DNA of 64,000 bases, taken from NCBI GenBank assembly GCA_004431415.1, contig QPMI01000113.1, forward strand, positions 62,001 through 126,000, in the 5' to 3' direction. Each line of letters opens with the position of its first letter. Within the stretch, counting starts at the first letter, position 1. Of this stretch, positions 1 to 64,000 are shown in pieces. This stretch comes from Cyanophora paradoxa CCMP329 (lineage: Eukaryota > Plantae > Glaucophyta). A program made the position numbers and the translations under genes. The notes beneath the pieces were generated by a model. The model was given only the letters and a program-made list of their open reading frames with translations. It made no database searches and had not been told where the DNA came from.

Positions 1-658
1 CCCCCCGGCCCTCTTCCCCTGCCCCAGCTCAGCGGGGCGGCAGGTGGCACGGGCGCGCGAAGGGCTTCGTGCAACTCCTGGCGACCACCACCTTCTCGTT
101 CACGCTCACTGTTTCCTTCGACCCGGCCCCCGGCGCCCGCGGCCAGCAGGAGGTGGCGCGCCCCGCCGCGCCCCGTGCCCCGGGCCTCACCCCCTTCACC
201 CTGCAGGTCTGGGTGCTGTACGCGCGGAAGAACGTTTCGGCGGGCGCGCAGGGGAGCTTCTGGCAGCGGTACGGCTCCACGGCTGCCATCCTCATCTTCT
301 TCGTCGGTGCGCGCACCCGCGCCGCCGTGCCCCCGTGCCGTGGAGCCTCACTGCTCACCCCTGCAGTCTCCAAGCTCTTCCGCATGAAGTTCAAGACACA
401 GCGGGGGGTGCCCCCGGCGGCCCAGCGGGCGCGCCTCCTCGCGCAGAAGCGGGCGCAGGAGAAGCAGGTGCGGCGGGGGGCGGACGTGCCTGCCAAGGCG
501 GGGCCCTGACGCGGGGGCGGGGCGCGCAGGGCGGCAAGGACGTGCAGAAGGCGATCTCGATGCTGACGCGCCCCAAGGAGGGCGACGAGCGGCCCGTCCC
601 CGCGCCACCCGCCGACGCCGGCGGCGGCGTCCTCGCCGAGACCAAGAAGGAGAGCTGA
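1..658 (+). CDS. 3' part of a spliced gene for an unknown protein with a C-terminal TM segment and basic tail
   Basis: Exons joined across short introns read ...SFWQRYGSTAAILIFFV|VSKLFRMKFK...|GGKDVQKAISMLTRPK...KKES*; stop at 658. Confidence 0.5.
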   Translation, partial: PPALFPCPSSAGRQVARAREGLRATPGDHHLLVHAHCFLRPGPRRPRPAGGGAPRRAPCPGPHPLHPAGLGAVRAEERFGGRAGELLAAVRLHGCHPHLLRRCAHPRRRAPVPWSLTAHPCSLQALPHEVQDTAGGAPGGPAGAPPRAEAGAGEAGAAGGGRACQGGALTRGRGAQGGKDVQKAISMLTRPKEGDERPVPAPPADAGGGVLAETKKES

Positions 659-740
659 GGCGTCCCGCCCCCGGCGCCGCCCTCCCCGCGGCGACTGCGA
701 CCTCGATTTGGAAACTTGCGCGTTTTAGTTCCTGTTGAAT

Positions 741-1864
741 CTAGCTGCCGAGCGAGAAAGAGCGGCGGGCCCGCGCTACTGGACGGGGCACCCTATCCTC
801 GCGACCGGGGAGGGGGCGGGGGCCGCCGGCGCGCCGCCGCCGCCGCCGCCGCCCTCGTCGGCGGGGGCCGAGGGCGGGGCGCCGCAGACGGCCCAGCGGA
901 AGGAGTCGAGCTCGGGGGGAGCTGCAGGCCCCGCGCCCCGCAGAGCGCGAGCGAGAGGGCCGCACCCCGCGCAGTCCTTCGCCGACGGCAGCGAGCGCGC
1001 CGCCGAGCGCGCCGACCCGAGCAGCCGCGCCGACGCCGCCGCCGCGAGCGCCGAGAAGCTGCTCTCCTGCGGCGGTGGGGCCGGGGCGGCCGCGGGGTCG
1101 AGGCCGGGGCGGGGACGGGCTCCGGGGCGGGGCGGGCGGCTCGGGGACGCTCTGGCCGGGGCGGGCCCCGACGTAGACGAGGAGGGCGCCGGCGTCCCGC
1201 GGGTCCCGTCGCCACGGCGCGTTCCTCGCCACGAGGCTTTGCTCCACCGCCGCCCGCACGGGGCCCGCCCCCGCCAGCGCCGGCGCCGGCGACGCCTCCA
1301 GCCGGCTCGTCTCGCCGACGTACACCTTGACCCAGCCGGCGAAGCCGCGGCGGGCGCGGGCGTCTAGACAGGCGCCGAGCATGTGGACCGCCTCCTTCGA
1401 GTGCAGACCCAGCAGGTCCACATGTTCCGCTTCCTCGTCCCGGTTCCGGCTCTGCGCCGTCGCCGTCGGCGGTCGCTGGCGCGGCGGCGGGGCGCGCGGA
1501 GCGGCCGCCGGGCGGGGCGAGCGGCACCTCGAAGATCTCCTGGCAGGCGCGCTCGTGTGCCTGTAGCCGCCCCCGTTCCTCCGCTGTCGCAGCGCCGCGG
1601 AGTTTGTTAGCCGTTTCTCTGTCGCCGTGCGCTGCTGCGATCTGCTCAACGCGGCGTGAGCGATGCGCACGCAATCGAAGCCCGCGGCGTCACCTTTGCC
1701 TGCGCCTGCGCGTCAGCCAGGGAAGCTGCGCATGCAGCGCTGGCGGGAAGGCGCCTGTTGTATGAAGGCATCTCGTCGTCGCGCGTGGTCTTCAATGCGG
1801 AAAGCGACTGGAGATTAGAGGCTTCGAACTTCGGCTTCTTGAAAGCTATGGACAAGCGAGCCAT
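741..1864 (-). CDS. Smr-domain protein (spliced; 3' end uncertain)
   Basis: HVDLLGLHSKEAVHML resembles the Smr 'DLHGL..EA' motif, followed by GPVRAAVEQSL...DAGALLVYV; ATG at 1864. Confidence 0.6.
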
Positions 1865-2013
1865 GCACCTTCGGCGAGCAACCTGTACTCGGCGCCGTGC
1901 AGGTGGAGATGGGCTTCGAGCGCATCCATCGAGCGACTCGCTCCGGCCGGGCCTCTCAGTCTCTTACCGAAGAGCCATCAACCAGTCAGCGGCGACTCGT
2001 ATACCCCTGCACG

Positions 2014-3030
2014 ATGAGCTTTCAGAGCTTCGTGGCCGTCCCGCTCTCGTCTGCGGCACCGGCAGCTGCCTTATCGTGCGCCGGGGTCCGGCTCCGTGCA
2101 GCTGCGCCCGTCATCTCGGCTGGCGCCGCCGGTGTCTCCCGTTCTGTTCGCTCACGCATCGGGAGAGAGTTCACAGCTGAGCGCGGTGCTGTGCTCGTTG
2201 TGTGTGAGAGCAGCAAGCAGCCGGAGGAGCCCGAAGGTGGAATTGAAAGCTAATGATATCGATGCGCCGGCCGGCCGCTGACAGTCGGGCGTGCAGCCAA
2301 GCCGAGGGTCGACTGGGACAGGGCATGGTCGAGCTTCTCTCGGAGCACGTCGCCGGACGCCGAGCCGGCCGAGCCGGCTGCGCCGGCGCCGACGGAGGAT
2401 GAGCAGACGCCGGAGGAGCGCTTGAGGGCAGCACGGTGCGAGCCGTTGAGCGCCGGAGAGAATAGAGCTGAGCTGTATTGATATCGCGCTGTCTGATAAC
2501 ACCCGCAGCGCCCGCGCCGACGAGGTCAAGAAGTCGCGGGAAAGCCGCACGTTCTCCCGCGAGGCGCCGCGCATCATGGACTACAACGAGATCGGTGGCA
2601 GGCTCTTCAGCGTGAGCGTTGTCTGCTTCTGTGTCGGGGCGCCCGTATCGCTGGGTGGGCCCGTGAGACATTACCCGGCTCGCTAGCGCTCTAGATCTAG
2701 ATCTATAAGAGGCCTCTGTTTGCCGTGCTGCCCCACCGCTAGCGGTCGTCATATTGCTCATTAAGCATTATTGTTTTGCTCTCTCATTTTCTCCGGCGCC
2801 TTTCCCTGCGCCGGGATTGCCCTCCGAGGCTCTCAGCACAAACCGACATATGCATCTCACAGGCCTGGTCGAACCCGGACGCGCTCTTGCTCGGCATGCT
2901 AGGGACGATCCTGCTGCTCATGTTCTACCTCAGCGCCGGCGCCGAGATCCGCGAGCGCTCTCGCATGGTCCAGCTCGACAGCGCCGCGGTGGAGCTCCAG
3001 CGCCAGGCGCCGGCGCCCGACAGGCGGTAG
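2014..3030 (+). CDS. Small putative plastid-targeted single-TM protein (spliced)
   Basis: Ser/Ala/Arg-rich N-terminus MSFQSFVAVPLSSAAPAAALSC...; last exon AWSNPDALLLGMLGTILLLMFYLSAG...PDRR*. Confidence 0.5.
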
Positions 3031-3198
3031 TGGCCTGCCGCTGTGCTTGCCCCGCGCCCGCCGCACTGCGGCACCTTCCGCCTGTAAATAATGTGTCTAA
3101 ACAACCGTGCCGCCGGCGGCGCCCGGCTGTGCTGTTGCCGTCGACGTCAACTTGTCGGGAGGCGCTCACGGGCTGGCCTATGGGCTCTGTTCAGGTCT

Positions 3199-5517
3199 AT
3201 GGCTGCCGCACTGCACTTGATCAGCGTAGTTGGCGTTAGAGCTGCGTCGACGTCGAGCTCGTCCGCCTTGCACGTGCAGTACTGCGTTCGCCCCCACTTG
3301 CCGGCAAGAGTACTTGTACCCCCCTCCGTCGGCTCCCCGGCCGCCCCCGAGCCTCCCGTCAGCAAGAGGCGGGCAGCTTACAAGCGCAGGCGAGTTGCAG
3401 CTAACACCCTGCGACCGCTTTGGGGAGCGTCTTCAGCGGGACGCTCGCATTTGAACGCCGCAACGATCGGCGCCGCAGAGCGGCCCGCACGCAGCGCCAC
3501 AGCATTGCCATCCACAAAGAAGCGCGCCCATGGCGTCAGCGGGCTGGGGCCCGGGCGCGTTGCTGCGAAGATTGCAATTGGGCGCGTCACGCCGACGACC
3601 AGCAAAGCGGGCCAAGCTCCTGATCGTCGGCCCTCCGAGTGGTGCGCACGGGTTGCCGAGCGATTTGCGATCGTGACGCCGCCGCGCGGGACGCAGCGGG
3701 AAAGTCGTCACTCGCGAAGCAGCTCGCGTGCGGCTGCGACTCAGCGGCGGGTGTCTCCGTGCGCGTCGGTGTGCACGTGTGGGACGCGCCTGGCGGCGTC
3801 CGCGCGACCTGCTGGGACCTGCGGGGCGAAGTCTCGGCCGTCCCCTCCCTCCCGCCGGCGCTGGCGAGCCCCGGCTGCGCCGTGCTCCTCGTCTTCGACC
3901 TGCGTGCTGACCCGGAGCCGCCCGCCGGGGCCGGCCTGCGCGCCTGGGTGCACGCCGTGCGGGCGTGGGCCCCCGGGGCGCCGCTGCTCGTCGCCGGCAC
4001 GCACTGGGGCGCCCGGGGCCCGGGACCCCGCCGACGCCTCCCTCGCCCGCGCCCTCGCCGGCGCCCCGCTCGCCCTCGTCGACTCCGTCTCCGGTACCCC
4101 CGCCCGCGTTCTGGGCCCCTCGCCGGGGGCGCCGTGACGGTTCCGCCAGGGCGGGGCGTGGCGGGGCTGGGAGAGGCGCTGGGGGCCCTCCTGGGGGCGC
4201 TCCCCTGCGCCTCGCACCCGTGCGCGGCCTCCTGGACGAGGCTCGCCGACCGCCTCCACTCCCTCCGCCTCTCCCGCCCCGGCGTGCGCCCCGCCCGCAC
4301 CCCACCCGCCCCTCCCCGCGCGCCGGCGCCGGCCGACGGGGCGGCAGGCGATGACGGGGGAGGGCTTCGCGGCGTGGGCGGCGAGGCAGCGCGGCTGCCC
4401 GCCCCTCGACGAGCTCCCCGCCGCCCTCCGCGCCCTCGCCTCCTGGGGCGCCTGCCTCCACCTCCCCGAGGCGCGTGCCCCCGCCCCTCCAGGCGCGGCG
4501 TCCCTTCGTTAACCCCCTCCCCGCAGCTCGGCCTCGTCTTCCCCCACCCCGGCGCCGCCCTCGCCGCCGCCTGCGAGCTGAAGGCGTACCCCCTCCTCCA
4601 GGGCATCGGGTGCGCCCCGGACCCGACCCCGCCTCCCGGGCCGCCGCCCACGCCCTCCTCCTTCCCCGTAGCTGGCTCCCTTCGGAAGTGCTCTCGTGTG
4701 CACCCCTCTGCGACGGCGCCCCTTCCGACTCCTTCCTCGGCCTCGTCCACGTGCGGCCCCCCCGCCCGCTCCGGCCGCGCCGCTCGAAACGCCCTCGCAG
4801 GCGTTGGGCGCCGCCCTCCCCGCCGGAGGCGGCTGGAGCGTCGTGCCCGCCCTCCTGCCCCGGGGCCCGCCGGCCGGGCACCCCCTCGTCCCCCGCCTCG
4901 AGGCTGCCCGCGCCTCCGCCCCGCCGCCCGCCGCCGCTTCCTCCCCGCCTTCCTCCCCCCGCCTTCCTCGCGCGGGTGGCGCTGGGGCGGGGCCGGGGCG
5001 GGCCCGCTGGGGGAGGGCGCGCCGTGCGTGTGGGCGACGGGGCGCTGGTGGGCGGGGCGGGCGCTGGCGCTGCTGGAGGCGCGCGAGGGCGCCCTCCAGG
5101 CCGAGCTCTGGGGCGACGCCGCCGCCGCCCTCCTCGCCGCCCTCCGCCGTCCCGCCGCCGCCGCCGCCGCCGCCTACGGCGCGGCCGCCTGCGCCGAGGT
5201 CGGCCTCTGCACCGCCTGCGACCGCCAGTGGCCCCTCGGCGACCTCGCAACGGTCCCACCCCGCCCGCCCGCCCCGCCCGCCCCGCCCGCCCCGCGCACG
5301 CCCCTCACCGGCCCCGGCGCAGGACTCCAGTTCCGAAGCACACGATGCGGCCCTCTGCCCGAGCTGCGCCCTCTGCGGGCCCTCCGAAGTGGCGGTCCTG
5401 CTGGGGCGGGCGCCCGCTGGGAAACCGCGCACACCCCCCGCCATCGTCTCCTTCCCATCCGGGGAAGGGTACGGGGTTGCCACCCCCGTCGCCGTCCGCC
5501 CCCCGGACGCCGCCTGA
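3199..5517 (+). CDS. Divergent Roc/COR (Roco)-like GTPase-fold protein, spliced or frameshifted
   Basis: AAGKSSLA (P-loop-like), CWDLRG, VLLVFDL and PLLVAGTH occur in Roc-domain order; Cys-rich C-terminus. Confidence 0.5.
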
Positions 5518-5839
5518 GCCGAGGTCCCCGCATTCTCCAGTGTTGTTGTCGTTCGCCTTGCTGCAGTGCACCTTTCAGTCCGAGCTAATGCGATTTCCAG
5601 TCGATGCAGTCCTTCTTTCAATTCGTGCTTAGGTGTGTTCGTCAGGACTATAAATTAGTGTAAGACCATTGTATCTACTTCGCAGATAGACGTTGACGAA
5701 GACGCGGAGCGATGCACGCGATTCAATGATTGCGAGGCCCCGAGGCGGCGGGGCGGGGCGGGGAGATCGGGGAGGCAGCGAGGCGGTGCGGGCACGGAGA
5801 GGACCCGGGCCAGGGGGGCGGGGAGACGAGGCGGGGGCG

Positions 5840-7066
5840 CTACAGGTGGATGCTGACGTGCTTGCGGCGCGGCTGCGGCTGCGGCTGCGGCTGCCGGTGG
5901 CCCCCGAAGATGCCCCCCGTGAGGCGGGACCAGAGGGCCGGCTCGGGGGCCGGGGGCGGGGGCGGGGGCGCCCCCTCGCCGCCCCCGCGGTAGGCGACGG
6001 GCGGGGCGAGGACGCCGGAGCCCGAGGTGGAGCCCGAGGCGGAGCCGGCGGCCGAGGCCCGCTTCGGGCCGCCGCCCCTCCGCCCCTCCGCCTCCTCCGA
6101 GCCCATCGGGGGCGACGGCCACTGCACCAGCGCCTGCGGGGCGGCTCGAGGGGGAGGAGCGGGGAGGGGGTACGGGGCGGACCTCGATGCCGGCGAGCTT
6201 CTCCTCGGGGGAGGCGAAGACCATGGCGGGGTCGGGGCGGGGCCCCGCGAGCCAGCGCGCGGCGCCCCGCGGCACGGCGCCGATCTCGTAGCAGGCCTCG
6301 TCGCCCTCTCGCTGCAGCCGGATGAGCGCGCCGACCTTCTTCCAGCGCCGCCGCGCCCGCGCCGCCGGCTCCTCCTCCCCCTCCTCCGGCGTGCTGTACC
6401 CCGTCGACGGCCGCCACCCCGCCCCCGCGCCGTACGGCATCGAGGCCCGCCGGCGGTCCCCGGGGGGGTACGGCGACTGGAAGACGGAGCCGGCGCGGCC
6501 GCGGCGGCCCGTCGAGCGCCGGCGGTGCATGTTGAGCGCGATCTGGGCGTGCTGGCTCAGAGCAGAGGGAAGTGGGGGGGGGGGGAAGCGGGAGGGGTAC
6601 GGCGCGCCTGGGAGACGACCTCGGTCATGGCCTCGGAGTACTCGAAGTGGGTCCCCTTCTCGTCCCTGACCTCCGCGGCGAGCATGTTGCGCAGCTTCTT
6701 CAGCCGCTCCCGGATCTCCGCCTGCGACTGCTGCGCCCCCGCCTTGTCCACGAACGAGACGTCCGCGAGCTGCGCCGCCGGCACCCGTCAGCGCGGGGCG
6801 GCTGCTGCAGGGCAGGGCGCGGGGCGGGCCTTGATGTCGAGGGCGAAGAGGGAGCGGAAGTCGACGCGGCGCCCCAGGTGCTTCTTCACCGCCCGCTCGA
6901 ACACCTGCCGCCCCGCCCGCCGACCCCTGAGGCCCCGCGACGCCGCCCCGCCCTGGGGCGCGCGGGGGCGGCGGGGGCGCACCCACTGGTTGTACTGGAA
7001 GGCGAGGGCTCCGAGGGTCAGCGAGACGGCCGTCCAGAGCGCACCCCTGCGCCCCCACCGCCGTGA

Positions 7067-7107
<41 letters not shown>

Positions 7108-8959
7108 TGGGGCGCACCAGTCACCGAACATCTGGGGGAACGAGTACTGCGCGCACCGCCCGGGGGCGCTCAGCAGAGGGGGCGGAGGCGGGGCGGGGCG
7201 GGGCGCGGGGCGGGCACCGGGGTGTAGGCGTCGCGGACGTAGACGTCGTTCATGCGGAGGAAGAAGGTGAGGATGGGGGCGCCGGGGACCCAGGTCTCGC
7301 CCTGCGCCGTCATCGTCGTCTCCGTGATCATCGAGAGGTTGTACACCTGGCGCCGCGCTCAGGCGGGGCGAGGGGGGCGGGGGCGGGGCTGCGGGGGCGG
7401 GGGGCGGGCCCTGTCGACGCCGTCGAGGTAGATGCGGGGGCTGATGGTGACGCGGCGCGGGGCGACGAGGAGGTCGATCGAGTGGGCGACCTCGGGGACG
7501 ACGAAGTAGCGCCGCGTGAACGCGTGCACCGTCGACTCCCGCAGCTCCGAGTCGTAGTCCTCTGCCCCCGCGCCCCAGAGTCGGGCCGAGGCGGAGGGGG
7601 AGAGGGAGGCGCGCGGAGGCCCCCGGCACCGTAGTACAGCCAGATCGTGTACTTGCTGCGGGGCCCGAGGGGTGAGCGGCGGGGCGGCGGAACGGGGTGC
7701 GGGGCCGGCGTCGGGGGGCGCACAGCTGCACGACCTGCGCGGGAATGGGAGACGTCGGCGACCGTTCACATGCGCGCGGGGCACGGGGCGGCGGGAGCAG
7801 CGGCGCACCGCCTGCCGGATGACGGTGATGTTCTTGCACTCGGGCCGCCCGCTGCACAGCGCGACCTGCACGCTGCGCCCGGGGTCTGCGGCGGCGCGGG
7901 GGCGCGAGGGCCGGGAGGGGGGTACCGGACGTAGCGGTAGGTGAGGTCCTTGAACTGGCCCTGCACCCCCGTGTTCTTGATGGCGGGGCAGAGGTAGTAG
8001 GGGCTCGCGTCCGGCCGGTCCGGCACGCTGCAGTTCGTCAGCAGCCCGAGCTGCCGGTTCACTCGCGTGCGGTTGGAGCTCACGGGCCCCAGCTGCCGGC
8101 GGCGTTGGTGGGGCGGGGCTTGGGCGGGCGGCGAGCGGGGCCCGGGGGCGGGGCGCGCCTGCGTCGTCTCGCGGAAGGAGACGGTGAAGATAGAGGGGTC
8201 GTACGCGTTGGCGTCGCGCTCCGTCTCGATCGCCAGCTGCCGGGGGTGCGGGGCGGGGGCGTCGGCGTCGGGGGCGGCGGGGGCGGGGCGGCGGGGCGGG
8301 GGCGGGGCGCACGGCGAGGTAGGAGGCGGCGTTGACGACGACCTGCTGCTCGGGCGTCGTCGCCAGCGTCGTCGTCGTCTTCGAGATGTTGCCCCGCACG
8401 AAGTCGTTCAGCGTGTACCTGCCCCGCCACCCCGGCGCTCTGTGCCCCGCCGCGGCCGAGCGCGTGGCGGACGCGCCGCGCGGCGGGGCGCACCCGATGA
8501 AGGCCAGCAGCAGGAAGGCGCACAGGACGGTCAGGAATGCTCCAACCTGCGTCCGCACTGCGGCAGGGTCGGCAACGCTGCGTGTGCGGCGCGGCGCGGC
8601 GCGCTTGGGCACCGACTGCGTATTGGTACTGCGCAAGTCAAAAGTAAGCAGGCGACGACGGAGCGCGCGTGCACAGGGCGGGCGGAAGGATAACCTGCGG
8701 CGCGAACTCAAACGCGTCCATCCCCTTGAAGCCGAGCAGCGGGCTGCGCGTGAAAGCTCAGTCTCATTGTCTCTGGCTTGCAACCGGCGCACTTCAGCTT
8801 TGATCGCTTCAGGAGGTGCTTCATCGTTCTCTGTGTCTTCGCTCCCGGCGTTTTATGCGTCTTCGCTCCCGGCTTCGCGCGGCTGGCCGGGCCTGTTGAG
8901 TTCCAAGCCCGGCCCTCCTCCTTCTTCCACGGCAGCTTCAGCTTGATGCCGAGCGGCAT
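5840..8959 (-). CDS. Two-TM membrane protein with a large Cys-containing loop and long cytoplasmic tail (many introns)
   Basis: FKGMDAFEF..., TM1 VGAFLTVLCAFLLLAFIG, a loop of roughly 200 aa with Cys and N-glycosylation sequons, TM2 QMFGDW|GALWTAVSLTLGALAFQYNQW. Confidence 0.55.
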
Positions 8960-9204
8960 CGCTGATCAAAATCGGAGTATGCGGCGGTCTCCTAAGTTCT
9001 TAGCTGCGCCGGCAGTCGCTGGAGCTCTGCGAGCAGCCGCAGCTCCGGACCATGTGGGGGCGTCGTGAAGCGCTAGCTAGCAAATGAAAGTCACGCGAAG
9101 GCGGCGGCTCCTTGCGCAAGCAGGGCTGAGGGCTCGGAGGTTTCCTGGGCAGCGCTGGGCTCCAGGTGTGGGGGTAGAGGTCACTTCGTTCGGAGCACGT
9201 TCAG

Positions 9205-11894
9205 ATGGAGACCTCGAGCAGCGCCTGGCCCGTCGGCAGGCGCGTCGTGTTTCAGGGGAGCAGGGCGACCGTTCGGTGGGCGGGCGCTCTGCCAGGCAAG
9301 GATGCCGCCGAGCTTTGGGTAGGCGTCGAGTGGGACGAGGAGGGCCGCGGCAAGCACGACGGGACCTACGCGCCGTCGGGAGACCGGCTGTTTAAGTGCG
9401 CCCCGGGCCAGGGCTCGTTCCTCAAGGCCGACAAGGTCGAGACGGGCGTGACGGTGCTGAGCGCGCTCAACGACCGCTACTGCGATGTAGACGCGGTACC
9501 GGACTCCGCTGCGGTGCGCTGCTGCGGGCGCGCGCTCGCGGGCGTGCTCCTGCTAAAAGGCGCAAATTTCGAAGGCCGGCGGGGCGGAGGGCGACCTGTA
9601 CGTGTACTCCGCCAAGTCGAAGCGGGTGCCCATCCAGCTAGTGGGCATGCAGAAGGTGGCGCAGAAGCAGAGCCGGCTCGACCAGCTCGCCAAGGCGCGC
9701 CGCCCGCCCCGCGCCGCGCGGCCCGTTTTGAATCTCGCGGGCCCCCGCAGGTCTCGCTGCGGGACGCGAACGTCGGCGACGTCGGCGGAGAGTCCGAAGT
9801 CGGCGCCGCCGCGCCCGGTGCGCCGCGACGCGGCCCCCGCGCGCGCTGGGCGCGCGCCGGGCGCTGACTGCCGGCGGCGGGAAGCGATCGAGGAGCTGGA
9901 CGTGGGGAACAACCTGCTGTGGGAGTGGGCCTCGGTGGGGCGCCTGGCGCGGCAGCTGCCGCGGCTGGCGACGCTGATGCTGACGGGGAACCGGATGCTC
10001 GCGGTGCCGGCGGGGGCGCCCGATCTCGCCGGCGCCTTCGCCGCGCTGCGCGTGCTCGTGCTCTCGGGGACGGGCCTCGCGTGGGGCGACGTGGCGCGCC
10101 TCGAGCCGCACGCGCCGCTCCTCGAGGAGCTGCACCTCTGCGGCAACGGCCTCCGCTCCCTCGCCGACGACGCCGCCTCCGACCCCGCCCCGGGCTTCCC
10201 CCGCCTCCGCCTCCTCAACGCCGAGGGCAACGCCCTCGACGACTGGGCCGAGATCTGGCGCCTCCGCCGCCTCCCCAGGTCCTCGCCCCGCCCGCGGCCT
10301 CCCCCACGGGCCGAGGCGGGGCGGGCGCAGGCTGGAGCGGCTGCTGCTGAGCGGGAACCCGCTGAAGGCCGTCTTCTACCGGGCGGAGGGGCCGGAGGGC
10401 GCGGCGCCCTTCGCGGCGCTGCGCGGCCTCTCCGCCAACGGCTGCGCCCTCGCCGACTGGTCCTCCATTGACGCCCTCGACCGCTTCCCGTGCCCCCTGC
10501 CCGCCCCTCGCCCCCGCCCCGCCCCGCCTCACCCGCTGTCCCGCAGCGCGCTGGTGGAGCTGCGGCTGCAGGGGAACCCCCTCTCGGACGCCCGCGGCGC
10601 CCTCTCCCCCGGCCTCGTCCGCCAGGCGCGGCCCGCCCCTCTGCGCCCCCGCCCGCAGGCCCCGCGCCGTGCCGCCGGCCGCCCCCCTCACCCGCGCTCC
10701 CGCAGCTGGTGATCGCACGTGTGGCGGCCCTCGAGACCCTCAACGGGGCGCCGTGCGGCCCACCCCGCCCCGCCCGCTCCCCAGGCCGACATCCCGCGCA
10801 GGTGCGGGCCAAGGAGCGCGTGGACGCCGAGAAGGCCTACATCCGCCTCTGCGCCGCCGAGGCCCGCCCCGCCCCCTCTCCCCCCACCCTCCTGCTGCCC
10901 CGCCGAGCGCCCCGCAGGCTGCGGCGGCGGGCCTGAGGGACCCCTCCGCCCTTTCCGACCCGCCCCGTCCGGTGCGCCGCCCCTCGCCGGCTGTTGCCGG
11001 GGGCGGCGCCGACGCGGCGGCAGGGGGCGCGGCGCCGCACCCGCGCCTGCGCCGCCTGATCGAGCTGCACGGGGCCCCCGACGTGCGCCCGGCTGCGCCC
11101 CGGCTGCGCTCCGCCCGCCGGCCCGCGTGACGCCGCCGGAACAGGCCTCGGCGAAGGCGGGCGGCTCTGGGGCCCCCGCCGGCCCCCTCTCCGACTCCAT
11201 CCTGAGTGCGCCCCGCCGGCGCGGGGCGGGCGGGGCGGCGGGGGGCGAGGCGGGGCGCAGGCGTGACGCTGGTGAGCCGGGCGACGGAGGCGAGGCCGGT
11301 GGCGCGGAAGCTCCCCGCCTCCATGACCGTCGCCAAGCTCAAGGTCCGCGCCCGCGCCTCTCGCCCCGCTCGCGCGGCGGGGCGCCGCTGAGGTCCCGCG
11401 CAGGTGCTCATGCAGCAGCTCTTCAAGGTCGAGGCGCGCCGCCAGCGCCTCTTCTACCGCGACTCCCCCGTGCGCCCCACGCGCTTCGCGCGCCCAGCGG
11501 CCGGGCGCGGGCCGAGCGGGGCGCAGGAGACGCCGTTCCGGGTGGAGCTGGAGGAGGAGCTGAAGGACCTCTCCTACTACGGCGCCGGCGACGGCGGCGA
11601 GATCGCCCTCGAGGAGGCCCGCCGCTTGTCGGGGGGGGGGACTCGACCGGGGCCGCCCCGGGGCTGACCGCGAGCCGCGGCGCGCAGTTCGACCCGCGGC
11701 GGGCGCAGGAGGAGGCGGAGCGGCGGCAGCGCGAGGAGCGCGCCCGCGAGGAGCGCCAGGTCCGCCCCACGCCGGCCCAGGGGCGCCCGAGGCGCCGGCG
11801 GCTGAGGCGAGGCGGCGGGGCGCAGCTGCGGGAGGTCGAGGCGCGCATGGGCGCCCAGGCGCGGGAGCACGCCCAGGGCAAGGCCCAGGCCCTT

Positions 11895-11925
<31 letters not shown>

Positions 11926-11969
11926 AGGGCGCCGCCGGTGGCCCGCCCCGGCCCGCCCTCGACGCGTGA
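9205..11969 (+). CDS. TBCE: Tubulin-specific chaperone E (CAP-Gly + LRR + ubiquitin-like)
   Basis: CAP-Gly WVGVEWDEEGRGKHDG...GSFLK; LRRs (ELDVGNNLL, ELHLCGNGL); UBL RKLPASMTVAKLK...DLSYYG. Confidence 0.9.
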
Positions 11970-12592
11970 CGCCGCCGGCTGCGTGGATGTCCTTCGCGGA
12001 ATGCAGTGTGCGGTTGTCAGCCGAACAGGCGAGCGGGGGGTGGCGCTGTAATGGAACGGGCGGCCGCCGGGCTGGCGCGATCTCGGACTAGTACTCGAGC
12101 TAGCGCTCGCGGCGCCGGCCCGTTGCGGCGGCGGGAGTTTGGGGTCTGCGCATCGATAACACGGGCGGACTAGCTAGCGCTGCGGACAACCAAGATCTAT
12201 CGATCCGAATCCCCCTGGGATCCCTATAGCTACGTATACAGGCTCGAGGAGGCGCGCGCCGGCCGAAGGGCATGCGCATGCTGCGGGCCTGCTGCGCATG
12301 CTGCGGGCCTGCGCTGCGCCGCTAGCTGCGCTCGCCGCTATACGCGCTAGCTGCGCTCGCCGCTGCGCGGCGCCGGCGTGCGCACTGGCTCCTCAGGGGG
12401 GTACCTCTTAAGTGACGCGTCAGACGTCACACAGCTAGGGGCGCACAAGTCAAGTTGACTGTCGCCACCATCTTAAGAGGGCGGCTACGCAACCGGACGA
12501 GCTCCCAGCCTGCGTTCACCCCCTGAACCACAAAGGAAGCATCAAAGGAAGCTTGCGGAACAGTAGCGGCTTGAGCAACTTGCGGCCACAAC

Positions 12593-15386
12593 ATGGAGAA
12601 CGTCGCTTTTACAGCGTTGGCACCCGCACCTGCGGCGCGGGGTATTCCTGGCAAAGTTGATTCTTTCCGGCGCGCCCCGGCGGCCGTTTCGGCGGCTTCG
12701 TCCAGCTTTGCGGGTCGCCAGCTGCACGCGCCGCCGACCAGGAGATTCAACTTCCAGAGTGCCAGGAGCGATGCTGTTCCGTCCAAGACAGGCGACAAAT
12801 TCGGCCCTGTGCACGGCGTGTCGACCTCCGGCGGCGTCACGAAGTTCGAGATGAGCCAGCCGGCGATGCCGGAGGTGGGCGCTTTCAAGCAGGTCCCCGC
12901 GGACGCGCACGGGAACACCATCACGGTCCAGTATACGGTGCGGCGTGGCTCGCGAGCGCGCTCACATCGCGCCCTCACGCAGCGCAGGTGGACACTGAGA
13001 CGATGCGCATCCCGCGGATCACTGGTGCACCGCTCGCTGTCCCCGTAGGGCACGGCTTCGGGTTCCCTGACGGGCCGAACCTCAGACTACATGCCGAACC
13101 TTGAGACCTACCCTTCACCGCTCACGGGTACGGACAGCACAGCGCAGAGGGCCATAGCAGCGAACTTACACGCGCCGGCCAGACAACGAGGAGGTCGAGC
13201 CTCACTGGTCCTTCCACGGCCGCTGGATCACCGATGGTGCGCCCCGCGCTTTCGCTGGGGGCGCTCCTCCCGCGCGGCAGCGGCGCCCGACGCGGCGGGC
13301 CGGGGCCGGTGCGCAGGCTCGTACGTCGACCTGAACATCGTGCAGTGCGACGCCTCCCCATTCCCTGCCAGCCGGCGGCCCCCCGTCTGAGGCGGGCCCT
13401 GCAGCGACCCCGAGGAGCGGTCGGACATGAAGGCGCGCCGGCCGGCCGCGCGCGCCGGGGCCCGAGGTGACGGGGACGGCAGATGGCGCTGACGCGGGCG
13501 GGCCCGCGCGAGCGCGTCTTCTTCAAGCCGGAGGAGGTCACGGCGGCGGTCGTCTCCTGCGGCGGCCTCTGCCCTGGTCCGCTCGCCCTCCCCGCCGCCG
13601 CCGCCGCCTCCGACGCCGCCCGTGAAGGCATGAACGTGGTGATCCGCGAGCTCGTGATGACGCTGTCGCACAACTACGGGGTGAAGAAGATCCTGGGCAT
13701 CCAGTGCGGGTACCGCGGCTTCTACGACGAGAAGCTGCCGCCCGTGGAGCTGAACCCCGAGCTGGTGGAGACGGCCCACGAGGAGGGCGGCACCCTCCTC
13801 CGCTCCTCCCGCGGCGGCTTCGACCGCGCCAAGATCGTCGACGCCATCGAGAAGAGGGGGATCAACATGCTGTACGTGATCGGGGGCCCCGGTCCCGCGA
13901 TCACGTACCCCCCGACCGGATCGCAGATACGTGATCGGGGGCGACGGGACGCACAGGGGGGCGAATGCTATCTACGAGGAGTGCCGCAAGCGCGGCCTCA
14001 AGGTCGCCGTCGCCGGCATCCCCAAGACCGTCCGCACCCGCCCCGCCGCCCCGCCCCGCCCCCGGCGCGGGGCGCAGGGCGTTCAACTTCACTCACACTT
14101 GATTTTTTTCGAAACAAAGATTGACAATGACATCCAGGCGAGCCGGCGCCCCCGCCCCCGCCCGCCCCGCCCCGCCGCGCGCCTGAGGGGCGGGGCAGTA
14201 CCTGGACAAGAGCTTCGGGTTCGACACGGCAGTCGAAGAAGCAGTGAAGGCCATCGAGTCCGCCTACGGTCCGCCCCCTCCGGCCCCGCCCTGCCGCCCG
14301 CCCCCGCCCGCCCGCCTCACCCCCCCGCCGCGCAGTGGAGTCGCGCTGCTACCCCAACGGGATCGGTGTGGTGAAGCTGATGGGGCGCAACTCGGGCTTC
14401 ATCGCAATGCACGCGGCCCTCGCGTCGCGCGTCGTCGACGTCTGCCTCATCCCCGAGTGAGGCCCCGGCCCGCGGCCCCGCCCCGAGGGGCCCCCGACTC
14501 ACCCCGCCGCAGGATCACGTTCCACCTGAACGGCAAGTGGGGCCTGCTCGAGTGCGCCCGGCCCGGCCCGGCCCGCCCCTGGCCCCCCCGGGGGGCGAGG
14601 CGAGGGGCGGCAGGCACGTGCGACGGGTGACGGCGGAGAAGGGCCACTGCGTGGTGGTGGTGGCGGAGGGGGCGGGGCAGGAGCTCCTCCCCGAGAGCGG
14701 CGCGACGGACGCGTCGGGCAACAAGCGCCTCGGCGACATCGGCCGCTTCCTCGCGGAGCGCATCAAGGCGCACTACGACGCCGCCGGGGAGGAGTCGAAC
14801 GTGAAATACGTCGACGTCCGCCCGCTTTCGCCCCGGGCCTGTCTTCCCTGCATTCCTGAGCCTCCTCTCCCTCCCCTGCGCAGCCGACGTACATGATCCG
14901 CTCCGTGAAGGCCAACGCCAGCGACGCCCTGTACTGCTCCCTCCTCGCCCAGGCCCGCCCCCACCCCCGCCCCCGCCCCCGCCCCCGCCCCCGCCCCGCG
15001 CCGAGGGGCGGGGCACAGAACGCGGTGCACGGGACCTTCGCCGGCTTCACGGGCTTCTCCGCCGGCCGCGTCAACCACAAGCAGGCCCGCCCCCGCCCCG
15101 CCCCCGCCCCGCCCCGACCCGCCCCGCCTCACCCGCCCCCGCCCCCGCAGGTCTACTTGCCGATCCAGTCGATCTGCAACAAGCCGCGCGGGGTGGACCC
15201 GCAGGGCCGCTACTGGTACTCCCTGATGTTCCTCACGCGGCAGCCCGACTTCAACCACGGCCTCACCAGTGCGCCCCGCCCGCCCCGCCCCGCGAGCCGC
15301 CGCCCTGCCGCGCCGCTCTCTCACCCCGGCCGGCCCCGCGCCGCGCGGCAGCCACCGAGGTCGACTGCGGCGTCAAGCTCGACTAA
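12593..15386 (+). CDS. PFK: ATP-dependent 6-phosphofructokinase, plant/plastid type, with transit peptide
   Basis: [15 protein letters not shown]|[31 protein letters not shown]|[27 protein letters not shown] after splicing; N-terminal [12 protein letters not shown]...SSSFAGRQL. Confidence 0.93.
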
Positions 15387-15571
15387 GGGCCAGGGCGCCC
15401 CCGGCCGGACCCGAGCCGCCATTTCCCCAGCGGCAGGCGTGAGCTAGCTGCACGCAGCAGATTAGAAACGGCAGGCGCGAGCCTGCGTGCCCGCAGATGT
15501 CCTTTACGACGCATAATGTAGTCACACTATAGTTTTAGGCCTCGCAACCTCACTCACAAACCATTGAGCCG

Positions 15572-15657
15572 AACCTTTCCTCAGATTTTATAGAGTAAAG
15601 CAGACAATACGCAACCTTTCCTCAGATTCTATAGAGTAGAGCAGACACTACGCAACC
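15572..15657. repeat. 41-bp tandem duplication between PFK and TTC27 3' ends
   Basis: AACCTTTCCTCAGATT(T/C)TATAGAGTA(A/G)AGCAGACA(A/C)TACGC twice. Confidence 0.8.
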
Positions 15658-15732
15658 GCAGACAGCTGATGGCTGATGCGGAGAGGGGGCTGGGGTCGAG
15701 AGGGAGAGGGGGCCCGGTACTATGCGCTAGCG

Positions 15733-18700
15733 CTACCGCCGGCGTCGGGGGAGGCGGGGGGGTCGGCGGGTTCTGCGGCGGCCTCGCCGTCGGGGGGGCC
15801 CGCGGGGGCCGAGGCGGGGGCCTTCTCCCAGCAGGCTGAGAGGCGCGGGAGCAGGCACTGCAGCCTGCTGAACGGCTCCGACTTGCCGTGCAGCTCCTGC
15901 GCGCCCCGCCATCTCAGCGCCCCCGCGCCCCGCGCCCCGCCCGCCTCGCACCTTGGCGCGCTCGGCGACGCGCTCGGCGGCGAGCTTGGTGCCGTAGAGG
16001 GCGGTCTTGGAGGCGGCGCCGGGGTGCTCCTCGTGGAAGACCAGCGCGTCGTGCACGGCCCCCACGATCAGCTCGAAGCGCGCCGCGTCCGCCTCCCACC
16101 CGCTGCAGCGCGCCTCGGCGCCGGGGCGGGGCGCGGGGGGGCGCGGGGGCCGGGGCGGGCGGGCGGGACGGGCCTGGACTGGAGGGAGCGGAAGCGCTTC
16201 ATGAGGCAGTCGAGCTCCTTGTCGAGGCTCCCGTACAGCCGGTGGTACCGCCCGTACACCCGCCACAGCTGCCCCCGCCGGGGCGATCGGCGCCGGGCGG
16301 GCCGCACAGGCGTGGCGGGCAGCAGCACCTCGGGGTTCGTGCTCGTCTTGGAGGCGATGCGCCCGAGGAGCTGCCCCATGCTCCGCTGCGCGCCGGCGGG
16401 GTCGGGCGGGGGCGGGGGCGGGGGCGGGGCGGGGGCACCTGGAGGCGGGACTTGGCGCCGGCGGCGCCCGAGTCGTCGACGGGGAGGTCCCGCTCCATCA
16501 CCTTCACCAGCAGCTCCAGGATCTGAGCCCCGCGCCGTCACCCTCTGCGGGCGGCCCGGCCGGCGGGGCGGGGCGGGCGGCGCCTCGGTGTCGAACTCCT
16601 TCTCGTCGGGCTTGAGGTCCATGAGGACGTTGAGGGCGCTGATGGCGTGCTGGAACTTGCCGATGTCCATGGAGACGTGGAGGAAGTTCTGCCACATCCG
16701 CCACGACTCGTGCCGCTGCCGCAGGCCCTCCTGCAGCGCCACCCACGCCTCCGGCCTGCCCCCCCGTGAGCGCCGGCGGGGCGCGCGGCGCGGGGCCCCC
16801 GCACTTCTTGCCGAGCTTTATGTTGATCGCGGCGATGTTGTTCCACGAGTCCGAGTCCTGCCCGAGACTGTGAGGGCGGGGCGGGGCGGGGCAAGGCGGG
16901 GCGGGGCAAGGCGGGGCGGGGCGGGGCGGGGCGGGGCGGGGCGCGCCTCAGGGTCGATCTGAACGACGCGCGTGAAGGCGACAAGCGCCGGCTCGAAGCG
17001 GTTCAGCTTCAGCTCCGCGCACGCCATCAGGAACCAGGCCGACTGCGAAGGCGCTCGGGCGGCGGTGTGCTACGCCGGGGGCGGGGCGGGCGGGGCGGCC
17101 ACCTTGTAGAGGGGGTTGATCCCCACGGAGAGCTTGAAGTGGGCGATGGCGGCCTCCCACTGGGACCGGTGAGCGGGGCGAGGTGGGGGGCGGCGGGGGC
17201 GGGGCCCGCGCACATCGCCCTTGGAGAAGGCGACGCGGCCGAGGGAGCGCTGCGAGCGCCCCGAGCGGTGGTTCGAGACCTCCCACGCCCGCTCGTACCA
17301 CCTGCACCCCCCGCTCGCGTCCGAGGCCGGGGGGAGCGCGGGGCGGGGGCCGGGGTACCCCGCGTTGTCGGTGACGTCGCCGAGGAGGCACCAGAGGTTG
17401 GCGTTGCCGGCGTCGACCTCGAGGCGCTCGCGGATGAGCTCCTCCGCCTTGGAGCGCTTCTGCATGACGCGGTAGCAGTCGACCGCCTCCTCCCACATCT
17501 CGAGCTGCTGAAAGAGCTCGAGCGCCGACGCGCAGCAGCCGATGGACATGAATCCCTCGCCGAGCTCCTTCTTCAGCGACCACGTCGAGGGGAACGGCAG
17601 GTGGAAGACGTGCACGGCCCGCTCCGCCGCCCCCGGCTCCTTGTCCGCGAACTGCTCGACGAGCACCTGCAGCTGCAGCGTGCCGTGCTCGACCGTCTTC
17701 GGCCGCGCCCGCTCGACGCGCGTCTTCATGAGCAGGGTCGTGGAGTGGACCATCCAGTTGCGCGGCTGCGTCTCCAGGCGGGCGACGTAGGCGGCCATCT
17801 CCTCGAGGGTCTGCGTGTCCTTGGCCCCCTTGCTCTTCGCGTGGTTGCAGTAGCCCAGCACGATGGCCTGGTCGAGGGGCCGCAGCTCCTCGTCGATGCC
17901 CCGGCGCGCCCCCTTGCCCACCTCCCCCCCCTCCTCCAGTTTGATCCGCGGCAACAGGTCCCAGTCGTCCAGCTCCAGCTGCCGCGGCAGGCTCCCTTTC
18001 TCCCCCTCCCCGCCCGCCCCCGCCGCCCCGTCCGCCGGCTGCGCCGGCGACGCCTGGCACACGAGCTGCCCCGGGCGTCAGCGGGGCGGGGCGGCGCTTC
18101 GCGGGGCGGGGGCGCGCCTGGGAGACGAGGAAGGTCTGGAACTTGGTGCGCTTGCCGAGGACACCGGTGAGCTGCACGTGGAGGTTGGCGGCGGCGGCGG
18201 CCGCGTCCAGGTTCTCCACCACGGGGTTCGAGCGGTGGTAGAACGAGTGCATCAGCGCCAGCTCGAGGTGCGCCCTCGCCTTCAGCTCCCTGCCGCCCCG
18301 CCCCGCGCGTCAGGCCGAGCGGCGCGGGGCGGGGCGGGGCGCACGGGGCGTCGGCGAAGGCCTGGACGACGCCCCGCAGGCGCTCGTCCACGGGCGCCTT
18401 CAGCAGCGCCGCCGGCTCCGTCAGGCCCCGCTGCGCCCGCGTGAGGGTTCCAGGCGGAGAATCGTGACGCGCTGGGGCCGCACCTGGTGCATGAACATGG
18501 CGCGCGCGGCCCACCACGGGGCGCTCTGCGGGGCGGGCGGGCATCGGCTCGGAGGCGCGGCCCGGGCGGCGCGCGGTGCGGGCGCACGCGGCAGAGCGGG
18601 AGGGAAGAGGCGGCGGGGGCGAGGAGGGCGCTGGCGGCCAGGAGCATCTCCGGCGCGACGGCCTTCACGTACATCTGCTCGCCATTCCGCTCCAGCTGCG

Positions 18701-19352
18701 CGGCGCGGCTCGCCGGGGCGCTCCTCTCATGCAGCGCGCGCGCACTGGCCTTACCTGCTCCACCGACCATGCGCGCACTGCCGCGACGCGATCTGCGCCC
18801 TCTTTCGAGCGCGCGCCGGAGCGGTCCTGCGCGCGCGTTAGCTCCGCGCACGCGGCGAGCTGCGAAATGGTCTTCGCTAACCACAAACAGGGGAGGGATG
18901 GGCAGCTCGAGGGCGGGCGCCGGCCCTGTCCAGTTTCCTTGCGCGAAGAGGTGGACGCATGCGATCGCGACGCAGAGCGCTTGCCCTTCGCGCAGCGCCT
19001 GCTCGTCCTCGCTGCCGCTGCCGACGAACCGCCGCACGCTCTCCGTCACTTGCCGCTCCAGAACCTCGGGCCGCGCCTCCCGCAGCTCCCTCGCTGCGTC
19101 GCCCTCGCCCCTCGCGAAGATGGTGCCGAAGGGCTCGCCCTGCAGGGGGGCGGCGAACTCTCCCGCCAGAATTGCCTCGGCCATCTCCAAGAAGCGCCGC
19201 TCGTCGGCGCTCGCTGCGCACCGGGGAGCGCTCGAACCTTGGAAGCTGGGCGGGGTGCGCGCGGTGGCGTATGCACCATCATCGCGTCTCTGTGGTCTGG
19301 ACCTATCCGGCGCAAGCAGCGCGTCCTCCCACGCCCTCAGAACCGACGCCAT
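15733..19352 (-). CDS. TTC27: TPR protein TTC27/Emw1 family
   Basis: FAQGNWTGP, LTGVLGKRTKFQ, NWMVHSTTLLMKTR, SALELFQQLEMWEE, multiple TPRs, SWRMWQN. Confidence 0.85.
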
Positions 19353-19493
19353 CGAGCGAAACTGTCAGGCTGTACCCCGGACCCGCCGCTCGGCGCTCGG
19401 CGCTCGGGGCTCGGACTTGGGGCTCTCGGCGCTGTGCATTTTTCAGCTCTATCGCTTGCGTAACTTTTCTATCGTTTATCGCCCATTTCATCC

Positions 19494-22400
19494 ATGCGTG
19501 TGCGAATCATAGTGGTGACGGGTGGGCGCGCGAGCGCCGGCACCGACTCTAAGGTTTACGTGGAGCTCGTAGACGCTGCTGGTCACTCTACGGGCCCACT
19601 CGCGCTCGAGCAGGTACGCAGTTAACGTTCTTTTGCAGTACTAGTTCCGTGCAGCTGCAGCTGACGAGTCACAGGATGAGGACCTGGTTGGCGGCTTGCA
19701 TCTGCTTAAAAGCTTGCGCATGCGCGCATCGTCGCCTCTCATGCCACGCACACCTCGCAGCTCTACGCGAATGGGCCGACCGCGAAGCACGGAAGCTCGC
19801 GCCCCGTGGCAAACCCGCTCACCTCTTCTATCTGGGGCTGGAGGGGCCGTAGGACTTCACTTTTTGAGCGCAACGCTGTCGATTCCTTTGTAATCGAGGT
19901 GACGAGCTCGTTCCGTTGCTCGCCGCGATGCGCGCCGGCGCCTCGCCGTTTCGAATTCCGCACCCGAACGCGGTCGCGGAGCGCAGTGCAGGGAGATCGG
20001 TCCAGTCGCCAAGTTAGCGGTCTGGACGGACGGCAGCGGGCATTTCGCCGCCTGGTTCCCGGACCAGATTGTGGTTGAGGTCCGCGCGGCACCACAAGAC
20101 GCGACGGCTGTCCGGCCCCGCTCACCCTCGCCCGTTCGCGGCGCGTCGCAGATGGAGGACAGCAGCCAGTACGCCGCGACGTGCCGCGAGTGGATCCGCG
20201 GGGGCGCGCGCGACCGCCCCCGTGTCTACCCCACCCAGAAGATAAGGACAGAAGGGTGCCGGAGCCCTCTCACGTTCTACGCGGGCCTCGTCCTGACGCG
20301 GCGCAGATTCGATTCCGAGCTGGAGGCGTCACGCCGGGACCGAATGGAGAGGCCGCTCCTGGGCCCCGTGCGCGGACTCCGTCAGGCGGCGCCCAGACTG
20401 GAATCTGAACCCCCCCCGCAGGTCCTCGGGTTCCGCGGGCAGCAGGGGGACCGCTGGCGCCTCTCTGTTCTCCTCGTACCTCACGACCGCTCGGGGCAGG
20501 CCCCGGGGCCCCTCTCCTGGTCCCCCGCGGCGGGCCCCGCGGCTAGCCTCGCCGCCTCCGCCGCCGCCGCCCCGGGACCTGCGTCCGGGGCCGGCCACGG
20601 CGGCACGGCCGCCCCCGTCCGCATCCACAGCTACAACGACTACGGCGTTTACCGCTACGATTTCGACGTACCAATGGCTCCCAGCCAGAGCCTTGTGTAC
20701 AGGTGCGCGTACCCCCGTCCCGAGCACCCACCAACAACAACCTCTCTGAACCCAGCCTCCAGTTATAAGGTGGAGAGCGTGCCGGGGACGGGCCCGTTCG
20801 AGTTCGTCGTACCCCCCAGCAGCGCCTGCCCTCGGTACCGCGCCCCTTTCCTCCCCCCCCCCCCCTTTCCTCCCCCGAGGCCGGGCAGCTTCATGTTCTG
20901 CTCGTGCAACGGCGTGCCCGACTCGGCTGTGATCAAGCGCGAGGAGGGCATCAACGGGCTCTGGCTCTACGCCCGCGAGGACCACATCCGCCAGGCCCGC
21001 CCCCCTCCCCTACCCCCTCCCGCCGGGCAGCCCCTCCCCGTCTTATCCCGTCGGGCAGCCCTTCAACCTGCTGGTGATGGGCGGCGACCAGGTCTACGCC
21101 GATCCTAGTGAGCTTGGGCAAATTCCTGAGCAAAGATTTCTTGCTGATATTGCGTCTTTTTAGTGTGGTCGATCTGCCGGTACGCGCCGCAATCGAGCCT
21201 TCCTTCGGCCCCCGCGGTCGACGCGGGGGCAGGACGCTGCGGCGGTGGAGCGGGCTGCGGACGGAGGGCGCCAAGGTGCGCGCCAAGTGGAACGAGCAGG
21301 CCGCCAAGGAGGTGCGCCCCGCCCCGGCGGGCGCCCGAGGCCCCGAAGGCGGGGCCCCCGCCGAGGCGCCGCGGCGCAGGTGCGGGACTTCTACTGGAAC
21401 CTCTACACCGAGCAGTGGTCCGAGGTGCCCCGCGCCCCGCTCCGCCCGCGCCCAGGGGCCCCAGCCGAGGCGGCCCGACCGCCCCGCGCCGCAGCCGGAG
21501 CCCGGCTGGATGTTCGCGCGCGTGCCCATGGTCCGCGCGCCCCGGCCCGGCGGCGGCCGGCCCCGCGCACCTCCTCCCCCGCCGACGCGAGCGCGTGGCC
21601 GGGGCGGCGGGCGCAGGTGTGCATGTGGGACGACCACGACATCTTCGACGGGTTCGGCTCCTACGACGACGCCCGCCAGGTCCCGCCCCCCCCCCCCCCC
21701 CCTTCTGATGCTTCCCCCCCCGACCGCTGCGCCCGGGCCGCGCGCAGCACTGCTCGACCTACGCCGGCATCTTGTGCGCGGGCGCCCCCGCGGCTCTTGC
21801 TCCTTCCCCTTACGCGCGGTCCGGGGCCAGCGCCGAGGCCAGCGACGCCTTCCGCGTCTTCCAGGCCCGCTGCGACCCCGAGCTCGCCCTCTGCTACCAG
21901 CCCCGCCGTGCGCCCCGCCCCTCCTGCCCCCGCCCTCGCGCCCCCTTAGCGCCCCGCGCGCGCAGCCGGGGACACGCCCGGCGTCCTGCCCCCCGACTTC
22001 CGCGGCCCCTACGTCTCCGCGGTATCGCCCCCTCGCTCCGCGCCACCGAGCCTCGCTCGCTCCGCGCGACCGAGGGCCCCGCGCGCGCGCAGTTCCGCGC
22101 GGGGGCGGCGGGGATCGTGTGCCCGGACCTGCGCTCGCAGCGGAGCATCTCGCGGGTGATGGGCGAGGAGCAGTACGACGCCATCGCCCGCGTCGCCCGC
22201 CTCTGGGGCGCCGCCGCCGCGGCCGGCGCCCTCCCGCTGCGGGAGGCGGGACGAGGCCGGCCCCCGCGCCGGCCCCGCCGCTCCTCCTCTCCTCCGGCCA
22301 GCCGGCGGCGGCCCTGAGCGGGGCGCCCCCGCAGGCCTCCCGAGGCGCCCCCCCCTCCCAGGACTTCATCGAGATCTCGCCCGTCGCCCAGCGGCCCGCC

Positions 22401-24165
22401 CCCGCGCCGGCCCCGCCCGCCGCCCCGCCCCTGCCGCCCCCGCAGCACATCTTCGTCGTCTCCTCCATCCCCGGTGAGGGGAGGGCGCGGCGTCTTGCGA
22501 GGCGCCCCCTCACGGCCCGAGCCGCACAGTGGCCTTCGTCGACCTGGCGGCGGGGGAGCGCGTGCTCGGCCTTGTCCCCGGGCGTCAGGAGCTCGAGGAC
22601 GATCTCCACGACCACTGTGCGCCCCAGCGGTCCGAGCGCACGCTCTTGAGAGCTTGAGAGACTATGCTGCCGCCCTGCGCCCCGCCCCCGCGCCAATCTT
22701 CCATACCCCCTCCGCCGGCTGCGCTCTTTGATCCCGTGCGCTGACTCAACCCTTCCGTCCCCGGGATTCCGCAGGGAGCTCGCCCTGCCACACGTGCGCA
22801 CCGCCCTCTGTCCTCTTTTCGTCTCTACCCCTACCGGGCCCCGCCGCCACGCGCGCAGGGAGGAGCGCGCCCGCTTCGTGCGCGGGGCGGCTCGGGGGCA
22901 GCGGGGGCAGCGCTTGCGGTGGGGGCGCGGGGTGATGGAGGGGGCGGGGCGCAGGTGCACGCGCTGGCGGGGCTGGGGGCGGCGTGCGGGGCGCGCGTGA
23001 CGGTGCTCTCGGGTGACGTCCACGTGGGGCCCTGGGGCTCCTGCGCCCCACCAACGGGCCCCACGCCGGCACCGTCATCTACCAGCCCGTCTCCTCCGGT
23101 CCGGTCCCCGCCCGCCCCGCCCGCCCCGCCCGCCCCCGCTCCCCGCCTCACCCCTCCCCGGGCCGCCCGCAGGCATCGTCGCCCGCCGCCGCCCTCGGCC
23201 CTCCGCGCGGGGTACCGCATGCTCCTCGCCTGGCACGGCTTCATCCGCGCGTTCAGGCGGCCGGTGGGGGCGCGGCGCGGGCCGGCGCGCCCCGTCCCTC
23301 AGTCGGCCGGCAGGCGCGGGCGCTGCGGGGCAAGCGGGGCGGGGCGGCGCGGGACGAGACGCAGCTGCTCGTCCTCCACCACGAGCGGCAGGAGCGCGTG
23401 CCCACCCGCAAGCCCTCCCAGTTCGTCTGGGCCCAGGTCCCCCCGCCCCGCCCCGCAGCGCGCACGCTTCCCTTCCGCCTGGTCCGCTGAGGGCCGTCCG
23501 CGCAGAACTTCATGACCCTCTCGCCCTCGCCGGGGGCAGCCAGCGGCGGCCCCGCCGCCTACGTCGCCCGCTGGGTCTCCCGCTGCCGCCGTGCGCGGCC
23601 CCACACCTCTCTACCCCCCCCCCCCCACCCCCCCCTCCCCCGCCCCCACCGCCCGGCAGAGTGCGTGAAGGCGGACGCGATGCTGGCCCCCGACGCCCGC
23701 CTGGTGACGAGGCCCCGCGCGCTGCCGCGGCACCCCCCTCCGGCTGACGTACCCCCGCAGCTCGTGATCCCGCCCTTCGGGCTCGACCGCCGCGAGCGGG
23801 GCATCCACGTGCCCCTCCCCAACCGCGGGGGAAGGCCCGTGGCCGCCGCCTCCGCCACCCCGGCGGCCCATGCCCCCAGGCCGGCCCCCCTGGAGCTTGG
23901 ACGGCTCGCGGGCATTCCGCCAGCGATGGGACCGGCCGCCCCGGATGCGGCTGCGGCGGCGCCGGCCGCGGCGCAGCAGGAGCCCGGCCTGGGATCCTTC
24001 CCCGCGGGGCTCGTCCGCATGCGGATCGAGCGGGTCACCCTTGTCCCCGCGACCAGCGCCGGTGCCAGCGCCACCGGTACCGGCGCCCCGGCGGCCGTCC
24101 CCTCGGTCCCCGTACGCGTCGCTGGCCGCGGGGCGCCCGCTCCCGCGGCCGCGGCCGAGGAGTGA
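19494..24165 (+). CDS. PLAT/LH2 domain fused to PhoD-like (PhoD_2) metallophosphatase
   Basis: PLAT: VVTGGRASAGTDSKVYVEL...FERNAVDSFVIE...WFPDQIVVE; PhoD: FCSCNG, MGGDQVYAD, MWDDHDIFDGFGSY, PDLRSQRS, EDDLHDHW, VLSGDVHVG. Confidence 0.8.
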
Positions 24166-24779
24166 ATTCGGATCCCGGAGTGCGCCCTGTCGGCCCGGCC
24201 TCGAGCTGTAGATATCAGCAATTCCGTGATTTAGTTTTGGCGCCGCGAACGCGCGCGACGGCCGCGCGCACGCATACGCGCATCATGTCAAGTACTAGTC
24301 CGTCTATAGCTATACTATGATAGCTAGATCGACGCGCTTGTTACGTATACGCTAGCTAGTGCTAGCGTTATATATAGCTAGCGCTGGCTTTTGAAGCTTA
24401 GATCGTTTATCTGGTGCACGCGTGTCGCCGCGGCGCTAGCGCTGCCAGGCTGCCCCCCGGGCCCGCTAGCGCTTTTGCGCACGGTCCGACGGTCGCCGCG
24501 GCGCTGTCCCCCGCTAGGCACGCGTACCGTAGTACGGTGGCGCTGCTAAGCACCGCTGCTAGCACGGACGGAGCGTCACTGAGTCACGAAAACGCACCTG
24601 CAGCCTGCCGGCGCTATGGCGCGCAGGCGCGGGCCGCGCGGCTGCGCAGGTGCAGGACGCAGCACCGGCACCAGTACTAGTGAAACGAAGTTCAAAGAAA
24701 TGAATCGGCCGTGAACCCTTTAGAGACGTGTACCCCGGCTGACATCCGCTTGCATGCGCGTCAGCTGTGTGATCTAGGA

Positions 24780-26324
24780 ATGTCAGCGATGCACTTCGCC
24801 TTCGAGCTAGGTGCGTGCGGGTGGGTGTTAATGCGTCCCGGGGCGAGCCCTGACGCATTCCGCAGTCACGGGCGGCATCCGCCCTCGACCCCCCGCGGCC
24901 AAGCCACCCGCGGCAATCGAGGCAGCTCCGGCAGAGACTCCTCTGAAGAGTGAGGCAGCAGAGCAGGAAAAGCAAGTCGCCGAGTTCCAGCCCAAGAAGC
25001 GCAAGTCGAAGAAGGTCTGTGTTGGCTTCCCCCGCCGTTCGATGACTTTCCTGATAATCTTCTGCCTGTTCTCGTGCAGTACTGGACAAAGGAAGAGGTC
25101 TCGAACTCCCCCCTCTGCGTCCGTTCGCAGCCTGACAATACTTGGCAGGACGAGATCCTCGTCAAGCTTGTCAACGATCATGGCGAGAAGTGCGCTCTCT
25201 GTTTATGCGGTGCCTTTCTTATCACTCACTCACTTGCTCGACCGCAGGAAGTGGGCTTCGATCGCAAAGGAGGTTGGCTGGCGTGAAGGCTCTGTCGCCT
25301 TGGCTGTGGGCTAATATCGATGCGCTCTCAGATGCCGGGTCGCACTAGCAATCAGCTTCGCACTCGCTACTGTAAGCAGGCCACCCGCCCGGCACCGCTA
25401 CAACCACGTTCTGACGCCAATAACACGCAGACAACTACTTGGCGCCCGGCCTGAAGAACGGGCCCTGGTCGCAGGCGGAGGATGAGATCTTCTTGAAGAG
25501 CTATCAGCAGTTTGGCCGCAGGTGCTTGCATGTGGTTGTCACTGGATTGAAGCCATGTGCTAACCTGATGGCAGGTGGCGCCAGAGTGCGTCTACAGCGC
25601 GTGGCTCTCGTTTTCTCTTCGCTCCTTTTCCTTATCGGTTTGCCGCAGTTGCCCGGCAGCTCCCCGGCCGGAGTGAAATGTCAATTATGCTTCGTTGGTG
25701 CGCCTGCTGCGACGCGACAGGCTGTAGCATTCTCTAATAGCGCACCGGATCAGTAAACATTTCTTCCCGGAGCTGTTCCGCCCAGCGTCGAAGTCGAAGA
25801 AGCCGCGCCGTGAGGATGGAGTCGCGGTTTCGGCGCTTACGGTCCAAGCGGCGTCGGACGAGTCGGATGCTGAGGAAGATGCGGAGCAGGAGGCGGCTCC
25901 GCGGCGTTCATCTTCGCGGCGCCCATCGGTCTCCGCAGTGTCAGTCAGCCACGCAACCGAAACGGAGACGTCTTCTCGTCAGCAGTCGCTGCCGGGCCCC
26001 TCGCACATCGCTGGAAAGCCTCTGCAAGCCCTGGAGCAGCTTCATCAGCTCCAGCAGTTGCATCGTGCTATGCACCGCGAGGCAGCTAGCGTTGGCAGCG
26101 CTCTGTCTGCACCCGGTCTCCTTTCGCATCCCCTCCTTGGCTTCCCCTATGCCGGCGCGGGCTCCTCGCCTCTATTCCACCAGCAGCTGTTTGGCTCATC
26201 AAGCGCGGCGGGCCTCTCGCTCGCCGCCTACGACACCTCCCGTTTCCTCCCCCCTCCGCGCTTCGTGAGCGAGGAGCGTTTCGTTGCCGACGACGCATTC
26301 TCTGGGAAGCACTCTGTGTTGTAG
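24780..26324 (+). CDS. R2R3-type Myb transcription factor (micro-exons; 3' end uncertain)
   Basis: Spliced: YWTKEE|DEILVKLVNDHGEK|KWASIAKE|MPGRTSNQLRTRYY|NYLAPGLKNGPWSQAEDEIF...QLPGRSEMSIMLR. Confidence 0.85.
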
Positions 26325-26755
26325 TGAAGGCGCCGAGCGTCTTCTTAGAGTTATTGTATGTCAGGTCCCCGCCGTCTTGCAGGTGCAGGCTTAGCGTAGT
26401 ATAATCGGGTGCATTGTTTCAAACCTACAGCTGTATGCATCACTCCCAGGATAAGGTATAAGTGAAGTGATTTGTGCATTACACGCGATGTTCACTACGT
26501 GTTAACTAGCAGCACACGATGACTTATGGTCATGCTCAGGGATGAGAATAAAGAAGCTGCGTGCAGCTTGCGCGAAACTTAGAATTTGCGATTCATTCCG
26601 AAAAGTTCATGCATATGCAATGATTCCGAAGTTCTCTAATCCCCAATTGCAAGATCGACAATTCGAAGCTATCCGGGGTCCCTGGCCACGTGCCCGTACG
26701 GCAAGCCTCGAGGCTCATGCGCTAATGGACGATGGATATGACAATTAACTACTCA

Positions 26756-29002
26756 TCAGGCCCTCGACTTGAGTTCTCTCAACTCCTGCAGGATCAAAGC
26801 AAGGATGTCCCCGGTCTCTTTTGGGGAGGAAATCCACACTGTGCAACCTATTTGCGTGTGAGGAGGAGAGGGAAGGGTGGGGTGGAGGGAGCGGACTCGT
26901 CTGGCGGGTGCTTATGTCGTTGCCTGTGCCCAAGAACTTGCCCAGAACCCGCAGTGAGCTAGGAAACATTGCAGCAGATTTCCCTCACACCTGGTCACCG
27001 ATGTGCAGCGTCGCGTGTTTTGGGCAATGGAGCCATTGCTGGAGCGCTGCGACGCCGATGTGCTTGTTTCCAACGTCCTGCACATTTGTAAGATAGCTCA
27101 GCGGCTGTAGTTGTACAGAGAGATGGCTTTGCTTAAGCTCACCACCCATACATCGCGCCCACCATTGAATGCACAGAAGGGTACTCCAAGTGAAGAGCAA
27201 TCATGCTGAACGCCAAGAACAATCTGCACAAAACATCACGTGTCTGTCATGTTGCATAAAGAGACTGCAAGAGTGCACCTCGTCCAACTGCTCACGGGGA
27301 AGCTGAATGCCAGGCTGCGGGATGATGCCGACAGCCCGTGACTTTCGAATGACTTGAACATCGAGATCCAGTGCTTCTTTGCGCTCAAGTAGAGTGTCAT
27401 GTGCTGTGTCAAGGAGCTTCTGGATGCTTTCCTGTGAGACACTTTTGAGTAGATCAGGCACAAAGAGCTGAGAGCTCATCAGGATCAGGATCAGATAGAT
27501 CAGGCACACAGGATCAGGCATGCACACCGGATCCTCTTCTAGGTGTGGAACTGAGTGGGCAGAGTCCTTTGCGACTTTAAACAAAAAATTGCACTCGCCA
27601 CCCAACACGAAGAAACGTGAGAGGCACTCAGGATCGGCTGTCTGAGGCACAGTGAGTGAAGCAGTGCATAAGATAGAATCAGAACAAAGCACTTGAAATC
27701 GCTGCATCAACCCGTCAAGTCGCTCCTCGTATCTCTTTGGTTGATGGGGATACCCTGCCGCTGTGACAAGAGCAACATAGATACCTGCAATTGCAATCAA
27801 ACAAGAGATGAAGTTTCACTGGCTTGGCACCTGCTTCCATGAGCGCAACGAGGGCATCTGCAAGCGGCTTTAGAGCAAAGTTGCCGCCATCTTCGTAGAG
27901 AGTCTGATCGCCATCGAGTGTGACCATCCTTAGCTTGTCAGATATTGCATAGACTTGAGCACGGTTCATGCTGCGCATCGTGAGGACTGAAGGCATGCCG
28001 TGCTGAGGACTGGAGAAAGAGCATACATGTGCTGCAGACCAATCAGAAAGGATGCTGAGTGAATGAAGCAAAGGAAGGACCCGGACCCGAATGTCATTAA
28101 AAGAGGGCGGGATGAAGCGGCGCTTGGTCAATTTGAAAAGCTCATCGTAATCGCTGCGGATCTTGTGAGCTTATCGGAAAGCGGGAGGCTGTTCGCAAAC
28201 CGAAAAGCTCTCAGGAGTTTGAGCTCGGTAAAGAAAGTGCCAATCGAGGGGACGAGAGCGCTCAAGCGAGACTGCCCGGGGGCAGCTTCTCGATGATCTT
28301 CAATCAGCTTCTCGATACTCGCCCAGATATCTGATAATCATCGAAGTCAATAACTCCGCATTGACACGTACTAAACGCAGGTCCGGGCTACAAGTGTGGG
28401 AATGTACACTACGGCCGCCGCGGCCGTGGGCCCAGCCCACCAGCGAACTGGCCGGCCAGGCCCTGCGTGGCCCCCTAAGGAGAGTAATGTGCCTCCCCGC
28501 GGACACTCTAGCTAGCTAGAGCTACATGTGCCCGCACGGCGTGGTGCTGCATCGGGTCTGGGGTCGTCTAGATCTCGGGGCGGTGGCGGGAGCCCCTACA
28601 GGCCCTGGGGGGGGGAGGGGGGGGGGGGGGGGGCGCCAATAGCTAAGCACCACAGCTATGGAGTGCGCACGCAATAAACGCATTAGCTTCTCGATACTCG
28701 ATGGCTTCCGATGCAAGAATTTTGCTCACTCTCGAATGATGCTGTCCTTCCAGCGTCTTGATCTGATTACCGTAGTACTTGGTGAAAGGGATATTCATGG
28801 TGGACATGCACAGGTTTTACCTCCCATCATCACGAAGGGCCCGAGGAGCAGCTCGCGAATGAACTCTGAGCATATTGCAATTGGTGTACATGACACGCAG
28901 GCGACGTGACATCTCACCGATAAACTGATCTCGCCGGTGCGGCCGCAGCTGGTAGCGAACGCGGTAGTTTGACATGATGCTGGCACTGCCGGCGGACGCC
29001 AT
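26756..29002 (-). CDS. ISN1: IMP-specific 5'-nucleotidase
   Basis: SNYRVRYQLRPHRRDQFI, LVPSIGTFFT, RRFIPPSFNDIR, VTLDGDQTLYEDG, VTAAGYP, LGGECNFLF, DVGNKHIG, TLHIGDQ. Confidence 0.9.
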
Positions 29003-29466
29003 CCGGAACCCTGCGACGACACATAGGGCTTCAGCGCGCAAACGCGCGCAGGAGAACCGCGGATCTACATCGATCTCGAGATTCACTCCTAGAGCTTAGT
29101 GGCCGCCGGGCGTGAACACGCTGCGCTGTACCTCGAAGTGGTAGTGCGCTGTTCGTCCGGATCGATATCCCGCGGTGTGCGGGAGGTGTGTGCTTGCGCC
29201 GCGCGCGAACCGGCTTGCAATTGCGCGTCTGACCGGCCGTTGCCGCCGACCGCTGGATCAACTTTAGATGTACCCTCGCGAGCTCGAGCTGCCGAGCTGT
29301 ACAATCGAGCGCAACACCGCTCTACGCAAATGGCGTGCGCTGTCCCATCCCATCTAGCTATAGCGCTGCAGATCGGTCCCCACTCCGGGGGCCCGCCCTG
29401 TGCTTTCGAGGGCTGTACCAAAATTCAAAGACAGGAGAAAGTAAGGGGAGGGGAACAGGGGCGGCA

Positions 29467-31207
29467 CTACATGCGCGGCTCGACGGGCCTCATCCCGTCG
29501 CCGCGCGCCGCATCAGAGCGTGCTCTGGCGGGCGGTGCGGCTCAGGAGCGGCACGGCGGGAGCGGGCGAGGGCGCACTTGGGGTACACGCGCTCCTTGGC
29601 GAGGAAGATGAGGGCGAGGACGATGGCGACGCAGCCGACTACGATGTAAGTGATGCCCACAGTGTCGTTGCGCCCGCCTGCGCGCCCGGGTCAAGTTCGG
29701 CGGGGCGCAGGGTGAGGAAGGGCCTGGCCGGCTGCGGCGCCGCGCGCACCGAGCCAGCTCGTCGTGGCGACCACGATCCACTTCGTCCCGCCGAAGCCCC
29801 GCGTGGGAAAGTCTGCCGAGGCCGGTGTGCGTCGGCGGGGAGCCAGGTCCGAGGAGCAGATTCGAGAGGAGCCGCACGCACTGTTGCGGATCTGGAAGTA
29901 GTATTCGCCAGGGGGCAGGTCCGTGTCTATGACCGCCCACAGCTTCTTGAACTTAGGGAGCCCTGCGCGGCCCCCAGTCGGGCGGGCCGGGGAGAGATGG
30001 GGAGAATGCAGGCGGTTGGGCGACGCCCGCCACTAACCCGCGACGCGCATCCACACGATGAAGTGCTCATCCTTCAGATCGCGCGTGCACTCCGGCGATC
30101 GCTTGCTGGGATCCGTCCTGCCCCGGGTGCCGTCAGCGGCGCAGGGCGGAGCGCCGAGCGGGGCACCGGGGCCGCACTCGAACGCGTTCGTGAGGGGGTT
30201 TCGGCACTTCTCCGGGTTTTGAAATCTGCGGTGTGGCGCGGTGCGCCGTGAGGGCGCCGTCGGCCGCGCTGCGCGAGAGCGCACTTATTGGAGACGTCCG
30301 AGCTCCACGCGATCCCGCTCTCCCGGAGGAAAATGGTCTGCCCGGTAATCGACTGTGCCCGAAGCGCAAACGTGTCTGCAGGGCGCGGCGACGATGAGCT
30401 CGCCGAAGAGCCGCGGCCGCCTCGGGGCGCACCGTTGAAGACGGAGTTGGCGACGAGGCCGCAGGGCACGATGCAGCCGGGTTGGTTGGGCAGGTTCGGG
30501 TCGCACTTGCCGCCCTTCACGTCATAGTAGCCCGAGCATTGGCTCAAGTCCCCGCTCGCCGAGCCCATCAGCTGCCCGTCGCTCCGCGACGAGATGTAGC
30601 TACCCGACCGCGTCGGCGAACGGCGGGCGAGCGGCGCGGCGGCACGCGCACGTTCGGTAGTTCTGGTAGAACTTGTCCAGCTGGTAGTAGATGAACACCG
30701 GCGCCTTCAGAACCTCCTCGTTCCTGAAGCACACGTAGCACGTCTGGTTGAGCGCGCAGGGCTCCAGGCTGGCCTGCCCCGGGCAGTCGAAGGTTGCCGG
30801 CGCCGGATCGTACTGTATTGCCTTCTCGAAGGTCTGGCGGGCAAGTACTCAGGCGAGAGCACGTTGTCCGCGGCGTGCATGTGCACCCCGCGGGAGGCGA
30901 TGAGCGTGGGAATGCCGACGGCGAGAAATAGCGTCCCACAGAACAGAAGTGTGGATATGACAGCTTGGGGAGTGTACAAAGGCTGGAACTGCTTCAAGTT
31001 TTGCTGCTTGAACGGCGAGTCTGAGGTTCGGCGGCGCCGCACGGTCAAATCAGTCAAATCGAACACAGGTATGGCGATGCGGAAGCGCGTTCTAGAGCTT
31101 TTGCGAGCGCTCAGGGAGGCCGGCGCGGCGCGGGCCTGCAGGGGGCGGGTTCGTGGCGTACTGTCCGGCTTCTTCTTCTTCGCCAGAGGCGCCCGCGCCT
31201 CTTCCAT
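29467..31207 (-). CDS. CDC50: CDC50/LEM3 family P4-ATPase (flippase) beta subunit
   Basis: PFKQQNLKQFQP + TM1, PVFIYYQLDKFYQN, PCGLVANSVFN, GIAWSSD, DEHFIVWMRVA, TSWLG|GRN + TM2. Confidence 0.92.
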
Positions 31208-31677
31208 GGCGCGAGGCAGCCCGCAGCGGCGCGGAGGTGGCCCGTGGGACGCGGAGGCGAAGAGCGGTCCGAACTAGCCGAAGTGTGTGGCCAATGGTCA
31301 CCACACAGCTTCAACAGCGCCTTGAATCCACTGCTGGGTCAACCCGCGAAGCAGCATGTACCCCCCAACAAGCTGTAACTTGCCTGTAAGCTTGATCATG
31401 AGACAGCGCGGCTTCAAGGCTCGCTATAGCAGCTGCATGCAGATGCGCATGCATGTCGGATTACACCGTCGAACAAAAGCAAGCGGCTGAAGTTCACGTT
31501 CAACGATTCACGACTAACGCTAGGACTACTAGGCTAGGACTAAAGCTAGCTAGCGCTATCGGTCCAGGATCAATATATCACCAATAAACCCGCGCGACCT
31601 GGCCCGATCGAAATGGAGCGCCCCGAAAATTCAAATGTCTGCAAAATTCGCGAATTCGCCGAACTTCGAGTCGGAAA

Positions 31678-33329
31678 TCAGTCGGTGCCCGGGACCTTCC
31701 AGAGGGCGAAGGTCCCGTTGTTGGTTGGCCCCTCGGGGCTGTGCCACGTGCCCTTCACCTGCGCAGCGGCCGGTGCGCTGAGCGGCGGCCGCGACCCACG
31801 GCCGGGACGTCGACGCGGGCACCTGCTTGTCGGGGCCCATCTGCCCCTCGTAGATGAAAGAGTGCCCGCTGCGAGGGAACGTCGGGACCGCCTCGAGCCC
31901 AGGCCCGACGCGAGCGCTCGGCGGGGCGGGGCGGACGTGTAGGCCTTGCGCATGTGGACGGCCCCCGAGGCGACGTCGTACGTGCCCTCGATGGTGAAGG
32001 GCCCCACCCGGTCGTGCCCCTCCGCCCGGATCTTCCGGAAGTAGAGGCTGAGCGTGAGCTGCGCGCGCGAGAGAGCCGGGGCGTCAGGAACGCGGGCAGG
32101 AGCCGGGGCAGGGCCGCCCCGGGCCCCGGGGGGGCGAGGCGCCCGGCGCGCGCCTCCATGTCGCCCTTGGCGCCGTTGGCCATGAGCCACCAGCCCGTCC
32201 AGCGCCCCGGGATGAACCCCGCCTCCGCCTCGCGAGAGTTTGCCTTCACCGCCGTCGACGGCGCCGCCCCCGCAGAGATCCGCTCCACAGGCTTCGTCGG
32301 CGCGATCGGGCGCGGGGGCTTGGGCGGCCCGCCCGGCGCCGACGCGGCCGACTGGGCGGGCGGCTGCCCCATCGCCGGTCCCGGTCGCGGCGCCGTGCTG
32401 CCGGGCGGGGGCGGGGGGGCCTGCTCCTTGGCGGGCGCCGGGGCGGGCGGGGGGAAGCCGAGGGCATTCAGCTGGGCGACGACCTGCGCCTCGAGGAGCT
32501 CCCGCTGCGCGAAGCGGAGTGAGCCGCAAGCTCGGCGCGGCAAGCGGGGGCGGCGCACCCTCTCCCACGCGATGTACTGGAGGCCGGCGAGGTGGAACTT
32601 GAACTTGTCGGGGATGCCGCCCTCCATCATCACGGGGACGATGGCGAGCGCGCCCTTCATCTCCCGCCGCTCCGCGAACATGTCCAGCTCGATCCCGCAC
32701 GGCACCGACGCGAAGTACTGCGCCCCCGCCCCCCCCCGGAGCCGCTCAGCGGCTTGCCCTCGCGCTCGAGGCCGGGTCTGAGATCAAAGAAAGCGCACGT
32801 CGGGGCTCAGGAAGACTATAGCGACTTTCGCCGCGTTCGCTGCGTGCCTGTGCGCGGCTCCGTTCGGCGGCCGGCCTGAGGGCGGGGCGGAGGCAGGGCG
32901 CGCGGGAGGCACGCACGCGATCTGGGCGCGCCAGCCTTGTTGCCCCGCTTTGATCTCGTTTACGTCTGCGGTGGCGCGGCTCGATGCCAGGGCGGGGAGC
33001 GGGGGGGGGGGGGGGAGGGGGGGGGGAGGGGGGGGGGCGGGGGGGCGCGGAGGTGGGGGCAGCCGCGGGGCGCGCGGACCGAGCCAGATCTGGCCGGCGA
33101 GGCGGCCGCGCTCGAGTTGGGCGACCAGCGGGTGGACGAGCTCCTTGTTCTTGGAAGAGTAGCTGACGAAGACGGGGCGCTCCGCGAAAGCCTCCTCCCC
33201 GCCATCGTGCACGGCGACCACGCTGGCGTGGCCGCCGTGGTGCGGCTCCCCCGCGTGCATGTTCCCCCGCCCGCCGTCGCCGCTAACCTGCGACATCGCC
33301 GTCGCCGCGAGCTTCTGCTGCAGCTCCAT
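31678..33329 (-). CDS. TIR-domain (TIR_2-like) protein with Pro-rich linker and C-terminal beta-rich domain
   Basis: PVFVSYSSKNK...IWL|DVNEIKAG..WRAQI...AIVFLSPD|YFASVPCGIEL...IVPVM; C-terminal GRWTGWW...GHDRVGPFTIEGTYD...KGTW...GTFALW. Confidence 0.8.
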
Positions 33330-34009
33330 CGCATCCAGGCGCTCTGCGCAGAAGACACGCGTCAGGGCAGGGGCGGGGGACTCCAGGGAGTCAAAAAGGA
33401 CACACTAAGGATCGCGGCGATCGCATCGCTGTTCGCCTTCGTCTGCAGCTGGATCTGCCGAAGCGTGGCGACGATCTCTGGGTCTGTCTGCGAGCGCCTC
33501 GGAGTCATGATATCGATCAGCGTCTATTCGAACCCCGAGCTCTAGCTCCGCAGCAGCGCACCTGAACGGCCCCTATTACGACCTCACGCGTCGTCATGGC
33601 CGCGTCTAGATCGCGATGCTCTCGGCTGCCGCGTTTCGACCGCCGGAGCCAGCTCGTCTGTACGTGTGCTGGAAACGTCAGCGGTTTGCTGCGTCCGCGT
33701 CAGCACAGCGGTACGCACCATTCTTTGTTGTTACTTTCAGCAGAGCGAGCAGTAGCAAGGCAACTTGACCCGCCTTCACCCGCCTGAAGGCAAAGGCTAC
33801 GACGACCAGGCGCGATAGGCCCTTATAAGGACAGCCCTACACAGTTAAACGCGCACAGCAGGCGTCGGCAGCTACTCGGGCAGGTACTCGGAGGGACAAG
33901 TTGCGGAGCCCGGGTACAGCCTGTTTTCAAACGAAATTAGAGCACAGCTTGGACCGCTTCCAGCGCGCGCCCAGCCGAGCGACCAGTAGAACACAATCTA
34001 GCTAAAAGC

Positions 34010-35474
34010 ATGGCAAGCGCCGAGGCTCAGGGCAAAGTCTTCAACTATGGTACGCTGAAGGTACGCTAGGCTGAGGCTTTGCGGAGCACTGACGATGAGC
34101 TTAGGGCTGTTTCGTACAACCCCTGGTGTGATTCAACGATCGAGGTTCGTCAAACTGGCCAGTCGTCCGTTTGCCGCTGCTCGGTGGAGGGATCTGCAGC
34201 AGCTTTGCCGCTGCTGCATCGGAGCCTCGGCGGAGGGATCTCAACTTTCGCTTGTTTTGCTGACTTCCCTCTTCTGGGCTTCAGGTCAAACTACGTTGAT
34301 GTGTCCACCGCCACCGCTGCCGAGATGGTGCGACGCGTCGACTCTCGAACGACCAGCCCCTTCAGGATCAGATCCCTATAGCTAGCTATGAGAAGATTCG
34401 CCTCATTTGCGGCTGGGGCGGCCGGTCCCTGCCGGCGGCGACTCCTAGCTAAGGCCGAATGCGGCGGCTGGCTGACATAGGGCGGCGGGCAGAGCTGCGC
34501 GGAGACGATCAAGCTGCTGGACTACAGCCAGGTGATGCGGGACATCGGCGCCACACGCCTGTCCCTCATCCTCAGGTGCGTGCGCCCCCGCCGAGGGCCG
34601 CGGCGCGGCGCCGGCACGTGTACGCGGCCGCCTGAGGCGGCCGGGCAGCCCGTTCCTCTTCCTCGGCAGCGAGGAGGACGCGAGGGACGTCCTCAGGTTG
34701 CAGAACGAGCGGTGCGCAGGGGCGCAGGACGCCCTCCCCGCGCCCCGGGCCGACGGTGCTGGGGGGTGCGCAGCATCTTCTACGTGATCAACGCGGACCC
34801 GAGCGAGGTGACTACGGGCTCCAGCTTCTACGGGCCCGCCATGCGCTACATGGAGATCCAGATCGGTGCGCGCCGCCCCGCCCCGGCTAGCCTCGCTCCA
34901 GAACACCCCCAGGCCCGTTGGGGCAGGGCCCCACACGCTCAAGCGCCTCTCTGCCCTAGCATGCTCTAGCCCATACGTGCTTGAGCCCCCCTGGGCCGCG
35001 CCTCCTGCACGCCGCACCCGCCGGGGGCCTGAGGCGGGGGGGCGGCAGACGAGATCGAGTTCTTCGACCTGAAGGCGGTGCTGCCGGCGGTCTTCGCCTT
35101 CATCGACGAGGCGAAGCGCGCCGGCGGCCGCGTCCTCGTCCACGGCAAGGACGGCATCTCCCGCTCCGCCGCCCTCGTCATCGGGCGCGCCCCGCCCCGC
35201 CCCTGCTCCCACCCCCCTGCGCTGAGCGGCCGGCGGGGGCAGGTACGTGATGCGGGAGAAGGGGGTGACCCTCGCGCGGGCGACCAAGCAGGTCCTCGAC
35301 ATGCGCGCCTGCGTCTACCCCAGGTCCCGCCCCCTGCAGCCCCTCCTTGCGCGGGAGGCGGTGCGTGCCTGACCTGGGGGGCTCGCTGGGGTGTTCAGCC
35401 ACTACTTCGTGCGCCAGCTGGCGGAGTACGAGCAAGAGCTCCTCGCCGAGAAGGCCGCCTCCACCGCCTCGTAG
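34010..35474 (+). CDS. Dual-specificity phosphatase-fold protein, STYX-like pseudophosphatase
   Basis: PFLFLGS, IFYVINA, FIDEAKRAGGRVLVHGKDGISRSAALVIG (Gly at the catalytic Cys position), YFVRQLAEYE. Confidence 0.8.
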
Positions 35475-35724
35475 CCCCGGCCCCGGCCCCCTCGCCCACC
35501 CCTCCGCCCCCCGGCCCCTTCCCTCCCCGCGTATACAGGAAGTAGCTCGCTCGGTAGGATATGAAGCGGATGCGATGTTGAAATTATAATTATACGGGTA
35601 CTGTGCAACGAAAGGGATCGCGATATAGCTAGACAAAGGGATCTGCATACGAGCTGTACAACAAGAAAAGACACATCGAATGATCGGAATAATTTAGCGG
35701 CAATACGTTTAGCAAGCGCCACCC

Positions 35725-36612
35725 CTAGAGCCCCTCGTCGAGGGCCTCGACGCAGGCCTCGTTGACCCAGTGCGGATCCGCCGCGCCAGCGCTCGCGGCC
35801 GGCGCCCCGCCCTGGTCCCGGAAGGGGGCGAGGACGTCCACCAGCTTCCAGCCGCCCTCCTTCTGCAGCGCCTCGTCCCAGCTGTCGCCCGCTGCGCGCG
35901 CACACACGGTCACGGTGTGCGCGCGCATAGGACGAGAACCGGGACCGAGTGCGCACCGTTCCCTTTGTAGCGGAGCAGGGCGGCATGCGCGGTGCCCATT
36001 TCGACGTTCGAGCGCGCCAAAAAATCTGTCGATTCTTTTACGCCTGGCCAGTGGCTGACCACCGCCAGCCGCTTCGCATCGCCCGCGTGCGCCCTCGCCG
36101 AGCTGAGCAGGCTCTTCTCGCTCCCCACGTACAGCTGCGGTCGCGCCACAGATTAAATCTCGAACCGCCGCGCGCGACGAAGACTGAGGCGCACGTCTTC
36201 AACATACTCCGTCGCAATTTCGATACTTGAGAATGCTTCGTGCACGTACTGCCACGTCATCTCCGTGCGTACCGCAGGAGAGACGAGCACCCTGCGGCAG
36301 ATTGAAGTTCGAGGGGGCAAGGCTCGATGGACACGGCGGACCTGTCGGGTACCCAGCCCCGGTTTAAGAGCTGAAGGCCCGTGCTGTGTGCATCTCCTAC
36401 GCCCTTGGATGTAAGCGGCCGATCTATGTCTTGCGTGCCTGGGGGGAGCTGCTGCGTGGTCGCAGCGGGGCGCATGAGTGGCGGCCGCAGCGGGCCGAAG
36501 CGGCGGGGCGCAGAAGTGGCGCTTGACGCACCTCCCAACTGCTTTGTGCGTGCCGGATGATTACCAGCTGTTTGCCTGTTTCGCCGTGGGAGGCCGATCG
36601 AAACAGGAACAT
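35725..36612 (-). CDS. SixA-like histidine phosphatase (start uncertain)
   Basis: LVIIRHAQSSWE, DIDRPLTSKG, VSPAVRTEMT, AVVSHWPG. Confidence 0.8.
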
Positions 36613-36845
36613 GCCGCTTTCGACTCCTCGCCCACCCCCGTCGCCGTCAAGGTGTTGCACGTGCAATGTGAGTCGCTGTACGTCGCTCTCTAAGTGTACC
36701 AGCACGCCGGCGGCCTCAGACGGGCCTCTGACCCGGGGTACAGGGACTGAAAGGAGCCGTGATCGTCCGGGAGCGTGCCCGGCGTCCCTTGCTCGCTTAT
36801 TTTTGGTTCGACGGCCATCTTCGGCCGGTTCGCGTCGCGCGTAGG

Positions 36846-39800
36846 ATGGCGGAATCTATCAAAAAGCTGAAGCCCATCTACGATGCGCTCGATGCGCGCA
36901 ACAACAAGCAGGCGCACAAGCTGTGCACCCAGGCGCTGCAGAAGCAGCCGAACGTGGTTATCCTCAAGGTACGCGGACGCCATGGCGTCAGTCGCGCCGG
37001 CGCACCGCCCGAACGTCCGCGCGATCTGGCGCGATGGGGCGCAACTGGATGTGCTTGCGCGACCGTGCGCGGCGCAGGTCCTGAAAGCGCTCGCGGCGGA
37101 GCGGCTCGGCAAGCGCGATGAGGCGCTGGAGCTGATGCGCGAGGCACAGGAGGCCAAGCCGACCGACGAGCAGACGCTCAACACGATGGTGCGCCGGCGC
37201 GTAGCACGCGCGTCCGCTCGCCGTCGGTGAGCCGGCGTCCCTCACCGGCCCCGCCCCTCGCCCGTTCCCAGATGCACGTCTTCAAGGCCCTGGGGAAGCG
37301 TGCGCGCCCGCCGGTGCCGCGCCGCGCGGGGCCGGCCCGAGCGCGCGGGCGCAGTGGAGGACGCGCTCGCGTGCTACGAGCAGGCGTGGACGAAGAACCC
37401 GAACGACCCCGACATCGCCGCGCAGGCCCGCTCCCTCCCGCCCGCCGCCCCGCCGGCGGCCCGCCCGCCGACCCCGCCGCAGGTCTTCTTCTCGTACGTG
37501 AAGCTGGGGCACGTCGCCAAGCAGCAGCAGGCGCGCCCCCCGCCCGCCCCCCCGGCGCCCCCCACCGGCCCCTGACGCCCGCTGCAGATGGCGATGAAGA
37601 TGTACAAGCAGTTCGGCAAGGCGCGCGGACGGCCGCCGCGCGGCGGCGGGGGCGCGGCTGAGGGGCGGGGCGGGGGTGCAGGTGGAGCACCTGCTGTGGG
37701 GCGTCGCGTCGACGGCGCTGCAGGGGCGGGAGGCCGGCGGGGCGAAGCTGTTGCAGCTCGCCGAGGGCATGCTCTCCAAGCTCGACAAGGACGGCAAGCT
37801 CCCCAACTACGAGGGTGCCCCGAACCCCCCCCCCCCCTCTTCCGGCTCCCCCGTGTGATGGGCGGGGGCGGGGGCAGCGCTGCTGCTGTACGCGGAGGTG
37901 CTGGAGCAGCAGGGGAAGAAGCGGGAGGCGCTGGAGCTGTGGGCGGGCAAGACGGGCGAGGCCCTCTGCCCCGTCCCCTTCGAGCGCAAGCGCGCCCGCG
38001 CCGACCTCCACGCCGCCCTCGGTGCCCCCCGCACAGCCGCCAGCCCCTGCCCCGCCCCGCCCCGAGCGCACCGCAGGGGAGGCGCGCGAGGCGAACGCCA
38101 TCTTCGCGGACCTCATCTGCACGCACGAGTCCGCCTGTCCCCCGCCCCAGCAACAATGCGACGTGCACGCGCTGAGCATGCCTCCGGCGCAGCGCGGACG
38201 AGTGGAGCTACTACGTGGCGTACATTGAGACGCTGCTGAAGTACGCGCCGGACACGGGGGCGAGGCCCGGGGCGGCGGGGGCGTGCCCGGGGCCCGGGGA
38301 GGCGCACGGGACGCTGGCGGAGGCGCTCGCCTTCCTCGCGCGGCTGCAGGGCGAGCACGGGCCCGGCGCGGGGGCGGCCGCGCCCAAGCGGGCCCCCTTC
38401 CTCGCCGAGCTCGAGCTCGAGGCGCAGCTCGTCGCCCGCGGCGCCCCCGCCGGCGACGCCTCGCTCGCGTCCGCCCCTCCCGCCCCGCCGCCCCCCTCTC
38501 CGGCCCCCTGAGCGCCGGCAGGCGCCTCTCGGAGATGGTCGTCCGGTACTTCGAGCGCTGGGGCGGCCGCCCCGTCTGCGTCCTCGACCTCGCGGTGCCC
38601 CGGCCCCCGGGGCGCCCCTCCTCGCGCGCGCCCGTCCTCACACGCCCCCGGCAGCCGTACCTGAGGCGCGTGGCCGAGGCGGGGGCGGGGAAGGGGGCGG
38701 CGCTGGCGGCGCGCGTGGCGGGGACGCTCGGGGAGAAGCCGGGGGAGGGGAAGGGGGCGCTGGAGTGGACGGCGCGGGCGGTGAACGCGCGCTGCGTGGA
38801 GCGGGCGCTGGGGGCGCACCGGGGCGAGGGCGTGGCGCAGGCGCTGGCGGCGGCGCAGGGGCTGCTGGGGGAGTACGAGGCGTCGCTCTCGCTGCCGCTG
38901 AACCTGGAGCCGACGGAGCGGCGGCCCGGGGACGACCTCCTCCTCCTCGCCTCGCACCGCCTCCTCGACGCGCACGCCGCCACGGGGGACGCGCAGTGGC
39001 TCGTCGAGGCGGCCACCCTCCTCGAGCTCGGCCTCCGCCACTCCCGCCACAACTTCCAGTTCAAGCTGCTGCTGCTCCGCCTCTACTCGCGCCTCGGGGC
39101 CGGCGTCATGGCGGCCCGCGCCGCCGACGCCCTCGACCTCAAGCACATCCAGGCGCCCCCCCGCCTGCCGCTGCCGGCCCCGTCGCCTCGTGCTCGAGGT
39201 GACCTTCGCCCCGGGCAGCTGGAGACGCTGCTGCACGCGGGGCTGGGGGAGGCGGTGCGGGGCCTGGCGTACGGGGAGGCGCTGGGGATGGCGGAGGAGC
39301 TCCTCGCCTTCCACCGCGACGCCCAGCGCGACGTCCGCCCCCGCCCCCCGCCCCCCGGCCCCCGGCCCCGCGGGGCGCTGAGGGGCGGAGGGGGCAGTGC
39401 CCGGACTTCGTCGCGAACGCCTTCCGCCACGGCTCCTACACCAAGGCCGGCGCCCCGCCGCCCCGGGGGGCCCGCCTCGGCCTCACCGCGCCCCCCCGCA
39501 GGTGGCCGAGTTCCTGGCCTTCCGCGAGCGGCTGCGGCGCTCGGCGCTCGCGCACACGGCGGCCGCCGAGTGGGTCCAGCTCATGCTCTTCCTCCACCAC
39601 TTCCAGGCCGCCCGCCCCGCCCCCGCCCCTCCCGCCCCGCCCGCCCGCCCGCGCGCCCGACGCGGGGCGGCGCAGGTGGCGGAGGCGCGCGAGATGCTCG
39701 CCTCGACAGAGGCCCTCAACATCGACCACGCCGGTCCGCCTGCCGCCCGCCGGGGCGCCGGGGCGCGCGGCGAGGGGCGAGGGGGCAGAGGAGACGATCG

Positions 39801-41336
39801 GGGCCTGCGGAGCAACGACGACGGGGCGGTCTTCTCGCGCTGGGACGAGACCCTCGCCCCCGCCGCCGACCCCGCCTTCCTCGCCCCGCCCCCGGCCCCC
39901 GCCCCGGGCTCCTTCGCCTCCTACGCGCCCCCGACCACCCCGCCGCCTCGGGGCCCCCGGCCCGCGAGGCCCGCGCCGCGCGCGACGGCGAGATCGGGGC
40001 GCGCCGCCTCTGGGCCAAGGTCAACGCGCTGGTGCCGGCGATCCTGCGCGCCGCCCTCGAGGGCGCCAACGCGCTCCCCGCGGGGGCGAGCCGCCGGCGG
40101 CCCTCGCCGACGCCCTCGCCTCGTCCCTCCAGGAGCTCGGTGCCGCCGCCCTCGCGCCTCCCGCGGCCGGCGCGGCGCTCACGGCCCCGCAGGCGTGCTG
40201 AAGCTGCACGCGGCGACGGAGGGGGGCCTGCCGGGGACGCCGGCGTGCGGGGAGGGGGCGGACTGGTTCGACGGGACGAGCTGGGCCTGCTCCGTCCTCA
40301 TCGCCCGCCTCGCGGCCGCCGTCTCGGAGCTCGCGGGGGCCCACGCGGCGGCCTCGCTCGAGGCGGCGGAGGCGGCCTCGCGCGCCGTCGCCCACCACGC
40401 GCCCCTCGTCGCCCTCGCCCTCCAGCGTCCGCCCCCCGCCCCGCCCGGAGCCCCGCCTCGCCCCGAGGCCCCCCGCAGACCTCTCCAGCCACCTCGCCAT
40501 GGCCTTCTTCGTGGGGGGCCCCTCCCCGCCCGGCGCCCCCCGCGGCCGCCTCAACCCCTCCGTGCTCCCGTGCGCCCCCGGCCCCCCCGGGCGCGCCCCT
40601 GGAGGGCCGGGGGTGAGGAGCGGGGCGGGGCGGGGGCCAGGTACCTGCACGCCTTCGTGTACCGGAACCTCCACTGGCTGGCGATGCTCGCGCAGGCGTG
40701 GGCGGCGGCGCCCGTCTTCGCGGCCCCCGCGGGGGCCAAGAAGGGGAAGAAGAAGGAGGCGCCCGCGGCGGCGCTGGCGGAGGCGGTGCGGGGGGCGCGC
40801 GAGGCGGTGCGCGGCGCCGTGGAGGAGCTCCTCGCCTCCCACTCTGACCTCAACGGCCTCCTCGAGCCCGAGGCGCGCCCCGCCCCGCCCCGCGCCGCGC
40901 CGCGCCGTGCGAGGGGGCCTGGGGTGCAGCTCGGGGAGGAGCTCGCCTCGGCGCCCAAGAGCGGGCACGCGATGCACTTCACCCCGAACCTCCCCTCCCA
41001 GGCGCCCCCCGCGGAGCACGAGGGCGGCTGCTGCGGCGTCGGCACCACCCCGGCCCACGCCGAGGCGCTGCGCCGGCGGGGCCTGCCCTACGAGGCCGCC
41101 AAGGCCGCCCCCGTCCCCTTCCTCGCCTCCCCCGAGGCGGCCGCGGTGCGGGCCGAGGTGCTCGCCGGGGTCAGCGGGGCCCACCGGCGCGCCCTCTTCA
41201 CCGCCCTCGAGTTCCTCCGCCAGGTCCCCCTCCGGCCCGCTGCGCCAGCGAGGGGCCCCCCTGACGCGCCCCGCAGCGCCGCCAGATCGTCGCCGCCGCC
41301 GCCGTCGCCTTCCAGTCCCCCGCCCCCGCCAGCTAG
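36846..41336 (+). CDS. NAA25: NatB N-acetyltransferase auxiliary subunit (NAA25/MDM20)
   Basis: LKPIYDALDARNNKQA, LKALAAERLG, PTDEQTL, QQQ|MAMKMYK, LELGLRHSRHNFQFKLLLLRLY, LDLKHIQ|LETL. Confidence 0.9.
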
Positions 41337-42836
41337 CTGCCGGCCGCGGCGACGCCGGCCCCCCGCACGCGCGCGCGCGTTGCGCTAGCGCCGCGGCGCG
41401 CGTGTCTGGACCGGCCGCTGATCTCACGCTGCCCGGCTGGGCGTGATGATTTTTGTTATTGATATCTATAGCTAGATATAGATAGAGTGTATTCATCATG
41501 GCATAGGGCTGTACCGGCGTGGCTGCAACGCCTGGGCCGGGGCTCTCTGAAGACGGGGGAGAGAGTCGGGGAGGGGAATTCGAAGGGGAAACGGGGAGGG
41601 GGGGGTCATCCGATGATCCTGAGGTTATAGTGTCGCGGGCGATGGCAAGTCCGGCTAGAGCTTAGCCGGCTGGACCGGGTGCGGCCGCAGGCCGCGGGCC
41701 GGAAGCCGGCTAGGCGGGGCCGGTCGCGACTTGGCTTGGTGACTTTCGGGCGCAGCCGAATGATTTTCGGTGCAGCGGTTGTTGGGGTTCAGAACCCAAG
41801 TCGGAACCCAATTCGGAATCCTAGAACCGTGAAAGTCCTAGAAAATACTTGCTAGTTTGCAACGCGGGCTAGTATAAGTAGCCGCTGCCCTGCCAAAGTT
41901 GTTATTCTTTGTGAGGCGCACAGCCTCGAAATACTAGCAGCGAAACTCTGCCTCTCTGCGGCTGCACCTTGCCTTAGCAATTAATATTTGGGAGGGCCTT
42001 GCATTGAATTGCACTACTAGCTGGGATCGCATCTCAGGTCTGTTATTAATCTGTTATTAGGCCTCTGGTTAAAACCCTAGACTATATCTGGGCCTTGCCC
42101 GGATTTAACCAGACGCTTAATACGTGGGGGCTGCTCAAAATTTTCAGCTATATAGCTAGCTCTTCAAAGCTAGCTGGCCAACCTCTGCGTCGCGATGCGC
42201 ATAGCCACTGCGCATCCGGAAGTCGTCGCGTACTGACCAGAGCCTTTGCGCATGGTCGCAACTCCTACTATCAACTCGGCGCTACCTGCTGCGCGGGTGA
42301 GCGGACGCTACCGCGCGCCAGCGCTACGCGTCGCTTTAAAAGATGCGTACATGGTCGCCCTGCCTGGGCTAGCTACTAGGCTAGCGCACTAGCAGCCGCG
42401 GCGTGACGCCGCTAACGGGGCGCCGGCATGCGCATGCGCACGCGCGCGCGTACGTCTGCGCCGCGACCAGTGTCTGATCCGGGCCTGCTCGACGCAGCGT
42501 TCGCATCTCAGGCCTAGGCCGGATCGGATTCTGCGGCGCGAGCGCACTCGAGCTCTACAGGCGTGGCATCGCCGGCCGCGGCGGCCGACGGGCGCCGAGC
42601 TCGCCGATTCGACGCCGAGCTCGCGGGGGCCGCCGGGCGCGCTATAGCTAGCTCCGAGGCTCGGGCCCGGGCTCCGGGGCGCCGTCGAGGTCGATCATCG
42701 CGCGCCGCGGCGCGCGGGCGAGGAATCGGAAGCGCTAGAGCTAGCGCTAGATCTAGAACTAGTCGGATCGCCGGGGCGGACCTGCTCGGCGGTTCGCTGC
42801 GGAATTCTGCTGCGGCGGACGTGTTTTGAGTTCGGA

Positions 42837-43997
42837 ATGGCTCCGAATACGCGAAGCGGCGGATCCGGAGGCGCGGGCGCTAGTGGCGGATCCGGGGGCG
42901 GCAGCCAGGGCAGTGGCGGGCCCGGGCGGCGGCTGCAGCTGCGCATGCAGCAGCCGTGCCCGCGGCCGCGGCGGCGGCCGCTCCGGCGGCAAACGCGATG
43001 CCAGCGCTAGCTCCGGGGCCAGCGCCGGTCGCGCCAGTGGCGCCGGTCGCACCAGCGGCGGCTGGGCGCCAGTAGCGATCGGGGCCAGCAACCAGCTGCG
43101 GCGGCAGCTGACGCTGCGTTGGAGGCGCTGAAGAGCAACCTGGACATGCATACACGGCACCGCGAGCTGAAAGAATTTAAGGAGCGAATTCCGGCTTTAA
43201 CAAATACTGGCGTTCTATCGTGGATCGTATCGCTGGAGCGCCTGGCAACTTTTATTCAGCCGCCGAAATTTCTGGAGCCGGACAAGATAGTAGCGGAGCT
43301 CGCAATGTCTTCGCTGCAGCGCTCAGCAAGTGATGATTTGACTGGAGCATTCTCAGCGACGGTGCTGGGTGCTATGGCGTCGAAGGCGGCGGGCGGTGAA
43401 TTTGAGATGACGTCGTGGGCAAAAATTCGTGAGCATCTGATCAGCTTGGTGCCTGGCAATAAATTCGAGCTGCTGAAGAATACGATCAAGACGGCGAGCC
43501 AGCATTTCTCAGCTCTAAACAACCCCACGGAGCTGGATGCTCAGGCTCTTATCAATAACGTTGTTTTATTTCGGCACCTGCTTCAGCTGCAAGACTCGTG
43601 TCCGGACGAGATGTTGATCGCGGAATTAATGTCCCCGGACGCGATCACTTCGCCGGCAATGGTCAAGCTCACAAGCAGAATCACGGAGGGCGCGCGTACA
43701 AATCTGGCCGAGTGGGGTCGCGAATTCTTCAGTCGAGTTCGGTCCCATAACGAGCTGGAAATGAGGCTCCAGCGGGTGAGGGCCAGCGGTGGATTTTCGG
43801 ACGCGTCAGTCTCTCGCGTTGCGGGGGGTGAGCTTGGCAGCAGCAGCAAGAAGCAGAAGACGGGCGGACAGCCTCGTTGGTGTGATGAATGCGAGAGCGG
43901 CTCGCACAACACTGTCGTCTGCATCAAGCGACTTCAGCGGGAGCTGGAGGAGATGCGGGCGCAACACATATACCGTAGTACAACGCCCGGCTTTTAG
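42837..43997 (+). pseudogene. Retrotransposon Gag-like ORF (frameshifted 5' part; no pol downstream)
   Basis: Intronless; IPALT..VLSWI..LE and TSWAKIREHL capsid-like motifs; zinc knuckle CDECESGSHNTVVC (CX2CX4HX4C); frame runs into AT-rich DNA just after the knuckle. Confidence 0.7.
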
Positions 43998-44272
43998 ACC
44001 TCGGCTTATTTAAATTGATCTCGTTAGTATATAACCTGTATTTATAATATATCTATCGTGAATATGTGTGTATTTTATCTGTGATATGTATTTATTTTAT
44101 CGTGAGTTATAGCTTCTTTTTAATAAAATATGTGAAATATGTATAGTTTATGTGAAGTTTATCTATATTCTCGATGAGTAGACTTATATATATCGTGAAT
44201 TTCATTATAGTATAGGTGTGACTCAACTAAGTTTAATTATAACTTGCCTCAGTCTAAAAGCCGGGCGTTGTA
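43979..44272. repeat. AT-rich segment bounded by a perfect 21-bp inverted repeat (MITE-like, or terminal structure of the virus)
   Basis: TACAACGCCCGGCTTTTAGAC (43979-43999) and its reverse complement (44252-44272); the outermost TA could be a target-site duplication. Confidence 0.7.
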
Positions 44273-44392
44273 TATGTGTGTTGTTCTGAATTTTCAATGC
44301 ATAAGCGACGATCATGCGTCGTTTCATCAAAAACAACTACCATGAGCTGCATGGAACGTTCGCGCGCATCGAGATCGATCGGCTACGCACAG

Positions 44393-44650
44393 AAACTACG
44401 CAATTTACCGCAACTACTCAAAGAAACTACGCAATTTAATACCGGGAACTACTGAAAAGATACCAAAACTACGCAACTACGCAACTTTCTGAAAAAGTCT
44501 GAAATTCGGGGCGGGAAAAATTTAGAAAAGTGTAAAACTTGCGTAGTTGCGTAGTTTTGGTTTCGTTTGCGTAGTTTTGGTTCCGAATTGCGTAGTTTTT
44601 CAGGGGAAGTTGAGTAGTTTCATGTAGTTTATATATTATAAAGTAGTTTC
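44393..44650. repeat. Iteron-rich palindrome 1 (AACTACGCAA / TTGCGTAGTT arrays)
   Basis: Perfect 22-bp arms 44463-44484 and 44539-44560 with extra iterons on each flank. Confidence 0.85.
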
Positions 44651-44812
44651 TTATTAATATCAATATGATTCTATGATATATACCATGATTTCTCTACTGA
44701 AAAGAGCGCCGGCATACTACAAGGGAAGCTACGCGATCGTTTCGCACTGCAACACGACCGTTTTATAGGCTACGCAATTGTTTCGCACCGAAATGCATGC
44801 GGACTCCCGGGA

Positions 44813-45080
44813 GACTACGCAACTTTAATTAACTACGCATGGAAACTACGCAATCTGATCGCTTTTAATACCGAAAACTACACATTTAATACCAAAACTA
44901 CGCAACTACGCAACTTTCTGAAAAAGTTTGAGAGTAGGGGGGGAAAAAAATTAGAAAAGTGAAAAACTTGCGTAGTTGCGTAGTTTTGGTATTAAATGCG
45001 TAGTTTCCGGTATTAAGTTGCGTAGTTTAACATAGGTAGTTGAGTAGTTTAAAGTAGTTTTTATTAATTATAAAGTAGTT
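44813..45080. repeat. Iteron-rich palindrome 2 (diverged copy of palindrome 1)
   Basis: Perfect 31-bp arms 44883-44913 and 44968-44998; spacer similar to copy 1. Confidence 0.85.
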
Positions 45081-45192
45081 TATTATTTATCTTATTGTTA
45101 TCAGTCTGAGACTCTATGAAAATCGATTGACCTTAGTGTGAAACAGTGCGCCCCGCCCACTATGCAAGATACATGCCTTTTTAATGCATGAG

Positions 45193-48100
45193 TTATGGGA
45201 CTCCATATGCTGTCCAATGGATTGTGCAAGTGATACTTCGGCTTTCAGATAGAGTAGGGATGCTATGAATGTCACATAAATTGTTGTATAGGTAGATGTG
45301 GAGTTTGAGATTCCAATTCTAAAATCTACATCCCCGGGTTTGTTGCAGGAGTTCCTTCAAGTGTGGCAGTTACAACAGGTGTCTTAGTGTAAAAAGCAGG
45401 ATCCCAATTCAAAACCTGTGCATGCTGTGTTCTCTGACCTGCACTTATAGCACCACTGTAAGCTTGAAATTTTCCTGACTTAAATCGTCTTTCTATATCA
45501 TACCAAGTTGGAAGTTGGCTAATTGTATTCGTGGTTCCCGCATTCATTGCATAAAATGCTCTTGCATAAGCATTTCCGCGACAGAGTAGGGTTTTATCAT
45601 AAAAGTTTGCTGAATTGTGGAAGAACCAAGTTTCCTCATTTGTAGGCGATGCAGGTGTTACTATTGAACCCGATCCTACATACATAGTATTATTTGCTGT
45701 GATCGTATTGGCTGTGAATGGATCAAAAGAAGGCAAATCTGTGATTTCTGATTTAGTATGAGTATGGGCGAAATCTGTTATTTGCGCTCTTGTATGGGTA
45801 TGTGCAAAATCTGTGATTTCTGATTTAGTGTGGGAATGAGGTCCGACAGTTGTAGAAGCTGTTGGTTTCCCGTAAATGTTATCCCAATGCAAGAAGCCAC
45901 TTTGTGATGATACAGCAGGGTTTTTACTCCAACCAACAAGACCCACAAGGTAAATTCTTCCTATTCTTCCTTGAACACCCACTTTACTCAGCCCTTCACA
46001 ATTCACCCCGACATATTGCCTAAACTCTACACTCGGATCAGCACCAGGAGAATAAGCATTTACTCTCGAAAGAGTATAGGAATTGGTTGATGGATAAACT
46101 CCTACAACATCAAAGTATCTACTATTGTATTGACACACATAGAAGATATAGCATGTTTTCATTCCAGCAGGCACAGTCCATAACATCTTGTAGCCACTAC
46201 AATCTTCATCACCAGAAGCCCATGTGTTTGCTCCTGAGTAAGGAGATATAAATGTGAAAAATCTCCAATCACCTGTGCGATCTGTGGAAAGACCATTTGT
46301 GGCATCAAAGTTAATTGGAGATGTGTATGTTGGTTTATTTATCAGATCATCGTAATTTCCTGTCGTTGCAACAGTCGCAAGATTAGGTCTATCTGTGATA
46401 TTTGACCAAGCATGAGTATGGGTTGCAGGAGGGAATGTTAAAGGTTTATCTGTGATATTGTTCCATGCATGACTGTGAGTTTGAAGTGCAACACCCAATT
46501 CGGTTTCATCTATATAATTTTTGCTTTGCAGGTAATCATCTGTAACCACACCTGAAAGGGTCTCATTGTGCAAGTTTTTTGCCGCCATTCTCTGATTGGC
46601 TTCAATAGCCCCACCTGATAGCGTTTTTATCCAAGCGATCTCAGCTTTACTGTAATTATCAGTTGGTTGCCCAACAAGTGGAATATAATTGAGTTTATCC
46701 CGAGTGAAAACTATCTTAGGTCTTGATCCATCCAAGCTGCTGACATCTGTCACATTTACATGGACAGCTGCTGAGAAGTCTTGATAACCCGCAGGATTGG
46801 AGGGAACACCGAACCCATCCTTTGGAATATCGTTTTTGTAATAGCTTGTCACATAGATATTGGGGAAGGTGTCACCTGGGTTAACATAGGCTACATCTTG
46901 CACTCGGAATTGAGGCAAGCTTCGGACAAATAGAGGTCCTGTCATTCCACTGCCTGCATCAGCCCCTTTGAGGTGAACATAGTGCTCATTCAAAATAGTT
47001 CTTTCCGCAATATTGCAGGATTTATAAAGGGAAACCCCATATTCACAGGTTCGACTTTTGAGAATTCAGGTTGGTTATTGATCTCATCCCATGTATGCTC
47101 ATGGGTTGCAGGTGGGAATATTGAAGGTCTATCTGTGATATTCGACCAAGCATGAGTGTGGTTTTGTATCCATCCCTGCACCACATTGGATGTAGTGTAG
47201 TTTGGAATTATAGCGTTTGAACCTACTATTAAATTTTTAATTTGGACATAGTCAGAAGCAATTCGCAGATTTTCGGGATAATAAAGCGATTGCGTTTTTG
47301 GGAAGCCGTAATAATCCTGAATATAGTATCTCACCCTTTGCTTCTCCTCAAACGACAATGCTCTGTTGAAAATGATGTATTCGGCTATATCACCTATGAA
47401 ATAGTTAACACCCATCCTACTGAAAGTTGAAGGTGGAAGGTAATTTGTTCCTGTAAATGTTCCTACATCTTGTCCTCTGATTCCGAAGGTTATGTTGTTT
47501 GAAGTTATGGTGGTGTCCCAATAATTAGCTGAATGGGACGCGTAATTGGTATTCACTCGTGGGGCTGTGTAACCCACTCCATTACTCGTAAAAGAATACA
47601 AGCCAAATAATAAGGAGTTTGCATAGCCAAACTCTATTTTATGGGTTCCATCAGGTGATGCAAAATCTAAATGAACTGTTTGCCAATTTGGTGCAGAGTA
47701 GTGACTGCCTACATAGAACAGTGTCATGCCCTCTGACCAATCAACAGTCACAGAGTAGTTTATGAATGCTGACGCAGTATATCCACCCGACTTTCTTACT
47801 ACTTTTTGGTTGTTGAATGAAGGGTTTGCTACGACAGCACCACTGCTCCCGAAAAATGGAAAGTAATCCCTGAAATAAATGGAACTGCTGATGTCGCCCT
47901 ATTGGGGATGAACTGTGACTGAGGATTTGTATTAACAGGAAGCCCATCCATTCTCATTGTTAGAAGGCATTTCGGTGTGGTTTTGGCAGGGTCAGTGTTG
48001 GAAGTAATGGGGTAATAGGGTGGATCATAGTAGACATCGATTTCTGTATTTCCGTCTCCTATTTTCAGCTTTCCCTTTACATTCAGGTTACATGTAACTG

Positions 48101-49933
48101 TAAGATTGCTACCAATCCAAGCGGATCCTGTGTTGCTACTGTTTATTGATTTCACTGTTCCATGCACATCCAAATTACTTGTGGTAAGATTGCTTGTTAT
48201 AATAAGATTTCCATCTATTGTTCCCCCTGATTTTGGCAAGTAGTTGTTGAGCCACCCTAATGTAACATTACTACTTGTGAGAGGAGCCAAGAGTTCGTTT
48301 AATGTAGCTGCACTCACCTTCGAGACAAGCCATCCCTGAACAGTATTTGAAGAGGTTAGAGGAGCTATTTGAGCATTCACAGTTGCTGTATCAGCCTTAG
48401 TAGCAAGCCATCCCTGAACTGTGTTAGAGGAGGTTAGAGGAGCTATCTGGGCATTCACAGTCACTGTATCAGCCTTTGGAGCCAACCAACCCTGCACCAC
48501 ATTGGATGTAGTGTAGTTTGGAATGGTAGCGTTTGAACTAACTATTATGTTCTCAATGTGAACATAATCAGCAGCGATTCGTAGATTGTCAGGATAATAC
48601 AGTGATTGCGTTTTTGGAAAACCGTAATAATCCTGAATATAATATCTCACCCTTTGCTTCTCCTCAAATGACAAGGCTCTGTTGAAAATGATGTATTCGG
48701 CTACATCACCTATGAAATAATCGACTCCCATTCGATTGAAAGTGGAAGGGGGAAGGTAATTTGTTCCTGTAAATGTTCCTACATCTTGTCCCCAATACCA
48801 AAGGTTATAGCATTAGAAGTTATGGTGGTGTCCCAATAATTGGCTGAGTGTGAGGCATAGTTAGTATTAACTCGTGGAGCTGGGTAACTCACCCCATTAC
48901 TCGTAAATGAATACAAGCCAAATGATAAAGATGACCCATACCCAAATGCTATTTTATGGGTTCCATCAGGAGAACCAAAATCTAAATGAATTGTTTGCCA
49001 ATTTGTTAATGAATAGTGACTGCCTACATAGAACAGTGTCATGCCCTCTGACCAATCAACAGTCACAGAGTAGTTTATGAATGCCGCCGCAGTATACCCA
49101 CCTGACTTTCTTACTACTTTTCGGTTGTTCAATGCAGCATTAGCTGCAACAGTTCCACTACTTCCCCAAAATGGGAAAGTAATCCCTGAAATAAATGGCA
49201 CAGCTGCTGTCGCTCTATTGGGGATGAACTGATTGTAAGGATTTGTGTTAACAGGAAGCCCATCCATTCTCATTGTATAGAGGCATTTCGAAATGGTTGT
49301 AGCAGGGTCAGTGTTGGAAGTAACAGGGTAATAGGGTGTGTTATAGAAGACATCAATGTTTGTATATTTGTCTCCAATTCGCAAGTTACTGGTAACTGTA
49401 AGGTTTTCATTTATTTTCAAATTGCTTGTGATCGTTCCACCAACAAGAGATAGGTAGTTAGACGAAACAAAGTTTTGAGTAGCCACAGGCATTTTTTGTA
49501 TATATATGTTACTTGCCCCAATTATAGGTGCCACAATGGGCACATCCGAATTAACGAGATTGCAAGTGATGGAAAAAATCGTTTTGGGGGCGAACAGATT
49601 GCAATCAAAGGTCACAGTGGCGGGATCGATAGTAGGATCGACATTTGAACAGATCTGAAACATCCACCCACCCACACAGTTGCAATTTAAATTGCGAAAG
49701 GCTGTGCCTGCCATTGCATCCACATAGCCAATCCCATTTGCAATGTCATAGATGTGACCAAACTCGTAACCGAAAAGGTCATTCCATAGGTTAGAAGCCA
49801 TAGCTCCCATCACATAGCCTTTTAGATTAACAATTAGGTCATTGGATTCACTGGGTATATTGGCATGGGTTATATAAAATTGATTATCCAATACAGCATT
49901 CTTTACTGTCGTTTCTACTATGGGTTCCGTCAT
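45193..49933 (-). CDS. Giant fibre/spike-like protein (~1,580 aa once five single-base frameshifts are corrected; ORF-track pieces 48779-49933, 47829-48731, 46990-47751, 45326-46993)
   Basis: Duplicated LamG-like domain ending GD(I/V)AEYIIFNRALSFEEKQRV; phage tail-fibre repeats HTHAWSNITDRP, LATVATTGNYDDLINKP, HTHTKSEITDF; C-terminal ...TIHWTAYGVP*. Confidence 0.75.
47170..49385. repeat. ~0.9-kb internal duplication (~47170-48070 vs ~48490-49385) with three 78-bp repeats between the copies
   Basis: Near-identical nucleotide blocks ~1.32 kb apart; APLTSSNTVQGWL(A/V)xK repeats. Confidence 0.85.
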
Positions 49934-49971
49934 TATTTCTCTATTATGGCATAATACAAAAATTAGGGTCG

Positions 49972-52900
49972 CTACATAACATTTGGAACATGTTCATATA
50001 TTCTCCCTTCTCGCTGTGCCATTTCCGCCATAAAGTCTGCATTATCTTTTATTATTGATTCAGCCATTCGTTCTGCTCGCGATTTTTTGGGTGCTGCCCT
50101 ACTTGCTGGTGGTTGATCAGTTCTCACTACACTAAGACCATGCCCCTCGGCTGACCTCACCTCTAACCCCACATCTCCTTCGGCTGTTTGGGTCACATTC
50201 AGTTCAGGCGTTGAGTATTTATTACCTGCTCCTGCAATGGTTCTGTCTATGCAAGCACAACATAAAGCTCGGAATTTGTATGCAAGCACAAGTCCAAGGG
50301 CACCGAGAATTGGCAAGAGAATGAGAAGCACTAACGTCCCGGGATCCATTCCTGGCGATCCGACTGGATTTGTAGGATTTGAGGGATTATTAGGTGTCGT
50401 GTTCGGATCTGGATCAGTTGTAGGGGGATCTTTTGAATCGGGATCTGGGTTAGGCTGGTTCGGATTGGGATCGTTTGGTGGCGGCTCTGTCGACCCTGAC
50501 AATGATGTTGGCGCTGTGTATGCATTCGCAAACACGATGGGAGCCGTCGCTGGATTTCCTGTTGAAGACCCTGTGATTGCACCATAGGTATCTGACAGGT
50601 ATTTATATAATTCCTTTGTCACAGGCGGATTGCTCACAGATCGGCACACCCAAATATTGCATGTAGTATCATAGACTGTGTCCCTGATAAATGGCGGTAG
50701 AGCTGTCCCACTAAATGACTCAAAGAGCCCATTTCTCGATAGCAACCTATGGGCTGCATCACAGTTCCCACCCTCGAAATATTTGGTAGCCGAAATTGCA
50801 CCTTGCACATAAATATTGCAAGTCGAGTGCATTCCAATGTTATTTAGGTTGGGAGTGTATCTATCATCGAGCCGGACAGTGCACACCCATGGGGAAGCGG
50901 TTTTAATATATTTCTTATCGCCCACTTCAATTACATCTGTATTTGGGTGGCTGTCAAGCTGAGTCCAAACAGCATCATACCTGAAAGTGTAATAAACTAA
51001 GAGACCATCTGTGGACGATGTGAAAGCAAAGAAGGTCATAAAGTCCGTGGATCCAAAGAAGTCAGCATTGGTCGATGTTAGGGTGACTCTGGGATAGCTC
51101 ATGTTGACAGTCTCAGAAGGATATGGAATATATGAGGTGTAATTACGATTGAAAAGATAATAGTGAAATCCATCTGAGACATTCGAGTGAGTGGGCAAGG
51201 TGACTGTTAAGGTCTTACTGCGATTTTCAAACGTGTTTTGTATGACAATATTGCAAGTATTAATATATCGAGAATCGAAAAAGTAATTATTTGTGACTCT
51301 GTTATCGATCACAGTCGCATTGGTTCCATTAAACACGAAATTCTGCCCATTGATCCTTGTAGTATATAGGTCGGTCACATCGAGTGGATACTTTATTTTT
51401 AACCTATCAGTATCATCATACTGGGGAGTCTGACCCACAGCTGACCACCCTACTGTGTATGGGGGATATTCGAATTTCGCTGTGGTGGCATTATATGTAT
51501 AGAAGTAGACACCGACTGGGTAGCCATTGATATAAGTATGGATCGTAGGATCGGCTACAAGATTAAAGCCTGTTGTGGTGACATTCTCTGCTCGAAAAAC
51601 GGTAGTATATTTGGGTGCTGGTGTTATGCCTCCTGTGGGCTGGGCGAAATATCGATTGGTATCTACTATGGTAACAGATGGTGGGGCATTAAATGTCGAT
51701 GTGAAGGTAATAGGTATACTAATCGACTCTGATGGAGTATATCTATAATAGAAGCCATTTACCATACTTAATAATTCTGAGCTCGGGAATGACCTGCTAC
51801 CTGTCTGAGTCATAGGAGTAAATGCTTTGATATTGTGGTATGATATACTGGGTGTCGGGGAGTTTACCAAAGCGACAGCATCTGCGAAATCGGACTTTGT
51901 TATATAGAGCTCTTTAAGATATTCTCGTTTGAAGGGGTTTGTGGGTTCGCCTATCTGTATATTGGAAGCTGGAAAGGGGACGACATTATTTACCTGTAAA
52001 TCTCGGTAAACCTTTACTCTGGGTTTGCTATCGAATATAGGGGTGACATAATTGATAGTAAGAGTGAAGCTTACATTTGCTATTGTGTTTAGCGAGTTGT
52101 TTCGGATGGTAATTATATTACTGAGATTGATAAACGAAACCTGGAACCCTGTGGAGGTGATATTATGGACATATGCTTTATTAGATTCATTAGTGTAAGT
52201 AACATTGTTATAGTAAACTGTGTGATCGACCAAGGTCACAGTAGGTAAAGCCTCGAAACCTGTGACACCCAATTGACCCCATGTAAATGTGTAGGTCGGG
52301 CTATCAGCATACACCACATAGACTTCGAGCCCTGCGATCTTTTGAGGGTAACCTGTGACCTCGTAGGTCTCAGTTCGCGAAACTGAGCGGGAAAGGTTGC
52401 TATTAAAGTCGTTGTAGCTGATCAGAGCTCTCTCATCAGTGGGTAAATCACTGGGTCGGACTGAGTGATTGAAAGGCAAGATTATGTTACTTGTTTTTGA
52501 GGTCGTGCTATAAAAATTGGTCGTGTGCAAGTCATCAAACCACCCATCATAGGCATACACATTGAGCCATTTCTTAACAGCATCAGTGTTAGATTGCCCG
52601 AGATTAAACTGATGATCGAGCAAAGGCACCAAATCGCGGGATAAATACATGATCGCATCAGTGATGGTGATTGCACCTGTTAAAACAGCGAGCCCTGCCG
52701 TGTTTGCTGCGGTAGCAATTGATAAACCCGAGATTTCGAGATCCTGGGCTACATCTCGCTCGTTTCTTGTGAATCGCTCACTATAAAACTCCTTTACAAG
52801 GTCGACCCCCATGACATCAATTAAATGCGGTCGAGTGAGGGTGATATTGCTTGTGATGCTCTGCGAATATTTAACAGGATCCCATTCGACGACAGCTGTT

Positions 52901-53208
52901 AGTGGGATGGGGCGGGCTTTATTGATTTCGTGCTGAAAGGTTCGCACAGTGGGGAAATTGCTGCCAAAGAATGCAACAGGTGAGCCCCCATGATATATTA
53001 CGAGGGCTGAGTTATCAGTGCCATAGGTAAAAGGGAGATTGCTGGTGATATCAATATATTCAAGGTTACTCTGATTTAATAGAAAGTCTTTTACCACAAG
53101 GTTCGAAGATATGGTCACATTGGAAGCGGTAATGTTACTGCTGAGCTCGAAACCGTCATCCAAATACAAGGTTTCCCGAGTGATAAAGGGGAGATTCGTG
53201 ATACTCAT
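49972..53208 (-). CDS. 1078-aa fibre/spike-like protein with Pro-rich stalk and C-terminal TM anchor
   Basis: Tail-fibre-like LVPLLDHQFNLGQS..KWLNVY; two ITF..F..PxV...N(I/V)TxTGF modules; PPNDPNPNQPNPDP stalk; LVLLILLPILGALGLVLAY followed by KFRALCCAC. Confidence 0.7.
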   Translation of the reverse strand: MSITNLPFITRETLYLDDGFELSSNITASNVTISSNLVVKDFLLNQSNLEYIDITSNLPFTYGTDNSALVIYHGGSPVAFFGSNFPTVRTFQHEINKARPIPLTAVVEWDPVKYSQSITSNITLTRPHLIDVMGVDLVKEFYSERFTRNERDVAQDLEISGLSIATAANTAGLAVLTGAITITDAIMYLSRDLVPLLDHQFNLGQSNTDAVKKWLNVYAYDGWFDDLHTTNFYSTTSKTSNIILPFNHSVRPSDLPTDERALISYNDFNSNLSRSVSRTETYEVTGYPQKIAGLEVYVVYADSPTYTFTWGQLGVTGFEALPTVTLVDHTVYYNNVTYTNESNKAYVHNITSTGFQVSFINLSNIITIRNNSLNTIANVSFTLTINYVTPIFDSKPRVKVYRDLQVNNVVPFPASNIQIGEPTNPFKREYLKELYITKSDFADAVALVNSPTPSISYHNIKAFTPMTQTGSRSFPSSELLSMVNGFYYRYTPSESISIPITFTSTFNAPPSVTIVDTNRYFAQPTGGITPAPKYTTVFRAENVTTTGFNLVADPTIHTYINGYPVGVYFYTYNATTAKFEYPPYTVGWSAVGQTPQYDDTDRLKIKYPLDVTDLYTTRINGQNFVFNGTNATVIDNRVTNNYFFDSRYINTCNIVIQNTFENRSKTLTVTLPTHSNVSDGFHYYLFNRNYTSYIPYPSETVNMSYPRVTLTSTNADFFGSTDFMTFFAFTSSTDGLLVYYTFRYDAVWTQLDSHPNTDVIEVGDKKYIKTASPWVCTVRLDDRYTPNLNNIGMHSTCNIYVQGAISATKYFEGGNCDAAHRLLSRNGLFESFSGTALPPFIRDTVYDTTCNIWVCRSVSNPPVTKELYKYLSDTYGAITGSSTGNPATAPIVFANAYTAPTSLSGSTEPPPNDPNPNQPNPDPDSKDPPTTDPDPNTTPNNPSNPTNPVGSPGMDPGTLVLLILLPILGALGLVLAYKFRALCCACIDRTIAGAGNKYSTPELNVTQTAEGDVGLEVRSAEGHGLSVVRTDQPPASRAAPKKSRAERMAESIIKDNADFMAEMAQREGRIYEHVPNVM

Positions 53209-53226
53209 TTGTAATATAAGATTATT

Positions 53227-54201
53227 TTAACCCGATAGCACCTCTAATATAAAGCTGTGATTAACGCCATTAAAGTTGACTACATTATTGTAGGCGTCGA
53301 GCCATTTAATTGTGAGGGTGTCTATATCATAAGCCTGATCGTGGGAATTAAAGAACTCCACAGTATCGATTCTGCGGAATGTCAGGTAGTAAACAAACGA
53401 TCCCAAGGGGCTGGTTAGTGGGATCTTAGCGAGGTTTGCATTTCCGCCCTCATCTGTCTTTGCTGCCACCATATACCTGTCGTAAAAGGGAGTAAACTCT
53501 TTAATTTGTAGGTAAACATAGGGGGTCGGATTTAAATTAATCGCATTCGGGAAGGTCACTGCATTGTATAGGAATTTCTCGGATATTGGTAAATTAGGAG
53601 GGAATATTGAGCGACCCTCGAATGCTTGCAAGAATGAATACTGCAAGTGGAATGGGGTCACATCAGCATACGAGACCTGATAGTGAGGGCTTCCTTTTTC
53701 TGCGACTGCTGTTTGGTAAATCTGCCCTTTGACCATTCCATGGAACCTTGCAAAGTCGTCATGTGCACAGCTCAGTGCGAGGGGAATGCTCGAATAAAAC
53801 GTAATTTTCATTGTCGCTGGATTATAGAGCCATTTGTAGTAGACTGTCAAGCTTTCGCTTGTTAGGGGATCCACATCTACAAAGCTGCCCGAATAGCCTA
53901 AGTTCTTATTACCATATCCCCAAATCGCTGGGGTGTAGTTTCCTATATCAGGGAAAGGGGAAAAGGTGATGCTGTTCGTCATTCCCTGTATGGTCACGCC
54001 TCTGGAATTATCGGTGACAGCATAAATCGTGTTCGGGAGCTCTGCGCTCGCAATGCGCACCCCTTTTACATTCAGAAGTCGCTGAGAAAGCTTTACTGTA
54101 TATTCTCCCGGGTGCCCTGCACTGCGCTCAATAGAATCGATATTAACATTGACCCTCGTAAACTTGCCATTATAGAAATCGTTAACTGGCTTCCGAATCA
54201 T
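53227..54201 (-). CDS. Minor capsid (penton)-like protein 1
   Basis: VNIDSIER...YTVKL...NVKGVRIASAELPNTIYAV at the N-terminus; YVYLQI...LAKIPL...IDTLTIKWLDAYNNVVNFNGVNHSFILEV at the C-terminus. Confidence 0.8.
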   Translation of the reverse strand: MIRKPVNDFYNGKFTRVNVNIDSIERSAGHPGEYTVKLSQRLLNVKGVRIASAELPNTIYAVTDNSRGVTIQGMTNSITFSPFPDIGNYTPAIWGYGNKNLGYSGSFVDVDPLTSESLTVYYKWLYNPATMKITFYSSIPLALSCAHDDFARFHGMVKGQIYQTAVAEKGSPHYQVSYADVTPFHLQYSFLQAFEGRSIFPPNLPISEKFLYNAVTFPNAINLNPTPYVYLQIKEFTPFYDRYMVAAKTDEGGNANLAKIPLTSPLGSFVYYLTFRRIDTVEFFNSHDQAYDIDTLTIKWLDAYNNVVNFNGVNHSFILEVLSG

Positions 54202-54228
54202 TTTTATTTCCTATTAATAAAGAATAAA

Positions 54229-55515
54229 ATGCGCGAGTATCTCAGCATCAGTAGCCGTGATCGATCAGAGGGCTCGGCTCATTCCTATAAGGTGACCCTT
54301 CCAAAGCAATACCACAATGTGAAGAGCATCGCTGTGCGACAGATCGAATTTTCCAACACGATTCCGACGGTTCCAAGCCCTCAATTCTACACTGAAATCG
54401 GGGAGACGAAAGCCGATGATGCTAATACAATTTTCATATCCTTCCCTTACCGATTTTCGACCGGTCAGCTGAATGGTGCCACTCAGGAAATCAGAGATTC
54501 ACAGGCAACTGCAATATACGAAGCATACAAAGCGATAGATTTCGGCGACCAAGGCAACTATATACCGCCTGATTACCTAAACACTTTCAGAAGATATACC
54601 CGATACAGGGACGTAGCAATTACGATCCCTCCTGGCACATACTCGACTGGAACCGACCTTGCCACTGCAATCGATAACATCTTAACGAAAAATGGAACTG
54701 GCAACTACATCAAGGATATGATCGACACAAAAATTAATCCAAGCTACGCATCGACAGGGGGAACCTTTTACCCGGTGGTGAGATGTCGTTTTGAGAGCAC
54801 ATTAAATGCCATATGCTTTTATTCGAGTGATTATGTCTACATAGCTTTCACGAAATATGGACCGAGTAATGCCACTGGGTCTACTGCGAATGAGAGAAAG
54901 GTGCTCGCCTATCGCACGATGACTCTTCTCGGGTTTACATCGATCAGAGAGAATATAATGATAGATCAATACAACGGATCGGGCTATACAGCCTTTGCTG
55001 GGAGTGGTGTCGTTTACTCAGCTGGTGATGCATTCCGCAATTATAATTCGACGGCTCTGGTCTTAGGCATAGCCGGAGGCACTGCCCCTGATTATACACC
55101 GGATAATGCAATAGTCTTAAAGATCACAGAGCCGGACTGCTCGCTTTTTACGACATGCACCGAGGCTACTAATGGATTCCTCGCTAAGATCCCGATTTCG
55201 AAAGGCACAGCCTATGCTGATGCTGAGCTAATTAATTATGGGGCGGATGCTTTCACGAAATACTTTAACACGCGCCTTTCGTTTGATAGTTTAACTGTGC
55301 AAATTCTGACAGAGAGCGGTTATAGGTATTTCCTCGGAAGCTGCGAGCACACATTCATTTTGGAACTCACTATGGGAGTGGATGAGCCCGACGACGATTT
55401 ACAGCGCATTGTTAATAAGGGATTCGCGAAAATGCTATATGAGGACTACCCTCATTGCGGCAATTTAACGAATGCGTTGAGCGGGGTGGCTGTAAAAAAT
55501 AATCCGTTCTTCTAA
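54229..55515 (+). CDS. Minor capsid (penton)-like protein 2 with larger central insertion
   Basis: LSISSRDRS...YKVTLP..YHNVKSIAVRQIEFSNT; FLAKIPI...FDSLTVQILTESG...EHTFILEL; likely ATG at 54229. Confidence 0.78.
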   Translation: MREYLSISSRDRSEGSAHSYKVTLPKQYHNVKSIAVRQIEFSNTIPTVPSPQFYTEIGETKADDANTIFISFPYRFSTGQLNGATQEIRDSQATAIYEAYKAIDFGDQGNYIPPDYLNTFRRYTRYRDVAITIPPGTYSTGTDLATAIDNILTKNGTGNYIKDMIDTKINPSYASTGGTFYPVVRCRFESTLNAICFYSSDYVYIAFTKYGPSNATGSTANERKVLAYRTMTLLGFTSIRENIMIDQYNGSGYTAFAGSGVVYSAGDAFRNYNSTALVLGIAGGTAPDYTPDNAIVLKITEPDCSLFTTCTEATNGFLAKIPISKGTAYADAELINYGADAFTKYFNTRLSFDSLTVQILTESGYRYFLGSCEHTFILELTMGVDEPDDDLQRIVNKGFAKMLYEDYPHCGNLTNALSGVAVKNNPFF

Positions 55516-55547
55516 AATTAATTTCTCAACGGAAGATAAAACGAAAT

Positions 55548-56996
55548 ATGGATCCCACGACCTCGCTTTCCCGCCTCACGCTCAAATCCGTCCTCGAAAC
55601 CCCGGAGGATTACAAGAGCATGCTTTTGGATCGCGGATTTATTGTTGGTGTCGACAAGCAATTCAAGCCTTCTCGTGTTGAGGTGCTCCCAATTGCGGAT
55701 CCCGGCAATCTGTTCTCCTCTACTGGTGCTACCACTCGTGTGGTCTTCTATCTCCCTCGCTACAATTGGTGCAATGGTATTAGCCTCCAAGTTACCATCC
55801 CATCGGCGAAGGCGCTGACTGCCATCGCCAAGACCTCTGCTGACTGCTCGGCTGATCTATTCAATACTGGATTCGTCCGCGGGCTTCCTGGCTCGTTTGT
55901 TCAGCGAGTCAGCATTAAATACGGGTCGTATGAGCAAATTATTCCCGCTGAGCGACTGGTAGATTACGCTTTCCTGGCTAACACTCCGGCTGAATTCGAT
56001 CAAAAGAAGCGCAAGCATGGGCTGCATCTCGGACCGAAGGTAGAGGGCGGCAACCAAGCTGGCGGCATTTTTACCATGCGAATTCCAAGCTTCCTCGATG
56101 CTGGCGTGCCCATCGGTGCGCTCCCATCCGAAATCGCGGTCGAAGTATATTTCCAAACCCCTGCGCTGCTCGAAACTGCGGCGGTTCCTGGCGTTTACGC
56201 TCAGAATAACACGACTGCAATTACTGCTGCCAATTCGACTGATGGCGAGACGACGCTTGCTGTTGCGGCTGCTTTCGGAAATATTAAGACCTTAGCCCAC
56301 CCTAATGCCACTGCGATTTTCGATAGTGCGGCTCTCACACCTACACCTGCACTTGCGAATCTGGAAATGACGACCCCTCGTATTGTTATGGACGCTGTTA
56401 ACATCGATGAGGAAACGATGGGCGAAATCATTACTCGTGTTAAGACCTCTGGCATCGCCATCCCCTACACTGATATTCAGTTTGCGGATTATACCGGTCT
56501 TGCTCTCGGCTCTGGTCTCCGCCTGTCGCTATCTCAAATTTCTGGGCTTGTTTACGCACTTGTTGTCAAGGTTCGCGACGAAAACACACTCGGCGATAAT
56601 AAAGGAGGGCACTCTACTGTCCGCACCCTTGCCTTCGATGATAATGTCGTGATGCAAGTCCTAAACAACAACAATTATCTATATTCCAACACTGGTGTCC
56701 CGCTGCAATCTGCGGCTATGGAGCTCGCCGATAAATTCAAGATGACCAACTGGATCGATAGCAACAAGCGCCCCATTTACACTGGCTTCTGCTTTGCCCT
56801 CGATGGTAAAGCGGCGCTCAAAGGTGAGAAGGCGACTGGCTACGTCGATCTAACGCAATCAGCGTCGAGCTTCCTAATCCTCACACCCAATGGCACACCC
56901 CTCGCCACCTGGTCGAAGGTCAGTGTTCAGATCTCGGCTTACTGCCACAATATTCTTGTGATGAATGCCAACGGTATTTCTCGCATCAGCGCTTAA
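55548..56996 (+). CDS. Major capsid protein (double jelly-roll, PLV type)
   Basis: 482 aa, beta-rich, between penton and packaging ATPase; VVFYLPR...ISLQVT, SFVQRVSIKYG, YTGFCFAL...TGYVDL...AYCHNILVM match PLV/virophage MCP layout. Confidence 0.8.
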   Translation: MDPTTSLSRLTLKSVLETPEDYKSMLLDRGFIVGVDKQFKPSRVEVLPIADPGNLFSSTGATTRVVFYLPRYNWCNGISLQVTIPSAKALTAIAKTSADCSADLFNTGFVRGLPGSFVQRVSIKYGSYEQIIPAERLVDYAFLANTPAEFDQKKRKHGLHLGPKVEGGNQAGGIFTMRIPSFLDAGVPIGALPSEIAVEVYFQTPALLETAAVPGVYAQNNTTAITAANSTDGETTLAVAAAFGNIKTLAHPNATAIFDSAALTPTPALANLEMTTPRIVMDAVNIDEETMGEIITRVKTSGIAIPYTDIQFADYTGLALGSGLRLSLSQISGLVYALVVKVRDENTLGDNKGGHSTVRTLAFDDNVVMQVLNNNNYLYSNTGVPLQSAAMELADKFKMTNWIDSNKRPIYTGFCFALDGKAALKGEKATGYVDLTQSASSFLILTPNGTPLATWSKVSVQISAYCHNILVMNANGISRISA

Positions 56997-57042
56997 TCGG
57001 GCTGTGGCGTTTCGTAATTTTTATATGTTTCTTATAAGGGAA

Positions 57043-57954
57043 ATGGATATACAAGATCTGAGTGAGTTTGACCCGGGAAGCCTGGATTTCCCAAATCGAG
57101 CCGTTTTTGTGGGCAAAACAGCAACTGGGAAGTCAGTGTTTTTGAAATACCTGCTTTACCACAATGAGGACAAGATAGATTCGGTGATGATATTCGCCTC
57201 CACGATCTGGAATCATCAATACGACAATGTCACATCATACTTGTATGAGGATTTCGACCATAAGCTGATTGACAATATATTACAGAAACGCAAGGAGAGG
57301 ATCAAGAAAAAGGAGAAAGTCGGTAACCTGTTAATTGTGCTGGACGATTTCGTGGATAATCCGAGTTTATCAATGGCGGGAAAGGGTGAGCCTATACTAA
57401 ATCAGCTATTTTGTGCTGGAAGACACCTGTTTGTGTCCGTGTGGATTTTGTCACAGAAACTCACGAAGATTTCGCCCACACTCAGAGTAAACGCCGAATA
57501 TATATTCCTGTTCTCATTGCCCAATAGAAAAGAGATGGAGAGCGCTGAGGACGAGTTTAATCCATACGAAAAGCGCTGGTTCGAGAAGGTGATGACCGAA
57601 TACAGTCACAGCTATCAGGTAATCGTGGTAAACAACGCGAAATATAGCCTGGAATTCTCTGTGGGCAAAGCGGATCCGGTGCCTGACGAATATAAATTCA
57701 AGCGGTTCTTTAAAAAACCGGCGGACGACATAAAGACCGCTGGTAAACAGCCGGTAAAACCGACGTCGGGCGCGGTAAATGGCGACCAACCCCAAACCAC
57801 CGATATTACGAAACCTGTGAGTGGAAACGTCGCAACCTTAAAGCGATCCACCAAACGAATAATCGAAGCCGACCTACTTAAAGACCCCAATCTATTGCTG
57901 GCATACCAAGAAAAGCGCCGCCCAAAATTTGCAAAGAAATTGGGTAAATTTTGA
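57043..57954 (+). CDS. A32/FtsK-like genome packaging ATPase
   Basis: Walker A GKTATGKS, Walker B LLIVLDD, GRH motif, ILSQ...ISPTLRVNAEYI. Confidence 0.93.
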   Translation: MDIQDLSEFDPGSLDFPNRAVFVGKTATGKSVFLKYLLYHNEDKIDSVMIFASTIWNHQYDNVTSYLYEDFDHKLIDNILQKRKERIKKKEKVGNLLIVLDDFVDNPSLSMAGKGEPILNQLFCAGRHLFVSVWILSQKLTKISPTLRVNAEYIFLFSLPNRKEMESAEDEFNPYEKRWFEKVMTEYSHSYQVIVVNNAKYSLEFSVGKADPVPDEYKFKRFFKKPADDIKTAGKQPVKPTSGAVNGDQPQTTDITKPVSGNVATLKRSTKRIIEADLLKDPNLLLAYQEKRRPKFAKKLGKF

Positions 57955-57977
57955 ATAAATTTCTCGCATAATGATAA

Positions 57978-58544
57978 ATGCCACCCAAGAACTCGCGGAA
58001 AGCGATCCAAATGGAAGATCAAAGCGCTGTTGTCGCTGGCAAGATTAATCCTGCGGAGGATGCTGGTCGCACTGGCGGTGCTGCGGCTTCTGACCAAATA
58101 GATTTCGACCTAATTGACCCGAATACAAAGGTTTCAGAGCGTGCTCAAAAGGTGGATGCTAAGCGGGAGCCGGTCGATTCCACTGATAGAAAGCTGGCGG
58201 ATCAATCCCTCGCTGAATCACAGCTCACAGGCGAAAAGCTTACTGATAACAAGGTGGTAAAAGCCGAAGCAACAGCCGCTTTACCTGCCTCTATGGAAGC
58301 CCCTAAAAAGCGGGCATCTGTCTATGTGACCAAGGGCGAGAAAGTCGGTCAGGAATTAGAGGAGAAGTTTAGGGCGCTCGAAGCGCGACTGGCTACATAC
58401 GACACTACTGTGCGAGCCTTTGATGATTTCACTAAGGAATACAAACAGCGCAAGCTGATTAAACAAGCTGTTCGCGTGGAAATGGAAAAGAAGCGGGCAA
58501 CTGTTCCGATGTTCAGACAGTCGAAAGAAAAGAGACAGTCATAG
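57978..58544 (+). CDS. Hypothetical viral protein (charged, coiled-coil C-terminus)
   Basis: 188-aa ORF with AT-rich upstream motif, directly after the ATPase. Confidence 0.65.
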   Translation: MPPKNSRKAIQMEDQSAVVAGKINPAEDAGRTGGAAASDQIDFDLIDPNTKVSERAQKVDAKREPVDSTDRKLADQSLAESQLTGEKLTDNKVVKAEATAALPASMEAPKKRASVYVTKGEKVGQELEEKFRALEARLATYDTTVRAFDDFTKEYKQRKLIKQAVRVEMEKKRATVPMFRQSKEKRQS

Positions 58545-58619
58545 CTGAAAATGCACCAAAGCCGGGCGGTTTCGTTAACCCATCGGGTGTGCATGCACAG
58601 CCGGGTGCCAATCTGTCAT

Positions 58620-58859
58620 CTATGTTCGGTGGGCGTCGTCGCTTCTAATGTGCAAGTCGTTCAAACATAAATGAATCCGCCCGTATTTAGAGCGGGTCTT
58701 AATATGAATTCCCTTGCAAAAGGGACAGGTCGGCTCCACAAACACCATTATAAGGTCGACTAATTCGTATGGGAACACGCGAGCAAGTAACACCCTCATT
58801 CCCTTTTCTTTTCTCCAATATTTAATACGTTGTGCAATATTAGGGTCGATGAATTTCAT
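58620..58859 (-). CDS. Hypothetical small viral protein with CPFC motif
   Basis: ATG at 58859, MKFIDPNIAQRIKYW...PTCPFCKG. Confidence 0.4.
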   Translation of the reverse strand: MKFIDPNIAQRIKYWRKEKGMRVLLARVFPYELVDLIMVFVEPTCPFCKGIHIKTRSKYGRIHLCLNDLHIRSDDAHRT

Positions 58860-58876
58860 CACACAATGCATTGAGA

Positions 58877-59196
58877 TGTTTCACCTGCATTTCACAAGCA
58901 CGTGCCACAACTCCTGCTGCGACACAACCGTAGAGGTTGACATTTCGGACGAGGATAATGGAGGTAGGCGACTCTCTGTATATTCCAACCACAGCGAAAA
59001 TCACGATCGCCCCCGATCTCGATCGCCCTCGCCTGTGCCCGCTGACTCCAATATAATCCCACAGACAGCAATAGAAGACGTGCAAGTATCCTATATACGG
59101 CGCCGGTCGTGCCCTAATTTCGTAGAAGGTCATATTCGCGTTGATTCGCCATATCCGCCAATAAATCCGCTTTATTTGGGCGAATACGATCGCTGA
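58877..59196 (+). CDS. Hypothetical small viral protein
   Basis: MFHLHFTSTCHNSCC...RSRSPSP; divergent from the preceding ORF. Confidence 0.4.
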
Positions 59197-59223
59197 AACT
59201 ATTTTCGCGTTAAATAGTATCGA

Positions 59224-59364
59224 ATGCCCGACCCTGATCTCTACGCGATCCTATACAGGAAACGCGCGCAATATGCACTGGAAGCCGCTATTAAAAAACG
59301 TAGAGAAGAGCTCGCTTCGGTCACAAAAAATGACAGCTCAGAAAATGATTTAAAGAAGAAATAG
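59224..59364 (+). CDS. Hypothetical 46-aa viral protein
   Basis: MPDPDLYAILYRKRAQYALEAAIKKRREE...; below the ORF-track cutoff, fills the intergenic gap. Confidence 0.35.
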   Translation: MPDPDLYAILYRKRAQYALEAAIKKRREELASVTKNDSSENDLKKK

Positions 59365-59413
59365 CAAAGACCACTGATAAAAATATTTTCTCAGCTTAAA
59401 GTAAGGTAAACCA

Positions 59414-59635
59414 ATGGAGACGCATGCTATGACTGTGTATGATAAGAACGGGAACCCGGTAGATCTCGATAAGGCGGGCTGGCGTGTCAGGGATATATAT
59501 AAACAGCGGATGCGCTATAACGACGATCCCGAATATCGCGAATTAAAAAAGAAAAAGGCGCTGGAATATTACTATCGTCGCAAGCAAGAAGAGGGCATTC
59601 ACAGTGGAAACCGCGGGCGACCCCGCAAGTATTGA
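59414..59635 (+). CDS. Small basic protein with C-terminal AT-hook
   Basis: 73 aa ending NRGRPRKY (AT-hook core RGRP). Confidence 0.6.
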   Translation: METHAMTVYDKNGNPVDLDKAGWRVRDIYKQRMRYNDDPEYRELKKKKALEYYYRRKQEEGIHSGNRGRPRKY

Positions 59636-59817
59636 ACGCAATCCGCCGCTGAATCCATTCCTTATTTTTCAAGCGGCTTTCCGATGCATATCGGCAAGCT
59701 CCCCAATCGTTTTTAGTCATCGGGAAAAAATTTGTAGGGCATTTAAAGACAACTCGCCAAAATTTGATCAGCCTAAGAAAAATTAATTTCTTGCATTAAG
59801 GTAGAAAGACATCGAAA

Positions 59818-62232
59818 ATGGCGAAGATGACATCGAAACAAAAGACTTTACTCCAAGAGCTCGCTGATTGGCTGCGTGGCGATGAGACCTTGTCGAAAAA
59901 CACGATTATTCCCATGAAAGACGAGGTAAAGGAGCCCTTCTACGGACATAAAGGCGGTAAATGGAACTGGGAACGATATGATGAAGCCTTTAAGTCCAAT
60001 CAGTTCACAAACTGGGGCATTCTGCTGTCGAATTCGATGATGGTCGTTGATTTCGACGATGAGGAAACGTATCAGAAATTCGTTGAGATGTTTCCCGATG
60101 ATTTCGATGCCCATCAGCCGCTCGAAAAGACTCGAAAGGGCTACCATGTATTCTTTCGACGCCCTGATGAGTTCGATAAGCTGAAAATCACAGATAGCGC
60201 GCCGGCTTTTAAGGGATACAAGAAGGTCGACCTCAAAACCATCACTGGCACTGGCACTTCGGGACTTCTCAATGTATGTCCAAGCCCTAATAAGACCTGG
60301 GTAATTAAGCCGTGGGCACCGTCGTGCAAGTTTAATGAGCCCTCTGACGCTTTCTGTAAATGGATTATCGAGAACTACGATTACAAGCATGCCAATAATC
60401 CACAGCCGAAAGCGGGAAATTCGAGCAAGGATAATACCGAAGCTGCTATTATTGCCGGACTGTGTGGCATGGGGTTCCTATTCCCAAATATCTATGCACG
60501 CCGCGATGAGGGCTTTGACTTTAATTCGGCTAACAAGGGGTTCCAGTGTCCCTGCTGCGATGAATCCCACGATTCCAATAACTGGTGGGTGAAGAAAAAG
60601 CGAGATGGCAAGTATAATGAGTATATTGTGAAGAGTTATAGCGAGAACTGCGAGCCGAAAGAGTTCTCGGTTAACATAGAGCTGACCGAGGAAGAGAAAC
60701 ACCATTTAGAAATTAACACTCTCATTGACAAGACCGTTTCAGTTGAAGGTGCCCATTATCCTGTTGCAATCATCTGCGCCAAGATCCTGAAAGCGACCAC
60801 AAAATATTCAAATGATGTCTGGTTTAACCTTTACCCCAAAAATGGTATCTGGAAATATGACAAAACGGACAAGTCGATACTCTCTAAGATCCCCGAGCAT
60901 GTGGCACAGTGGTTCTTTAAGAGGGCGGGCTATCATCTTTCCAATGCTGTTAGTGCAAGTGGAGATGATCTTGTGAAGGAAAAGGCTGAGAAAAGCGCCC
61001 ATATGTTGCTGGCAATTCACAAGAGGATTCAGAATACACCGTATCAAAAGTCGCTGGAACCGCATATTATCACACAGCTGCAAGACGATGACTTTATGGC
61101 GACTCTGGACACAGTTCCCAATATTGTGGGGTTTACTAATGGCGTGTTTGATTTAAATAATATGACTTTCCGCAAGGGGACGACGGAAGATATGGTGAGC
61201 AAGACTGTCGGCTTTGATTACTGCGAGGAAGTTGATGAGGCAAAGGTTAAAAGGCTGAAAGACATTTATTTGGATATCTGTGGCGGAGATATGGAACTCT
61301 ACAACTACCTGATCAGCCTCTATGCATATGCACTCACAGGTAAAACCGACCTGCAAACGTTCTATCTATTCACAGGTGTCGGTGCTAATGGAAAGAGTGT
61401 GATTGAAACGTTTATGCAAGAGACATTCGGTGATTATGCTCGCCCGATTAGCATTACTTTGCTCACACAAGTCCACAAAGCAAATAGCCCGATTCCCGAG
61501 CTTGCTAATAAGCAAGGTGTCCGGCTCACCCATGCAAACGAACCTAATGATGGCGACAAGCTTCTATGCGGTATGATGAAGACACTGACAGGTGGCGAGC
61601 TCTGCACAGCCCGAGGACTTTTCAAGGATCCTATTGATTTCAAGCCTCGGTTTACTATGGTGATCCTGTGCAACAATAATCTGGAAATCGAAAAGCCCGA
61701 CAAAGCTATTAAGCGTCGGTTCCGATCGATCCCATTCCGCTCTGTTTACTCACCTAATCCCAAAGCCGGAGAGAAGAAAGCGGACGAAACCCTCATGGAA
61801 ATGTTTGAGGGCGACGAGAAAAATGAATACAAGCGGGCAAATATTCAGATTCTCATCGATATGCTCGCTACTGGCAAAGTTAAAGAGATCCTGCAAAACC
61901 CGCCGCAATCTGTCATCGAGCATAGCGCCAAATATCTCGACGACAGCGATAAGCTGGGTTCCTATCTGCGCGAAAATTACAAGCTGTCAGAGGAAAAGGG
62001 CGCCCATGTTGCCTGTGATGAGGTATTCAAAGCTTGCGCGGAAATGATGCGAAGCTACGATATCAAGACAAAGGTTACCACTCGCACTATCAGTAACAAA
62101 GTGCTCGAAACATTCAAAATTGAATCGACTGTGACTACAATTAAAGGGAAGTCGAAGCGAGTTTATAAGGGGCTCACTAAGATCGCCAAGACACAGTTTG
62201 AAGACGAAGATGAGGATGATATAGAAGCGTAA
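59818..62232 (+). CDS. Primase-helicase: Prim-Pol (AEP) + Zn-binding + D5-like SF3 helicase
   Basis: VVDFDD and TRKGYHVFF (AEP motifs), CPCCDESH, VGFTNGVFDL (D5_N), Walker A GVGANGKS, KTLTGG...ARGLF, ILCN...AIKRR. Confidence 0.93.
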   Translation: MAKMTSKQKTLLQELADWLRGDETLSKNTIIPMKDEVKEPFYGHKGGKWNWERYDEAFKSNQFTNWGILLSNSMMVVDFDDEETYQKFVEMFPDDFDAHQPLEKTRKGYHVFFRRPDEFDKLKITDSAPAFKGYKKVDLKTITGTGTSGLLNVCPSPNKTWVIKPWAPSCKFNEPSDAFCKWIIENYDYKHANNPQPKAGNSSKDNTEAAIIAGLCGMGFLFPNIYARRDEGFDFNSANKGFQCPCCDESHDSNNWWVKKKRDGKYNEYIVKSYSENCEPKEFSVNIELTEEEKHHLEINTLIDKTVSVEGAHYPVAIICAKILKATTKYSNDVWFNLYPKNGIWKYDKTDKSILSKIPEHVAQWFFKRAGYHLSNAVSASGDDLVKEKAEKSAHMLLAIHKRIQNTPYQKSLEPHIITQLQDDDFMATLDTVPNIVGFTNGVFDLNNMTFRKGTTEDMVSKTVGFDYCEEVDEAKVKRLKDIYLDICGGDMELYNYLISLYAYALTGKTDLQTFYLFTGVGANGKSVIETFMQETFGDYARPISITLLTQVHKANSPIPELANKQGVRLTHANEPNDGDKLLCGMMKTLTGGELCTARGLFKDPIDFKPRFTMVILCNNNLEIEKPDKAIKRRFRSIPFRSVYSPNPKAGEKKADETLMEMFEGDEKNEYKRANIQILIDMLATGKVKEILQNPPQSVIEHSAKYLDDSDKLGSYLRENYKLSEEKGAHVACDEVFKACAEMMRSYDIKTKVTTRTISNKVLETFKIESTVTTIKGKSKRVYKGLTKIAKTQFEDEDEDDIEA

Positions 62233-62563
62233 ACGACATCCAAACAATCATTAACTACATCATTTTTTAGTAACTACGCAACTACATAGCGAAGCTACGC
62301 AATTTAATACCGGCAACTATGCGCTATCAGACCTACCTATACGCATGTCCTGACTGCGGACGAGATCACCCAAACCGCGACCATGGATATTGAAGCCACA
62401 CAGGATCTTTTCAGGCGAATATTCGGTTACTACCCGAATTGCCGCGGTAAAAAGACAAAAACCCATGTTATCAAATCTGACACTATGCAACTGACAATAG
62501 AGCTGCCCGAAAACGTAAGACTAACGGTAAGAAGTGTCACAAAGCTAACTTAGGCACTTGCAA

Positions 62564-63058
62564 TTAATGGTATTGTTGCAAACTCTCAATACGACAAACT
62601 GGACAGGAAAAACGTTGTTTATAAGTCATTTCGGATATGCAAGATTCACACACAGAACTATTACACTGCGCACAAGCTAAATCTTCCGTTTTTATAACCT
62701 CTAAACAAATCACACACTTAACTTCCCCATCTTGTTTTTTAGAAAAGCCCGATATAACATTTTGTATTACCTCAATGCATTTCTCTTTCGTAATGTCAAG
62801 TGGTATTAACATTTTATATCCTTTGTAAACCAATGCGCATATGTGCTGCCTACGAGGATGGTAAAACTGGGAAGCCATATTAAGATGTAAAAACATGTTC
62901 TGATGTTTACGCGTTTGTGATATAACAAAGATTACCTTCTTACGGGCATTCTTCTTTTCCCATTTGAGATAGTTCTTGTCTGTGCATTCTTTTGTTGCTT
63001 CTGTTACGGGAATATTTGTAAGTGTCTTACAATATTCTATTATCTCTTGGGTATTCAT
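62564..63058 (-). CDS. RING-finger protein (putative E3 ligase)
   Basis: CVIC...CAQCNSSVCESC...CPVCR. Confidence 0.8.
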   Translation of the reverse strand: MNTQEIIEYCKTLTNIPVTEATKECTDKNYLKWEKKNARKKVIFVISQTRKHQNMFLHLNMASQFYHPRRQHICALVYKGYKMLIPLDITKEKCIEVIQNVISGFSKKQDGEVKCVICLEVIKTEDLACAQCNSSVCESCISEMTYKQRFSCPVCRIESLQQYH

Positions 63059-63188
63059 TGTGTTTCTCTATATCTGATACACATAAAATGTTTTCCTCCG
63101 TGTCATTTTTTGAGATGTCCTTAAATATGTTTCCACATTTTTTGAACGCGTCCTTTCCCGAAATTAAAATGTTCCCTTAGAGTAAAAG

Positions 63189-64000
63189 ATGCCCCGCCAA
63201 ACTAATCGCCTTATAAAAGAGAAAAAGACGAAATATTAGGCTTGTTAGGTAGTCTTTTAGTCACTGGGGAGATCACCGAAGCCGAATATGATCGTAGGGC
63301 GGCGATCTTAGATCGAAAACCCCGCTTAGCTAACCTTGCGAATATTGCCGACGAGCTTTACAATCGCCTGGAAAATGTGGAGCGCTTCTATACCGAAGGG
63401 AGGCGCTTAGCCGTCATAGAACCCGATGAGGAAGACGGTTTCGCAATGAATAAAGCGTATGCCTGGTATAGCTATAAGGCGGATGAACAGATAATCTTAG
63501 ATCCGGTGGAATTTCTCACTACCATCGCTGCAAACCTGCCTGGGCGGCTGAAAGAACGGCTGGACGAGCTTAAAGCTATTAAGGTGCGCCTTACTTTCAT
63601 CTGCCGATACGTAAAAGTGAGTGATCCTAACGTTTTTATCACTAAACACATTTATAGCGATTATTTCGTAATCACAAGGTCGCGCAATATTCTCACTGAG
63701 TTAGTGGGTGTAGCTCAGCAAATGAATGAACAGATGATACAGGTCGACAGCTACCGGCTCAGTAAATTAGATAAGCTACATGTCGTCGTTTTATCATATG
63801 CGCCGATGGGCGGTTGCTACATTGAGACCCCCGAATGGATTGGATTAAAGCGAGCCACAGTAAATATTAAGAATATCGATGGTCACGACTGCTTTAATTA
63901 CGCTATCCTCGCATGGCTGCACAGAAACGACATAAACAGACACAAACGTAATGATCCGTTCCAATATAGGCGGTGGATGACTGAACTCGACTTCTCAGGC
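63189..64000 (+). CDS. 5' part of protein-primed DNA polymerase B (terminal protein/vOTU region); one frameshift near the start, runs off the window
   Basis: Open frame 63206 to the end, absent from the ORF track: YAPMGGCYIETPEWIGLKRATVNIKNIDGHDCFNYAILAWLH...ELDFSG, the characteristic N-terminal signature of Polinton pPolB. Confidence 0.85.

What the first reader, a model, noticed from the sequence alone, without database searches (positions are those of the whole stretch)
43979..64000. Near-intact endogenous Polinton-like virus in a GC-rich, intron-dense algal chromosome
Seen: an abrupt switch to AT-rich intronless DNA carrying at least 20 kb of viral genes (MCP, two pentons, A32 ATPase, Prim-Pol/D5 helicase, pPolB start, RING, two giant fibres). 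Known: this set defines Polintons, PLVs and virophages. Inference: core ORFs have no nonsense codons, so the provirus is young and may still make particles. The host looks like a primary-plastid alga, possibly a glaucophyte, a group whose viruses I know little about. No integrase or maturation protease is visible in this window.
Basis: partly seen in the sequence, partly recalled or inferred. Interest (0 to 1): 0.85.

Follow-up and report, generated by a model that had tools for sequence, protein, structure and literature searches.

The report
Endogenous Polinton-like virus of Cyanophora
This is 20 kb from one end of a Polinton-like virus genome assembled into a chromosome of the freshwater alga Cyanophora paradoxa, next to a cut-off retrotransposon gene that it likely interrupted; it belongs to a group of several hundred such proviruses already catalogued in this alga, and whether any of them still makes particles is untested.

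Summary
The observation largely holds. The host is Cyanophora paradoxa: a flanking exon is 100% identical to its NAA25 gene model. From 43964, GC falls from about 72% to 43.5%, and the DNA carries a double-jelly-roll MCP, an A32 ATPase, a primase-SF3 helicase, a RING protein, two paralogous penton-like ORFs and fibre-like genes. The MCP is 40% identical to a C. paradoxa MCP already listed by Bellas 2023 (366 MCPs, about 7% of the genome). Bulzu 2025 annotated 156 glaucophyte elements: 85 with rve integrase, none with protease or tyrosine recombinase. The family is therefore known. Added here: the element is multi-copy; it abuts an LTR-retrotransposon gag that it cuts off in frame; the three fibre frameshifts are likely assembly errors; and differences between copies fall at third codon positions (11 of 13). 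The pPolB call is unconfirmed, and particle production is untested.

The parts
38655..39152 (+). Coding stretch of the host NAA25/MDM20 (NatB auxiliary subunit) gene, which runs from about 36.8 to 41.4 kb; left host flank
   Evidence: 100% identical over 166 aa to P0003 = EukProt EP00741_Cyanophora_paradoxa tig00000448_g864.t1, Pfam PF09797
41631..42351 (+). Probable 5' LTR of a multi-copy retrotransposon (starts TG; likely ends ACA, followed by a TGG primer-binding-like site); right end inferred
   Evidence: A host-depth contig ends at 41660, 30 bases into the TG start. Contigs over this part are about 1.5-3 times deeper than over the gag. Sequence. PBS identity not tested.
43146..43963 (+). 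gag-like ORF with a CX2CX4HX4C zinc knuckle, cut off in frame at 43963
   Evidence: Motif read from the translation. No Pfam, PHROG or NCBIfam hit. Contigs in 4 of 4 runs leave the window after 43963/43964 with the same other sequence, which by my reading keeps the frame open. Depth about 7-9 times that of host contigs.
43964..44282 (.). Left end of the viral element: AT-rich 320-bp unit closed by inverted arms (43979-44021 / 44230-44272)
   Evidence: Inverted repeat I5; DNA fold -38 kcal/mol, z -5.1, 0 of 100 shuffles as stable; a contig 14-16 times host depth runs through the right arm
44392..45101 (.). Subterminal repeat region: two 143-bp direct repeats 429 bp apart, each pairing with an inverted arm; 15 copies of a 9-mer motif (candidate TIR/origin region)
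   Evidence: 17 matches in the window against 0.21 expected; 15 of the 17 lie here
45326..49933 (-). Fibre-like gene 1: 1536 codons in span, four ORF pieces in this sequence, with an internal 896-bp duplication of a lectin-like module and phage-tail repeats
   Evidence: PHROG tail/fibre hits to E 2e-9; Pfam PTR E 2e-4 and LamG E 3e-3, both under cut-off. At the three breaks (near 47034, 47857, 48789; all G/C runs) contigs of 4 of 4 runs carry one more base. The duplicated module differs mainly at third codon positions, 77 of 125.
49972..53208 (-). 1078-aa fibre-like or membrane-anchored protein
   Evidence: Open ORF; H-lectin E 0.008, under cut-off; hydrophobic segment near the C-terminus seen by eye
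53227..54201 (-). Penton (minor capsid)-like ORF 1, 324 aa; identity inferred
   Evidence: DUF5901 E 6e-4, under cut-off; paralogue of ORF 2 with conserved N- and C-terminal blocks; no PDB hit
54229..55515 (+). Penton-like ORF 2, 428 aa, divergently transcribed from ORF 1; identity inferred
   Evidence: no PDB hit
55548..56996 (+). [quoted passage not shown]
   Evidence: 40% identical, E 3e-73, to P0001, whose length, contig and visible first 400 residues match Bellas 2023 Table S2 row 106 (HHpred 98.5% to an iridovirus MCP). Model at pLDDT 40: best Foldseek PDB hit iridovirus MCP, E 7e-7; VIA-align ranks 1-6 are DJR capsid or scaffold proteins, Z 9.0-10.4, rmsd 4-5 A, 152-159 residues, N-terminal barrel only.
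57043..57954 (+). A32-type packaging ATPase (the ATG at 57043 is more likely than the one at 56965)
   Evidence: PF04665 E 3e-10; Walker A motif in the translation; in-frame ATGs listed
57978..59635 (+). Small ORFs of unknown function (188, 115, 46 and 73 aa)
   Evidence: no informative family hit
59818..62232 (+). Primase-polymerase (AEP type) fused to D5/SF3 helicase, 804 aa
   Evidence: (phrog_1156 E 6e-57)
62273..62319 (+). Isolated internal copy of the subterminal motif block
   Evidence: 86% identical over 43 bp to 44409-44451
62564..63058 (-). RING-finger protein, 164 aa (putative E3 ligase)
   Evidence: PF13639 E 3.5e-6
63212..64000 (+). Open frame running off the window (263 aa stop-to-end; first ATG at 63446; an out-of-frame ATG at 63189). 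Candidate terminal-protein/vOTU N-terminus of a pPolB or of a Tlr1-like helicase
   Evidence: Frames. The KNxDxxxCF-type motif is recalled, not from a call. No tool confirmation.

Best explanation
The stretch 43964-64000 is the left part of one copy of a multi-copy Polinton-like virus family in the Cyanophora paradoxa genome, which likely integrated into the gag gene of an LTR retrotransposon and likely lies there as a silenced provirus that is still coding-intact. Inferred mechanism: a linear dsDNA genome with structured ends is packaged by the A32 ATPase into a DJR capsid with pentons and lectin/tail-repeat fibres, without a maturation protease. It is replicated by the primase-SF3 helicase, possibly together with a protein-primed polymerase encoded at the right edge. 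It is inserted by an rve integrase predicted to lie beyond 64 kb, and then held silent by host CpG methylation. Shown: host, gene set, MCP fold (N-terminal barrel), many related copies, in-frame truncation of gag. Inferred: integrase type, order of insertion, pPolB identity, silencing of this copy, capacity to reactivate.
For: Host exon 100% identical to the C. paradoxa gene model. MCP: 2 hits among 1.84 billion representatives, the best a catalogued C. paradoxa EVE MCP; the leading fold hits are DJR capsids in three searches. ATPase, primase-helicase and RING hits. 20 of 24 listed runs, all one organism label, 17 named studies, 2012-2024, hold 0.58-0.63 of the words of 53200-62300 (one may be the window's own source). 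547-1397 contigs per run, spanning 99+ to under 90% identity, lie on 40.5-54 kb, and single viral contigs are about 5-19 times deeper than host contigs (a rough sign of many copies, not a copy number). Listed copy differences inside the fibre ORFs: 11 of 13 at third codon positions, p 2e-4 (from the 40 rows shown of 665). gag family contigs diverge at 43963/43964 in 4 of 4 runs. Glaucophyte EVEs in PMC12220804 Table S6: rve 85 of 156, tyrosine recombinase 0, all nine protease columns 0, DNA_pol_B_2 49, D5_N 40. Viral-origin genes are methylated and silent in C. paradoxa (PMC12344493).
Against: The right end, integrase, TIR pair and TSD lie outside the window and were not seen (no genome held). 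The MCP model is poor (pLDDT 40, pTM 0.37, TM about 0.25), and the second barrel was barely aligned. The pentons and pPolB are not tool-confirmed. In one run, two contigs continue left of 43979 with sequence absent from the window, so this copy's left end may be truncated or polymorphic. The published assembly was corrected by majority-rule short-read mapping (PMC6704402), which can blur copy-specific stop codons, so 'intact' may be partly borrowed from sister copies.
Confidence: 0.85

Rival explanations
1. Polinton/adintovirus-like self-synthesising element (pPolB + rve integrase) that lost its protease and gained a primase-helicase; nucleus-replicating and autonomous rather than a helper-dependent PLV. 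This is a rival in classification and lifestyle, compatible with the same anatomy.
For: pPolB (49 of 156) and rve (85 of 156) are common in glaucophyte EVEs. Proteins related to an Alpha-adintovirus-like PolB/integrase element were noted in C. paradoxa contigs (PMC8502044). A candidate TP-vOTU start lies at 63.2-64 kb.
Against: The MCP falls with clusters Bellas lists as 'new', not with the Maverick-Polinton-Adintovirus columns. No Ulp1 protease was found here or in 156 elements. AEP-S3H is described as a PLV replicase.
Confidence: 0.25
2. Decaying or left-truncated provirus: a deletion removed the true left terminus together with the rest of the retrotransposon, and the fibre frameshifts are real, so this copy is dead although sister copies may be intact.
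For: Contigs that continue left of 43979 with other sequence; three breaks in fibre 1, a possible fourth near its C-terminus and a possible one before the 63.2-kb ORF; this copy differs by about 1-2% from the dominant contigs.
Against: All supported indels are single bases in G/C runs, the usual long-read error (PMC10120064 reports such artefacts in EVEs). Differences are biased to third codon positions. No stops in the core ORFs.
Confidence: 0.25
3. Misassembly: the virus family is real in the culture, but this copy was joined to the NAA25 locus through the repeated retroelement.
For: The join runs through a 2.3-kb multi-copy repeat.
Against: The published C. paradoxa assembly used reads of about 15 kb with 1-kb minimum overlaps (that the window comes from it is inferred from the gene-model name). 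The gag/virus boundary is sharp, with no shared repeat, and the retro copy carries its own variants.
Confidence: 0.06
4. Virophage (mavirus-like endogenous element) or giant-virus fragment.
For: Mavirus, Sputnik and NCLDV MCPs appear among the fold hits; giant-virus insertions are reported in C. paradoxa.
Against: C. paradoxa has 0 MCPs in Bellas's virophage clusters and 0 of 156 MCP-VIR. No protease is seen. The gene set is compact, with no hit to NCLDV transcription genes among the ORFs scanned.
Confidence: 0.03

Closest known systems
Cyanophora paradoxa EVE MCP clusters of Bellas et al. 2023 (PMC10120064; Table S4 'new' clusters 16 and 24 by my column count, 272 + 94 MCPs; Table S2 representative on tig00020904)
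   Same: Same species; MCP homologous over its full length (40%, E 3e-73); GC drop; artefact-type frameshifts; retrotransposon beside the insertion.
   Different: Only 40% identical to the listed representative, so a distinct subfamily. Which cluster number it belongs to, and whether this locus has its own ID, could not be read because the supplement file was cut.
156 Glaucocystophyceae EVEs annotated by Bulzu et al. 2025 (PMC12220804 Table S6)
   Same: A32 ATPase (139 of 156), D5_N (40), Prim-Pol (8), no protease; a PTR-PTR-H_lectin fibre is described from a C. paradoxa PLV.
   Different: The rve integrase (85), pPolB (49) and lipase (89) common in that set are not inside this window. That paper describes retrotransposons nested in PLVs; here the arrangement points the other way.
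Polintons/Mavericks (Polintoviricetes) and adintoviruses
   Same: DJR MCP, packaging ATPase, genomic integration, possibly a TP-vOTU-pPolB.
   Different: No Ulp1 protease seen; AEP-S3H present; MCP not in the Maverick-Polinton clusters.
Cultured PLVs Gezel-14T and TvV-S1; EMALE provirophages of Cafeteria
   Same: Mid-sized DJR viruses of algae or protists with phage-like fibres; EMALEs are AT-rich insertions associated with retrotransposons (partly recalled; Ngaro nesting cited).
   Different: Unrelated MCP groups; no helper virus or particle has been shown for any glaucophyte element in my searches.

Membership tests
Polinton-like viruses (Preplasmiviricota) | [quoted passage not shown] | tested here: met
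   (top hits DJR; N-terminal barrel aligned, second barrel poorly modelled) plus homology to a published HHpred-confirmed MCP
Polinton-like viruses (Preplasmiviricota) | A32/FtsK-type packaging ATPase | tested here: met
   PF04665 E 3e-10
Polinton-like viruses (Preplasmiviricota) | [quoted passage not shown] | tested here: inconclusive
Polinton-like viruses (Preplasmiviricota) | Own replication protein (AEP-S3H, PolA-S3H, S1H or pPolB) | tested here: met
   Prim-Pol + D5/SF3 fusion; type described for PLVs
Polinton-like viruses (Preplasmiviricota) | 14-40 kb genome bounded by terminal inverted repeats, with TSD if integrated | not testable with these tools
   Only the left 20 kb is in the window; no genome held. 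A structured left end is present.
Polintons (Polintoviricetes) | Protein-primed PolB | tested here: inconclusive
   263-aa edge frame without tool hit; TP-vOTU also begins Tlr1-like helicases
Polintons (Polintoviricetes) | rve integrase | not testable with these tools
   Not in the window; 85 of 156 glaucophyte EVEs have one
Polintons (Polintoviricetes) | Ulp1-type cysteine protease | tested here: inconclusive
   None among the scanned ORFs; right arm unseen; 0 of 156 in related elements
Virophages (Maveriviricetes) | Virophage-type MCP plus protease | tested here: inconclusive
   Virophage MCPs rank below NCLDV-type MCPs in the fold searches; the species has none in the published virophage clusters; no tree built
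LTR retrotransposon (left neighbour) | TG...CA LTR, PBS, gag with CCHC knuckle, pol | tested here: inconclusive
   TG start, depth step and CCHC motif present; second LTR and pol are not in the window; no family hit

The most novel reading that the evidence does not exclude
The glaucophyte-restricted, protease-less PLV lineage is still infectious. Copies such as this one, carrying two replication systems (primase-SF3 helicase plus protein-primed polymerase) and a shared upstream motif, are methylation-silenced proviruses that make particles when demethylated or when the giant virus whose remains lie in the same genome infects the cell. They integrate into resident retrotransposons as safe sites. 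That would be the first working virus system of the glaucophytes, testable in an axenic model alga.
Probability: 0.2. Interest if true: 0.72.

Novelty: already known. Interest (0 to 1): 0.3.

Why it matters
As a discovery it adds little, because the family was counted and annotated in this species in 2023 and 2025. Its value is as a well-preserved example. My searches found no isolated glaucophyte virus and no study devoted to these elements. An open-frame copy in an axenic, methylation-mapped alga makes a standing question testable: are such PLVs autonomous, dependent on a giant virus, or dead? The apparent insertion of virus into retrotransposon, the reverse of the nesting described, bears on target choice.

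Tried and rejected
Whole-genome access: none held, so the right arm was not seen.

MCP relatives: the word-based protein search found none, or only P0002 with the 3-sequence profile. Viral and metagenome contig scans with the MCP, ATPase, edge ORF and helicase found no confirmed locus. The single-sequence MCP model was unusable (pLDDT 31). The PDB sequence search gave nothing. The protein atlas gave no answer.

Expression: no RNA holder listed; this says nothing about expression.

Junction cover: by depth arithmetic, no laid contig covers 43965-43974 in runs X20 and X4 (X2 and X16 are compatible but not solvable). The host/LTR contig reaches only 30 bases past 41631, short of the 31 needed to count as bridging. 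Contigs drop rare joins, so this is neither support nor refutation.

MITE idea: the 290-bp inverted-arm unit as an independent TA-flanked MITE was considered and set aside, because a deep contig continues from its right arm into the same viral flank.

Other checks: the gag continuation is not elsewhere in the window (one chance-level match inside a viral ORF). The recalled mimivirus early-promoter octamer occurs twice, both far from the listed start codons. No general CpG depletion (element o/e 0.95). DUF5901 has no literature in the library. Earlier scan notes: nothing. No MCP tree was built, since only three sequences were available as tool-given data.
Full report
1. What is there. GC is 0.72-0.74 in the host part and 0.435 in 43964-64000. 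ORFs cover about 94% of 45326-64000. Family scans give an A32 ATPase (PF04665 E 3e-10), an 804-aa Prim-Pol/D5-SF3 fusion (PF08706 E 9e-8, TIGR01613 E 1e-37, phrog_1156 E 6e-57), a RING protein (E 3.5e-6) and tail-fibre-like repeats (E to 2e-9). No integrase or protease hit appeared in the 16, 15, 8 and 9 ORFs scanned.

2. Host. The coding stretch 38655-39152 is 100% identical over 166 aa to P0003, EukProt EP00741_Cyanophora_paradoxa tig00000448_g864.t1.

3. The capsid. The 482-aa ORF has no Pfam, PHROG or NCBIfam hit. A full HMMER scan of 1.84 billion representatives found 2 relatives: P0001 (40%, E 3e-73; C. paradoxa tig00020904_g15213) and P0002 (37%; unnamed, Logan). P0001 has the same length, contig and visible residues as row 106 of Table S2 in PMC10120064, where HHpred gives 98.5% to an iridovirus MCP. 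A model from the three-sequence alignment is weak (pLDDT 40, pTM 0.37). Even so, Foldseek's best PDB hits are iridovirus, PBCV-1, faustovirus, PRD1 and mavirus capsid proteins (best E 7e-7, TM about 0.25), and BFVD gives the same picture (best E 1e-8). VIA-align ranks six DJR proteins first (Z 9.0-10.4, rmsd 4-5 A, 152-159 residues within 37-298), ahead of seipin at 8.1. The first barrel is thus supported directly; the second rests on full-length homology.

4. Weaker calls. The two ORFs before the MCP are paralogues (E 5e-5, shared N- and C-terminal blocks). Their position and a sub-threshold DUF5901 hit fit pentons, but no fold was tested. The edge frame 63212-64000 has no informative hit. 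I recognise its last 65 residues as the vOTU-type start of Polinton polymerases from memory only. bioRxiv 10.1101/2024.03.18.585575 says the TP-vOTU start is shared by pPolBs and Tlr1-like helicases, and both types occur in glaucophyte EVEs (49 and 34 of 156), so 'pPolB' is open.

5. Copy number and integrity. 20 of 24 listed runs, one organism label, 17 named studies, hold 0.58-0.63 of the words of 53200-62300. Laid on 40.5-54 kb, four runs give 547-1397 contigs from 99+ to under 90% identity. Host contigs have depth 43-48 (X2) and 52-72 (X20), and the long viral contigs I compared are 5-19 times deeper. This is a rough sign of a family of related copies. Fibre gene 1 spans 1536 codons but is split three times in the window. 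At each break, all in G/C runs, contigs of 4 of 4 runs have one more base, which points to long-read errors, though breaks private to this copy are not excluded. Of the 13 listed substitutions inside viral ORFs, 11 are at third codon positions (p 2e-4; only 40 of 665 rows were shown). The duplicated fibre module differs at third positions in 77 of 125 mismatches. Divergence therefore accumulated under selection for protein function, which supports recent activity of the lineage more than it dates this insertion. Against over-reading 'intact': the published assembly was corrected by majority-rule short-read mapping (PMC6704402).

6. The left junction. A host-depth contig ends at 41660, 30 bases after a TG at 41631, where depth rises. 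An ORF at 43146 carries a CX2CX4HX4C knuckle. In 4 of 4 runs the family contigs, about 7-9 times host depth, leave the window after 43963/43964 with one shared continuation that by my reading keeps the frame open. The virus therefore abuts a truncated gag of a multi-copy LTR element; insertion of the virus into gag is the simplest reading, and a later deletion is the alternative. The viral end is structured: a 320-bp fold-back (z -5.1), then two 143-bp repeats with inverted arms and 15 copies of a 9-mer. Two contigs in one run continue left of 43979 with sequence not in the window, so the true terminus is unresolved. Short-read contigs could neither confirm nor refute the joins (see Tried and rejected).

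7. Prior knowledge and what I read. PMC10120064 (parts 2-3 of 7 of the text; rows of supplement file 2, which is cut; snippets of file 3): 366 MCPs in C. paradoxa, two 'new' clusters (272, 94), an estimated 7.3% of the genome, five loci drawn; stop codons in EVEs are often assembly artefacts. PMC12220804 (abstract, passages, sections 7, 11, 42, supplement rows): 156 glaucophyte EVEs with rve 85, tyrosine recombinase 0, proteases 0; one PTR-PTR-H_lectin fibre. PMC12344493 (passages): 32% CpG methylation, viral-origin genes methylated and silent, giant-virus insertions in C. paradoxa. PMC8502044 (passages), PMC6704402 (passages), bioRxiv 2024.03.18.585575 (passages and Introduction). Unseen parts of the supplements and external data sets probably list this very locus; I could not check. 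Searches found no paper devoted to these elements and no isolated glaucophyte virus.

8. Verdict. A real, well-preserved member of a PLV family already catalogued in this species (confidence 0.85). It works like an integrating PLV, probably through an rve integrase, and is probably silenced. Membership of Polintons proper is undecided, and virophage is unlikely. Novelty: already known. Interest 0.3, rising to about 0.7 if particles can be induced.

Noticed in passing
window 55518-55527, 57956-57965, 59383-59392, 59783-59792; looser copies before 54229, 57043, 59224, 63189: A shared AT-rich motif (W4-TTTCTY, often followed by TAA) lies 22-35 bases upstream of 4 of 13 viral starts (11 sites in the element; 0.12 expected from shuffles). 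The pattern was chosen after seeing these sites, so its significance is inflated. Candidate viral promoter, possibly for a helper-virus polymerase.
   Followed up: partly
window 45326-49933: Fibre gene 1 is CpG-depleted (o/e 0.45) while the core genes are not (1.0-1.2), suggesting a different history or long exposure to methylation for this module.
   Followed up: no
window 62273-62319: One copy of the subterminal motif block sits between the helicase and RING genes; it could be an origin-like site or a scar where two modules or elements joined.
   Followed up: no
window 50199-50373 and 45735-45834: Many loose ends and joints among contigs in the Pro/Asn-rich linker of the 1078-aa protein and in the repeats of fibre 1: these surface-protein regions vary between copies.
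   Followed up: no
window 49972-50330 (-): The 1078-aa 'fibre' ends in a Pro/Asn/Asp-rich linker, a hydrophobic stretch and a charged tail, like a membrane-anchored protein rather than a free vertex fibre (by eye).
   Followed up: no
window 24500-29500: Host stretch of lower GC (0.57) holding an ISN1 IMP-specific 5'-nucleotidase gene (PF06437 E 3e-11) and other intron-split genes.
   Followed up: partly
window 41631-43963: The LTR retrotransposon family (about 7-9 times host depth) has a gag with no Pfam, PHROG or NCBIfam hit; a second, more divergent relative shows in the contigs (loose ends at 43744 and 43943).
   Followed up: partly
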